Positions 1 through 33,211 of a stretch of 33,211 bases of DNA are shown here, piece after piece. The notes under the pieces were generated by a model, which worked only from the letters and a program-made list of their open reading frames with translations, was not told the DNA's origin and searched no databases. Each line of letters opens with the position of its first letter. Within the stretch, counting starts at the first letter, position 1. The position numbers were made by a program, and so were the translations under genes. The stretch is from NCBI GenBank assembly GCA_038912545.1, contig JBCLFD010000004.1, positions 1 to 33,211 on the forward strand. The letters are read 5' to 3'. The stretch is from Minisyncoccia bacterium. GTDB taxonomy: Bacteria > Patescibacteriota > Minisyncoccia > Phycocordibacterales > Phycocordibacteraceae.

Positions 1-375
1 AACTTCAGTCTTGCGACTAATCGCACGTATAAAGATAAGAATGGTCAGAAGCAGGAAACAACCGAATTCCATAACGTCGTCGCATTCGGACGCACAGCAG
101 AGGTCATCGCGCAGTACTGTAAGAAGGGTCGTCCTATCTTCGTTGAAGGTCGTATCACGACGCGCTCATGGGATGATAAAGAGAGCGGAAAGAAGAATTA
201 CCGTACAGAAATCATTGTGGAGAACTTCCAATTCGGTGCTGATGGTGGAAAGGGCGGAGGTGGAACGAGCACAAACGTCACCCCCGCCGAAGGCAGATCC
301 GCCTCTGGCGGAAAAAACAGCGAGGAAATTCAGTACCCTGATGAGCAGATTAATCCCGAGGACATTCCGTTTTAA
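1..375 (+). CDS. ssb: Single-stranded DNA-binding protein, 5'-truncated by window edge
   Basis: Frame 1 translation (not in ORF track): NFSLATNRTYKDKNGQKQETTEFHNVVAFGRTAE...VEGRITTRSW...YRTEIIVENFQF, Gly-rich linker, C-terminal EDIPF, stop at 373-375; followed by rpsR. Confidence 0.97.
   Translation, partial: NFSLATNRTYKDKNGQKQETTEFHNVVAFGRTAEVIAQYCKKGRPIFVEGRITTRSWDDKESGKKNYRTEIIVENFQFGADGGKGGGGTSTNVTPAEGRSASGGKNSEEIQYPDEQINPEDIPF
283..312 (+). repeat. 30-bp in-frame palindromic element, family A copy 1 (encodes PAEGRSASGG in SSB linker)
   Basis: cccgccgaaggcagatccgcctctggcgga; 27/30 identical to 7317-7346; CCGCC/GGCGG terminal inverted repeat. Confidence 0.85.
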
Positions 376-413
376 CTACAGACTATCAACTACAACCTAC
401 TAACTATTTATAT

Positions 414-620
414 ATGGCCCACCAAGCTGAACGTGAAGAAATAGAAATTAAGAAATGCATTGACTATAAGGACGTTGCGTACCTGAAGCAATTCACCAAT
501 CCGCATGCGAAGATGCTCTCCAAGAAGCGCACTGGCATCCCCGCAGGGAAACAGCGCGATATCATGCAGGCCATCAAGCGCGCCCGCTATATGGCGCTCA
601 TGCCCTACGTCTCTGCGTAA
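414..620 (+). CDS. rpsR: 30S ribosomal protein S18
   Basis: IDYKD..LKQF...KMLSKKRTG....QR....AIKRARYMALMPY motif; ssb-rpsR synteny. Confidence 0.97.
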   Translation: MAHQAEREEIEIKKCIDYKDVAYLKQFTNPHAKMLSKKRTGIPAGKQRDIMQAIKRARYMALMPYVSA

Positions 621-637
621 CAATGTATAATCTGGAC

Positions 638-1501
638 ATGGAACAACCTTCTAGTCCGGAAAGACCTAAGAAAAAAGGATATTCTATCGAGTATACGAGG
701 CCTCTGATAGAGACTGGAGATGGATATAATCCTGCTATTACATTAACTGATGACATTACTCATGAGCTCATAGCTAAGATAATAAGCGGGCGGGTGTACA
801 CGGGCCTTTCTATTTTAGAACATGAGGCAAATAGTCACATAGAAGAATCAAAACAACTCCTCGAAGAAAATTTACATGACGATGACTTGGAGGGTAAGAG
901 GTATGTTGACAACGAGAAGCGTACTATCGCTCATTGGGAGAATCAATTGAAATTGGTACGAGAACTGTGGATTAAAAACAATGATAGATTCAAGATCACA
1001 ATAGAAAGTTACCTCGATGAGGTTAGAACGTATCCAAACAACCATTCTCTAATGGAGTGTATGGCGTCCTGCATTTTGATACCATTTTCTTCCGAACAAG
1101 AACCAGCGAAGTTAATAAATATAGGAGGACATCGATATACTGTCAGTAGTCTTCGAGTGGGAGATACGGAAAAATATTTCCTCACCACAACAGACGCTAA
1201 AATGGAAGAAGTAAGAGACAAAGACCAACCAGAATTTATAGGCTATCGCTCATGGTATGAAGGACGTTTTTCGATTGGGCGTTACGACTCTTACTATTCT
1301 GATCTGGATCATAAAACTGGAGAAAGAATTGAATCACACAGAATCTATGTGGATGTTCTAGTGCGATCTAAAGATGATTTAGATAGAGCCACGGAATTAA
1401 GAGATAGTATTGCAGAGAAAATAAAGACAATGAAGGAATTGGAGATAAAAGAATTCGGGCTTCTTCACGAAGAGAGAACAGATAACGGCTGGGTACCTTA
1501 A
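638..1501 (+). CDS. Hypothetical protein, AT-rich, charged (ORF track start 623; ATG 638 preferred)
   Basis: Long open frame, lower GC than flanks; TATAAT at 626-631 lies 6 nt before ATG 638; no family recognised. Confidence 0.7.
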   Translation: MEQPSSPERPKKKGYSIEYTRPLIETGDGYNPAITLTDDITHELIAKIISGRVYTGLSILEHEANSHIEESKQLLEENLHDDDLEGKRYVDNEKRTIAHWENQLKLVRELWIKNNDRFKITIESYLDEVRTYPNNHSLMECMASCILIPFSSEQEPAKLINIGGHRYTVSSLRVGDTEKYFLTTTDAKMEEVRDKDQPEFIGYRSWYEGRFSIGRYDSYYSDLDHKTGERIESHRIYVDVLVRSKDDLDRATELRDSIAEKIKTMKELEIKEFGLLHEERTDNGWVP

Positions 1502-2082
1502 GTGAAAAGTCTTTTTTCGACCCGTTCGGTGTATTCGCCCGTGTCGGTGTTGATGCGGACGATGTCGCCCGTATTGATAAAGAGTGGGACGTTGACAGAG
1601 GCACCCGTGGAGAGTTTCGCGATTTTGGTCCCACCCGAGACGGTATTGCCTTTGACTGCCGGCGGAGCATCAGCCACTTCGAGGTCAACTTTCACGGGGA
1701 TTTTAATCGTCATTGGCCTGTCTTCGTAGATAAGTACATCCACAAGCGCGTTTTGCGCGAGCCACTGCACGCGGTCGTGCACGATATTTTCTGGGAAGGC
1801 AAAACGATTTTTTGCATTGCCTTCTTCCGCGAACCAGCTCTCGCCCTTATTGGTATATAAATAGCGCGCTTGCATGGTACTCACGTCCGCCTCGCTCACC
1901 GTCTCGTTCTGATGGAAGGAAATTTCAACCACTTTGCCCGAGACGAGATGGCGAAGCTTCGTTTGATTGACCGGCTTCCTCTGTTGCATACGAAAGATGT
2001 GCGCCGAGAGCACATCGTACGGCTCACCGTTATAGGTGATGATTGTTCCAGAAAGTATTTCGTTGTAAGATAATATTGCCAT
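1498..2082 (-). CDS. efp: Translation elongation factor P
   Basis: YLY, PPAVKGNT.SGG.K.A.LSTG..VNVPLFI..GD.VRINT.TGEY.ER C-terminal signature. Confidence 0.95.
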   Translation of the reverse strand: MAILSYNEILSGTIITYNGEPYDVLSAHIFRMQQRKPVNQTKLRHLVSGKVVEISFHQNETVSEADVSTMQARYLYTNKGESWFAEEGNAKNRFAFPENIVHDRVQWLAQNALVDVLIYEDRPMTIKIPVKVDLEVADAPPAVKGNTVSGGTKIAKLSTGASVNVPLFINTGDIVRINTDTGEYTERVEKRLFT

Positions 2083-2224
2083 ATTATCTTGCTCCCTGCG
2101 TGCGCTCGAACAAACATCTGAAAACAGACATTTGATTCTCGCTTACTTGGTAGTAACTAAGAATAGCCATATGTAGTTATAAAAATTACCGCAAGACGCG
2201 GATTCGTGTATGCTAGCAGACATA

Positions 2225-2809
2225 ATGGCTTTATCAAGTTTTAGAGATGATGTCGGCTCATTGACAGATGCCGAGGTACTCGCGCGTTCACGCAGAGAAC
2301 CCTCGCTTTTTGCCGAACTGGTCCGTCGCTACGAAGCGCCACTCCTGCGCCGGGCGCGCACGGTGTTGCACAGCAAAGAGGATGCTGAAGAGGCCGTGCA
2401 AGACGCCTTCACGAAGATGTATCTCTATGCCGACAAGTATCATGCGCAAGAGGGAGCGAGCTTCTCTTCATGGGCGTACACGATTTTGAATCGGGTCGCG
2501 TATACAAAATATACGACGCGTCGTAAACAAGGGAGCCAGCGCGTTGAGTTGGAAACAGAGCATTATGAATCTCTACCGGACTCCCGCGCCGAATTCTTAG
2601 AAGATTTATCCATCAGAAACGAAGTACTCGCTGCGCTCGCGAAACTGCCTGAAACCGCGGCAAAAATCCTTCGGTTGCAGTTTATTGAAGGGAAGACGCA
2701 GGAGGAGATAGCGGAGAGTGAGCAGCTCTCTATCCCTGCGGTGAAAACGCGGGTGCACCGCGCGAAAAAACTTTTCAAAGAAGCATACGATGATCAACAA
2801 ATACTATGA
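2225..2809 (+). CDS. ECF-family RNA polymerase sigma factor (start 2210 or 2225)
   Basis: Region 2 F.ELVRRY...DAEEAVQDAF....FSSWAYTI..R; region 4 LP....ILRLQFIEG.TQEEIA.....IPAVKTRVHRA. Confidence 0.93.
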   Translation: MALSSFRDDVGSLTDAEVLARSRREPSLFAELVRRYEAPLLRRARTVLHSKEDAEEAVQDAFTKMYLYADKYHAQEGASFSSWAYTILNRVAYTKYTTRRKQGSQRVELETEHYESLPDSRAEFLEDLSIRNEVLAALAKLPETAAKILRLQFIEGKTQEEIAESEQLSIPAVKTRVHRAKKLFKEAYDDQQIL

Positions 2810-3138
2810 ATCCCGAAACTAACATTGAACGCGTCGTCATGCGCAGGGTGCGTCTCATACGCATTCTTGCACTCATCATCTCAACAGCGATGCTAGCCGT
2901 ACTTACGGCAGTTGCTGCGCTCTGGGGCATTGGCAGGGAAGTGTGGGTCGCGCACGTCTTCCAGAACATGCCATCAATGAGTAATATCGGCGCGCTTCTC
3001 AATTTCTGGGTCTCGGCGTTTCTTAATACGCACCTTATCGTTCAGGCGCTCACGGTACTCACATTCATTTCGCTTCTCTTCCTCGCCCGCGAGACCACCC
3101 GCTTCCTCGTCTCTTTCTTCACCCCCATCCGCGCCTAG
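2806..3138 (+). CDS. Small membrane protein, putative anti-sigma partner
   Basis: ATGA overlap with sigma stop; two or three hydrophobic segments. Confidence 0.7.
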
Positions 3139-4184
3139 CCATCCGCGAGTTTTTCTTTAATTTGTTTGAGGAGGGTTTTGGCGATGTCTTTATTCTCGCG
3201 GAGGTATACTCGGGTGGCGTCGTAGCCCACTGCGAGCTTAACCTCGCCCATCTTGTAGGTGGCGCCTGCCTTCTCAATGATACCGAACTTCTCGCCGAGC
3301 GCGATAAGCTCGCCTTCACGGCTGATGCCCTCATTGTATAGCAGGTCGAATTCGGTTGTTTTGAACGGTGCCGCGACTTTATTTTTCACCACCTTTACAC
3401 GCACGCGGCCGCCGACTACCTCTTCGCCCTTCTTAATGCTCGCGATGCGTCGGATATCAAGGCGCACCGAGGTATAGAACTTAAGCGCCTTACCGCCTGG
3501 AGTTGTCTCCGGGTTGCCGAACATCACGCCAATTTGCATGCGAATTTGGTTGATGAAGACGATGATGGTCTTGCTCCGCGCCACGATGGCGGTCAGCTTG
3601 CGTAGTGCTTGGCTCATCAGGCGCGCCTGCTTGCCGACATGCTGTTGGCCCATCTCTCCCTCAATTTCGTCTTTCGGAGTGAGCGCCGCGACCGAGTCAA
3701 TGACGATGATGTCAACATTCCCGCTTCGCACGAGCGATTCCACGATGTCTAGCGCCTGTTCGCCATTGTCCGGCTGGGAGATAAGAAGCTCGGCCAGCTT
3801 CACACCGATTCTGCGTGCATACTCAGGATCAAGCGCGTGCTCGGCGTCAACGAAGGCCGCGATACCGCCGGCTTTTTGCGCTTCGGCGACTATATGTAGG
3901 GCGAGCGTTGTCTTACCTGAAGATTCAGGGCCAAAAATTTCAATGATACGCCCGCGAGGGACTCCGCCTACGCCAAGCGCCGCATCAAGTCCAACGGAGC
4001 CGGTTGAAATGACCGGAATTTTCTGTGGCACACCGGCGCCAAACGTGGTGATTGATTCGTCGCCGAATTTCGTGCGTATTTCTTTCAGCGCTTGATCGAT
4101 TGACTTTTGCTTCTCGCTTTTATCAGCGGTTGCCGCAGTGATCGTCTTCAAGATCTTTTCTTTTTTTGGTTTTCCGAATGCCAT
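3135..4184 (-). CDS. recA: Recombinase A
   Basis: [51 protein letters not shown]. Confidence 0.99.
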
Positions 4185-4193
4185 AGGGATTAA

Positions 4194-4517
4194 TTAGGGT
4201 ACAAAAATATTCCGCACAGCGGTTACCGTCCTGCCGAAGCGGTCAATAGCCGTAAAGGTAAGTATAGACCCCCCGCGAGGAAACGTCAGTACCGTCGTAA
4301 AAGCACCGTCTTCTGCACGAAGCACGGGAGCTCCGTTAACCGTTAACTCGGCAGAGCGTCTTGCGATACCCGAGACGCTCACGATACCAGACGGATAGGA
4401 TGCGTAATCAATAGGAGAGATGATAACGAGCGAGGGTCCAACAATGAGCGGCCACGCTTTTACAAGACCGTAAGTAAGAACACCGACGAGTAAGATAGCC
4501 AAGACGTACCGGAACAT
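4194..4517 (-). CDS. Small membrane-anchored protein with Ig-like fold
   Basis: N-terminal TM then P.L.I.SP...VSG...LTVNG...DGAF...L..G...L...A.DRFG pattern; sits between ftsK and recA. Confidence 0.75.
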   Translation of the reverse strand: MFRYVLAILLVGVLTYGLVKAWPLIVGPSLVIISPIDYASYPSGIVSVSGIARRSAELTVNGAPVLRAEDGAFTTVLTFPRGGSILTFTAIDRFGRTVTAVRNIFVP

Positions 4518-4519
4518 AA

Positions 4520-6730
4520 TTAGAAGCGCGCGTCTTCCTCGCTACTCGCAATATCGGGGTTCGTCGGCTGGCGGAGTGTGTCGGCATTTCGTGTGAGTAT
4601 CTCGCGCGGCTTGCTTCCGTCGGCGCCGCCGATGACCCCGCGTGCTTCAAGCACATCCATCAGACGCGCCGCACGCGAGTAACCAATCTTCAACTTACGT
4701 TGAAGGTACGAGGTTGAGGCGCGTCCGGCTTCTTCAACCGCCCGTTTCGCGTCTTCATACAAGTCGTCGTCAATTTCGTCATAGTTGGCGAAGTCGCCAT
4801 TCGCCAGACCAATCACATCATTTGGCTCAATCACAGTCCCGTTTGCATTACCGAAGTCAATGCTCGTCAGGTCGCCCGCATTGTGACTCTTGATATAGTG
4901 CGCGACCTTCTTCACCTCGTCTTCGGAGATGAATGCCGTCTGGATGCGCACGGGCTTTTGCATATCGCTGGACAGGTAGAGCATATCGCCAGCGCCGAGG
5001 AGCGTTTCTGCGCCCGCGCCGTCAAGAATCGTTCGGGAATCAATCTGCGAATTGACCTGGAACGCGAGCCGCGTCGGCACGTTCGCTTTAATAAGCCCGG
5101 TAATGACATTGACCGACGGGCGCTGGGTTGAAATCACGAGATGAATACCGACCGCTCGCGACATTTGCGCGAGCCGGACGATGCCGGCCTCAAGCTCGCG
5201 CGGATAGGTATGCATAATATCGGCGAGCTCATCAATCACGATGATGATAAACGGCAGTGCCTCGGGCATATCAGAGTCGCCTCGCTTCTTCGCCGGCTCA
5301 AAGACGGTGGCGTGGTATGAATCTATGTCGCGCACGCGCTTTGCCTCCAGGATGTTATAGCGTCGCTCCATTTCCTTTGCCGCCCATTTGAGCGAGAGAA
5401 TCGTTTTCTTCGGATCCGTAATGACCGGGGTCAGGAGATGCGGAATCCCGTTATACATCGTGAGTTCCACGCGTTTCGGGTCAATCATAATAAAACGCAG
5501 TTGATTCGGGCCGTTGCGATAGAGGAGCGAGATGATAATCGCATGTAGGGCGACACTTTTACCCGAACCCGTCGCGCCTGCGACAAGCGCGTGCGGCATT
5601 TTTCCGATGTTCAGATACCGCGGCGTGCCGGCGATGTCGCGCCCGAGCGCGGCGAGAAGCGGCTTAGTGCTCGCGTTCCACTCGGGCGCATTGAGGAGAC
5701 CTCCGAGTCCGACCAGCGCCTTGGTCGTATTCGGCACCTCAATGCCGACGAGCGACTTGCCTGGAATCGGCGCTTCAATGCGGACTGGATGCGCCGCGAG
5801 CGCGAGCTCCAGATTGTTCGCGAGCGACACGATTTTGGAAAGGCGGACGCCCTCGGCGGGCTTCACCGCATAGCGCGTGACGGTCGGGCCCACCGACACC
5901 TCGTCCATTTCAAGATCAATGCCGAAGTTTTGGAACGTGCGTTTGATGATATTCGCATTCGCTTTAATGTCGCCGACGCCCGGCCGTCCGCGGTCGGAAC
6001 CGAGAATGGAGAGTGGAGGCGGATTATATTCGGCATCATAATTCATGATACCCACTGCAGTTCTCTGATTTCCGCCAATAGGCGCGCCTCTGGCGGACTG
6101 GTTGAACACATTCACTACCGGTTCGTGTTCAAGTTCCGGCTCTATCGGTTTGTCATCCGCGACCTCTTCTTCGTCAAACGGCACGCCGACTACATCGCTA
6201 AACTCCTCTTCTTCAGCGCGCGGGTGGCGCAGGCGCGACCAGAGCGAGAAGATGTTTTCGGTCATCAGCGCCGCAAGCGCTTCAATGTCGCTCACGATTG
6301 CAACACCGACCGCGAGCGTCGCGATGAGGAGTACGAATGCGCCCCAGAAGCCGAAGAACCCGGAAAGAATATCGCCAAACCACGTGCCCGCCATCCCGCC
6401 GAACGTCGCTTCAGGGAAGAGTCCGACGAAGGCAAGCACCGATGCGGAGATAACAATGAGTCCAGACGCGGTGAGAAGCGCAATGGTCGGCCGACCGAAT
6501 CCTGCGTAGAAACCAACGGCGATAAGTGCAATCGGTAATGCGAATGCGCCTATACCGACGATAGTGTAGGCGAAGGTGAACACCACTTTGCCGACCGGCC
6601 CCGCTCCGTCGAAGATAGCGAGCGCAAGCAAGACGCCCACAGCAATGAGAACAATCGCAGAGGACCAGCGGATGAGCGCGTCGTACTCCCGTACTTCTTC
6701 TTCTCTACCCTGTGCGCGGCGACGAGCCAT
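4520..6730 (-). CDS. ftsK: DNA translocase FtsK/SpoIIIE
   Basis: N-terminal TM domain, RIEAPIPGK, PHALVAGATGSGKS, IDPKRVEL, IDELAD, TQRPS, gamma domain STSYLQRKLKIGYSRAARLMD. Confidence 0.98.
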   Translation of the reverse strand: MARRRAQGREEEVREYDALIRWSSAIVLIAVGVLLALAIFDGAGPVGKVVFTFAYTIVGIGAFALPIALIAVGFYAGFGRPTIALLTASGLIVISASVLAFVGLFPEATFGGMAGTWFGDILSGFFGFWGAFVLLIATLAVGVAIVSDIEALAALMTENIFSLWSRLRHPRAEEEEFSDVVGVPFDEEEVADDKPIEPELEHEPVVNVFNQSARGAPIGGNQRTAVGIMNYDAEYNPPPLSILGSDRGRPGVGDIKANANIIKRTFQNFGIDLEMDEVSVGPTVTRYAVKPAEGVRLSKIVSLANNLELALAAHPVRIEAPIPGKSLVGIEVPNTTKALVGLGGLLNAPEWNASTKPLLAALGRDIAGTPRYLNIGKMPHALVAGATGSGKSVALHAIIISLLYRNGPNQLRFIMIDPKRVELTMYNGIPHLLTPVITDPKKTILSLKWAAKEMERRYNILEAKRVRDIDSYHATVFEPAKKRGDSDMPEALPFIIIVIDELADIMHTYPRELEAGIVRLAQMSRAVGIHLVISTQRPSVNVITGLIKANVPTRLAFQVNSQIDSRTILDGAGAETLLGAGDMLYLSSDMQKPVRIQTAFISEDEVKKVAHYIKSHNAGDLTSIDFGNANGTVIEPNDVIGLANGDFANYDEIDDDLYEDAKRAVEEAGRASTSYLQRKLKIGYSRAARLMDVLEARGVIGGADGSKPREILTRNADTLRQPTNPDIASSEEDARF
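6071..6097 (-). repeat. 27-bp in-frame palindromic element, family A copy 2 (encodes SARGAPIGG in FtsK linker)
   Basis: Plus strand tccgccaataggcgcgcctctggcgga shares TCCGCC...GCCTCTGGCGGA with copies at 283 and 7317. Confidence 0.7.
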
Positions 6731-6794
6731 AATATGTGTATTGTATCACGGCACTTGCGTGCGAACGGTACAGACGTATAATGTCTTATACGAT

Positions 6795-7577
6795 ATGGGA
6801 CAAGAATCAACAAATAAAGGTCACGAGATAGATATAAGACATCTATCAGTGAAGAATAAAGAGTATCATGATATTGATTTTGTCCTAGAAAAAAGCATAT
6901 TTGCAAACATATTTGAAAAGGACATACGCCGTGTCTTTATATATAAAAAGGCAGAACGACTCGCCAAAGCCATCCATCTTATCACTCCGGCATTCGTCGA
7001 ATCCCCGTCGTTACGAAACCGAATTGACGCTATCGCTATAGGACTTATTGATTCAGCTATACTGCCGTCTGGCACAGCACGCACCGCGCTTTCACGCGAA
7101 CTGCTCGCGCTCTCAAGCATTCTTTCTATTGCGCGTACGGGAGGATTTCTTTCACAAATGAATACGAATCTTATCACACACGAAGCTCATATTCTGCTTC
7201 AAGAAGTAGCAACCTACGAAGAACCTCGTTTATCTCTTGACGAGGTACCGACTCTCTCCGGAATTGCTCGCCAAGCGCAGTCCGCCGCGCCTTCTTCAAA
7301 AATTCGTAAAACGCATTCCGCCGAAGGCGGATTCGCCTCTGGCGGAAAAGAACATATAGGACACAAAGCAGAAGTAACGGACACAAAGTTAAAGGACAGA
7401 AGAGAAGGCATACTGTCCGTTATAAGAAGCAAAGGCAAGGCTAGCATAAAGGACATTTCTATGATTATTCGTGGCGTTTCTGAAAAGACGATACAGCGCG
7501 AACTTCAAGCACTTGTAGAAGCTCGCCTTATATCAAAACAAGGAGAAAGACGCTGGACCAGATATTCAATAATCTAG
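6795..7577 (+). CDS. Helical-bundle + C-terminal winged-HTH (DeoR-like HTH) DNA-binding protein
   Basis: C-terminal R...ILSVIR.KG.ASIKDI......VSEKTIQRELQALVE..LI.KQGERRWTRY; ATG 6795 avoids overlap with ftsK; TATAAT at 6777-6782. Confidence 0.8.
   Translation: MGQESTNKGHEIDIRHLSVKNKEYHDIDFVLEKSIFANIFEKDIRRVFIYKKAERLAKAIHLITPAFVESPSLRNRIDAIAIGLIDSAILPSGTARTALSRELLALSSILSIARTGGFLSQMNTNLITHEAHILLQEVATYEEPRLSLDEVPTLSGIARQAQSAAPSSKIRKTHSAEGGFASGGKEHIGHKAEVTDTKLKDRREGILSVIRSKGKASIKDISMIIRGVSEKTIQRELQALVEARLISKQGERRWTRYSII
7317..7346 (+). repeat. 30-bp in-frame palindromic element, family A copy 3 (encodes SAEGGFASGG)
   Basis: tccgccgaaggcggattcgcctctggcgga in the inter-domain linker. Confidence 0.85.
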
Positions 7578-7636
7578 GCCAAAATTTTGGAGGAGTTGAC
7601 CCTGTTTGTCGTATTTGATAGTATATATGCGTGCTG

Positions 7637-7645
7637 TTATCCACA
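7637..7645 (+). promoter_or_regulatory. Perfect DnaA box
   Basis: TTATCCACA in the intergenic region upstream of the S-layer-like gene. Confidence 0.5.
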
Positions 7646-7840
7646 GGTATAGAACAGAGAAATGCTTGTTCCTGCTGTATACTTGTTTTTAGTCCCAACA
7701 GGGGACATATGTTCTTCAACCTTTGCCAACTAACCCAGGGCACGCAGGTCGATACCGCGTGGCGTGGGTCAGTATGATTGAAAGTGCGTTCACTTCAAAC
7801 TTAAATTAATCATGTGCTCCTAAAATAATTAATAATTGTT

Positions 7841-10800
7841 ATGCAAACAGTAACTACAAAAGCACGAATGAAAGTCGCGGCAGTAGCGACCGGACTCGCG
7901 ATGGCGACATCAATGCTCGCATTTGCGCCTATGGCGCATGCAGCGTTGACGAGCTCGCAGGTCGCGGCCATCGTCTCGCTTCTTCAGTCGTTCGGTGCAG
8001 ACGCATCAACGATCGCAAACGTTCAGGCATCGCTCACGGGCGGTACGCCTGTAGCGACTCCGGCCCCATCGACTTCTTTCACGAGAAATCTGACGGTCGG
8101 TTCAACAGGTGCAGATGTAACAGCGCTCCAGGACGCGCTTAAGGCGGGCGGTTACATGACAGCTAACGCGACGGGTTACTTCGGTGCCCTCACGAAGGCT
8201 GGCGTTACAGCTTGGCAGACGGCTAAGGGCATTTCGCCTGCAGCCGGCTACTTCGGCCCTATCTCGCGCGCGGCATTCGGCGGCGTCTCGACGACTCCAA
8301 CGACTCCAACGACTCCAACGACTCCGGGTACGACTCCGATTACGGGCAATGGCCTCAAGGTCTGGCTCGCATCGGATTCGCCAAATAACATTGCACTCGT
8401 CAACAGTCAGTCAGCTGGTGAGCTCGCGAAGTACACCTTCTCGAACCCAACTGCTTCTGATATAAAAGTGACGAACGCAACGTTCAAGCGTATCGGCGTT
8501 TCAACTGATGCGTCTCTCTCAAACGTCTACCTCTTTAGCGGTGAGACTCGTCTTACCGACCCAGCAGGTATCAGCAACTCGACATTCAACTTCAATGACA
8601 CCACTGGCCTCTTCACAGTCGCCGCTGGTGCTACGAAGACGATTTCAGTTCGCTCTGATATCGCCTCTGGCGCAGACGGCCAGCAGATAGGCGTTCAGCT
8701 TATCTCGCTTGCTTCAAACGGCACGCTTGATTCAAGCGTTTCGTTCCCCGTGAGTGGCTACACCCAGACGGTTTCTTCTGCAGCAGTTGCAGCAGTTCTT
8801 CTCGGTACAGTCACTCCAACCGCAGGTGAATTCGCACCGGCAACAGACACGACGGTCTTCCAGTCAACAGCAACAGTTTCGACTCGCGCTGTCTGGCTCA
8901 GGGCAGTCACGTTTGAAAACCGCGGTTCAACCGTTGATGCGGACTTCCAGAACATTAAGCTCCTCGTACGCGGTACGCAGGTCGGCGCAACAATGTCTGG
9001 AACAAGCGGAAAGAAAATCACCTTTGACCTCTCGGCCTCTCCAGTTCGCCTTGAGACAGGTGCACACGAACTTCGCCTCACTGCTGACATCGTCGGCGGT
9101 TCAGGTGAGACCTTCGACTTCCAGATTCGCCGTGCAGTTGACCTTCGCGTCATCGATGTAGACCTCAATGCAGGTATTACAGCGACTGGCCCGCTCTCAG
9201 CATTAGCAGCGAACGATGTTGAGGGCGTCGCTCTCTCGATTACTCGTGCAGCAAACTCACCAACCGCGAACGTTGCGATTGACGCAACAAGCGTGAAATG
9301 GGCAAGCTTCGAGTTCCGCGCAACAGGCGATGACCTCAAGGTTGAGCAAATCACCGTTGACGCTGACCCATCTTCAGGTAGCGGTCTTGATAACGGTAAG
9401 GTCTTCTTGAATGGTGTTCAGATTGGCTCTACCCAAGACATCGTAAGTGCCGGTACAACGTTATTCACCTTCGGTTCTCAGATGGTTCTCGCTCGCGGTA
9501 CCGTAGCAGTTGTAGACATCTACTCCGATGCGAAGCAGGCTGACGGCACATCAATTGCAGCAAATGCAACGGTTGACGTCGGTGTCTCGGTTGTTGTCGC
9601 TGACACAGAAGGTGTTAAGTCAGGCGATCGTATCGCTAATGCCATCACTGAAGTTGAAGGCAACAGCATCACTGTTTCCTCATCTTCTCTCACCGCAACG
9701 AAGTTCTCTGGTTACAGCAACCAGACGATTATCGCCGGTACGAATGATGCAAAAATCGGTGCCTTCACTCTCTCTACCGGTTCTACGGAAGGGGTGAATG
9801 TGAATACGATTGTTGTTGCCTTCGCTTCCGCGGTTACTGCAACGATGACTGATCTCCGCCTCGTCGATAATGCGACGGGTGTCCAGATCGGCTCGACAAG
9901 GACCTCGGTTGGTACATCGAACTCGTTCTCAGTCAGCGTGGTTAATCTCGCAGCGTCTGGAACGAAGACGATTAATGTCATCGCAAACGTGAAGTCCGGT
10001 GCCGGTGCCGGTGCAATTCCTGCAACGACTGTCACGACTTCAACAGGCGGTATCGGTGCTATCACGGGTAACTCGGTAACGGTTGCTTCGGCTCCAACAC
10101 TCCAGACGATTACAATCGGCTCGGCAGTGCTCACCGCTGAGGTCAACACTGGTTCTACCCCTGACGAAGTGAACGTTATCGCAGGTTCTGCAGAAGTGAA
10201 GGTCGGTTCATTCCGCTTCACCTCTCAGTTCTCTTCGTATACCGTTCAAGAAATCTTGGTGAAGATTCCAGCAAATGCCGCGACGAGCGTTACGGCTGTT
10301 ACCCTTAAGTGGACGGGCGGTTCTGCAACGCAGGCCCTCACCCTCTCAAGCGGTGCACAGACGCACGCAACGGCGACCTTTACTGGTCTCACCTTCGAGG
10401 TCCCAGTGAACACTGACACAAACCTCGATGTCTACGTAGGTATTCCTACCGTGGCTTCAGGTGCAACGTCAGGTTCAGCTATCTCAGTCTTGCTTGACGG
10501 AGACGAGGGCTTCAGGGCCGTCGACTCCTCAGGCACTTCTGACACAACTCTTACCAGCTCCGCTGACCTCAACTCAGCAGCAGGCGGTAAGGGGACGGTG
10601 TTTGTCAGGAAGTCGATTCCGACCATGTCGGCTGTCGCGCTTGACACCTCTGTACTCTCCGCTGGCTCAAACAAGGCCATCGCGCGCGTAAAGGTGACGG
10701 CAGACGCAGGAGGTGACATCAGCTGGAACAAGATTGTCTTCACGGTCTCGAAGACGACTGGTATCACGCTTGGTGCAACCACGACGGTTCAGCTCTTCGA

Positions 10801-11206
10801 TGGCGCAAATGCTGTCGCGGGTGCCTTCGCAACTACGACTGCCACGACGCTTATCAGCGGTCTCGATATGTTCGGGGCAGCTACGTCCGGAGTCATCGTA
10901 TTTGACCCAACCAGCGAGCAACAGATTGCCGCAGGTACCTCAAAGACGTATGAGCTCCGCACGACGGTTGGCGGTCTTGCTGCAAACAGCAACACCCTCG
11001 ATGTCTCAGTTGCAAATCCTACGACTTCGGTCTCAACGGCTGCTGCATTGACCATCGGTGCAGTTAAAACCTCGCTGGTGTCGCTTATCTGGTCTGATCG
11101 CTCGGTTATCAACGCCGTCCACTCTACTACTACAGCAGACTGGACCAATGATTACCTCGTCAAGACACTTCCACTCACGGTCGGTAACCTCTCGGTTACT
11201 ATCTAA
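7841..11206 (+). CDS. Large secreted S-layer-like surface protein with peptidoglycan-binding domain
   Basis: Signal peptide ending AHA; FTRNLTVGSTGADVTALQ..L..GGY.....GYFGALTKAGV.AWQ..KGI.PAAGYFGPISRA PG-binding motif; T/S/A/V/G-rich repeated beta domains; own terminator. Confidence 0.85.
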   Translation: MQTVTTKARMKVAAVATGLAMATSMLAFAPMAHAALTSSQVAAIVSLLQSFGADASTIANVQASLTGGTPVATPAPSTSFTRNLTVGSTGADVTALQDALKAGGYMTANATGYFGALTKAGVTAWQTAKGISPAAGYFGPISRAAFGGVSTTPTTPTTPTTPGTTPITGNGLKVWLASDSPNNIALVNSQSAGELAKYTFSNPTASDIKVTNATFKRIGVSTDASLSNVYLFSGETRLTDPAGISNSTFNFNDTTGLFTVAAGATKTISVRSDIASGADGQQIGVQLISLASNGTLDSSVSFPVSGYTQTVSSAAVAAVLLGTVTPTAGEFAPATDTTVFQSTATVSTRAVWLRAVTFENRGSTVDADFQNIKLLVRGTQVGATMSGTSGKKITFDLSASPVRLETGAHELRLTADIVGGSGETFDFQIRRAVDLRVIDVDLNAGITATGPLSALAANDVEGVALSITRAANSPTANVAIDATSVKWASFEFRATGDDLKVEQITVDADPSSGSGLDNGKVFLNGVQIGSTQDIVSAGTTLFTFGSQMVLARGTVAVVDIYSDAKQADGTSIAANATVDVGVSVVVADTEGVKSGDRIANAITEVEGNSITVSSSSLTATKFSGYSNQTIIAGTNDAKIGAFTLSTGSTEGVNVNTIVVAFASAVTATMTDLRLVDNATGVQIGSTRTSVGTSNSFSVSVVNLAASGTKTINVIANVKSGAGAGAIPATTVTTSTGGIGAITGNSVTVASAPTLQTITIGSAVLTAEVNTGSTPDEVNVIAGSAEVKVGSFRFTSQFSSYTVQEILVKIPANAATSVTAVTLKWTGGSATQALTLSSGAQTHATATFTGLTFEVPVNTDTNLDVYVGIPTVASGATSGSAISVLLDGDEGFRAVDSSGTSDTTLTSSADLNSAAGGKGTVFVRKSIPTMSAVALDTSVLSAGSNKAIARVKVTADAGGDISWNKIVFTVSKTTGITLGATTTVQLFDGANAVAGAFATTTATTLISGLDMFGAATSGVIVFDPTSEQQIAAGTSKTYELRTTVGGLAANSNTLDVSVANPTTSVSTAAALTIGAVKTSLVSLIWSDRSVINAVHSTTTADWTNDYLVKTLPLTVGNLSVTI
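8291..8326 (+). repeat. 9-bp tandem repeat (acgactcca) encoding a (TTP)n linker
   Basis: acgactcca x3 plus acgactccg. Confidence 0.85.
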
Positions 11207-11274
11207 TGAGTTAGTGTTACAGGAAGTTCCTGATTATAAATCAGAGCATCCTCCAGCTAGGAAATTGGCCTAGC

Positions 11275-11315
11275 AACACAAAAACCGCCCCTTCGGGGGC
11301 GGTTTTTGTGTTTTT
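11275..11315 (+). terminator. Intrinsic terminator of the S-layer-like gene
   Basis: aacacaaaaaccgcccc-ttcg-ggggcggtttttgtgtt followed by T run. Confidence 0.9.
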
Positions 11316-11351
11316 GTATCACGCTCTACATCGTGGTATTCTCTCGAATAT

Positions 11352-11966
11352 ATGTACAACACACAAAAACAGTGGGCAGTGGCTATCGTCTCCGTCATTG
11401 TCGTTGGGGTGGTCGTCTTCCTCATGCAGAATAAAAAAGAGGTGACGGTGGCGCCAGACACAGCAGAACAAGAGGCACGGGTGCAGGAAGAGCAGTCTCG
11501 AAAAGAGCAGGGAGGAGAGACAGAAGTTGTGGTACAAACAAAGCCCGTCAAGGCATTTACGTTCCCTATACATACACAAGATTCAATCAAAAACTGGTCT
11601 TTCATTGGCTCATATACGGGGAACGATGTACTTATTGCAAAAGCAGTCGCAGACACCACTTTCCTGAAAAATCTTGTGGGGAAGGGGGAGTACAGCGACT
11701 ACGACCTCTATATAGGTATCGCGAACAATAACGCGTTTCTTGGAGACGGAGCCCGTGCGTATGAGTATTACAACAAAGCAATTTCAGAGAACAGAGCGCG
11801 CGCCATTGCTTATCTGAATCTCGGTAATCTGATGGAGAAACTTGGCGCTCTCCACACCGCATATGACGCGTATACACGAGCATCCACGCTTGAGCCAGAC
11901 ATTGCTCAGTACAGTAGCGCTCGAAACGACTTCCTCTCTCGTCACCCAGAGTTCATAGCGTCATAA
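11352..11966 (+). CDS. Membrane-anchored TPR protein
   Basis: N-terminal TM; A.EYYNKAI...AIAYLNLGNL..KLG....A..AY.RA..LEP TPR pattern. Confidence 0.85.
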   Translation: MYNTQKQWAVAIVSVIVVGVVVFLMQNKKEVTVAPDTAEQEARVQEEQSRKEQGGETEVVVQTKPVKAFTFPIHTQDSIKNWSFIGSYTGNDVLIAKAVADTTFLKNLVGKGEYSDYDLYIGIANNNAFLGDGARAYEYYNKAISENRARAIAYLNLGNLMEKLGALHTAYDAYTRASTLEPDIAQYSSARNDFLSRHPEFIAS

Positions 11967-11975
11967 CCATCAGCA

Positions 11976-14282
11976 ATGAGAACTATAGAACGCGTATGTC
12001 CTTGGCTCCTGCTCGCGCCGGCGGTCCTCCCGCTTCTGTGGTGGGGTGGACTACTCTACCCCTTTCTCGTCCCGAAGACACTTGCACTCCGCGGACTCGG
12101 CATCGCGACGCTCGCAACGCTGGTCTACCTCGTTCTTAAGGGACAACCTTTCTTTTGGCATAGATTGCGTCGCGCAGTCGCGTGGATTCCGGGAGCTCTG
12201 CTCTTCGTGGCATACCTTGCTTCAGCGCTCGGCGTAGATTTCTCCATGAGCTTCTGGTCGGTGTTTAATCGCGGAGATGGATTGCTGACACTCACTGTCA
12301 TTGTCGGATATTTTTATTTCATTCTTGTTTCGGCATCTCGCGATTTACTCTCACGGCTTCTCAAAATCGTTGCAGTTGTGGGGACCATCGCCGCTCTCAT
12401 CGGTTTATTGCAGTGGCTTGGATATGTGTTTGGTTTCGAAATCCCACTCCTCCCGAGCGGCGCCGGTCGTGTCGGCGGCCCGCTCGGGAATGCCGCCTTC
12501 TTCGCTGGGTATCTCGGGCTCACGGTTTTCGCCACGCTCGCATCCATTCCCGATTGGAATTCGCGTACGGTGCGCCGCTTGATGTACTACAGCGCGGCTC
12601 TGCAAGCACTCGTCGCGGTACTCACTGCGACGCGAGGTACCATTCTCGCCTTTCTCGTCACGGGAACGCTCGGACTTCTCTACGTCGCTTTTCGCAAAGC
12701 GGAGCCGGCAAGCATTTCGGCGAGCGTAAGACTTGGCCTAGCGGCCCGGAGCGCTCTCGCCGAAATGTTTGCCGGTGGAGCTCACTGGGCCCGCATCGCG
12801 CTAGTTGCACTCATCGTTCTCGCAGGCCTTTTTATCGGATTCCGAGACCAACTCTCGCAATCTTCATTTGAACCCATTCGTCGCATCGCATCCATCTCGC
12901 TCACCGATGCGACGGTCTCCAGCCGACTTTTCATTTGGCAGAATGTCTCTGTTGAGGCACTCAAGTCCCCACTGCTCGGCGCGGGCGCAGAGCACATCGC
13001 ACCCCTCTTTGACCGTGTGTATGACCCGACGCAGATTCTGGAACAATGGTTTGACCGCACCCACAATTCTTTTCTGGATTACTTCGTCCAGTACGGCTTC
13101 ATAGGTCTCGCGCTCTACCTCGCACTTCTCATCGCCTTCGGCGCGAGCGCCATCAGATTGTTTCGTGCGGGCGACGAGCGAGGGTTCTATCTCACTCTTC
13201 TCGTAGTTGCGTACGCCGTTCAAAATTTCTTTGTCTTTGATACGGCAGTTACTCTCTGGCTTCTCGTGGCACTCTTCGCTGTTCTCCTCGCACAGGAAGA
13301 CGAATCAAAACAAGGTTCAACCTTGTTACAAGGTCTGTTCCAAGGTCGAACCTTGCCGCCGTCTGTCGGCGTAGTGCTTGGATTACTTCTGCTCCTGCCT
13401 CTCTGGTGGGTCGTTGCGAAACCTCTTGTCGCCGACTATTACTTGGCGCAAGGATATTTGTATCAAATTACGGACGTACATCAATCAATTTCTTATTTCA
13501 AAAAAGGCCTCGCTCTTGATACATACGCAGACCTTGAATACGGCTACACAGCCTATGATATGTACACCGCAAACCAAGCGAAATATCTGACGGGGGCGAA
13601 CCGAGTCGCAGCATATGAATATGCACGCGGTGTGCTCGTAGCGAATTTCAAGCGATATTCCTATGACACCCGCACCGCCATCTATCTGGGGCACGTGTAC
13701 GACACCGCCCCTCCTGGAGTCACCGTTAATGAGAATGACGAGCTTTCGGTCTTGGCGCACGCGGTAGAGCTGTCGCCGAAGCGCGCTCAGCCCTACTACA
13801 TACTCGCCAATATATTTCTTAAAAAGGGCGATGCAACAACGGGTGCCGAGCGAACTGCTTTATATAAAAATGCAATTACCGGACTTGAAGCGTATTCAAA
13901 AACGGTTCCGATGCTTTCAGAACCGCACTACATTGTTGCCAACTTGTATTTTGTTCTTGGCGACCGCGCGAACGCTGCGCGCGAAGCCGCTCTCGGTCTC
14001 TCGTCATATCAGGGCGATGCCGACGTCGCGAAACGCGCCGTGAAATATTATCTCGGTGTTGAAGATTGGCCGAATGTCGTTCGCTTTTTCTCCGATATTG
14101 TTGGCGAAGAGTCAACTGATTATCCGACATGGTACGATTTGGCGAAGGCGAAGTATCTCGCAAACGATTTTGCGGGAGCCGAAGAAATCGTCATTATGCT
14201 CCGACAGAAATCCCCAGGACTTATTGAAACCGACCCCGCATTCTTCTCCGCCATCACCATCTATGAACAATCAAAAAAATAA
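11976..14282 (+). CDS. O-antigen ligase/O-oligosaccharyltransferase-like membrane protein with C-terminal TPR-like region
   Basis: Many TMs; R.GG.LGN..F.AGYL, T.TRG, SRLFIW......SPLLG.G.E, DRTHNSFLD..V.YG..GL Wzy_C-type motifs. Confidence 0.88.
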   Translation: MRTIERVCPWLLLAPAVLPLLWWGGLLYPFLVPKTLALRGLGIATLATLVYLVLKGQPFFWHRLRRAVAWIPGALLFVAYLASALGVDFSMSFWSVFNRGDGLLTLTVIVGYFYFILVSASRDLLSRLLKIVAVVGTIAALIGLLQWLGYVFGFEIPLLPSGAGRVGGPLGNAAFFAGYLGLTVFATLASIPDWNSRTVRRLMYYSAALQALVAVLTATRGTILAFLVTGTLGLLYVAFRKAEPASISASVRLGLAARSALAEMFAGGAHWARIALVALIVLAGLFIGFRDQLSQSSFEPIRRIASISLTDATVSSRLFIWQNVSVEALKSPLLGAGAEHIAPLFDRVYDPTQILEQWFDRTHNSFLDYFVQYGFIGLALYLALLIAFGASAIRLFRAGDERGFYLTLLVVAYAVQNFFVFDTAVTLWLLVALFAVLLAQEDESKQGSTLLQGLFQGRTLPPSVGVVLGLLLLLPLWWVVAKPLVADYYLAQGYLYQITDVHQSISYFKKGLALDTYADLEYGYTAYDMYTANQAKYLTGANRVAAYEYARGVLVANFKRYSYDTRTAIYLGHVYDTAPPGVTVNENDELSVLAHAVELSPKRAQPYYILANIFLKKGDATTGAERTALYKNAITGLEAYSKTVPMLSEPHYIVANLYFVLGDRANAAREAALGLSSYQGDADVAKRAVKYYLGVEDWPNVVRFFSDIVGEESTDYPTWYDLAKAKYLANDFAGAEEIVIMLRQKSPGLIETDPAFFSAITIYEQSKK
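12705..12775 (+). repeat. In-gene hairpin insert with 20-bp inverted repeat
   Basis: ccggcaagcatttcggcgag (12705-12724) / ctcgccgaaatgtttgccgg (12756-12775), 19/20 Watson-Crick plus one G-U. Confidence 0.8.
13311..13355 (+). repeat. Two 15-bp palindromes CAAGGTnnAACCTTG in frame
   Basis: caaggttcaaccttg 13311-13325 and caaggtcgaaccttg 13341-13355, with partial caaggtc between. Confidence 0.7.
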
Positions 14283-14433
14283 CCCCGACGCCTTCGATCG
14301 TGGCCCCGACTTCAGACGTCGTGGAAACAAACTGCCGTTTTTTATTGAGTTTGTAAAGTTCACGAGTGGGTTCGCCGTCATTGTCGTCATCGCTCTCATT
14401 GCTCTTAAAGCCGCCGCTTCCGCAATGCAGTAA
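14263..14433 (+). CDS. Small single-TM protein (56 aa)
   Basis: ATG 14263 in ORF 14056..14433; MNNQ...LPFFIEFVKFTSGFAVIVVIALIALKAAASAMQ hydrophobic tail. Confidence 0.5.
   Translation: MNNQKNNPDAFDRGPDFRRRGNKLPFFIEFVKFTSGFAVIVVIALIALKAAASAMQ
14283..14324 (+). repeat. 42-bp double-hairpin element, family B degenerate copy
   Basis: ccccgacgccttcgatcgtggccccgacttcagacgtcgtgg; 30/42 identical, ungapped, to 15468-15509. Confidence 0.7.
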
Positions 14434-14596
14434 TTTTGGCGTTTTTTGTTGTTTCAATTTTTAACCTATAGGCCAAAAATGTGGACATCCGATGTCCTAA
14501 CATTCTACTTTTCACTTTACCTTACTATCGTCTATAGGATAAAGTAAGGTACAGTTGCATTTCGGTGCGATTCTGATAATGTAGTTTTTGTACGAA

Positions 14597-14700
14597 CCGA
14601 AGACAGTGGGTGGAACATCCTGAGCGCAAGCGAAGGACCGAACCGTAAATCCTGCCGAGGCGACCCGTCACACTTCAGCAGTGTGGCGGGGAAATTCTCC
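14597..14700 (+). ncRNA. Ribosomal protein L10 leader (autogenous control element)
   Basis: CCGAAGACAGTGGG...TAAATCCTGCCGAGG kink-turn pattern directly upstream of rplJ. Confidence 0.8.
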
Positions 14701-14727
14701 TTCCAAGTTTGTATGAATTATTAACGT

Positions 14728-15219
14728 ATGGCTATATCAAAAACAAAAAAGAGCGAAATACTCGCGAAGCTCGCGGATGTGCTTAAGGAGGCGACGTCTA
14801 TTGCGTTTGTCGGCTTTAACAAGCTCACCGTGAAAAACGCTTCGGCGCTTCGCGAGACGCTGAAGAAGGCGGATGTGAAGTATTACGTCGCGAAGAAGAC
14901 CCTACTCCGCCTTGCTCTCAAACAACAAGGCTACGAAGGGCAAGCTCCTGAGCTTCCCGGAGAAGTAGCAATCGCGTGGACGACGAGCGATGTCATCGCT
15001 CCGTCGCGCGGTATCTATGACTTCGGCAAGAAGCTGAAGGGCGCGCTCGTCCTGCTGGGCGGCGTATTCGAGAACGCATTCGCCGACAAGGAGCAGATGA
15101 CGGCAATCGCTACCATCCCACCAATGCTCGTACTGCGCGGAATGTTCGTGAACGTCATCAATAGCCCGATTCAGGGGCTCGTCGTCGCGCTCGATCAAAT
15201 TACTAAAAGTAAGCAGTAA
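14728..15219 (+). CDS. rplJ: 50S ribosomal protein L10
   Basis: KTKK.EI...L, LTV.....LRE.L, YYVAKKTL, LLGGVFE, IATIPP...LRGMFVNVINSP. Confidence 0.96.
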   Translation: MAISKTKKSEILAKLADVLKEATSIAFVGFNKLTVKNASALRETLKKADVKYYVAKKTLLRLALKQQGYEGQAPELPGEVAIAWTTSDVIAPSRGIYDFGKKLKGALVLLGGVFENAFADKEQMTAIATIPPMLVLRGMFVNVINSPIQGLVVALDQITKSKQ

Positions 15220-15288
15220 GCAGTAAGCAGTAAGCAGTAAGCAGTTTTGAAATTTCAGACTGCATACCGCCTTCTGCCTACTGCCTAC
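15211..15288 (+). repeat. Heptamer-array foldback element (AAGCAGT)5-loop-(ACYGCMT-like)4, family C copy 1
   Basis: aagcagt x5 at 15211-15245, then actgcat accgcct tctgcct actgcct at 15259-15286; supplies the rplJ stop codon. Confidence 0.85.
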
Positions 15289-15304
15289 GTATAAAACAAA
15301 TACT

Positions 15305-15730
15305 ATGGCAGATGAAACGACAGTAACAGCCACGGAAGCGACAGTTGAAGCGCCGGTTGGAATACCGTCCAAGTTTAAGAAGCTCGTAGAAGAGGTTGAG
15401 GCGATGTCCGTTCTCGAACTCTCCGAGCTCGTGAAAGTGCTGGAAAATAAGTTTGGTGTCTCCGCAGCCCCGACGTTAGCAGTCGGGGCCCCGACCGCAA
15501 GCGTCGGGGAAGAGACGAAGTCCACCGCAGACGTGGAACTCACCGAAGTCGGTGCCTCTAAAATCGCCGTCATTAAGGCGGTGAAAGAAGCGCTCGCTCT
15601 CGGACTCAAGGAGGCGAAGGATCTCGTTGACGGCGCGCCTTCAATGTTGAAGACCGGCATGAAGAAGGAGGATGCCGCAGAGCTCAAGAAGAAGCTTGAA
15701 GCAGCAGGTGCGAAGGTGACACTCAAATAA
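15305..15730 (+). CDS. rplL: 50S ribosomal protein L7/L12
   Basis: [57 protein letters not shown]. Confidence 0.98.
15468..15509 (+). repeat. 42-bp double-hairpin element, family B, in the L7/L12 hinge
   Basis: ccccgacgttagcagtcggggccccgaccgcaagcgtcgggg = two CCCCGAC/GTCGGGG hairpins; encodes [13 protein letters not shown]. Confidence 0.85.
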
Positions 15731-15743
15731 CCTTATTATTACG

Positions 15744-15779
15744 ACACAAAAAGCGCTCCTTCGGGGCGCTTTTGCGTTT
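15744..15779 (+). terminator. Intrinsic terminator of rplJL
   Basis: aaaagcgctcc-ttc-ggggcgctttt. Confidence 0.85.
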
Positions 15780-15811
15780 CTCCGCGCCACCCCTTACACT
15801 AGCGATGACCT

Positions 15812-16381
15812 ATGGAACCACTCGCCAAGCTCTTCGGCTTTCCGGCACGCCTCAAAATGCTCCGTCTTTTTATATTTAATCAAGACACCAATTTTTCGGT
15901 TGAAAGTATTGTGAGACGGACCAAGCTTTCTAAAGAAGCCGTTCGCAGTGAGCTCGCAGATTTAATTTCTGCTCGCTTTTTACGGAAGAAGGGGACACAC
16001 ACGGCGACGCGATATCAGACCAACCCGCGATTCCCGCATCGCGAAGCTTTGGACACGTTCATTCGCGAGACGACAATCTTAAGTCCTAAACACATTGTTA
16101 CGTCGCTGAAGAAGGCGGGAGCGCTACGGCTCGTTGTGCTCACCGGACTCTTCACTGGTATTCTTGAACCGCAGATTGATCTCCTTGTCGTGGGGGACCA
16201 TTTGAACGAGCGGACACTCGCCTCGGCCGTACACTCGCTTGAAGCCGATTTGGGGCGCGAAATCCGCTACGCATTTTTCACTACCGCCGACTTCCGCTAC
16301 CGCCTCGGTATCTATGACCGCCTTTTGAGGGACATTTTTGACTATCCACACCGCCTCCTGGTGGATAAGATAGGGCTCTAA
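15812..16381 (+). CDS. Winged-HTH + degenerate nucleotidyltransferase-like domain protein
   Basis: N-terminal LF...ARLKMLRLF.FN....EL..L...FL wHTH; C-terminal L.VLTG.F....IDLLVVGD....LEA.LGREIRY NTase-like fold. Confidence 0.75.
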   Translation: MEPLAKLFGFPARLKMLRLFIFNQDTNFSVESIVRRTKLSKEAVRSELADLISARFLRKKGTHTATRYQTNPRFPHREALDTFIRETTILSPKHIVTSLKKAGALRLVVLTGLFTGILEPQIDLLVVGDHLNERTLASAVHSLEADLGREIRYAFFTTADFRYRLGIYDRLLRDIFDYPHRLLVDKIGL

Positions 16382-16452
16382 AAGGGGGTATACTTATCAC
16401 AGGTGCTTTCTGCATAGTTTATTAGCCGCATAAATATAGCGTTATCATCATT

Positions 16453-17136
16453 ATGTATTTCACTACATGGGCAGATTCTCTTAGTAATTCATTCCAGAAC
16501 TTATTCTATGGAGTTGTGGCGTTCATTCCTAATTTAGTTGTTGCCGTAATCATCTTCATCGTCGGCTGGCTCATCGGCGTCGGCGTTGGACGCGTCGTTT
16601 CGCAGATTATTGCTTCTATGCGTGTTGATCAGGCACTCCGTTCAACCGGTCTTGAACGATTGGTTAACCGCGCGGGCTTCCAGCTCAACTCGGGTGCGTT
16701 TCTCGGATTCCTCGTTGAGTGGTTCTTCATCATCGTCTTCTTGGTAGCATCGCTCCAAGTGCTTGGGCTCACGCAGGTGAATGACTTCTTGACGACCGTT
16801 GTGCTCGGCTATCTCCCGCAAGTCATTGCTGCATCGCTCATCCTGCTCGTCGCGGCGGTCGTCGCCGAATCTGCGGAGCGTGTCGTTGTTGGCAGTGCCA
16901 AGGCCGCGTCGCTCCGCTCTGCGGGCTTCATCGGCAAGGTGACTCGCTATGCCATCTGGATATTCGCGATCCTTGCCGCGCTTGCACAGCTGAACGTTGC
17001 TACCGCGTTTGTACAGACTCTCTTTACGGGTGTGGTTATCGCAATCGCTCTCGCGATCGGCCTCGCCTTCGGGCTTGGCGGTCAGCAGTCCGCATCTCGG
17101 TATCTGGACCATCTTCAGTCAGAGATGAAGGACTAG
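16453..17136 (+). CDS. TM-helix repeat membrane protein (CmpX / small mechanosensitive channel TM family)
   Basis: FIPNLV.AVIIFIVGWLI, YLP.VIAA.LIL, AAL.QL.VA, AIALAIGLAFGLGG. Confidence 0.88.
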   Translation: MYFTTWADSLSNSFQNLFYGVVAFIPNLVVAVIIFIVGWLIGVGVGRVVSQIIASMRVDQALRSTGLERLVNRAGFQLNSGAFLGFLVEWFFIIVFLVASLQVLGLTQVNDFLTTVVLGYLPQVIAASLILLVAAVVAESAERVVVGSAKAASLRSAGFIGKVTRYAIWIFAILAALAQLNVATAFVQTLFTGVVIAIALAIGLAFGLGGQQSASRYLDHLQSEMKD

Positions 17137-17175
17137 TTCGTCTTTTCCCTGCCTGCAGGCAAGACAGGTTCTTAA

Positions 17176-17212
17176 GCAAGCGTCCCGGCCTAGCCGGGGC
17201 GCTTGCGCTTTA
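17176..17212 (+). terminator. Hairpin terminator after the TM-helix gene
   Basis: gcaagcgtcccggc-cta-gccggggcgcttgc then gctttt. Confidence 0.6.
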
Positions 17213-17231
17213 TAGTGGCCTCCTCTATACT
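17203..17231 (+). promoter_or_regulatory. Putative sigma70 promoter for the rRNA unit
   Basis: TTGCGC-17 bp-TATACT; boxA-like AATCTTTAACCA at 17256-17267 and AATCTTTGACAT at 17358-17369 downstream. Confidence 0.55.
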
Positions 17232-17375
17232 CTTTCTACGTGTCTACGAACCGAAAATCTTTAACCAAAGGAGCGGATAGGCCGTAAGGCCGCGCGCGTT
17301 TAAAACGCACGAAACCGCCCCCCCCCCCGGGCGGTTTTCGTTTCAAAGGGACATGGGAATCTTTGACATACGAAA

Positions 17376-17435
17376 TCCCGTTAGAGACAAGAACTTTCAA
17401 GTTCTGGCTTGCTAAAGCAAGCGTCTCTAACGGGA
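17376..17435 (+). repeat. 60-bp MITE-like element, family D copy 1
   Basis: 13-bp terminal IR tcccgttagagac/gtctctaacggga enclosing two small hairpins; near-identical to 20549-20611. Confidence 0.9.
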
Positions 17436-17732
17436 CGAATAACATAGGTAAAAATGTCCAGCACTAATCTTTAGTGCTGGATGAAATTGTGCTGTTTAGA
17501 GTTCCGCACGAGAGATAATAAGAGTGCACGGTGGATGCCTTGGCCTAGGACGGCGAAGAAGGACGCGACTAACCTGCGAAAAGCTTCGGGGAGGCGGTTT
17601 GTAGCCTGTGATCCGGAGATGTCCGAATGGGGAAACCCTACAGTTTTGAACTGTAATCCGCGGGGTAACGCCTGCGCGATGCGAACTCGGGGAAGTGAAA
17701 CATCTCAGTACCCGAAGGAAAAGAGAACAATA

Positions 17733-17783
17733 TGAGTTGTGTTCTCTTCAAGCATTATGTTTGTTTGAAGGGAACACAACTCG
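17733..17783 (+). other. Hairpin insertion/expansion in 23S domain I
   Basis: gagttgtgttctcttcaagca / tgtttgaagggaacacaactc stem placed between AAAAGAGAACAA and GATACCCTGAGTAGCGGCGAGCG, which are nearly adjacent in typical 23S. Confidence 0.8.
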
Positions 17784-18054
17784 CGTGATACCCTGAGTAG
17801 CGGCGAGCGAAAAGGGAAAAGCCCAAACCAGAGTCTTCGGACGCTGGGGTTGTAAGATGTGAACGTCCCGATTTATCGGGAGAAGAGTCACAAAATGTCT
17901 ATATAGCTGAAGCTGCTGGGAAGCAGCACCCTAGAGGGTAATGGTCCCGTAAGCGAAATGTAAGACATCTCTTGTTCATATTCTTGAGTAGTTCGAGACA
18001 CGAATAGCTCGAATGAATCTGCCGGAACTAACCGGTAAGGCTAAATACGTCCTA

Positions 18055-18101
<47 letters not shown>

Positions 18102-19482
18102 GAGAGGGGAGTGAAATAGAACTGAAACCGTGTACTTACAAAGGGTCGGAGCCCGTCACACTTACAAGTGTGGCTGGGTGACGGCGTGCCTATTGAAGAA
18201 TGAGCCGGCGAGTGTATGTATCTTGCGTAGCTAAGCCCTTCCGGGGCGGAGCTTAAGGGAAACCGAGCGTGAATAGCGCGATTGTAGGATACATACGACC
18301 CGAAACCAGATGAGCTTGCCATGAGCAGGGTGAAGTTTGTCGAAAGACAAATGGAGGCCCGAACCCGTGAGTCGTACAACGCTCTGGGATGACTTGTGGC
18401 AAGGAGTGAAAAGCTAATCGAATCTGGAAATAGCTGGTTCTCTCCGAAACAGCTTTTGGGCTGGCGTTGCGATTACGTGCGCGTGGGGGTAGAGCACTGG
18501 AAGGGGTCAACAGGGAGCAATCTCGTGACTCCTATCAAACTCCGAATACCACGCGCTCCGCGCAGCAGTTAGAAGGTGGGGGCGAAGCTCCATCGTTCAA
18601 GAGGGGAAGAGCCCAGATCGCCAGTTAAGGCCCCTAAATCGACATTCAGTACATCCACAAGGAAGTGAGGACTCATTGACAGTGAGGATGTTGGCTTAGA
18701 AGCAGCCACCATTTAAAGAAAGCGTAACAGCTCACTCATCGAGAGTCCTTGCGCCGAAGATGATCGGGGTTAAATGTCGTGCCGAAACTGCGGGTTTGTG
18801 AGACCCTTCGGGGTCTTGCAAGCGGTAGGAGAGCGTTCCGTTCTGCGATGAAGGTCAAGGGGTAACCCAGGCTGGAGCGTACGGAAGTGAGAATGCCGGT
18901 ACAAGTAACCACAATGCGGGTGAGATCCCCGCACGTCGAAAGACCAAGGTTTCCTCAGCTATGGTGATCAACTGAGGGTTAGTCGGGCCTAAGGGGATGG
19001 CGAGAGCCGCACCCGATGGACACACGGTTAATATTCCGTGACCGTGAGCAGAGGCGAAGGAGTGACGGATTGCTGTATGTGTCGCCGGTTATTGGATTCC
19101 GGTCGGCTTAGTGAGGGCGCGCGTTAGGTAAATCCGGCGCGCATTATCCCAAGCTACGTCGCAATTTCCTTCTACGGAGGGAGAGAGGACACAAAGCGCG
19201 ATTCCAAGAAAAACTTCTACGCATTCAACTCTGTTTGCGACCGTACCGCACACCGACACAGGTGGTCAGCTCGAGTAGAGTAAGACGAACGAGTAAGATG
19301 TCCTCAAGGAACTCGGCAAATAAGCGGCCGTAAGTTAGCAATAAGGCCTGCCCCGCTGTTATGGCGGGGCCGCAGTGAAAGTTTCCCTGGCGACTGTTTA
19401 CCAAAAACACAGCTCCCTGCGAACTCGTAAGAGGATGTATAGGGGGTGACACCTGACCAATGCCGGAAGGTCAACCACGGGC

Positions 19483-19568
19483 GGTGTGCGCATCACACTG
19501 CGTGTGATGCGAGATTTAAATATTTAAACATTTAAATTTCGCATCGCGCATAGCGCGATGCGCATGCT
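19483..19568 (+). other. Expansion of 23S helix 68 with nested palindromes
   Basis: Between GCCGGAAGGTCAA and AAGCCCCGGTGAA; three internal hairpins closed by ggtgtgc/gcatgct. Confidence 0.8.
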
Positions 19569-19620
19569 GGACTGTGTAAGCCCCGGTGAATGTCGGCGAT
19601 AACTATAATCGTCCTAAGGT

Positions 19621-19806
19621 TCGCGGTGTGACTTCGGTCGCACCGCGAAGGACTAGGACGATTGTAGGGTGAACAGAATGCACCAAGTTACCTGAGTATG
19701 GAGTAATCCGTACTTTGTCCAACAATGACTCAAATGAGAGGCCATACGTCATGATCCGCGCAAGCGGAATAAGATATGGTCCTTCGCGTGTTAAAAGGAA
19801 ACGAAG
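19621..19806 (+). mobile_element. 186-nt group I-like intron after 23S U1931-equivalent, no ORF
   Basis: Splits GTCCTAAGGT|AGCGCAATTCC; follows U, ends in G; P7 gaggcca/tggtcc, J8/7 AAGATA, P8 tccgc-gcaa-gcgga. Confidence 0.8.
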
Positions 19807-20548
19807 AGCGCAATTCCTTGTCGAGTAATTTTCGACGTGCACGAATGGTGTAACGACTGGGGGACTGTCTCGAGGACTGGCTCGGTGAAAATGCAATTCC
19901 GGTGAAGATGCCGGATACCTGTAGTTAGACGAAAAGACCCCAGGAGCTTTACTACAGCTTCGTATTGGCCCTACGTGATTCATGCGTAGCATAGGTGGGA
20001 GGATTTGAAGCGAGGGTTTCGGCTCTCGTGGATCCGTCAGTGAAATACCACTCTTGAATTGTGTAGTGTCTAACCCTGTTGGGATCCAACAGGGGACCGT
20101 GCGTGGCGGGTAGTTTTGGTGGGGCGCTATCCTCCTAAAAAGTAACGGAGGAGTCTATTAAGGTTCTCTAGGCGCGAATGGAAACCGTGCCGATAGTGTA
20201 ATGGCAAAAGAGAGCTTAACTGCGAGGGGTACATCCCAAGCAGATGCGAAAGCAGAGCATAGTGAACCGATGGTACGCTTTAGATGCGGCCAGAGATTAA
20301 CGGATATAAGTTACCCTGGGGATAACAGGCTAGTTCCGCCCAAGCGTCCATAGCGACGGCGGAGTTCGGCACCTCGATGTCGGCTCAACATAGCGCGGGG
20401 GTGAAGAAGCTCCCAAGCGTTTGGCTGTTCGCCAATTAAAATGTTACGTGAGCTGGGTTCAGACCGTTCAGCATCTCATTGATGAGATGGGAGATTGAAC
20501 GGTCTGAATCCACGAGGAAATGTTAGGCACGTGGAGACGTGCTGTGCG

Positions 20549-20611
20549 TCCCGTTAGAGACAAGAACTTCACCAAAGTTCTGGCTTGCTAAAGCAAGCGT
20601 CTCTAACGGGA
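20549..20611 (+). repeat. 63-bp MITE-like element, family D copy 2 (inside L2593 intron)
   Basis: Identical to 17376-17435 except in one hairpin loop. Confidence 0.9.
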
Positions 20612-20726
20612 TGCGATAAGACAACTCACGGCGGTCGCGCGCAGGAATGCGCGTGTAAGCAAATCAACTGATATCGGTGGAATCCGCTTTTAATGCGGCG
20701 GACAATACCGAGGGAATAGAGACGGA

Positions 20727-20794
20727 AAGCAGTAAGCAGTAAGCAGTAAGCAGAAATTCTCTGCCTACCGCCTACCGCATTCTGCCTACTGTTT
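20727..20794 (+). repeat. Heptamer-array foldback element, family C copy 2 (in intron P6)
   Basis: aagcagt x3 + aagcaga, loop, then tctgcct accgcct accgcat tctgcct actgttt. Confidence 0.85.
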
Positions 20795-20952
20795 TTGGCC
20801 CTTAGAGACTGAATGTTGATCACCCTAACTAATAACATAGCGGGTGGTGTTACAGTCCGATCCCCGCAGTAATGCGGGTCAACTGGATGCGTGAGACAGG
20901 TTGGTCTCCTATCTACTACAGGCGTTGATTCTTGAGGAGGGTCGTCCCTAGT

Positions 20953-21769
20953 AAAGAATTGCTACTTCAGAGAGAGATCTCTGATGACAACGTGGCTTAT
21001 AACGGTGAAGTCTACGACTCATCTGGTATTAGAGGGCGGTATCCGAAGGTCCAGTGGATATCGAACTCGCTTGAGGACCAGAATGACGCTATGATAATAC
21101 CGTGGGAAGTCGACCAAATATTAAGGATGCAGATCTCGCGTATATTGCGGGTTTCTTGGATGGAGATGGAAGTCTCATGCTCCAATTGAAACGCCGCAGC
21201 GACTCTATGCGTGGTGTGCGATTCATGGCAACGATGTGTTTCTATCAAGATACACGCCATGAAAAGCCGCTTGCATGGATTCGCACGCGACTCGGGTGTG
21301 GTTATGTATCGCATCGAAACGATGGTATGACGGAATTGCGCATCAATGGATTCTCGCAAGTGCGGGAGACGTTGGAAGCATTATTACCGCATCTTCGTTT
21401 CAAAAAGCTCCAAGCCCGCATGCTCATACGAGCATGTCGGCAACTGGAGCGGCAAACGATACGTACCATGTCCGAACGCGAATTACGTTCAATCGTCGAG
21501 CTCTTGCTTAAAATTCAGAATGAAAATTATGCAAGCAAGCGACGAAAAACAAAAGAAGAACTGTATCAGATACTTGGTTTGACCCCGTAACGACTTGCAT
21601 TGAAAGACATGCAGACTCATGTGTTGAGGAATCATTCCGTAGAGAATGACTGCTCATGTGGGTAAGATGCCACCATCCTCGTCCGTCAATTGACGGAACG
21701 GATGAAGATATAGTCTGCGCTCCTGGAAACAGGGGAAACATTAGCTGGGAAATTAACCAGTTAATTGCG
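20953..21769 (+). mobile_element. 817-nt group I intron in the sarcin-ricin loop (after U2656-equivalent) with LAGLIDADG gene
   Basis: Splits CCTAGT|ACGAGAGGACC; P1 tagtaa/ttgcta with U-G at the splice site; ends in G; P ataacggtgaa, Q aataccgtg, R cccgtaacgact, S aagatatagtc. Confidence 0.93.
21102..21590 (+). CDS. Single-motif LAGLIDADG homing endonuclease (intron-encoded)
   Basis: LAYIAGFLDGDGS motif, FYQ, LG.GYV, LLPHLRFKK.QA; GTG start inside Q element, stop inside R element. Confidence 0.93.
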   Translation: MGSRPNIKDADLAYIAGFLDGDGSLMLQLKRRSDSMRGVRFMATMCFYQDTRHEKPLAWIRTRLGCGYVSHRNDGMTELRINGFSQVRETLEALLPHLRFKKLQARMLIRACRQLERQTIRTMSERELRSIVELLLKIQNENYASKRRKTKEELYQILGLTP

Positions 21770-22092
21770 ACGAGAGGACCGGGATGAACTGACCTCTGGT
21801 CTACCAGCTGTCCTGCCAAGGGCACCGCTGGGTAGCTATGTCGGGTCGTGATAACCGCTGAAAGCATATAAGCGGGAAACATGCTCCAAGATTAGGAATC
21901 GTTATGAGGCTCCTAGGAGATGACTAGGTTGATAGGCTCCAGGTGGAAGCGCGGTAACGCGTTGAGCCGAGGAGTACTAATATGCCCAGTCTCTCGTGCG
22001 GAACTCTGAACAACACAATTTTACCCAGCACTAGAGTTTAGTTCTTGGTATACCTATATGCTATAAGTGAACAAAGTTCATTGTGTGTTTAG

Positions 22093-22207
22093 TGCTGGTG
22101 CTTTGGCGGTGGGGTCACACCCGATCTCATTCCGAACTCGGCAGTTAAGCCCGCTTGCGCCGATGGTACTCAGCGTATCAGTTGGGGAGAGTAGGTAGGC
22201 GCCAGCA
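22093..22207 (+). rRNA. rrf: 5S rRNA
   Basis: CACACCCGATCTCATTCCGAACTCGGCAGTTAAGC, GCCGATGGTACT, GGGAGAGTAGGT; terminal helix tgctggtg/cgccagca. Confidence 0.96.
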
Positions 22208-22256
22208 CTAAGTACACAATGTTTTGCGGAGCGTTTTTTCATATATACTACGCATA

Positions 22257-23021
22257 ATGAATTGGGCAGAGCGGAGGCGATTTATAATACTGCTCATTGC
22301 GGGCGCGATTATCGTTGCTATTGTTGCAGTCACACTTACCGCAACGTTCTACAAAGCGCCGTCGTGTCGCGACAATGTGCAGAATCAAGGCGAAGCGGGA
22401 GTGGATTGTGGAGGGTCATGTGCCTATCTCTGTACTGCTCTTGAACAACCGCCAACGGTGCTTTACACGAAAGTGGTTGAGAGTGCTGGAGGCCGTACCA
22501 ACATCATTGCGTCTGTTGTAAATAAGAATGCCGATGCTGCAGCGAAGCAAGTGCCGTATACGCTCACGCTCTACGGCGCTGACCTCGTGCTCATTTCGCA
22601 AACACGAGGGATTGTTGATTTGCCACCGGGTGCTACGGTGCCGGTGTATGTGCCGAACATCGCAACGGGGAATCAGATTGTCGCATCCGCATTTCTTTCT
22701 ATAGAGTCGACGGCGCCCGCGTGGTATCGTCTCGCATCTGACCCACGAGTTTTACCGATCGTTGCGAACAGCAAGCTCAGTGGTTCAACAAGCTCCCCAC
22801 GAGTTGAAGCAACGCTCATGAATCCAAGTGTCACTGCCCTCGTGAACGTTCGTGCCGTTGTTCTCGTGCGCGGAGAAGGCGGTGCTATTATCGCCGCATC
22901 TTCTACGATTGTGCCGGCGATTCCGGCTTCGGGGCAAGCGAGCGCAATCTTCACCTGGAATCATCCATTTCCAAGCATACCGCTTTCTATTGAAGTGGTG
23001 CCGAGCGTGCCCCTGCCGTGA
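22257..23021 (+). CDS. Membrane-anchored extracytoplasmic protein with Cys motif and two beta-sandwich-like domains
   Basis: N-terminal TM, SCRDNVQNQGEAGVDCGGSC..LC motif; GTGA overlap with rodA. Confidence 0.8.
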   Translation: MNWAERRRFIILLIAGAIIVAIVAVTLTATFYKAPSCRDNVQNQGEAGVDCGGSCAYLCTALEQPPTVLYTKVVESAGGRTNIIASVVNKNADAAAKQVPYTLTLYGADLVLISQTRGIVDLPPGATVPVYVPNIATGNQIVASAFLSIESTAPAWYRLASDPRVLPIVANSKLSGSTSSPRVEATLMNPSVTALVNVRAVVLVRGEGGAIIAASSTIVPAIPASGQASAIFTWNHPFPSIPLSIEVVPSVPLP

Positions 23022-24166
23022 GCACTCCCTTGGTGCGACGATACAAACTGTTCTCCATTTCTGGCGGGGATTGGACCCTTTTCATTCCCGCAGTTATGCT
23101 CTCGCTCATAGGGATTCTAACGATGAGCACCTTCGGAATGGGTGCGACGCTCGCGCCACGACAGCTTATCTGGCTTCTCATCGCCAGCATCATATATTTT
23201 TCACTTTCGTCTCTGGACATGAGTTTCATCCGCCGCACGCCTGTGGTGATGACACTGTACGGCTTTTCGTTGCTTCTGCTTCTGCTTCTGCTATTCGTGA
23301 ATCCGATTATGGGCGCGCGTGCGTGGTTCACACTCGGACCAATATCATTTCAGCCGGCAGACCTAGCGAAGCTCGCTCTCCTCGCTCTCCTCGCGAAATA
23401 TCTCTCGCGCCGACATGTTGAAATCGGCGATGTCCGGCACATACTCGTATCTGGTGCGTACGCGCTCGCACTCATTCTGCTCATTCTTATTGAACCTGAT
23501 ATGGGGAATGCGATTATCGTCGGCGTGCTCTGGCTCGGTATGATGCTGGTCTCCGGCATTTCTAAGAAACATCTTTTGGCGCTCGGCATGATCGCTCTCG
23601 TGGTAGCGACCGCACTCTGGTTCGGCGGTTTGAAGCCCTATCAGCGCACACGCATTGTTTCATTCGTGAATCCGGCGAGCGACATTCGCGGTGCGGGCTA
23701 TAGCGCATACCAAGCGAAGATAGCGATGGGAAGCGGGGAGATCTTTGGCAAGGGGATTGGTTACGGTACGCAGAGCAAATTGCGTTTCCTGCCTGAATAT
23801 CAGACCGACTTTATTTTCGCGGCATTCGCCGAGGAATGGGGATTCGTCGGCGTACTCCTTCTGCTTGGCTTGTATGCACTTTTATTTATCCGGCTCGCAG
23901 AAATAGCGCGAGCCGCGACGACGAATGTTGACGCATTCTTCACGCTTGGCGTACTCATCTTATTCGCCGCGCATCTGGCTATTCATGCCGGCATCAGCTT
24001 AGGGCTCTTGCCGGTGACCGGTACGACTATACCGTTTATGAGTTCGGGCGGCTCCCACTTGGTGCTTGAATTCGCGGCACTTGGCATCGTCACCTCGCTC
24101 GCCCGCCATGGGCGTGCCGCCGCACGCGACCAACAGAAAAACGAATATCTAAGCGGTTACGGATAA
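23018..24166 (+). CDS. rodA: SEDS-family peptidoglycan polymerase RodA
   Basis: GARAW..LGP.SFQPADLAK, EPD.G, YQ..RI..F..P, GY...Q..IA.GSG...GKG, FLPE.QTDFIFA..AEEWGF, LLPVTG.T.PF.S.GGS. Confidence 0.92.
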   Translation: MSTPLVRRYKLFSISGGDWTLFIPAVMLSLIGILTMSTFGMGATLAPRQLIWLLIASIIYFSLSSLDMSFIRRTPVVMTLYGFSLLLLLLLLFVNPIMGARAWFTLGPISFQPADLAKLALLALLAKYLSRRHVEIGDVRHILVSGAYALALILLILIEPDMGNAIIVGVLWLGMMLVSGISKKHLLALGMIALVVATALWFGGLKPYQRTRIVSFVNPASDIRGAGYSAYQAKIAMGSGEIFGKGIGYGTQSKLRFLPEYQTDFIFAAFAEEWGFVGVLLLLGLYALLFIRLAEIARAATTNVDAFFTLGVLILFAAHLAIHAGISLGLLPVTGTTIPFMSSGGSHLVLEFAALGIVTSLARHGRAAARDQQKNEYLSGYG

Positions 24167-24177
24167 AATCTAATAAC

Positions 24178-24366
24178 ATGGCTAAAAAACTTTCAAAACT
24201 AAAATATCCAGCATTACGACCTGAGAAAGTGGCATTATATAAAAAGATAAGCGAAGAAATGGATCGCGGCATTGGCGTAGAAGGACCGTTCACACTCGAA
24301 GAATTAATAGCACACATGGATAAAGTACGAGCGCGTGCAAAAAAGAAGAAATCAAAGCGCAAATAG
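24178..24366 (+). CDS. Small basic hypothetical protein (62 aa)
   Basis: ORF 11 nt after rodA stop, AT-rich; GPFTLEELIAH segment recalls antitoxin C-termini. Confidence 0.55.
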   Translation: MAKKLSKLKYPALRPEKVALYKKISEEMDRGIGVEGPFTLEELIAHMDKVRARAKKKKSKRK

Positions 24367-24376
24367 CACAAACTGC

Positions 24377-24476
24377 TCACGGTCGTAAGCACTTTGTGTT
24401 ACCGAAGCATATCCGCTAAATATTACGACCGTGAAGTTTAAGGGATATGACATATCAAATAGATACTACGACCGTG
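24377..24476. repeat. Three copies of TACGACCGTG (one inverted, two direct)
   Basis: tcacggtcgtaa 24377-24388, ttacgaccgtga 24423-24434, tacgaccgtg 24467-24476. Confidence 0.75.
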
Positions 24477-24620
24477 GGAACATTTTGATATGTGCAGAGT
24501 TGGTAGAGGAGGGCTTATTTTATGGATTTAAAACACCAGTGGATACTATTCCCGCCACACCACTTGCATTATTTGAGGGGGGGGTAGCATTGGGGCATTA
24601 GAAGTTAACTTTTTAATAGT

Positions 24621-25322
24621 ATGACTAACGAGAAATGGACATCTGAACAATTAAAGAAACAGGCCGAAAGAACAAAATCCGATGCTAAGCTACTTTCCAT
24701 AGAAAAGAGATACTATGATGATTCACATGAGGACAAGGACGCAGAAAGAAGTCAGGATGAATTGGCAAAATATGTTCAAGATCCGGGCGTGCAAGAGCCA
24801 CGGTTGGATGTTAAATATAACTCAATAAAATCGATAAAAGAAGAAAAGAAGATTCACGACACGGACGCTTTAAGAAAAGAAGGACCCAAGCTAATAGCTA
24901 AAATCTTAGAAACGATTACTGATGACGAAATACAAAATTTGAAAATTGAAACTACGGTTGAGGAAAATGGACAATTTAAGCTAAAGGACTATGTTGTGTT
25001 AACAGTATCTGGTGAATTTGAAGGAAAAGAAGTTGTATTTGTTAGTCGATGGTGGGCAAATTTTCAGAAACGTTTTGGAGCGGGTATACCAACTGCTGAT
25101 AAAAACGAAGTAAAGTATCGTTTTGCTGACGTTTCTGCATATGTTGATGGTGTTCAGCTTGGTGATGGGAGATTCAAAAGTGAGGAGACAAAACCCTACG
25201 ATATCGATCATATTCTTGATCAGAAGAAAATTGACAAGATTATTGAAAGAAAAGAGGATTTAGAGGGTAGGAAACTGTTCAATGATCCTACTGACAAAAG
25301 TCCTTATAGTTATAAAAGCTAG
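24621..25322 (+). CDS. Hypothetical protein, AT-rich, highly charged
   Basis: 233-aa open frame, low GC, no family recognised. Confidence 0.7.
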   Translation: MTNEKWTSEQLKKQAERTKSDAKLLSIEKRYYDDSHEDKDAERSQDELAKYVQDPGVQEPRLDVKYNSIKSIKEEKKIHDTDALRKEGPKLIAKILETITDDEIQNLKIETTVEENGQFKLKDYVVLTVSGEFEGKEVVFVSRWWANFQKRFGAGIPTADKNEVKYRFADVSAYVDGVQLGDGRFKSEETKPYDIDHILDQKKIDKIIERKEDLEGRKLFNDPTDKSPYSYKS

Positions 25323-25424
25323 TCACTGCAAATTATAAAGCGCGATAGTTTTCTGTAGCATTTTTGAGAGCGAGAAGTCGTGGAGGACGCGTGCGTGGAG
25401 GCGGGCACCGAGTTCGTGGACGAG
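25323..25424 (-). pseudogene. Stranded duplicate of the 3' end of the GT4 gene
   Basis: Translates LVHELGARLHARVLHDFSLSKMLQKTIALYNLQ*, 24/33 identical to GT4 C-terminus LAHELGARLHTRVLHDFSLDKMLETTIEIYVLPS* (26055-26159). Confidence 0.88.
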
Positions 25425-25452
25425 AGAATGATACTATCAATGCATTGCACAT

Positions 25453-25947
25453 ATGAAATTGGAAGCAAACATAATTGCATACATTGACGGCGCGAATCTT
25501 CACAAAGGAGTCGAGTCATTGAAGTGGAAGCTTGATTATCGAAGATTTCGGTCGTGGATTCGCCAGAAATTTAATGTTACAGACGCATACATCTTTATTG
25601 GTCTGATGCCCAAGCACGCAAACCTCTATACCTCACTGCAAAGTGCAGGATACAAACTAATTTTCAAAGAGGTTGTGTATGACGGAGACGGGAATGCAAA
25701 AGGTAATTGTGATGCAGACTTAGTTCTTCGCGCCATGAGAGATTATTACGAAAATGCGCCGACAGCAGTTGTGCTTGTTTCAAGCGATGGTGATTATACA
25801 CCCCTCGTCAGATTTTGGCTGGAGAAGATGGTTCACTGCACAATTCTTTCGCCGGCACCGATACAAAAATGTTCAATATTACTCAAGAAAACCGGAGTAC
25901 CGATTGTCTATTTGGAGGAGGTAAAGCACAAACTCTGGTATCAATAA
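25453..25947 (+). CDS. NYN (LabA/DUF88, PIN-like) domain nuclease
   Basis: AYIDGANL, KGNCDADLVL, LVSSDGDY acidic active-site motifs. Confidence 0.93.
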   Translation: MKLEANIIAYIDGANLHKGVESLKWKLDYRRFRSWIRQKFNVTDAYIFIGLMPKHANLYTSLQSAGYKLIFKEVVYDGDGNAKGNCDADLVLRAMRDYYENAPTAVVLVSSDGDYTPLVRFWLEKMVHCTILSPAPIQKCSILLKKTGVPIVYLEEVKHKLWYQ

Positions 25948-26003
25948 AATGAAAAAGCCCCCAGTACGGACGTATCCATACGAGGGTCTCTTTCGTGGTG
26001 ATA
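25945..26003 (-). ncRNA. Candidate small structured RNA convergent with the NYN gene (or GT4 terminator)
   Basis: Minus strand atcaccac-gaaagag-a-ccctc-gtatgga-TACG-tccgtac-t-ggggg-ctttttc-atttt; G-U pairs only on minus strand; TTGATT-16-TATACT at 26036-26009. Confidence 0.5.
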
Positions 26004-26045
26004 CATAGAGTATACATAATCTAGTCTATAAATCAACTTCAAGTC

Positions 26046-26054
26046 TGTGGATAA
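26046..26054 (-). promoter_or_regulatory. Perfect DnaA box
   Basis: TGTGGATAA immediately after the GT4 stop. Confidence 0.4.
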
Positions 26055-27179
26055 TCAAGATGGCAACACGTAAATTTCGATAGTTGTCTCTAACATTTTA
26101 TCAAGTGAGAAGTCGTGGAGGACTCGCGTGTGGAGGCGCGCACCAAGCTCGTGCGCGAGGGGAGGATTGTTGATGAGAGAGTCAATGGCGATAGCGAGAG
26201 CTTCAGGATTGTGTGAGGGAACGAGCAGGCCGTGGTCGTCATCGGGAATGATTTCTGGAATACCGCCGACTCGTGTCGCGACGACGGGGAGCGATGCGCA
26301 CCCAGCTTCAAGTAGTACGTATGCCAAAGCCTCGCTCTGTGAGGCGTGTACAAAAAGGTCAAAGGCGGGTAAAAGCGAAGCGGCATTAGGGCGGAATCCC
26401 GCCAGCGACACATGATTGCGTAGATGGAGTTCGCGAATGAGGTCTTCTAATTTCTGACGTTCTTGACCTTCACCAATAACGACCAGTATCGCTTCCGGAT
26501 GTTTTTCGGCGATTATTTTCATCGCCCTAAGGGCGTCGTCGACACGTTTCGTCGGGTGCAGTTCAGAAATCATTCCTATCCAATATTTGCCGACCGAGTG
26601 CGGTGCGAGCTCTGCGCGCGCTACATCACGCGAAAGCATTTCGCAGCATTCGATACCATTATGAATAACGATGCAGGTGCGACGAACAAACGGCATCCAG
26701 CGAACGTCTCGCAAAACAGCATTACTCACACAAATCGTTTGATGCGAAAGTAGAACCGTGAGCCATGCAATTTTATAGATAATGACTTTTTGCCACCACG
26801 GGCGCATTTCATTAAACGCCCATCCGTGCGCGGTGAAGATAATCTTTTGCACACCAGCGATACGCGCCGCAAGCACTCCTAATATTCCTGCTTTTGAACT
26901 GTTGAGATGCACCACATGCGGCCGCTCGGTACGGAAAAGTTTTATGAGAGAAAAGAATGCGCGCAGTTCGGTAAAAAGGCCCATGTCGCGTCGCAGATTA
27001 CTTGTCCGAACGGTTCGCACTCCTGCCGTGGCGAGTTTTAATGTGAGTTCGCCCTCTTCGCCATACGCAACCGCGACGTCATACCCCGCCTTTTTAGTGG
27101 CGGTCGCGAGATCATAGACATACCGCTGGGCGCCTCCCCATGAGGATTTGGTAATAACATAGAGTATTCGGATAGCCAT
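26055..27179 (-). CDS. GT4-family glycosyltransferase (start 27179 or 27203)
   Basis: GGAQRYV, HLNSSKAG, TAHGW, IHNG, K....AL, S..EAL..VLLEA.....PVVATRVGGIPEI. Confidence 0.95.
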   Translation of the reverse strand: MAIRILYVITKSSWGGAQRYVYDLATATKKAGYDVAVAYGEEGELTLKLATAGVRTVRTSNLRRDMGLFTELRAFFSLIKLFRTERPHVVHLNSSKAGILGVLAARIAGVQKIIFTAHGWAFNEMRPWWQKVIIYKIAWLTVLLSHQTICVSNAVLRDVRWMPFVRRTCIVIHNGIECCEMLSRDVARAELAPHSVGKYWIGMISELHPTKRVDDALRAMKIIAEKHPEAILVVIGEGQERQKLEDLIRELHLRNHVSLAGFRPNAASLLPAFDLFVHASQSEALAYVLLEAGCASLPVVATRVGGIPEIIPDDDHGLLVPSHNPEALAIAIDSLINNPPLAHELGARLHTRVLHDFSLDKMLETTIEIYVLPS

Positions 27180-27235
27180 AGGGGAGATAACCTTCGTTTG
27201 CATCAGTAGGTTATATAGTATATAAGCCTATCACA

Positions 27236-28516
27236 ATGATTATCGGTGGCCGACGAGCCTCATTTCTCCTTTTTGTGGGCGACCTCACGGCATTCGCCGT
27301 ATCGCTCTACGTAACTCTGTGGCTGCGCTACGGCGCTTTGCCGTCCGCGACGACGCTTGCGCCGTACCTCGTGCCGTTCACTTTTCTCTTCGCGCTCTGG
27401 GCCCTCATCTTTTATAGTACGGGGCTCTACGGCAAACGGCTCGCGCTCTTTCATAGCCGTTTGCCGGATGCGATTATCAAAACGCAAATCGCGAATATCA
27501 TTTTCGCCGCAGTTTTCTTCTTCTTTATTCCTGCATTCGGCATAGCACCGAAGACGATTCTCGTTCTCTATTACGGAGTCTCGCTCGTAGCCATTCTCAT
27601 CTGGCGACTTGAACTCTATCCGCGCATCTCCGCCCGTCGCGTTCGTGAACGCGCAGTACTTGTCGCCGATGGTCCGGAGGCAGACGAGCTGTATCGTGAA
27701 GTGAATAGCAATGCACGATACGGCATTGAATTCGTCGCGCGCACGATTGAGGCGACGCATCCGGCGCTCCTACTCGTCACCGATGATGCGAACATGAAGC
27801 ATAAAAAGAACACCGTGTCGTTTGAAGATGTGTACGAAGAAGTATTTGATCGCATTCCATTGTCAAAGCTCGAACAAAGATGGTTTCTTGAGAACGTTTC
27901 TTCATTCGATTCGTTTTTTTATGTATTCGCCAAGCGCTTCATTGACATCATCGGCGCGCTTATCATGGCTGTCGTAACGATTATTATCGCGCCTTGTATC
28001 GCACTCGCGAACAGGTTTGAGGGTTCGGGACCGCTCTTCATCGCGCAGGAGCGATTCGGCCGACACAGCGTTTCCATCACCGCATACAAGTTCCGCAGTA
28101 TGCAGAAGAATGTTTCCGCTTCGGGGCAGTGGGTTCAAGAAGGTGAGAATAAGATAACAAAAGTTGGGGCGTTTCTACGCCAGACCTCGCTTGATGAATT
28201 CCCACAGTTCATAAATATTCTGCGTGGCGAATTATCGCTCGTGGGACCGCGTAACGACATCCTCGGGCTCGGTCGTCGCTTAGCCCTCGCATTACCCTAT
28301 TATGAAGCGCGGTATCTGGTGACCCCTGGCATCACCGGCTGGGCGCAGATTAATCAACAGTACGAGCCGGGGAATGTGAGCCCACAGTCGGTTGAAGAAA
28401 CCAAGGTGCGTTTGGCATACGACTTCTACTATCTGAAGCATCGCTCGCTCGGGCTGGATATTATGATTGCATTTAAGACTATAAAAAGAATGTTTTTCAG
28501 GATAAGCTCGTGGTAA
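27236..28516 (+). CDS. Polyprenyl-phosphate sugar phosphotransferase (WbaP/WcaJ-like)
   Basis: N-terminal TMs; KRFIDI, KFRSM, ITKVG.FLR.TSLDEFPQFINILRGELSLVGPR, PGITGWAQIN, YDFYY. Confidence 0.95.
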   Translation: MIIGGRRASFLLFVGDLTAFAVSLYVTLWLRYGALPSATTLAPYLVPFTFLFALWALIFYSTGLYGKRLALFHSRLPDAIIKTQIANIIFAAVFFFFIPAFGIAPKTILVLYYGVSLVAILIWRLELYPRISARRVRERAVLVADGPEADELYREVNSNARYGIEFVARTIEATHPALLLVTDDANMKHKKNTVSFEDVYEEVFDRIPLSKLEQRWFLENVSSFDSFFYVFAKRFIDIIGALIMAVVTIIIAPCIALANRFEGSGPLFIAQERFGRHSVSITAYKFRSMQKNVSASGQWVQEGENKITKVGAFLRQTSLDEFPQFINILRGELSLVGPRNDILGLGRRLALALPYYEARYLVTPGITGWAQINQQYEPGNVSPQSVEETKVRLAYDFYYLKHRSLGLDIMIAFKTIKRMFFRISSW

Positions 28517-28520
28517 CAAC

Positions 28521-29603
28521 ATGAAGCACACGATTCTCATTACTGGCGCAGCGGGATATGTCGGCACAATGCTTGTGGAACGCTTCTCTCGGCAAGACGA
28601 TGTTGAAAAAATAATCGGCATTGATAAAGAGCCGATCCCGGAATCACTGCGGAAAGAGCCGAAATTGGTCTATCATCAGACCAACACCGCCGATGATTGG
28701 GAGGAGAAAGTGCGGGCAGAGCATCCGACAATCGTCATCCACACTGCATGGCAGATTCGCGAGATGTACGGCGCACAGGATATGGAATGGGAATGGAATG
28801 TCGTCGGGTCTGACAAAGTTTTTAATTTTGCTCTTAATGAGCAATCGGTATCGCGTCTGATTTATTTCTCAACCGTTGCTTCGTACGGAGCTTTTCCGAA
28901 TAATTCAACCGAACATCGCTTTACCGAAGACGAACCATTCCGAAAAACGGACTATCTTTATGCCGAGGAGAAGCGTGTTGTTGAGGAGCATTTGCGCGAT
29001 GCATATAATAAAAGCGATAAGCATACAACAGTGGCGATAGTGCGTCCTGCCGCTGTTACTGGCCCCAGAGGACGCTTTATGCGCATCCGATTCGGCCTGC
29101 AGTCGGCGCTCGCTGGGCAACTGAAAGACTCGTTTGTATATCGTCTTGTCTCGGTACTCGTCGCTTTCGTACCCATCACGCCGAAGTGGCTTCGGCAATT
29201 TATTCACGAAGACGACGTGGTGAACATCACCGAGCGTCTCGCATTCGGCCCGAGTGTGGGAGGATACGAAGTGTTCAATATCTGCCCGCCGGGGCCGGTG
29301 GTGCGCGGGGCCGATATGGCAAAAGCGGTGGGGAAGCGTATGATGCCAATTGCTCCATGGCTTGTGCGCATCGCTTTCTTCATCTTCTGGCATCTTACCC
29401 ACGGGAAGATACCGACCGGGCGCGGTGCCTGGAAGAGCTATTCGTATCCCATCGCGGTGGATGGTTCTAAAGTAACTCGCGTTCTCGGCTACTCATATAC
29501 ATATTCAAGCCCCGATGCATTTCAATACACCGATGGCGAGTACGAATCGTTCGTTCCCGAAGCCCTCCGTCGCCATAAAAATCGGCCTTTGCAACAAAGT
29601 TAG
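28521..29603 (+). CDS. NAD-dependent epimerase/dehydratase (extended SDR)
   Basis: ILITGAAGYVG, H.A, N..G, STVASYG, YAEEK (YxxxK), QFIHEDDV. Confidence 0.92.
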   Translation: MKHTILITGAAGYVGTMLVERFSRQDDVEKIIGIDKEPIPESLRKEPKLVYHQTNTADDWEEKVRAEHPTIVIHTAWQIREMYGAQDMEWEWNVVGSDKVFNFALNEQSVSRLIYFSTVASYGAFPNNSTEHRFTEDEPFRKTDYLYAEEKRVVEEHLRDAYNKSDKHTTVAIVRPAAVTGPRGRFMRIRFGLQSALAGQLKDSFVYRLVSVLVAFVPITPKWLRQFIHEDDVVNITERLAFGPSVGGYEVFNICPPGPVVRGADMAKAVGKRMMPIAPWLVRIAFFIFWHLTHGKIPTGRGAWKSYSYPIAVDGSKVTRVLGYSYTYSSPDAFQYTDGEYESFVPEALRRHKNRPLQQS

Positions 29604-29617
29604 GCGCTAGGTATACT
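29589..29617 (+). promoter_or_regulatory. Putative leaderless sigma70 promoter of secD
   Basis: TTGCAA-17 bp-TATACT, 6 nt before ATG 29624. Confidence 0.6.
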
Positions 29618-29623
29618 TTCTTC

Positions 29624-30937
29624 ATGACTCGTTATCGAGTGTTTGCTTCCATCGCCCTCATTGTGGGTTTTTTGCTTGCCTATTTCGTGTGGGCGACGCA
29701 GGCGAACTCGGAGAGTTCGTACCGCTTTAAACTCGGGCTTGACCTCGCGGGCGGTACCGAGCTCGTCTATAAGGCTGATATGAGCGAGATACCCTCTGGC
29801 GAGCGCAAGGATGCTCTCGTGGCGCTTCAGGGCGTGATAGAGCGTCGGGTAAACCTCTTCGGCGTAGCGGAACCCATTGTGCAGACCGAGCGGGCGAGCA
29901 CGCTCGCGGGTATCACCGAGGATCGTCTTATTGTAGCCCTCCCTGGTGTGACCGATATTAAAGCAGCGGTGGCGGCGCTCGGAGAGACGCCGACGCTTGA
30001 ATTTAAGCTCGTGGAGACGAAGACGGTTGGCACAACAACTGAATTTTTCTATCTTTCTACTGGTCTCACTGGCCGTTATGTCGATAGCGCCTCGCTTGCC
30101 TTCGGAAGCGGTGCGACCGCGGGCCTCGCCGCACCTCAAGTACTTCTTAATTTTGATAGCGAAGGTGCGAAGCTATTTGAAAAAATTACGAAAGAAAATG
30201 TCGGCAAACAACTCGCGATATTTCTAGATGGCACACCGATCTCTGAACCAGTAATTCAAGAACCGATTCCCGGCGGTCAGGCGACTATCACCGGGAAGTT
30301 TACTGCCGCACAGGCGCGTGACCTGGTGCGTAACTTAAACTTCGGCGCGCTACCGGTGCCCATTGAGCTCCAGAGCTCTTCGGCCATCGGTCCGACCCTC
30401 GGTGCCACCGCTATCGCCTCCGGCGTGGTCGCTGGTATAGTCGGCTTCGCGCTCATCGCACTCTTTATGATTGCATGGTACCGGCTCCCCGGTGTCATCG
30501 CGGTGGTCGCCCTCACCGAGTATCTCGTCTTTATGCTCGCGGTCATCAAGCTCATCCCGGTCACTCTCACCGCTTCTGGAATCGCCGGCCTCATCATCAC
30601 TCTCGGTATGGCAGTAGACGCGAACGTACTCATCTTTGAACGTACGAAGGAAGAATTGCGCGCCGGTAAGAATCCGCGAGAAGCCGTACATATCGGCTTC
30701 TCGCGCGCGTGGACTGCTATTCGGGACGGCCATCTCACGATGATTATCTCGGGCGTCATTCTCTTCTGGCTCGGCACCGGTGTCGTGCAGGGCTTCGCGC
30801 TCGTCTTCGTGCTCGGAGTGCTCGCCTCCTTTATCTCGGCGGTCTCGGTCTCGCGCATCTACCTGCTCGCGATTGTGCCGGAAGAAGGGAAGAGTAGGTG
30901 GCATTTCCTTCTCAGCTCAGGATTCCGTAAAAATTAA
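29624..30937 (+). CDS. secD: Protein translocase subunit SecD
   Basis: KLGLDLAGG, IERRVN.FGVAEP, LAIFLDG, L..GALP.P, IGPTLG, GMAVDANVLIFER.KEE. Confidence 0.98.
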   Translation: MTRYRVFASIALIVGFLLAYFVWATQANSESSYRFKLGLDLAGGTELVYKADMSEIPSGERKDALVALQGVIERRVNLFGVAEPIVQTERASTLAGITEDRLIVALPGVTDIKAAVAALGETPTLEFKLVETKTVGTTTEFFYLSTGLTGRYVDSASLAFGSGATAGLAAPQVLLNFDSEGAKLFEKITKENVGKQLAIFLDGTPISEPVIQEPIPGGQATITGKFTAAQARDLVRNLNFGALPVPIELQSSSAIGPTLGATAIASGVVAGIVGFALIALFMIAWYRLPGVIAVVALTEYLVFMLAVIKLIPVTLTASGIAGLIITLGMAVDANVLIFERTKEELRAGKNPREAVHIGFSRAWTAIRDGHLTMIISGVILFWLGTGVVQGFALVFVLGVLASFISAVSVSRIYLLAIVPEEGKSRWHFLLSSGFRKN

Positions 30938-30939
30938 CT

Positions 30940-31839
30940 ATGTATATCGTCGCTCATCGCAAATTCTTTTTCTGGCTCACGGGCATATTGCTCGCGATGG
31001 CCATAGGCGCCATTGTCGTCTGGGGACTTCCGCTCGGTATTGACTTCACTGGCGGTTCGCAGATGCAGGTTAATTATCCGAGTGGGCGTCCAGCGCTGTC
31101 TGATGTTCAAACAAGAATTTCTGTAGTACCACTCGGCCACGTCTCGGTCCGCGCGTTCGGCGACAACGGTGTCTCTATTCGTACGCGTACAATGACGCCC
31201 GCAGAACACGAGGAAGTTCTCTCGACGCTTGCACAAGGTAAGTCTGACTTCCAAGAGCTCTCCTATACCTCCGTCGGCCCTGCGCTCGGCAGTCAATTCG
31301 CGAATAAAGCAATTTGGGCTCTCATCGCCGTCATTTTCGCTATCGTTATATATATTGCAGTCGCTTTTCGTAAGGTATCCCGTCCCGTTCCTTCGTGGGG
31401 CTACGGTCTTACGGTCGTCGCGATGCTCGCAATAGATATTATCGTCCCGACGGGATTCTTCGTGGCATATGCGCACTTTACCGGTGCAGAAATAGATTCT
31501 CTCTTTATCGTGGCGATGCTCGCTCTTCTTGGATACGTGGTAAATGACATCATCGTCGTCTTTGACCGCGTACGCGAGCACTTGGCGAAAAATGAAAAAG
31601 AAGGCGCACGCGAAGAGTTTGAAGTCACTGTCGGAAAATCAATTGATGAGACCATCACCCGCTCAATCAATACGTCGCTCACGACTGCGCTCGTACTCAT
31701 CGCGCTTATCTATCTCGGCGCGGAGGCGACGCGCAATTTCGCGCTCGTGATGCTCGTCGGCGTCCTCGCCGGCACCTTCTCCTCCATCTGTCGCTCCGCC
31801 CCTTTCCTCATCACGCTCGCGAAGTGGTTTAAGAAATAA
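30940..31839 (+). CDS. secF: Protein translocase subunit SecF
   Basis: GIDFTGG, VGP.LG, GY.VND.IVVFDRVRE, RSINTS.T, GTFSSI. Confidence 0.98.
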   Translation: MYIVAHRKFFFWLTGILLAMAIGAIVVWGLPLGIDFTGGSQMQVNYPSGRPALSDVQTRISVVPLGHVSVRAFGDNGVSIRTRTMTPAEHEEVLSTLAQGKSDFQELSYTSVGPALGSQFANKAIWALIAVIFAIVIYIAVAFRKVSRPVPSWGYGLTVVAMLAIDIIVPTGFFVAYAHFTGAEIDSLFIVAMLALLGYVVNDIIVVFDRVREHLAKNEKEGAREEFEVTVGKSIDETITRSINTSLTTALVLIALIYLGAEATRNFALVMLVGVLAGTFSSICRSAPFLITLAKWFKK

Positions 31840-31911
31840 TCGTTCCGACGAAGGGTTTGCGTCTAAATAGTTTGAAAATTCTTCTCTGGCAAAGCGTGAC
31901 GGCTACATCTA

Positions 31912-32385
31912 CTATAACGCTTTGCCGGTCTCACGCAACTTGGCAAAGTCTTCAACTTGTTTTGCAAGATTTTTTACGAGCCATGAGCTCGATTGTGGCT
32001 TGTCGGTGTCGCCTACATTGAAAACCATCTTGATATTTTGCGCTTTACAGGTTGTTGCTTCAGGAACTTCTTCTTCATTGCTCCTGTCGGCGCCGCCATT
32101 CGCAAAAATATCGACGTCAAGTTTCTCGAGCATATGGCAGACATCGTACGTGTCGCGCGGCTCGCGGATAACTACCTCATCCACATAGCGGATACTCTCA
32201 AGCACTTCTTTCCGCTCCGTTTGTGGCATAAATACGTACCCTTTTTTCCGCATGAGCCATTCGTCATCGTTGAGTATTACGACAAGTCGGTCGCCGAGCG
32301 CTCGGGCATCGCGGAACAGGTGGACGTGCCCTATGTGGATAGGGTCGAACCCGCCCGAAACCGCTACGACAATCGCTTTTTCCAT
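31912..32385 (-). CDS. Cytidylyltransferase-like (HxGH) protein, RfaE-II/TagD-like
   Basis: VAVSGGFDPIHIGH, LVVILN.D.WL.RKKG..FMP..ER, FANGG.DR, K.QSSS; ATG 32385. Confidence 0.9.
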   Translation of the reverse strand: MEKAIVVAVSGGFDPIHIGHVHLFRDARALGDRLVVILNDDEWLMRKKGYVFMPQTERKEVLESIRYVDEVVIREPRDTYDVCHMLEKLDVDIFANGGADRSNEEEVPEATTCKAQNIKMVFNVGDTDKPQSSSWLVKNLAKQVEDFAKLRETGKAL

Positions 32386-32615
32386 ATAGAAAAGATAATG
32401 AGCACGATAAACATCCACGCTATGCCACTGACGGCAAGAAAGTATGGGATACAATCGAAACTTTCGCAAAATGAGTAATGATTAAGACGAACCCAGGAGG
32501 AGAACGCAGCGAGAGGAAGATTTGTCCACTCTGGAAGAGGTAATCCAAACATTTGCATCAGCGCAAACAAAACACCAAACGCCAATCCACCGCCAGCGTA
32601 TTTTATGTAACTCAT
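32364..32615 (-). CDS. Small membrane protein
   Basis: Two hydrophobic segments; TGT-TATAGT extended -10 six nt before the ATG. Confidence 0.5.
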   Translation of the reverse strand: MSYIKYAGGGLAFGVLFALMQMFGLPLPEWTNLPLAAFSSWVRLNHYSFCESFDCIPYFLAVSGIAWMFIVLIIFSIWKKRLS

Positions 32616-32738
32616 AAGATTACTATAACATTTTCAATAAACCCAATCCGCAATGGATGTAAGTTATGTGCTGGCTTCGTACAGACGCTTGACGGTGGGG
32701 AGGGGTCGGATAGGGAGGAATGCAGTAATATATGAGAT

Positions 32739-33047
32739 ATGAATGTTGTTGTGCTCGAGAAAGTTGAGGAATTTCTTGAGAAGCTCGAACCGAATGTTCG
32801 TAGTAATGTCCATGCTCTCGTGCTATTACTTCAAGAATATGGACACAAGCTTTCGATGCCAGACGCGAAACCTATAGGAGGTGGATTGTGGGAGTTGCGT
32901 TCCAACACGCGTCCTGCGATACGAATCCTGTATGGATTCTGTCGAGGTGAGGCGGTACTTGTTCTTGGTTTCAAGAAACAGCGTCCTGCGCTATTGTCGC
33001 GGGAAATTGAACTGGCACGAAAACGACTCACTGCCTATTGCGCTTGA
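32739..33047 (+). CDS. RelE/HigB (Gp49-like) toxin
   Basis: V.EFL..L, L.EYG..L.MP.AKPI.GGLWELR....IRILY, GFKK.....EI.LA.KR. Confidence 0.9.
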   Translation: MNVVVLEKVEEFLEKLEPNVRSNVHALVLLLQEYGHKLSMPDAKPIGGGLWELRSNTRPAIRILYGFCRGEAVLVLGFKKQRPALLSREIELARKRLTAYCA

Positions 33048-33066
33048 TATAGCATATATGATATAT
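33047..33066. promoter_or_regulatory. Palindromic operator-like site overlapping the antitoxin promoter
   Basis: atatagcata/tatgatatat, 9 of 10 pairs; lies in TTGCGC(33038)-18-TATATT(33062). Confidence 0.45.
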
Positions 33067-33074
33067 TGCTCTCT

Positions 33075-33211
33075 ATGAAGAAAAGAAACATTTTCAGAGA
33101 AACAGCCGTACCATTTTCGGTCATGCACCGCGAGGCGATGTGCGACCCAGAATTCCGTAAAGCGTGGGAAGCGCTGCAGCCCGAGCTTAACTTGGTGCGC
33201 GCGATACTCGA
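33075..33211 (+). CDS. HigA-like HTH antitoxin, 3'-truncated
   Basis: MKKRNIFRETAVPFSVMHREAMCDPEFRKAWEALQPELNLVRAIL (DPEF..A.E.L.PE start typical of XRE antitoxins); follows toxin. Confidence 0.8.
   Translation, partial: MKKRNIFRETAVPFSVMHREAMCDPEFRKAWEALQPELNLVRAIL

Follow-up and report, generated by a model that had tools for sequence, protein, structure and literature searches.

Short hairpin-forming repeats lie in protein linkers and RNA loops of the 33,211-nucleotide stretch of DNA analysed here (the window), which raises the question of whether they are mobile elements or sequences that arose, or are maintained, in place. The genome studied (G000), that of an ultra-small bacterium, is 82% complete and was compared with a panel of 121 genomes of the same genus, coded Gnnn; genes were predicted with a home-made caller, which missed RecR. 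An initial annotation of the window had proposed five repeat families, and all five were confirmed (Table 1). As it expected, further copies exist, with every family recurring elsewhere in G000 or in relatives. Moreover, there is presence/absence variation between relatives, such that neither of the two outcomes it had named as telling against mobility, a lack of extra copies and a lack of polymorphism, was found. We put at about 0.7 the probability that the repeats in the window belong to several independent families of very small mobile elements, non-autonomous and hairpin-forming, that have spread within the genus, which belongs to the Patescibacteria, and consider it very likely that the elements are insertional and spread by copying. 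They would represent a miniature, mostly gene-internal version of the selfish repeats of other bacteria, with essential proteins and structural RNAs as hosts.

Hairpins are in excess in this genome. Perfect hairpins with a 6-bp stem number 1914, compared with 1072-1190 in Markov shuffles, and twin hairpins sharing the same stem gave 7 matches at 5 loci, where five Markov shuffles each gave 0. As a control for the family searches the reversed patterns were run against the 121 genomes, yielding no match for A (0/121), two for B (2/121) and none for E.

Table 1. Repeat copies and associated features in the window.
Feature	Position	Strand	Description
A1	283-312 (283..315 including AAA)	+	SSB disordered tail; two 15-bp units + AAA; reads PAEGRSASGGK
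A2	6068-6097	-	FtsK linker between membrane part and alpha domain; 27-30 bp, partly decayed; reads SARGAPIGG
A3	7317-7346 (extended, 7317..7349)	+	Conserved DeoR-HTH-like protein, ORF 6795-7577; reads SAEGGFASGGK
R1 pair	13309..13354	+	Two palindromes, AAGGT-NNN-ACCTT, in frame in Wzy_C-like gene
B1	14283-14324	+	Intergenic, decayed twin; first base right after stop codon of Wzy_C-like gene (ORF 11976-14282)
E1	14664-14690	+	Terminal hairpin of L10 (rplJ) leader
C1	15208-15288	+	Heptad-repeat hairpin, (AAGCAGT)n facing (ACTGCYT)n, rplJ-rplL spacer
B2	15468-15509	+	Ribosomal protein L7/L12, whose hinge the twin hairpin forms; 14 residues
D1	17376-17435	+	60 nt, 23S 5′ leader, outside processing stem 17460-17515/21990-22045; G061 copy at same place
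E2	18152-18178	+	Tip of helix-25-equivalent hairpin of 23S rRNA
Group I intron 1	20468-20889 (approx.)	+	No ORF; 23S site matching E. coli GAACGU|CGUGAGACAG; hosts D2 and C2
D2	20549-20611	+	Intron 1, after P2-like hairpin; TGCG on both flanks; in 3/14 aligned genomes
C2	20727-20790	+	Heptad-repeat hairpin, peripheral loop of 23S group I intron 1; G000 only among 14 aligned genomes
Group I intron 2	20954..21769	+	LAGLIDADG ORF 21102-21590; none of the repeat families inside
A-like remnant	23054..23068	+	Decayed single unit near FtsW N-terminus; full twin at same site in G073

Family A is a 30-bp twin palindrome, an inverted doublet of two 15-bp units. All copies in G000 are intragenic (9/9) and are read in a single phase, as S-A-x-G-G-S-A-x-G-G, in hosts that include SSB, FtsK, RecR, RpoA and L31; for the first copy the host was corrected to SSB, in frame 1, with the protein ending ...DIPF. 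The family occurs in 19/121 genomes at 1-12 copies per genome. Of 20 copies taken from these 19 genomes, 17 have their longest ORF in phase 0 and for 15 the phase-0 ORF matches Pfam, the Pfam-named hosts being 15 different housekeeping genes. Family B is a 42-bp twin hairpin, an inverted doublet of a 21-bp palindrome, and is present in 33/121 genomes; in long ORFs it mostly reads A-P-T-x-x-V-G, twice per twin. As a correction to the initial annotation, B1 is outside any gene.

Empty sites, which the initial annotation had suggested seeking in orthologues, were found in relatives. The DeoR-like gene reads CAT|AAA in G010, carries one 15-bp unit in G013 and two in G000, and in ComM exactly 30 bp have been added between TTG and AAG. 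A TyrRS/TrpRS-type synthetase, RecG and one unnamed protein show gaps of 10, 9 and 11 residues, respectively. At the FtsK site, two of the 30 aligned genomes (G000 and G009) carry the element, as does G127. On the FtsK tree the carriers of one filled site do not pair as sister species, and therefore repeated hits, losses or exchange are needed. Decay is also evident, with the SSB copy of G001 retaining the peptide after loss of the DNA palindrome and remnants of A persisting in ClpB and FtsW of G000.

The placement of RNA copies in peripheral loops was borne out by D2 and C2 in intron 1, E2 at a 23S hairpin tip and E1 in the L10 leader. Family D is MITE-like, a noncoding element of 60-80 bp with 13-bp inverted ends, two inner hairpins and 4-bp target duplications (TGCG, TGAA, TGGA, CGCG), found at no fewer than 6 different loci; among its locations are an rRNA leader, an intron and start codons. 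Its inverted-end sequence occurs in 21/121 genomes, with a burst of ~14 copies in G010. The D2 site is empty in the remaining aligned introns, and the loops of intron 1 are hypervariable among relatives; for intron 2, relatives show the intron-less junction. Pairs of D ends spaced 0.7-2.5 kb apart were not seen, and hence no autonomous D partner was found. Heptad hairpins like C2 lie at ~15 other places in G000. Family E, present in 11/121 genomes, forms the P3 hairpin of the G000 RNase P RNA, and E1 is the exact reverse complement of that hairpin; in the RNase P RNA of G045 it is found in three other helices, and the L10 leader carries it in both orientations (G000, G023).

At several sites the element has taken over from native sequence and the overall length has changed little or not at all, namely A in SSB, B in the L7/L12 hinge and E in P3 of RNase P RNA. 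Such an outcome is not expected from plain insertion.

The initial annotation had envisaged one trans-mobilised, multi-family system that extends protein linkers and RNA loops. The multi-family, insertional part of this and the added sequence are supported, and relatives show empty sites; a single system finds only partial support, there being at least three mechanistic classes, comprising D as a MITE with terminal inverted repeats and target duplications, C as a heptad-repeat hairpin, and A and B as twin palindromes that insert without target duplication. In agreement with the earlier reading, the 30 ORFs of the window that were scanned include no transposase. G000 encodes 5 RAYT-like proteins and five relatives 4-10 each, although these score 22-69 bits against an NCBIfam cut-off of 80. 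Many of the genes are flanked by their own 3-nt-loop palindromes, in G000 R1, R2 and R4. R1, which flanks a RAYT-like gene on contig C17, has 21 copies in G000, 18 of them in called genes. However, A, B, D and E flank none of the 35 RAYT-like loci (5 in G000, and 30 from five relatives rich in A); at two of these loci an A twin lies ~1.2 kb away. The suggested REP/RAYT parallel holds for R1, R2 and R4.

The suggestion that GIY-YIG genes might be flanked by the repeats proved correct for A in three relatives but not in G000. In all 3 genomes that hold one GIY-YIG clade (at least 71% identity) an A twin lies 5-6 nt before the start codon, with twins on both sides of the gene in G059 and G102 and on one side in G069. 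The clade was found in only 3/19 A-bearing genomes and not in G000; searching 1.5 kb around the GIY-YIG loci of G000 (L035-L039) gave no motif of A, B, E or R1. The A-adjacent gene had no match in NCBIfam. Moreover, the three cases have a common gene layout with a split or duplicated tRNA-Ser and thus may represent a single evolutionary event. We give this clade somewhat less than an even chance of serving A, whilst movement of B and E by HUH enzymes appears doubtful.

In-frame palindromic repeats have already been published, as Rickettsia palindromic elements (RPEs) and intragenic REPs. RPEs are described as palindromes of a small genome that have entered numerous unrelated housekeeping genes in frame, each contributing a peptide whilst leaving the gene intact, and in these accounts have no known transposase (PMC10969869; PMC3733652). 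A and B resemble them as in-frame palindromes in unrelated housekeeping genes. In contrast, RPEs are ~150 bp with family-specific peptides, occur in another phylum and have no sequence relationship to A or B, which are 30 and 42 bp and read the same in both orientations. REPs and REPINs are described as short GC-rich palindromes, often inverted doublets, with a RAYT gene flanked by its own palindrome, and intragenic REPs are on record, many in replication and repair genes (PMC3116915; PMC3733652). The layout of R1, R2 and R4 is alike, but REPs are mostly extragenic, unlike A and R1. D resembles bacterial MITEs in its ends, duplications, noncoding nature and burst in one genome, and differs in being very short, in its variable but paired inner hairpins and in the lack of any partner seen with its ends.

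To our knowledge, no Ssn nuclease has been demonstrated to move its own repeats. In the Ssn (NTS/SRM) arrangement of these single-stranded-DNA nucleases, as described, copies of a hairpin repeat of 20-50 nt lie on either side of a small GIY-YIG gene with a single domain and are also scattered through the genome, and NTS repeats are rarely intragenic (2%) (PMC11893778). The A twins around the GIY-YIG gene reproduce this layout in G059 and G102, and on one side in G069, although A is almost always intragenic, no oriented CGTC-type tag was seen next to it and the A-adjacent gene was not found in G000. For C, heptamer repeat families (STRR) are known from cyanobacteria. The Nostoc tRNA-Leu(UAA) group I intron is reported to carry degenerate 7-nt repeats on both arms of P6b, forming a hairpin with strain length variation (PMC3488679). 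C2 is likewise a heptad hairpin in a peripheral loop of a group I intron, but the intron, gene (here 23S) and phylum differ, and C-type hairpins also lie elsewhere in G000.

The following scheme would account for these observations. The palindromes are probably moved by enzymes whose genes lie elsewhere and whose substrates are single-stranded DNA hairpins, with RAYT-type tyrosine transposases as candidates for the sister families R1, R2 and R4 and a small Ssn-like GIY-YIG nuclease as candidate for A; D, a classical MITE in its inverted ends and 4-bp target duplication, would be moved by some transposase. A and B would insert without target duplication, often just 5′ of AAA or AAG, and then decay by point mutation with the added peptide staying. 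Their lengths are multiples of three, and the surviving frame gives Gly/Ser/Ala-rich or Ala/Pro/Thr/Val/Gly-rich peptides, which are identical in either orientation. E behaves like a hairpin module, present as, or substituted for, the terminal stem-loops of RNA genes, and C is a class of its own, of heptad-repeat hairpins. Since the genome is ~89% coding (a rough figure from the home-made caller), copies would be kept mainly where extra sequence is harmless, namely in frame in disordered linkers and protein surface loops, at peripheral RNA helix tips and in short intergenic spacers.

Could such sequences spread with no enzyme of their own? A native linker or helix tip might be overwritten with the sequence of another copy, through template switching in replication or through short-patch ectopic gene conversion between GC-rich quasi-palindromes that resemble each other, and the near length-neutral replacements in the L7/L12 hinge, SSB tail and RNase P P3 fit this idea. 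The native L12 hinge of relatives already contains GTCGCGGGCCCCGCAGC, close to the centre of B, and the loops at the DeoR-like site look flipped between copies (AGA in G013, TCT in G000). The filling of the same sites in non-sister species, the insertion of A and B without target duplication and the absence of a cognate RAYT at the 35 loci point the same way. We nevertheless regard it as improbable. The exact 15- and 30-bp inserts lie at sites unlike the element (CAT|AAA and TTG|AAG), the host genes are many and unrelated, subfamilies share diagnostic paired changes across many loci (e.g. the CCCGCC...GGCGGG unit), the flanks are biased (TT to the left, AAA to the right), and in 3 genomes an A twin directly precedes a nuclease gene.

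Still less probable is that the repeats are host-selected functional sites and not selfish, acting as terminators, RNA-processing hairpins or Ssn-type nuclease sites that police incoming single-stranded DNA. Neisseria Ssn sites are reported to influence transformation (PMC11893778). C hairpins lie 5-60 nt from gene ends, B1 directly follows a stop codon, and pairing is preserved through compensatory changes in the L12 copy of G019, the SSB copy of G009 and D (9/27 predicted pairs). However, the exclusively intragenic A copies of G000 are where a terminator would harm, A is low in copy number and patchy (no twin in 102/121 genomes), its DNA decays while the peptide persists, and for the C hairpins the strand antisense to neighbouring genes gives the better fold in 5/6 cases, with 1 tie.

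Lastly, the idea that the sequences became alike at their present sites, whether through codon bias together with selection for linker peptides of one kind or through assembly artefacts, is close to refuted: TCC GCC (Ser-Ala) is the reverse complement of GGC GGA (Gly-Gly), so that Gly/Ser/Ala-rich linkers tend to self-complementarity, and selection on the peptide would also explain the decayed SSB palindrome of G001, but A uses identical codons in unrelated genes across 19 independently assembled genomes, perfect 30-bp palindromes exist, RNA genes and spacers carry these hairpins too, and the empty sites are clean.

The initial annotation described five families of short palindromic elements in the window. 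All five, A (a 30-bp twin palindrome), B (a 42-bp twin), C (a heptad-repeat hairpin), D (MITE-like) and E (an RNA-helix hairpin), were confirmed in place by a repeat finder, a tandem-repeat finder and direct reading. The window is an entire contig (C4) of the Minisyncoccia genome studied, G000, whose assembly comprises 534,028 bases in 28 contigs and is rated 82% complete. Compared with five second-order Markov randomisations, perfect 6-bp-stem hairpins numbered 1914 versus 1072-1190, and pairs of neighbouring hairpins sharing one 6-bp stem gave 7 matches at 5 loci versus 0 in each shuffle. Moreover, further copies were recovered in 121 genomes sampled from a larger genus: the A twin in 19 (1-12 copies each; 0/121 for a reversed-pattern control), the B unit in 33 (control 2/121, with a few loop types recurring), D ends in 21 (about 14 copies in G010) and E in 11. 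At gathering thresholds Rfam identified the 23S and 5S RNAs alone across the whole window, with no family covering any repeat element, and E-value searches over 20100-22300 and the L10 region matched, apart from chance, the group I intron and RNase P only, again leaving the repeat elements uncovered.

Features of the window, family A and C copies in G000, and GIY-YIG/tRNA-Ser loci of relatives (window coordinates unless a contig or locus is given)
Feature	Position	Remark
SSB	1-375	C-terminal part
EF-P	1498-2082	
RecA	3135-4184	
FtsK	4520-6730	minus strand
Conserved DeoR-HTH-like protein	6795-7577	
Wzy_C-like gene	11976-14282	
rplJ	14728-15219	
C hairpin	15205-15292	
rplL	15305-15730	
23S processing stem	17460-17515 paired with 21990-22045	56 nt
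23S gene	start at 17508	
23S insertion 1	~20468-20889	conserved group I-type intron without ORF
C hairpin	20722-20795	
23S insertion 2	20954-21769	group I intron with LAGLIDADG ORF
5S	22094-22207	
FtsW	23018-24166	
Other C hairpins	contigs C2, C5 (two), C10	
A copy, SSB		tail, after OB fold
A copy, FtsK		linker
A copy, DeoR-like protein		just ahead of HTH
A copy, RecR		Toprim loop
A copy, RpoA		linker joining N- and C-terminal domains
A copy, L31	C10:4852-5205 (L295)	C-terminal tail SSKGGSASGGK
A copy, class I aminoacyl-tRNA synthetase		between catalytic and anticodon-binding domains
A copy, solute-binding protein		
A copy, unnamed protein		
GIY-YIG/tRNA-Ser, G059	L270/L277	
GIY-YIG/tRNA-Ser, G102	L268/L279	
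GIY-YIG/tRNA-Ser, G069	L278	

Family A is built from a 15-bp palindrome, TCCGCC-NNN-GGCGGA, which is usually joined to its own reverse complement as a 30-bp palindrome (perfect at C1:50359 and C15:2505) and generally followed by AAA or AAG. A loose single-unit search (up to 2 mismatches) gave 44 matches versus 17-34 in shuffles; these are mostly noise and therefore we limited the count in G000 to eight twins and a lone perfect unit. Each of the nine is located in a gene, and they share a phase that reads S-A-x-G-G-S-A-x-G-G-(K). Across the 19 genomes this phase-0 frame is the longest open frame for 17 of 20 copies and carries a Pfam match for 15, the named hosts being ClpB, FtsK, transketolase, TatD, class V aminotransferase, GatC, a GIY-YIG protein, a TyrRS/TrpRS-type synthetase, an SMC_N protein, RecG, DnaE, ComM, GroEL, RpoD and FtsW. 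The A-encoded stretch in the N-terminal region of RpoD of G102 resembles the L31 tail. A class I aminoacyl-tRNA synthetase of G000 (1121 residues; C1:82760-86125, locus L293) contains a histidine-phosphatase domain (His_Phos_1, residues 501-664) within its catalytic region.

Empty and filled sites were seen for A in the DeoR-like gene and ComM. In the former, G010 is empty (CAT/AAA GGA CAT), G013 has one 15-bp unit and G000 two, whilst comM has exactly 30 bases more in G009 than in G000, between TTG and AAG. Setting 18 A-host ORFs of relatives against G000, we found gaps at the A site of 10 residues in both the TyrRS/TrpRS-type synthetase and ComM, 9 in RecG and 11 in an unnamed protein, with smaller gaps in GatC (4) and FtsW (6). 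ClpB is of equal length in the relative and in G000, which carries a decayed copy; FtsK is filled in both; and the transketolase region is too variable for a call. Queries with TatD, SMC, DnaE and GroEL had no match in G000, and five other alignments held no comparable site, four ending short of it and the RpoD query matching just the A copy at the end of L31 in G000.

Among 30 aligned FtsK genes the site is filled in G000 and G009 (G127 is filled too), and FtsK is 8 residues shorter in most close relatives. For SSB, four of the 30 genomes (G000, G009, G019 and G001) are filled at the site, the other 26 having an unrelated stretch of about equal length. Of these copies, that of G001 retains the peptide and has lost the palindrome, and that of G009 still pairs, a T-to-C change being matched by an A-to-G change. 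Remnants persist in G000 in ClpB and in FtsW (23054-23068). A quick FtsK tree did not place the species sharing a filled site as sisters, and therefore repeated hits, losses or exchange are needed. No target duplication was seen at A insertions; the flanks are biased to T at -2 (19/26) and A at +2 (21/26).

The unit of family B, CCCCGAC-N7-GTCGGGG, is usually doubled to 42 bp and in long open frames mostly encodes A-P-T-x-x-V-G, twice. G000 has three copies, in the L7/L12 hinge (15468-15509), decayed directly after a stop codon (14283-14324) and at C1:738. The hinge is not lengthened by the element, as an ordinary Ala/Val/Gly/Pro hinge is just as long in 28 of 30 relatives; B is present there in G019, with a compensatory stem change, and in G066 as well. 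We considered that the hinge palindrome arose in place because relatives share a similar GC-rich centre, but this fails to explain the identical twins elsewhere. Ordinary terminators were rejected for A and B, which lie in frame inside genes, though the copy at 14283-14324 and the C hairpins may be terminators.

Near its 3' end the 23S gene carries two insertions. The site of the first is the counterpart of that between GAACGU and CGUGAGACAG in E. coli, and the second, for which relatives show the intron-less junction, scores 30.3 bits in Rfam, under the gathering score of 50. Family D, a roughly 60-nt element whose 13-bp inverted ends enclose two hairpins, occupies the first intron in 3 of 14 aligned genomes (G000, G007 and G017), the rest being empty with a single TGCG, and BLAST showed the same site filled in G134. 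At other loci in other genomes D is flanked by duplications of TGAA, TGGA or CGCG, so that with TGCG the target duplications are of 4 bp at different loci; copies of G005 and G050 have no clear duplication. The copy in the 23S leader is common to G000 and G061. In a 13-copy alignment the outer stem of 13-bp ends is invariant and compensatory changes occur in 9 of 27 predicted pairs. Terminal inverted repeats and target site duplication are those of a MITE. No autonomous relative with the same ends was found in the 121 genomes, in which end pairs always lie 48-78 nt apart and none lie 0.7-2.5 kb apart. Where D sits at start codons (loci L185, L187, L190 and L193), its last A and the duplicated TGAA or TGGA re-form an ATG for the gene downstream.

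There are three copies of family E in G000. That in the L10 leader matches the P3 hairpin of RNase P RNA exactly, as its reverse complement, and that in 23S forms the tip of the helix-25-equivalent hairpin, reaching 10 nt beyond consensus length. At the L10 position relatives have a short hairpin, G023 has E in the opposite orientation and G012 an A-like palindrome. In the RNase P RNA of G045 (locus L225, G045:C4 2250-2700) E occurs as three different helices and P3 is something else. A separate AT-rich hairpin of ATTTAAAT repeats (19490-19565) puts about 100 nt in place of about 31 consensus 23S positions; it is absent from relatives, and its motif recurs in the RNase P RNA of G000, on contig C11 of G000 and in intron loops of G011.

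Family C is defined by tandem 7-nt repeats on one arm and their complement on the other. About 30 heptad arrays exist in G000, six of them as close hairpins. In the rplJ-rplL spacer G016 has a hairpin with other heptads and other relatives have just 2-3 nt; in the intron loop C was found in G000 only, other genomes having different hairpins there and, elsewhere in the same intron, R1-type (a palindrome family introduced below) and AT-rich hairpin families. In five of six cases, the sixth being a tie, the strand antisense to the genes alongside gives the more stable hairpin, owing to G-U in place of A-C pairs. A parallel comes from the Nostoc tRNA-Leu intron, whose P6b carries a hairpin of heptanucleotide repeats (PMC3488679).

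As initially annotated, the window holds no transposase. RAYT-like genes sit elsewhere in G000, where we found five Y1_Tnp matches, one of them weak (L258); in NCBIfam these proteins score best against the REP-associated tyrosine transposase model, though under its cut-off. Such genes are flanked by palindromes of their own, namely families R1 (C17), R2 (C10 and C16) and R4 (C16:7208). Five relatives each have 4-10 RAYT-like genes, and many of these are bracketed by 3-nt-loop palindromes of their own. R1 has 21 copies, often as doublets and two of them in the window (13309-13354), and since 18 lie in called genes, a RAYT-linked family of G000 is also mainly gene-internal; R2 is nearly all intergenic. 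A whole-locus scan of 35 RAYT-like loci, L258 included, found A, B, D or E beside none. The flanking of HUH genes, a check named in the initial annotation, was seen for R1, R2 and R4 and not for A, B, D and E.

REPINs are inverted doublets of REP sequences linked to RAYTs (PMC3116915), and a short palindromic unit (about 15-40 nt) in inverted doublets is likewise the form of the A twin and of R1. A RAYT gene flanked by the same palindrome is a further feature of these systems, which R1, R2 and R4 share and A, B, D and E do not. REPs are mostly extragenic, the opposite of A and R1, although intragenic ones are reported, many in replication and repair genes (PMC3733652). Palindromic repeats inserted in frame are established in Rickettsia (PMC10969869). 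As there, the elements here enter many unrelated ORFs in frame and leave the gene intact, so this part of the parallel drawn by the initial annotation stands; size sets them apart, at about 100-150 bp in Rickettsia (PMC10969869) compared with 30 bp for A and 42 bp for B. What is distinctive against known kinds is the very small size, the confinement of A and R1 almost exclusively to genes, peptides alike in either orientation, the RNA-helix module of E and the position of A beside GIY-YIG genes. Loosely comparable elements are the double-hairpin elements in mitochondria of Allomyces and the GC clusters in those of yeast. A literature search gave no report on palindromic elements, RAYT or REP in Patescibacteria/CPR among the 20 of 702 papers listed.

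Lastly, GIY-YIG genes were examined for these motifs, and the A twin was seen beside such a gene in G059, G069 and G102 and not in G000, whose GIY-YIG loci (L035-L039) contain none of the scanned motifs. All three genomes in which one clade of small GIY-YIG genes (71-100% identity) was found carry an A twin, placed 5-6 nt ahead of the start codon. G059 and G102 have a second twin about 110-120 nt past the gene; G069 has the twin on one side only. The twin was absent from 23 other small GIY-YIG loci examined, although at one of these, in G131, a lone A-like palindrome lies 50 nt upstream. The gene lies with a complete tRNA-Ser(UGA) between the pieces of a second tRNA-Ser, where the twin falls in the anticodon loop, flanked directly by CTTG and AAAAC, and the whole could be a mobile cassette, one that interrupts a tRNA gene while supplying an extra copy. 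The layout may represent a single inherited arrangement, and the clade was not found in 16 of the 19 A-bearing genomes. The protein has a Pfam GIY-YIG match and no NCBIfam family; its candidate kinship to Ssn nucleases rests on the hairpin-gene-hairpin layout described for these (PMC11893778), which A and the GIY-YIG gene match in G059 and G102.

Taken together, the initial picture of a trans-mobilised, multi-family set of tiny elements in protein linkers and RNA loops is partly supported: the observation itself is confirmed, and the mobilising enzymes remain candidates. We tentatively hypothesise, at a probability of roughly one in five, that A and B are distinct coding palindromes, codon-multiple inverted doublets that encode an orientation-independent linker peptide and are copied by Ssn-type GIY-YIG single-stranded DNA nucleases. 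Their sequence would be shaped so that both orientations translate to the same harmless linker peptide, and the copying would be done by GIY-YIG nucleases and not by tyrosine transposases. Whether Ssn-type nucleases spread their own hairpin repeats is a question raised and left unanswered by the work on these nucleases (PMC11893778), and A beside a small GIY-YIG gene offers a direct test of it. If the hypothesis is true, Ssn-hairpin pairs would be genuine mobile elements, and ultra-small bacteria would host A and B almost wholly within essential genes and structured RNAs, where the elements would keep remodelling linkers and helix tips.

Living inside genes and RNAs is how selfish repeats persist in this near-spacerless genome. 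The proteins hit include ones that rank among the most conserved in biology, SSB, RpoA, L7/L12, L31, FtsK and RecR in G000 and GroEL, RpoD and DnaE in relatives. The insertions provide a natural map of where conserved proteins tolerate added residues, as well as a steady supply of new linker and RNA-loop sequence. In practice, the copies inflate marker-gene and rRNA divergence in Patescibacteria and can mislead alignments.

Other repeats were also observed in G000. A direct repeat of 97 nt (77% identical) at 25336-25432 and 26071-26167 adjoins NYN-domain and glycosyltransferase genes. Just upstream of the 23S leader lies a hairpin, AAACCGCCC-(C)8-GGGCGGTTT (17312-17337), with similar stems on contigs C5 and C8, all of which look like terminators. 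The 11-mers most over-represented in G000, with up to 24 copies, derive from GTCGTCGTCCCGATGCCGACGTTGCC, a stretch repeated on the small contigs C9, C22, C26 and C28, which probably encodes a repeat protein on the opposite strand.

What the first reader, a model, noticed from the sequence alone, without database searches (positions are those of the whole stretch)
19621..19806. 186-nt group I-like intron apparently missing the P4-P6 domain
Seen: correct borders (after U1931-equivalent, terminal G), P7 gaggcca/tggtcc, J8/7 aagata, P8, and a P3 atgac (19725-19729)/gtcat (19748-19752). Only about 8 nt (tcaaatga) lie between P3 and P7, where P4-P5-P6 must be. Established: P4-P6 scaffolds the active site, and L1931 is a known group I site. 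The insert interrupts the conserved segment just after H69, so it probably has to be removed. Inference: a minimal ribozyme, one completed in trans by another intron or protein, or a degenerate intron. The fold was done by eye.
Basis: partly seen in the sequence, partly recalled or inferred. Interest (0 to 1): 0.78.

Follow-up and report, generated by a model that had tools for sequence, protein, structure and literature searches.

The report
Group I intron lacking P4–P6 domain
The only 23S rRNA gene of this ultra-small (CPR) bacterium carries a 186-base group I-type intron that has lost one of the two core domains thought essential for self-splicing, and dozens of related bacteria carry well-conserved copies of the same cut-down intron.

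Summary
Bases 19621-19806 interrupt the 23S rRNA gene exactly between CCUAAGGU and AGCG (E. coli U1931). Only 8 nt separate P3 from P7. It is not a one-off. I collected 56 distinct short inserts (178-229 nt) at this site, almost all from Patescibacteria-labelled genomes, and every one has a 5- or 8-nt spacer where P4-P6 belongs. Longer relatives at the same site (257-694 nt) carry a canonical P4-P5-P6 in exactly that place, and Rfam's group I model scores them (35-60 bits; one above its 50-bit cut-off). It finds neither the two short loci scanned nor the window's insert. In 45 aligned short forms P2, P3, P8 and P9 covary, P7 and J8/7 are invariant, and all end in G. A 7-nt guide is the reverse complement of the ligated exon junction (P1 plus P10). 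On a tree they form one clade, sister to an endonuclease-bearing long form. The intron sits in the sole 23S gene in 6 of 6 genomes checked. Best reading: a natural, selectively maintained P4-P6-less group I intron that is still spliced. Whether it splices unaided is untested, and no RNA data could be found.

The parts
19603..19616 (+). 5' exon stretch (3' side of the H69 region) bound by the intron's exon clamp
   Evidence: 14 bp with 19654-19667 in the MFE fold. In 45 short forms 11 of the pairs are 98% paired, and 3 pairs change on both sides where the exon varies.
19617..19620 (+). Last four exon bases AGGU: the 5' strand of P1, with the splice site after U19620
   Evidence: Complementary to ACCU 19690-19693; 99.4% of cells paired in 45 forms. 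The exon is invariant, so there is no covariation: inference.
19621..19648 (+). Pa: 12-bp hairpin with UUCG loop that starts at intron base +1
   Evidence: In 45 of 45 short forms base +1 pairs at the foot of a hairpin (median 12 bp, -18 kcal/mol), although the sequences differ.
19650..19653 (+). d (GGAC): 5' strand of a long-range helix with d' 19717-19720
   Evidence: Pair 77/193 of alignment A1 is C-G in 22 and U-A in 22 sequences.
19654..19667 (+). a': exon clamp, UAGGACGAUUGUAG
   Evidence: Pairs with exon 19603-19616. It follows exon variants (CG to GU/GC/UA; UA to CG).
19668..19684 (+). e: small hairpin GGUG/CACC with the conserved loop motif (G/A)AACAG
   Evidence: Motif conserved in alignment A1. 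The helix was read by eye only.
19687..19693 (+). Internal guide sequence GUUACCU: GUU pairs with 3' exon AGC (P10), ACCU with 5' exon AGGU (P1)
   Evidence: It complements the ligated junction AGGU|AGC (one G.U here). P10 was predicted by RNAalifold. P10 is 100% and P1 99.4% paired in 45 forms.
19695..19714 (+). P2 hairpin with GNRA loop (GUAA 19703-19706)
   Evidence: 6 of 6 pairs change on both sides and 99.6% are paired. The loop is GNRA in the alignment rows read.
19717..19720 (+). d' (GUCC): 3' strand of helix d-d'
   Evidence: see d.
19725..19729 (+). P3 5' strand (AUGAC)
   Evidence: Pairs with 19748-19752. 4 of 5 pairs covary and 100% are paired.
19730..19737 (+). 8-nt spacer UCAAAUGA in the place of J3/4-P4-P5-P6-J6/7
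   Evidence: Long relatives have 75-100+ nt here, including UAUAUGCNGGGAAG...CCNCAGGGAAG. The spacer is 5 or 8 nt in 54 of 56 short forms; 2 were unscored.
19738..19744 (+). P7 5' strand GAGGCCA with bulged A (guanosine-binding helix)
   Evidence: Invariant in 45 of 45; pairs with 19777-19782.
19748..19752 (+). P3 3' strand (GUCAU)
19755..19768 (+). P8 hairpin UCCGC-GCAA-GCGGA
   Evidence: 4 of 5 pairs covary.
19769..19776 (+). J8/7 (AUAAGAUA), matching the group I consensus AAGAUAU
   Evidence: AAGA-A-U is invariant or near-invariant in alignment A1. The same motif appears in the Rfam group I alignment of the third intron.
19777..19782 (+). P7 3' strand UGGUCC
   Evidence: Invariant in 45 of 45.
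19783..19805 (+). P9 (UUCG/CGAA); its loop holds AGGAA 19796-19800, complementary to 3' exon UUCCU 19814-19818
   Evidence: P9: 3 of 3 pairs covary. The L9-exon pairing is an inference (motif RGGRA conserved; exon invariant).
19806..19806 (+). Terminal G (omega-G)
   Evidence: G in 56 of 56 short forms.
19807..19809 (+). First three bases of the 3' exon (AGC), the P10 partner

Best explanation
The 186-nt insert is a genuine descendant of the L1931 group I introns. It belongs to a single lineage, so far seen almost only in Patescibacteria, in which one deletion removed everything from the start of P4 to J6/7. That deletion probably took out a homing-endonuclease gene lodged in the P6 loop as well.

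What remains is the P3-P7-P8-P9 half of the ribozyme core plus an elaborate 5' domain that the P4-P6-bearing relatives also have.

Proposed working (inferred, not shown):
- The 5' exon is held as one long rod. 14 nt are bound by the clamp a', the last 4 nt (AGGU) by the guide ACCU (P1), and the intron's own hairpin Pa stacks on from base +1. The scissile bond therefore lies at a nick in the rod.
- Helix d-d' ties this rod to the strand that enters P3. The GNRA loop of P2 probably docks on P8.
- Free guanosine binds in P7 and attacks after U1931.
- GUU of the guide then pairs with AGC of the 3' exon (P10), the terminal G enters P7, and the exons are joined.

Tethering by the clamps and the d-d' pseudoknot would replace the docking and scaffolding normally supplied by P4-P6 (J4/5). 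It fits that the splice-site U faces an A, not the wobble G that J4/5 reads. Whether splicing is autonomous or helped by a host factor is open.
For: Shown by tool results:
1. Exact L1931 borders and all 3' core elements.
2. 56 distinct short forms, all ending in G, with a P3-to-P7 spacer of 5 or 8 nt in 54 (2 unscored).
3. Long forms at the same site carry P4-P5-P6 in that gap and match Rfam RF00028: L010 60.3 bits, L063 47.6, L079 45.5, L014 35.2. Only L010 exceeds the 50-bit cut-off. Short forms L020 and L044 and the window give no match at E<=1.
4. Within the 45 aligned short forms, pairs changing on both sides are P2 6 of 6, P3 4 of 5, P8 4 of 5, P9 3 of 3, d-d' 2 of 4. P7 is invariant. 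Overall 97.5% of cells are paired against 85.3% shuffled (0 of 500).
5. The guide G(C/U)UACCU complements the ligated exon junction, and RNAalifold found P10 on its own.
6. The short forms are one clade (support 93/87; in 92% of bootstrap trees), sister to L015. L015 is a long form with P4-P6 and a 173-aa ORF carrying a LAGLIDADG-like motif (read by eye, not scanned) that starts in the P4-P6 stretch and overlaps the 3' core. End branches of 0.01-0.9 changes per site indicate long persistence after the deletion.
7. The intron lies in the only 23S gene found in G000 and in 5 of 5 other host genomes checked.

Precedent, seen as a passage in PMC2879505: an engineered T4 td ribozyme lacking P4-P6 keeps activity, about 1000-fold reduced (Ikawa et al. 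2000).
Against: - No RNA evidence of excision. None of 24 listed runs held more than 24% of the sampled words, and the four runs laid gave zero depth over bases 19658-19743 of the intron, in the DNA run too.
- Rfam's group I model does not recognise the insert.
- P4-P6 normally supplies J4/5 and, from memory of the Azoarcus structures, one ligand of a catalytic metal. The engineered deletion is about 1000-fold slower.
- The P1 pair at the splice site is U-A in 45 of 45 short forms, not the near-universal U.G.
- P1, P10, P7 and the L9-exon pairing involve invariant bases, so they have no covariation support.
- A paper title in the reference list of PMC11270868 reports 'an unspliced group I intron in 23S rRNA' in a chlamydia-like bacterium. 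My recollection that it sits at this same site is not checked. Retention is therefore conceivable.
- Sampling of the short forms was by sequence pattern, which favours conserved cores and under-samples long CPR forms. The single-origin tree is therefore provisional.
Confidence: 0.65

Rival explanations
1. The same P4-P6-less group I remnant cannot act alone. It is completed in trans by a P4-P6-like RNA (for example from another group I intron in the cell) or by a protein that takes the place of the lost domain.
For: - The genome has other group I matches: C3 at 70.3 bits, C7 at 45.7, plus the third 23S intron.
- 4 of 5 other short-form hosts tested also have such matches, 3 of them above the cut-off.
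- The third 23S intron encodes a LAGLIDADG_1 protein (34.5 bits). Proteins of that family can act as maturases, as stated in the introduction of PMC11270868.
- The engineered deletion is a poor enzyme.
Against: - No P4-P5 module of this intron lineage was found elsewhere in the 534-kb assembly, which is 82% complete (nhmmer best E 3.9).
- One host (G401, about 0.8 Mb, completeness not given) has no RF00028 match at E<=0.01.
- Nothing in the short forms looks like a docking site specific for a foreign P4-P6. The long sister forms share every other element.
Confidence: 0.2
2. The insert is not spliced. It stays in the 23S rRNA as an expansion at the subunit interface, or it is cut out by host nucleases without ligation, leaving a fragmented 23S as with RNase III-processed intervening sequences.
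For: - The title of Everett et al. 1999, seen only in a reference list, reports an unspliced 23S group I intron.
- PMC11270868 notes that short unclassified CPR inserts may include RNase III-type intervening sequences.
- The exon clamp plus Pa forms a long, nearly continuous duplex.
Against: - Features needed only for group I splicing are kept across a diverged clade: terminal G in 56 of 56, an invariant P7 with bulged A, J8/7, and a guide complementary to both exons.
- The two ends of the insert do not pair with each other, unlike intervening sequences.
- The site is a universally conserved single-stranded joint next to H69, not a helix tip.
Confidence: 0.1
3. It is a recently crippled, decaying intron with no maintained function, seen by chance before it is lost.
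For: - It is absent by BLAST from 5 of 5 same-genus genomes and 1 of 1 further same-family genome.
- One same-genus genome has an uninterrupted junction.
Against: - There are 56 distinct copies in as many or nearly as many species genomes.
- Compensatory changes lie within the short clade, so they arose after the deletion.
- It sits in the sole 23S gene in 6 of 6 genomes.
Confidence: 0.05

Closest known systems
Canonical group I introns at 23S position 1931 (Thermotoga, Simkania and chloroplast examples recalled from memory; here the long forms L006-L015 of CPR, L079/L039 of Armatimonadota, and L063/L051/L096 of Actinomycetota)
   Same: Same insertion site. Same P7 (GAGRCC/GGUCC), J7/3, J8/7 AAGAUAU and P3-P8 pseudoknot. 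Terminal G in 6 of 11 long forms. The guide pairs with AGGU. They fall on the same tree.
   Different: They have J3/4-P4-P5-P6-J6/7 (75 to more than 400 nt, often with an endonuclease ORF). The window's intron has 8 nt there.
Engineered P4-P6 deletion mutants of the Tetrahymena and T4 td ribozymes (Ikawa, Shiraishi and Inoue 2000; seen only as cited in PMC2879505)
   Same: P3-P7(-P9) is kept as the catalytic unit and P4-P6 is absent. They show such an RNA can still catalyse the reaction.
   Different: They were made in the laboratory and are about 1000-fold slower. The element here is natural, conserved, and carries exon clamps and a d-d' pseudoknot that those constructs lack.
Small 'degenerate' group I introns of fungal and lichen rDNA (56-81 nt Phialophora/Arthonia type, PMC3160393, passages; lichen introns about 100 nt short and unable to self-splice in vitro, PMC8527467, passages)
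   Same: They are natural group I derivatives that lost core or peripheral parts yet are removed from rRNA in vivo. Help from exon context or host factors has been proposed.
   Different: They are eukaryotic nuclear IC1 derivatives with much more (or different) material lost. The passages I read describe no clean, single-domain P4-P6 loss with the rest of the core intact and covarying.
Unclassified short insertion sequences in CPR rRNA genes (Tsurumaki et al. 2024, PMC11270868; abstract and passages)
   Same: Same organisms, and position 1931 is one of their recurrent sites. They report short inserts (<200-250 bp) that match neither Rfam intron model and carry no ORF.
   Different: In the passages read these are left 'uncharacterized', or suggested to be RNase III-type intervening sequences. 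No P4-P6-less group I architecture is described there. Their supplementary tables could not be opened.
Azoarcus tRNA-Ile intron (about 205 nt; size and contacts recalled from memory)
   Same: Very small bacterial group I intron. It uses GNRA loop contacts (L2-P8) to hold a compact core.
   Different: It has a complete P4-P6 and a U.G wobble at the splice site.

Membership tests
Group I intron | 5' splice site after a U that closes P1 with an internal guide sequence (normally a U.G wobble) | tested here: inconclusive
   The guide ACCU pairs with exon AGGU in 45 of 45 short forms, but the U faces A, not G. The exon is invariant, so there is no covariation.
Group I intron | Terminal G (omega-G) and P10 pairing of the 3' exon with the guide | tested here: met
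   G in 56 of 56 short forms. GUU/AGC pairing is 100% across the 45 aligned forms and was found independently by RNAalifold.
Group I intron | P7 guanosine-binding helix with a bulged base, P3-P7 pseudoknot, P8, and J8/7 consensus | tested here: met
   P7 invariant, P3 and P8 covary, J8/7 reads AAGAUAU.
Group I intron | P4-P5-P6 domain with J3/4, J4/5 and J6/7 | tested here: not met
   8 nt between P3 and P7 in the window; 5 or 8 nt in 54 of 56 short forms. Long relatives have the domain in this gap.
Group I intron | Match to Rfam RF00028 at its gathering score (50 bits) | tested here: not met
   No match at E<=1 in 19380-20000, nor in short loci L020 and L044. The long relative L010 scores 60.3 bits.
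Group I intron | Common descent with accepted group I introns | tested here: met
   Alignable over 184 columns with long forms. The short clade is nested beside L015, within a clade that includes L010.
Group I intron | Guanosine-initiated self-splicing | not testable with these tools
   It needs an in vitro assay. The RNA data search was empty.
RNase III-processed 23S intervening sequence | The ends of the insert pair into a long stem that replaces a helix tip | tested here: not met
   The 5' end lies in its own hairpin Pa and the 3' end in P9. The site is a conserved joint, not a helix tip.

The most novel reading that the evidence does not exclude
These are autonomous natural ribozymes. The P3-P9 half of the group I core, tethered to its substrate by exon clamps and a pseudoknot, splices by itself in living cells. 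P4-P6 is then dispensable in nature, and the 'minimal/ancestral group I' form proposed from engineered deletions exists as a thriving lineage that can even spread between CPR lineages without an endonuclease gene.
Probability: 0.3. Interest if true: 0.88.

Novelty: new variant of a known kind. Interest (0 to 1): 0.72.

Why it matters
Textbook group I introns are defined by two core domains, P4-P6 and P3-P9.

A conserved, diversified natural lineage without P4-P6, sitting in the only 23S gene of its hosts, raises a direct question. What is the minimum needed for group I catalysis in vivo, and what can stand in for the lost scaffold: exon clamps, a pseudoknot tether, or a host factor?

The material for answering it is good. 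Matched natural pairs exist (short forms against the sister long form L015), and the RNA is small (about 180-200 nt) and suited to structure work.

It would also explain part of the 'uncharacterized short insertions' catalogued in CPR rRNA genes. Intron finders based on the Rfam model miss them.

Tried and rejected
- **RNA evidence.** The look-up of sequencing runs returned no run with more than 24% of the sampled words. Laying three metatranscriptome runs and one DNA run covered only conserved exon parts from other community members, with zero depth at 19658-19743 in all four. Nothing can be said about splicing.
- **15-mer scan.** Scanning the genome collection with ATGAGAGGCCATACG gave mostly chance hits in unrelated phyla. 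It was replaced by two-block patterns.
- **Rfam on 16 loci at once** failed internally. I repeated it with 6 loci.
- **P4-P6 in trans.** An nhmmer profile of the J3/4-P4-P5 stretch from 10 long forms, run against the whole assembly, gave only E=3.9 hits. This is a weak test, limited to this lineage's sequence.
- **The upstream 100 nt as a displaced or permuted P4-P6.** Rejected, because long forms have both that domain and a P4-P6.
- **P1 as exon clamp plus AAGGAC.** I first tried reading these as one canonical P1 hairpin. Rejected: the three exon bases before the splice-site U (AGG) face GAC, with no pairing. GGAC instead covaries with GUCC downstream, and GCUACCU fits P1 plus P10.
- **Archaeal bulge-helix-bulge intron and RNase III intervening sequence.** Both considered and rejected on anatomy.
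- **Phylum-wide pattern search**: 4 of 401 genomes including the window's own. The other three are not short L1931 forms, so prevalence outside the window's order could not be estimated this way.
- **Earlier notes of this scan** held nothing on this region or sequence.
- **Papers not reached.** Three older papers (Everett 1999, Raghavan 2007, Nesbo 2003) are not held, so only their titles were seen.
- **Is it in print?** Searches found no paper describing a natural bacterial group I intron without P4-P6.

Full report
**Setting.** The window is contig C4 of a 534-kb, 28-contig assembly that is 82% complete. Earlier notes of this scan call the genome a Kaiserbacteria-like CPR/Patescibacteria genome.

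Rfam places a bacterial 23S rRNA gene at 17508 to about 21990 and a 5S gene at 22094-22207. The 23S gene is interrupted several times:
- about 54 extra bases near its 5' end;
- a 100-nt near-palindromic hairpin at 19476-19575;
- the 186-nt insert of this finding;
- a 426-nt insert at about 20469-20894;
- an 827-nt insert in the sarcin-ricin region, which weakly matches Rfam's group I model (30.3 bits, cut-off 50) and encodes a LAGLIDADG_1 protein.

**The observation.** Read directly, the exon runs to CCUAAGGU (t19620) and resumes with AGCGCAAUUCC at 19807. The insert is therefore 19621-19806 and ends in G.

Only UCAAAUGA (19730-37) lies between P3 and P7.

The insert folds far better than shuffles (z -4.85). 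With flanks the minimum-energy fold pairs 14 exon bases with 19654-19667 (z -6.86). Rfam's group I model gives no match at E<=1.

**Relatives.**
- A BLAST search of 401 genomes of the same order found matches in 16, the window's own included. There was none in the 5 other same-genus genomes or in the 1 other same-family genome.
- Extracting what lies between CCTAAGGT and AGCGNAATTCC gave inserts of 178-694 nt.
A bare 15-mer scan was mostly noise.
- The total is 68 distinct inserts by my rule: 56 short (178-229 nt) and 12 longer. One of the longer ones (L314) is an artefact of the rule, from a locus with an uninterrupted junction.
- The short forms come from records labelled Paceibacterota, Nomura-, Kaiser-, Adler- and Taylorbacteria, Minisyncoccia and Saccharibacteria. 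A few are oddly labelled small bins.

**P4-P6 is really absent.**
- The long forms read P3 - UAUAUGC(N)GGGAAG... (J3/4, P4, J4/5, P5) ... CCNCAGGGAAG ... (P4', P6) ... CCCUCA - GAGACC (P7). In a six-sequence alignment this block falls entirely in a gap of the short forms.
- Rfam RF00028 scores the long L1931 introns at 60.3 (L010), 47.6 (L063), 45.5 (L079) and 35.2 bits (L014); only L010 exceeds the 50-bit cut-off. It reports nothing in the short-form loci L020 and L044.
- The spacer in the short forms is 8 nt (35 forms) or 5 nt (19 forms). Two forms failed my strict P3 test.
- The ~100 nt upstream of P3 cannot be a displaced P4-P6, because the long CPR forms have the same upstream domain as well as a P4-P6.

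**Anatomy of the family.** This rests on 45 short forms aligned with 20 nt of 5' exon and 12 nt of 3' exon (A1). From 5' to 3':
- **Pa.** A hairpin that begins at intron base +1 in 45 of 45, with a median of 12 bp.
- **d.** GGAC or GGAU.
- **a'.** 12-14 nt complementary to the exon stretch AACUAUAA(Y)(N)GUCCUA. It follows the exon where the exon varies.
- **e.** A small hairpin with the conserved loop motif UAAACAG.
- **The guide.** G(C/U)UACCU.
- **P2.** A hairpin with a GNRA loop.
- **d'.** GUCC or AUCC.
- **The core.** P3, spacer, P7, P3', P8, J8/7, P7', P9 and the terminal G.

The guide is the reverse complement of the ligated junction AGGU|AGC. ACCU makes P1 and GCU makes P10. RNAalifold proposed the P10 pairs unprompted.

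Counting my structure on A1 gave 50 pairs:
- 97.5% of cells paired, against 85.3 +/- 0.5 in 500 shuffles (0 as high) and 30-47% with slid partners;
- covariation score 0.384 against 0.148;
- changes on both sides in P2 (6 of 6 pairs), P3 (4 of 5), P8 (4 of 5), P9 (3 of 3), the exon clamp (4 of 14) and d-d' (2 of 4; one pair is 22 C-G to 22 U-A);
- P7 is invariant, so it is neither supported nor contradicted by covariation. The same holds for P1 and P10, whose exon partners never vary.

MAFFT misplaces one base of d' in 19 rows, which count as gaps. Pa was left out of this count because one subfamily is shifted by a base, and was checked by folding each sequence instead.

**History.** A maximum-likelihood tree used 184 shared columns, with the P4-P6 columns dropped by the fill filter. 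All 45 short forms fall in one clade (support 93/87; present in 92% of bootstrap trees).

The clade is sister to L015. L015 is a long form with P4-P6, an A in the guide, a terminal G, and a 173-aa ORF carrying a LAGLIDADG-like motif (read by eye) that starts in the P4-P6 stretch and runs into the 3' core.

One deletion that removed the endonuclease gene together with P4-P6 is the simplest account. The spacer looks like the first bases of J3/4-P4 joined to the last base of J6/7.

All the covariation above lies inside this clade, so it arose after the deletion. That argues for continued selection on the remaining fold.

Caveat: the short forms were mostly collected with patterns that require a conserved core and exclude the UCAGAG context typical of long forms. 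The long CPR forms (6) are under-sampled, and the tool flagged some long branches.

**Must it be removed?**
- The assembly has a single 23S gene.
- In 5 of 5 other short-form hosts checked, the only 23S match is the intron-bearing copy.
- The site is a universally conserved joint next to H69.
- One same-genus genome has an uninterrupted junction. The other four gave no exact match to the 20-nt junction pattern, so the intron is sporadic among close kin.
- In the intron tree, hosts labelled Saccharibacteria, Nomurabacteria and Kaiserbacteria sit together with the window's copy in a tight clade (98/95). This hints at lateral spread, but the labels were not verified.

**Mechanism.** The steps are inferred.
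- The exon strand from -18 to -1 and the intron from +1 to +12 would form one continuous strand of a rod. Its partners are a', the guide and the 3' strand of Pa, and the scissile bond lies at the P1/Pa nick.
- d-d' links this rod to the strand entering P3. The GNRA loop of P2 may dock on the C-G-rich base of P8, by analogy with L2-P8 contacts recalled from other small group I introns.
- Guanosine binding in P7, J8/7, the terminal G and P10 are all in place for the two transesterifications.
In step with that, the splice-site U faces A in 45 of 45 short forms. The sister L015 already has the A, so this preceded the deletion.
- The engineered T4 td ribozyme without P4-P6 retains about one-thousandth of full activity (passage in PMC2879505, citing Ikawa et al. 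2000). Slow but real catalysis is therefore plausible for slow-growing CPR cells.

**Help in trans cannot be excluded.** The genome has two more group I matches (70.3 and 45.7 bits), one presumably the tRNA-Asn intron noted earlier in this scan. Of five other hosts, 4 have such matches. No homologue of this lineage's P4-P5 exists elsewhere in the assembly, and one host has no group I match at all.

**What is known.**
- Tsurumaki et al. 2024 (PMC11270868; abstract and passages) catalogue CPR rRNA insertions. They name 1931 as a recurrent site with LAGLIDADG_1 genes and classify inserts with Rfam. Short ORF-less inserts that match no intron model are left 'uncharacterized' or suggested to be RNase III-type.
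- Small degenerate group I introns are known in fungal and lichen rDNA (PMC3160393; PMC8527467).
- Five full-text searches found no description of a natural bacterial group I intron lacking P4-P6.
- I therefore rate this a new variant of a known kind. Descent and most defining features are met. The P4-P6 criterion and the Rfam threshold are tested and not met.

**Verdict.** This is most likely a maintained, spliced, P4-P6-less group I intron (0.65). Its autonomy is the open and interesting question.

Noticed in passing
L006, L007, L008/L017, L010, L014 (L1931 introns of other genomes in the order): Four long CPR introns end in A and one in C instead of the canonical terminal G. Exactly these five have G (a U.G wobble) in the guide GCUGCCU. 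L015 and all short forms have A in the guide and a terminal G. A paper title in a reference list mentions a Coxiella 23S intron lacking the canonical omega-G.
   Followed up: partly
window 20469-20894: The second 23S intron (426 nt, near E. coli 2593) is built in the same style: a 5' hairpin, then a guide (GAACGGUCUGAA) complementary to the last 11-13 exon bases. It has P7-like and J8/7-like motifs near its 3' end, yet Rfam's group I model gives no match at E<=1. It contains a hairpin of heptad repeats (GCAGTAA x3 facing CTGCCTA-type units, about 20727-20795). This recalls the 7-base repeat arms noted elsewhere in this genome (e1-2094357).
   Followed up: partly
window 20964-21790, ORF 21102-21590: The third 23S intron (827 nt) lies inside the sarcin-ricin loop region. 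Its RF00028 score of 30.3 bits is below the cut-off. It encodes a 162-aa single-domain LAGLIDADG_1 protein (34.5 bits, cut-off 23.1).
   Followed up: partly
window 19476-19575: A 100-nt near-perfect palindromic hairpin with an A/T-rich tip replaces a 31-nt stretch of the 23S model just upstream of H69. It gives only chance-level microRNA matches. One DNA run holds an identical 140-nt contig. It may be an expansion segment or an RNase III-type intervening sequence.
   Followed up: no
L063, L096, L300 and paired loci L028/L029, L033/L034, L055/L056, L085/L086: Many Actinomycetota genomes and one Saccharibacteria-labelled genome carry two related introns in tandem. The upstream one ends ...AUG just before CCUAAGGU (E. 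coli about 1923), so only 8 exon bases separate them. In L300 the target of the L1931 clamp is thereby split by the upstream intron, which suggests an order of splicing.
   Followed up: no
tree: Short introns from hosts labelled Saccharibacteria, Nomurabacteria, Kaiserbacteria and Paceibacterota are intermingled in well-supported tight clades. This suggests that an intron without an endonuclease gene moves between CPR lineages. The host labels were not verified.
   Followed up: no
L014 1227-1381 (- strand): A 155-nt match to the tRNA model (41.7 bits, cut-off 29) lies inside a stretch otherwise covered by the 23S rRNA model in another genome of the order. It could be a tRNA-like insert or an interrupted tRNA.
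   Followed up: no
window 19796-19800 with 19814-19818: AGGAA in the P9 loop is complementary to UUCCU of the 3' exon. The motif RGGRA is kept in all 45 short forms and in the long forms. It may be a 3'-exon clamp mirroring the 5' one. No covariation is possible because the exon is invariant.
   Followed up: no

What the first reader, a model, noticed from the sequence alone, without database searches (positions are those of the whole stretch)
20953..21769. Homing group I intron inside the sarcin-ricin loop
Seen: the near-universal AGUACGAGAGGA loop is split AGT|ACGAGAGG by a complete intron with canonical P1 U-G, a long P7-P3 insertion (IA-like) and an intact single-motif LAGLIDADG ORF whose start and stop codons overlap the Q and R core elements. 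The bacterial/organellar LSU sites I know cluster at 1917-1951, 2449-2506 and 2585-2604; I do not recognise 2656 as a common one. The endonuclease would be predicted to cut one of the most conserved rDNA sequences. The exon between this intron and the previous one is only 63 nt.
Basis: partly seen in the sequence, partly recalled or inferred. Interest (0 to 1): 0.75.

Follow-up and report, generated by a model that had tools for sequence, protein, structure and literature searches.

The report
Known CPR intron in sarcin-ricin loop
A real, well-formed mobile group I intron with its own homing-endonuclease gene splits the sarcin-ricin loop of this tiny bacterium's 23S rRNA gene, but this insertion site was already catalogued in 2024, so the find is correct but ordinary.

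Summary
Observation confirmed. Window 20953-21769 (817 nt) is an insertion between U2656 and A2657 (E. coli K-12 rrlB numbering) of a Patescibacteria (CPR) 23S rRNA gene. A hand-drawn group I structure, P1-P9 with an IA-like P7.1/P7.2, is 89.7% paired on 81 homologues against 37-44% when slid. 57 of its 95 pairs show double changes. The P1 U.G is kept in 80 of 80 distinct rows.

A 162-aa single-motif LAGLIDADG ORF (21102-21590) lies in the P6 loop. It is I-CreI/I-MsoI/I-CvuI-like by sequence and by fold and under purifying selection.

In a 201-genome family sample I counted 27 genomes with the intron at this site and 99 with only an empty site. Copies with an ORF, without one and with a truncated one occur in one genus, which fits a homing cycle. 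All 80 loci kept from a species-wide scan sit at the same site.

Novelty is low. Tsurumaki et al. 2024 (PMC11270868) list this hot spot as 23IS14, "position 2657", with LAGLIDADG_1 ORFs. This scan has met it on other DNA at least eight times. Still untested: splicing, and the enzyme's cleavage of sarcin-ricin-loop DNA.

The parts
20890..20952 (+). 63-nt 23S exon (E. coli 2594-2656) between the L2593 and L2656 introns; its last base, U2656, is the 5' splice site
   Evidence: aligned by eye to rrlB 2594-2656; BLAST anchors 20467=2593 and 21770=2657
20953..21769 (+). Group I intron (817 nt) inserted after U2656 in the sarcin-ricin loop; ends in G (omega G)
20949..20964 (+). P1: exon TAGT plus intron AA pairs with the internal guide TTGCTA; U2656.G wobble at the splice site
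   Evidence: the U.G pair is kept in 80 of 80 distinct rows; the other P1 pairs are 97-100% paired
20968..20983 (+). P2 hairpin
   Evidence: 5 of 6 pairs have compensatory changes; 99.4% paired
20992..20996 (+). P3 5' strand (pairs with 21669-21673)
   Evidence: 3 of 5 pairs have double changes
21002..21103 (+). P4-P5 domain: P4 21002-07/21098-103, P5 21010-12/21093-95, P5a 21022-27/21077-82, P5b 21032-34/21066-68, distal hairpin 21038-44/21056-62
   Evidence: P4 is nearly invariant; P5 and P5a covary; P5b (77% paired) and the distal stems (56-70%) are weaker
21104..21586 (+). P6 (21104-11 with 21581-86), whose loop holds the ORF
   Evidence: ORF-less relatives join these two strands directly; all 6 pairs are invariant
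21102..21590 (+). LAGLIDADG homing-endonuclease ORF: 162 aa, GTG start, single motif (IAGFLDGDGS)
21591..21717 (+). P7 (21591-95 with 21712-17), enclosing P7.1 (21596-600/21609-13), P7.2 (21618-23/21655-60), the P3 3' strand (21669-73), P8 (21674-78/21700-04) and J8/7
   Evidence: P7 never covaries; 4 of its 5 pairs are invariant and the fifth is unpaired in 16 of 80 rows. All pairs of P7.1 (5 of 5) and P7.2 (6 of 6) and 4 of 5 pairs of P8 have double changes
21720..21735 (+). P9 hairpin with a GAAA loop
   Evidence: 5 of 6 pairs have double changes; 100% paired. Also covaries
21741..21764 (+). Extra 8-bp hairpin (P9.1-like) before the 3' splice site, absent from most copies
   Evidence: present only in the window and L018 within alignment A2; also in L035, and the matching end motif is seen in L057
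21770..21988 (+). 3' exon of the 23S gene, starting at A2657
20468..20889 (+). Neighbouring ORF-less insertion after U2593 (context only)
   Evidence: one search shows joints 20467>20890

Best explanation
This is a mobile group I intron of the CPR '23IS14' class. It sits between U2656 and A2657 of the 23S rRNA gene of a Kaiserbacteria-like Patescibacteria genome.

Inferred mechanism: the intron is transcribed within the pre-23S rRNA. It folds into a P1-P9 ribozyme core with IA-type P7.1/P7.2 and removes itself by the two guanosine-initiated transesterifications. The first cuts after the U.G pair of P1 and the second after the terminal G. This restores an intact sarcin-ricin loop.

The ORF in the P6 loop encodes an I-CreI-type single-motif LAGLIDADG enzyme that presumably acts as a homodimer. 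It would cut the intron-less allele (...GTCGTCCCTAGT/ACGAGAGGAC...) near the insertion point. Repair from an intron-bearing copy would then copy the intron in (homing).

Shown here: the position, the conserved and covarying RNA structure, the intact and selectively constrained ORF, its family and fold, and the patchy mix of ORF-bearing, ORF-less and empty sites among close relatives.

Inferred, not shown: splicing, dimerisation, cleavage and its exact position, and the route of DNA exchange between cells.
For: Position.

RNA structure:
- 95 pairs on 81 sequences are 89.7% paired, against 37-44% when the partners are slid by 1-3 columns.
- 57 pairs show changes on both sides.
- 0 of 500 shuffles reach the observed values.
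- The U.G at the splice site is kept in 80 of 80 rows.

3' end: a terminal G precedes ACGAGAGGA in 79 of 80 loci from the species-wide scan.

ORF:
- Pfam LAGLIDADG_1 scores 34.5 bits against a cut-off of 23.1.
- Best solved relatives are I-MsoI (E 6.8e-22), I-CvuI and I-CreI.
- The AF2 model has pLDDT 89.9 and pTM 0.85.
- Foldseek finds I-CvuI, I-CreI and I-MsoI at E about 1e-12, with TM 0.75-0.82 normalised by query length.
- The motif Asp, the Gln and the Lys that align with I-CreI active-site residues (residue numbers recalled, not from a call) are invariant in 20 of 20 aligned homologues.
- Median dN/dS is 0.14 over 102 usable of 136 pairs.

Homing cycle:
- In a 201-genome family sample I hand-counted 27 genomes with the intron and 99 with only an uninterrupted site, from the listed rows.
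- Of 27 copies examined (this window, 24 congeners and 2 from other families of the order), 17 have an intact ORF, 1 a truncated ORF and 9 none.
- Congeners G210, G073 and G140 carry the empty site with flanks identical to this window's.

Site fidelity: 80 of 80 kept loci carrying the protein lie at this site, and 76 of 80 show the 5' splice-site pattern.

Print: PMC11270868.
Against: - The Rfam group I score is below the gathering threshold (30.3 against 50 bits).
- P4 and P6 are invariant or nearly so, and P7 has no double changes, so they give no covariation evidence. They also overlap or abut coding sequence.
- I saw no convincing P10.
- The ORF starts with GTG, and I saw no obvious ribosome-binding site.
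- The 22-bp target is only weakly palindromic: at best 6 of 11 symmetric positions, one base left of the insertion point.
- There is no direct evidence of splicing in this organism (see Tried and rejected).
- In the literature CPR genomes usually hold one rRNA operon, so homing needs DNA to pass between cells, which is not shown.
Confidence: 0.9

Rival explanations
1. The intron is real, but the ORF product now serves mainly as a splicing helper (maturase) or is otherwise domesticated. On this reading the element is inherited vertically and no longer homes.
For: Some LAGLIDADG proteins are maturases (established knowledge, not tested here). The ORF's ends are interwoven with the ribozyme core at P4/P6 and J6/7. 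The strong purifying selection fits any protein function.
Against: The residues that align with the I-CreI catalytic Asp, Gln and Lys are invariant in 20 of 20 homologues. Nine ORF-less copies keep the whole ribozyme core, so the core does not visibly depend on the protein. ORF-bearing, ORF-less and empty sites are mixed within one genus, which is the pattern expected of recurrent gain and loss.
Confidence: 0.07
2. The insert is an intervening sequence that is cut out without ligation, leaving a fragmented 23S rRNA, rather than a spliced intron.
For: Fragmenting intervening sequences exist in bacterial 23S genes, and Tsurumaki et al. suggest that some CPR insertions are of that type (section 5). 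Splicing was not shown here.
Against: The full group I core is kept and covaries in 81 copies, with the U.G splice site and the terminal G. A break inside the sarcin-ricin loop would destroy a universally conserved functional loop (established knowledge).
Confidence: 0.02
3. The insertion is an assembly or binning artefact: a chimeric join of rRNA with foreign DNA.
For: This is a metagenome-assembled genome. One related genome's contig ends exactly at this site (G218), and another holds both alleles on two contigs (G015).
Against: The same junctions recur in more than 100 independent assemblies. The exons on both sides are colinear with E. coli rrlB.
Confidence: 0.01

Closest known systems
CPR 23S rRNA insertion hot spot 23IS14, 'position 2657': group-I-like introns that mostly encode LAGLIDADG_1 proteins (Tsurumaki et al. 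2024, J Bacteriol, PMC11270868)
   Same: Same host group, same insertion point (between 2656 and 2657), the same ORF family and the same single-domain architecture.
   Different: Nothing essential. In the parts I read (abstract, sections 5-7, and two keyword rows of the supplement), the paper gives the site only as a catalogue entry. It does not describe this class's secondary structure, the ORF's place in L6 or a within-genus census. The enzyme it tested (I-ShaI) is from site 23IS7, not this one. Its supplementary figures are pictures that I could not read.
Cr.LSU, the Chlamydomonas chloroplast 23S intron with I-CreI, and its isoschizomers I-MsoI and I-CvuI (site L2593)
   Same: A single-motif LAGLIDADG enzyme of the same family and fold. 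I recall, from no call, that Cr.LSU is an IA-type group I intron in a 23S gene with its ORF in the P6 loop.
   Different: A different insertion site (2593 against 2656) and therefore a different DNA target. Only 23-28% identity in the structural alignments. Bacterial rather than organellar host.
Bacterial 23S group I introns at L1917, L1931 and L1951 (Coxiella, Thermotoga, Simkania, cyanobacteria)
   Same: Group I introns in bacterial 23S genes, often with LAGLIDADG ORFs.
   Different: Other sites and other intron lineages. These examples are recalled or seen only as search listings; I did not read them.

Membership tests
Group I intron (Rfam RF00028) | P1 helix with a U.G wobble at the 5' splice site, formed with an internal guide sequence | tested here: met
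   U.G in 80 of 80 distinct rows; P1 pairs 97-100% paired
Group I intron (Rfam RF00028) | Conserved core P3-P8 with the P3/P7 pseudoknot, supported by covariation | tested here: met
   P3, P5, P7.1, P7.2, P8 and P9 all have pairs with double changes. P6 never varies, P4 has one double change in one row, and P7 has none, so these three say nothing either way
Group I intron (Rfam RF00028) | Terminal guanosine (omega G) at the 3' splice site | tested here: met
   Window base 21769 is G; 79 of 80 scan loci end in G before ACGAGAGGA
Group I intron (Rfam RF00028) | Score at or above Rfam's gathering threshold | tested here: not met
   30.3 bits against 50; E 6.6e-5 and 1.4e-5. The 489-nt ORF in L6 and the extra P7.1/P7.2 stems are the likely cost
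Group I intron (Rfam RF00028) | Self-splicing activity | not testable with these tools
   No usable RNA evidence (see Tried and rejected)
Subgroup IA (P7.1/P7.2 between P7 and P3') | Two extra hairpins between the P7 5' strand and the P3 3' strand | tested here: met
   all 5 pairs of P7.1 and all 6 of P7.2 have double changes (89-90% paired). No formal subgroup model (GISSD) was available
LAGLIDADG_1 (PF00961), I-CreI-type single-motif homing endonuclease | Pfam score above the curated cut-off, one LAGLIDADG motif with its acidic residue | tested here: met
   34.5 against 23.1 bits; motif residues invariant in 20 of 20
LAGLIDADG_1 (PF00961), I-CreI-type single-motif homing endonuclease | The alpha-beta-beta-alpha-beta-beta-alpha core fold | tested here: met
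   pLDDT 89.9; order of elements H E E H E E H; I-CvuI, I-CreI and I-MsoI at E about 1e-12, TM 0.75-0.82 by query length
LAGLIDADG_1 (PF00961), I-CreI-type single-motif homing endonuclease | Homodimer that cleaves the intron-less allele | not tested
   Inferred from the family only. I did not send a complex-prediction job, because a pass would rest on likeness to solved I-CreI dimers
CPR 23IS14 insertion class (Tsurumaki 2024) | Insertion at E. coli 23S 2656/2657 in a CPR genome, with a LAGLIDADG_1 ORF | tested here: met
   position; close relatives named Kaiserbacteria, Paceibacterota, Minisyncoccota; ORF family

The most novel reading that the evidence does not exclude
The enzyme is an active homodimeric meganuclease with a natural specificity that nobody has characterised. 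Its roughly 22-bp site would be centred at or next to G2655/U2656 of sarcin-ricin-loop DNA. The lineage would have reached this site by an ectopic switch from the I-CreI/I-MsoI (L2593) group. In the exons I examined, the bases TAGT before the splice site and ACGAGAGGA after it are constant, and the last five and first eleven bases are the same in E. coli. The enzyme might therefore cut the rDNA of almost any bacterium that lacks the intron, including the hosts these episymbionts live on.
Probability: 0.2. Interest if true: 0.45.

Novelty: already known. Interest (0 to 1): 0.15.

Why it matters
It matters little as a discovery. It is one more copy of a class of CPR rRNA introns that is already in print, and this scan has flagged the class repeatedly.

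Some value remains:
- The class now has a covariation-supported secondary structure: IA-like, ORF in L6, coding ends interlaced with P4/P6 and J6/7.
- One genus shows the whole homing cycle side by side.
- The endonuclease would be a natural meganuclease aimed at one of the most conserved DNA stretches in bacteria, and nobody has yet assayed it.

Tried and rejected
(1) RNA evidence for splicing.
- The look-up of sequencing runs gave only small shares (0.14 or less).
- I laid contigs of four RNA runs at 90% likeness. Exon bins have summed depths of 1e2-1e6 and intron bins about 0-24.
- One contig each in X3 and X14 joins 20952 to 21770, but with only 20 letters on the shorter side.
- Exon depth sums many organisms, and congeners carry the intron-less allele in DNA. 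This cannot show splicing in this organism, so I give no verdict.

(2) Searches for the site in print.
- 'L2656' plus 'intron': 0 papers.
- 'L2656' matched anywhere: 34 papers; the 20 listed are unrelated.
- 'sarcin-ricin loop' plus 'group I intron' plus 'homing endonuclease': 0 papers.
- '2656' plus 'group I intron' plus 'LSU': 2 papers, unrelated by title and abstract.
- Only Tsurumaki 2024 names the site, as '2657'. Subscription journals and the CRW and GISSD catalogues are not in the library, so an older organellar report cannot be excluded.

(3) Palindromy of the target. It is weak, at best 6 of 11, so I could not place the cleavage site.

(4) Kinship of the neighbouring L2593 and L1931 inserts with this intron. 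Short-word BLAST found nothing better than a 13-nt match in the P4'/P6 region at E about 1.

(5) First attempt at E. coli numbering. It used a strain whose 23S copy is 2894 nt and gave shifted numbers. I redid it on K-12 rrlB.

(6) Coordinate slips.
- My query started one base late (20954).
- My notes first gave the L2593 insert as 20478-20889; the correct range is 20468-20889.
- The first structure string had P5a one base out of register. I corrected it before counting.

(7) Previous notes for this genome around this place: none.

Full report
WHAT IS THERE. The window carries a 23S-5S rRNA unit. Rfam finds bacterial LSU rRNA from 17508 and 5S rRNA at 22094-22207. The 3' end of the 23S gene is found separately at 21738-21988.

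BLAST against E. coli K-12 rrlB (2904 nt; locus L127) shows colinear blocks with three breaks:
- window 19620/19807 corresponds to rrlB 1931/1932;
- window 20467 corresponds to 2593;
- window 21770 corresponds to 2657.

In rrlB the T of AGT|ACGAGAGG is base 2656. The exon before it (20890-20952) is 63 nt and aligns base for base with rrlB 2594-2656. The previous insert is 20468-20889 (422 nt, no ORF) after U2593.

IS IT A GROUP I INTRON. Rfam's RF00028 matches 20940-21736 at 30.3 bits. That is below the gathering score of 50, with E 6.6e-5 in a 5.3-kb search and 1.4e-5 in a 1.1-kb search. This alone is weak, so I collected homologues.
- From 61 close relatives, 15 genomes (G000 included) matched the intron. 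In 12 of their 14 loci the match is bounded by ...TAGT| and G|ACGAGAGGACC. One locus has an uninterrupted site and one is uninformative.
- I aligned 81 copies with 10-nt exon flanks: the window, 18 from its order, and 62 from a species-wide scan (A2).
- I wrote a structure by hand on the window sequence and counted it.

Results of the count:
- 95 pairs are 89.7% paired, against 37-44% when the 3' partners are slid by 1-3 columns.
- 57 pairs have changes on both sides.
- None of 500 shuffles reaches any observed measure.
- P2, P3, P5/P5a, P7.1, P7.2, P8 and P9 covary.
- P6 never varies, P4 shows a single double change in one row, and P7 never covaries; its outermost pair is unpaired in 16 of 80 rows. 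These three add nothing either way.
- The splice-site U.G is kept in 80 of 80 rows.
- The distal P5 stems are only 56-70% paired and are the least certain part.

The structure was derived from one of the sequences. That alone inflates the figure for cells paired, but it does not inflate the double changes. No subgroup model was available for a formal call. The window copy has an extra 8-bp hairpin (21741-21764) before the 3' splice site, which only a few other copies share.

THE ORF. 21102-21590 encodes 162 aa from a GTG. ORF-less relatives join GGGAAGTCG... directly to ...TTGACCCCGTAA, so the ORF occupies the P6 loop. The GTG overlaps the P4 3' strand and P6. The last codons form the P6 3' strand, and the TAA lies in J6/7 just before P7.

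Evidence on the protein:
- Pfam LAGLIDADG_1 scores 34.5 bits against a cut-off of 23.1.
- The best solved relatives are I-MsoI (E 6.8e-22 for a tandem construct), I-CvuI (1.8e-17) and I-CreI (about 1e-8).
- An AF2 model built from 20 homologues has pLDDT 89.9 and pTM 0.85.
- The model matches I-CvuI, I-CreI and I-MsoI at Foldseek E about 1e-12, with TM 0.75-0.82 by query length and 23-28% identity.
- D22, Q49 and K101 align with I-CreI D20, Q47 and K98 and are invariant in 20 of 20 homologues. The I-CreI numbers are recalled, not from a call.
- Among 17 intact copies, median dN/dS is 0.14 and the maximum 0.25, over 102 usable of 136 pairs. Synonymous sites are near saturation, so the ratio is rough.

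DISTRIBUTION.
- The protein search returned 2407 hits at E<=1e-3. All of the 120 best listed are at least 60% identical, and where named they are Kaiserbacteria, Minisyncoccota or Nomurabacteria.
- In all 80 kept loci the ORF is followed by ACGAGAGGA, and in 79 of them a G precedes it.
- 76 of the 80 show [CT][CT]TAGT|A... followed by the GCTAC guide upstream.
- The record titles span many Patescibacteria lineages, plus one MAG labelled Elusimicrobiota, which I did not check.
- A strict 3'-end pattern found 19 of 401 phylum-sampled genomes, in 19 genera, against 2 hits for the reversed control pattern. The window itself misses the pattern because of its extra hairpin. This is a lower bound.

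HOMING CYCLE IN THE FAMILY. I searched 201 genomes drawn from the window's family; 151 and 148 of them held the 23S 3' end. Using a natural intron-less allele (L045) as the query, I hand-counted the listed rows; 38 further matches were not listed.
- 100 genomes have a match that spans the junction.
- 27 genomes have a match that begins exactly at the junction.
- Of those 27, G218 is a contig end. The other 26 all matched the intron.
- G179 has the intron's 5' end.
- G015 has one contig of each kind.

That gives 27 intron-bearing genomes and 99 with only an empty site, out of 126 informative. All 27 are in the window's genus. None of the 29 genomes of the two other genera had the intron; all had spanning matches.

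Of 27 copies examined (this window, 24 congeners and 2 from other families of the order), 17 have an intact ORF of 159-172 aa (introns 776-859 nt). One has a truncated ORF (618 nt). Nine have no ORF (337-426 nt) but keep the core. G210, G073 and G140 hold the empty site with flanks identical to the window's. This is the pattern expected of invasion, ORF decay and loss.

WHAT IS NOT SHOWN. Splicing, dimerisation and cleavage are not shown. RNA-run contigs could not separate this strain's spliced rRNA from the rRNA of intron-less relatives. The target is only weakly palindromic: 6 of 11 positions, centred one base left of the insertion point. I therefore cannot place the cut.

COMPARISON WITH PRINT. 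I read the abstract and sections 5-7 of Tsurumaki et al. 2024 (PMC11270868) and ran one keyword search of its supplement.
- They surveyed 348 CPR 23S genes and defined 14 frequent insertion sites.
- They state that LAGLIDADG_1 proteins predominate at positions 1917, 1931, 1952, 2593, 2604 and 2657 (23IS6-8 and 12-14).
- They state that group I introns at 23IS9, -10, -11, -13 and -14 had not been reported in known bacteria.
- The enzyme they assayed, I-ShaI, is from 23IS7.

So the site and its ORF family are catalogued, but the site's own enzyme is not characterised. Four other literature searches found no earlier naming of L2656. The CRW and GISSD catalogues are not in the library.

Earlier follow-ups in this scan reached the same verdict on at least eight other genomes. 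I consulted them after forming mine.

VERDICT. The interpretation as a homing group I intron is well supported. The novelty claim fails, and interest is low.

Noticed in passing
window 19621-19806: A 186-nt insertion between E. coli 23S positions 1931 and 1932. The 5' exon ends in T and the insert ends in G. It contains an AAGATATGGTCC-like J8/7-P7 motif, so it may be a very compact ORF-less group I intron at the known L1931 site. Rfam reports nothing for it at E<=1.
   Followed up: partly
window 20468-20889: A 422-nt ORF-less insertion after U2593 (site 23IS12 of the 2024 catalogue). It shares only a 13-nt P4'/P6-like match with the sarcin-ricin-loop intron. It holds a repeat-rich hairpin (a GCAGTAA repeat facing a CTACCGC repeat, about 20723-20792). 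Some RNA-run contigs of relatives skip 20686-20798.
   Followed up: partly
G015 (contigs C13 and C20) and G218:C38 (loci L025, L042): One related genome has both an intron-bearing and an empty sarcin-ricin-loop site on separate contigs. In another, a contig ends exactly at the insertion point. Either could reflect strain mixtures in which both alleles coexist.
   Followed up: no
L114 (record titled Elusimicrobiota bacterium MAG156): The same intron and endonuclease occur on a 6.7-kb contig binned outside Patescibacteria. This could be mis-binning or a real occurrence beyond the phylum.
   Followed up: no
window 21048-21052 and 21075-21079: Two conserved five-base motifs in the P5 domain, GGTCC and GGACC, are perfectly complementary to each other. 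Covariation instead supports pairing the second one's last three bases in P5a. The first may make a tertiary contact (by eye).
   Followed up: no
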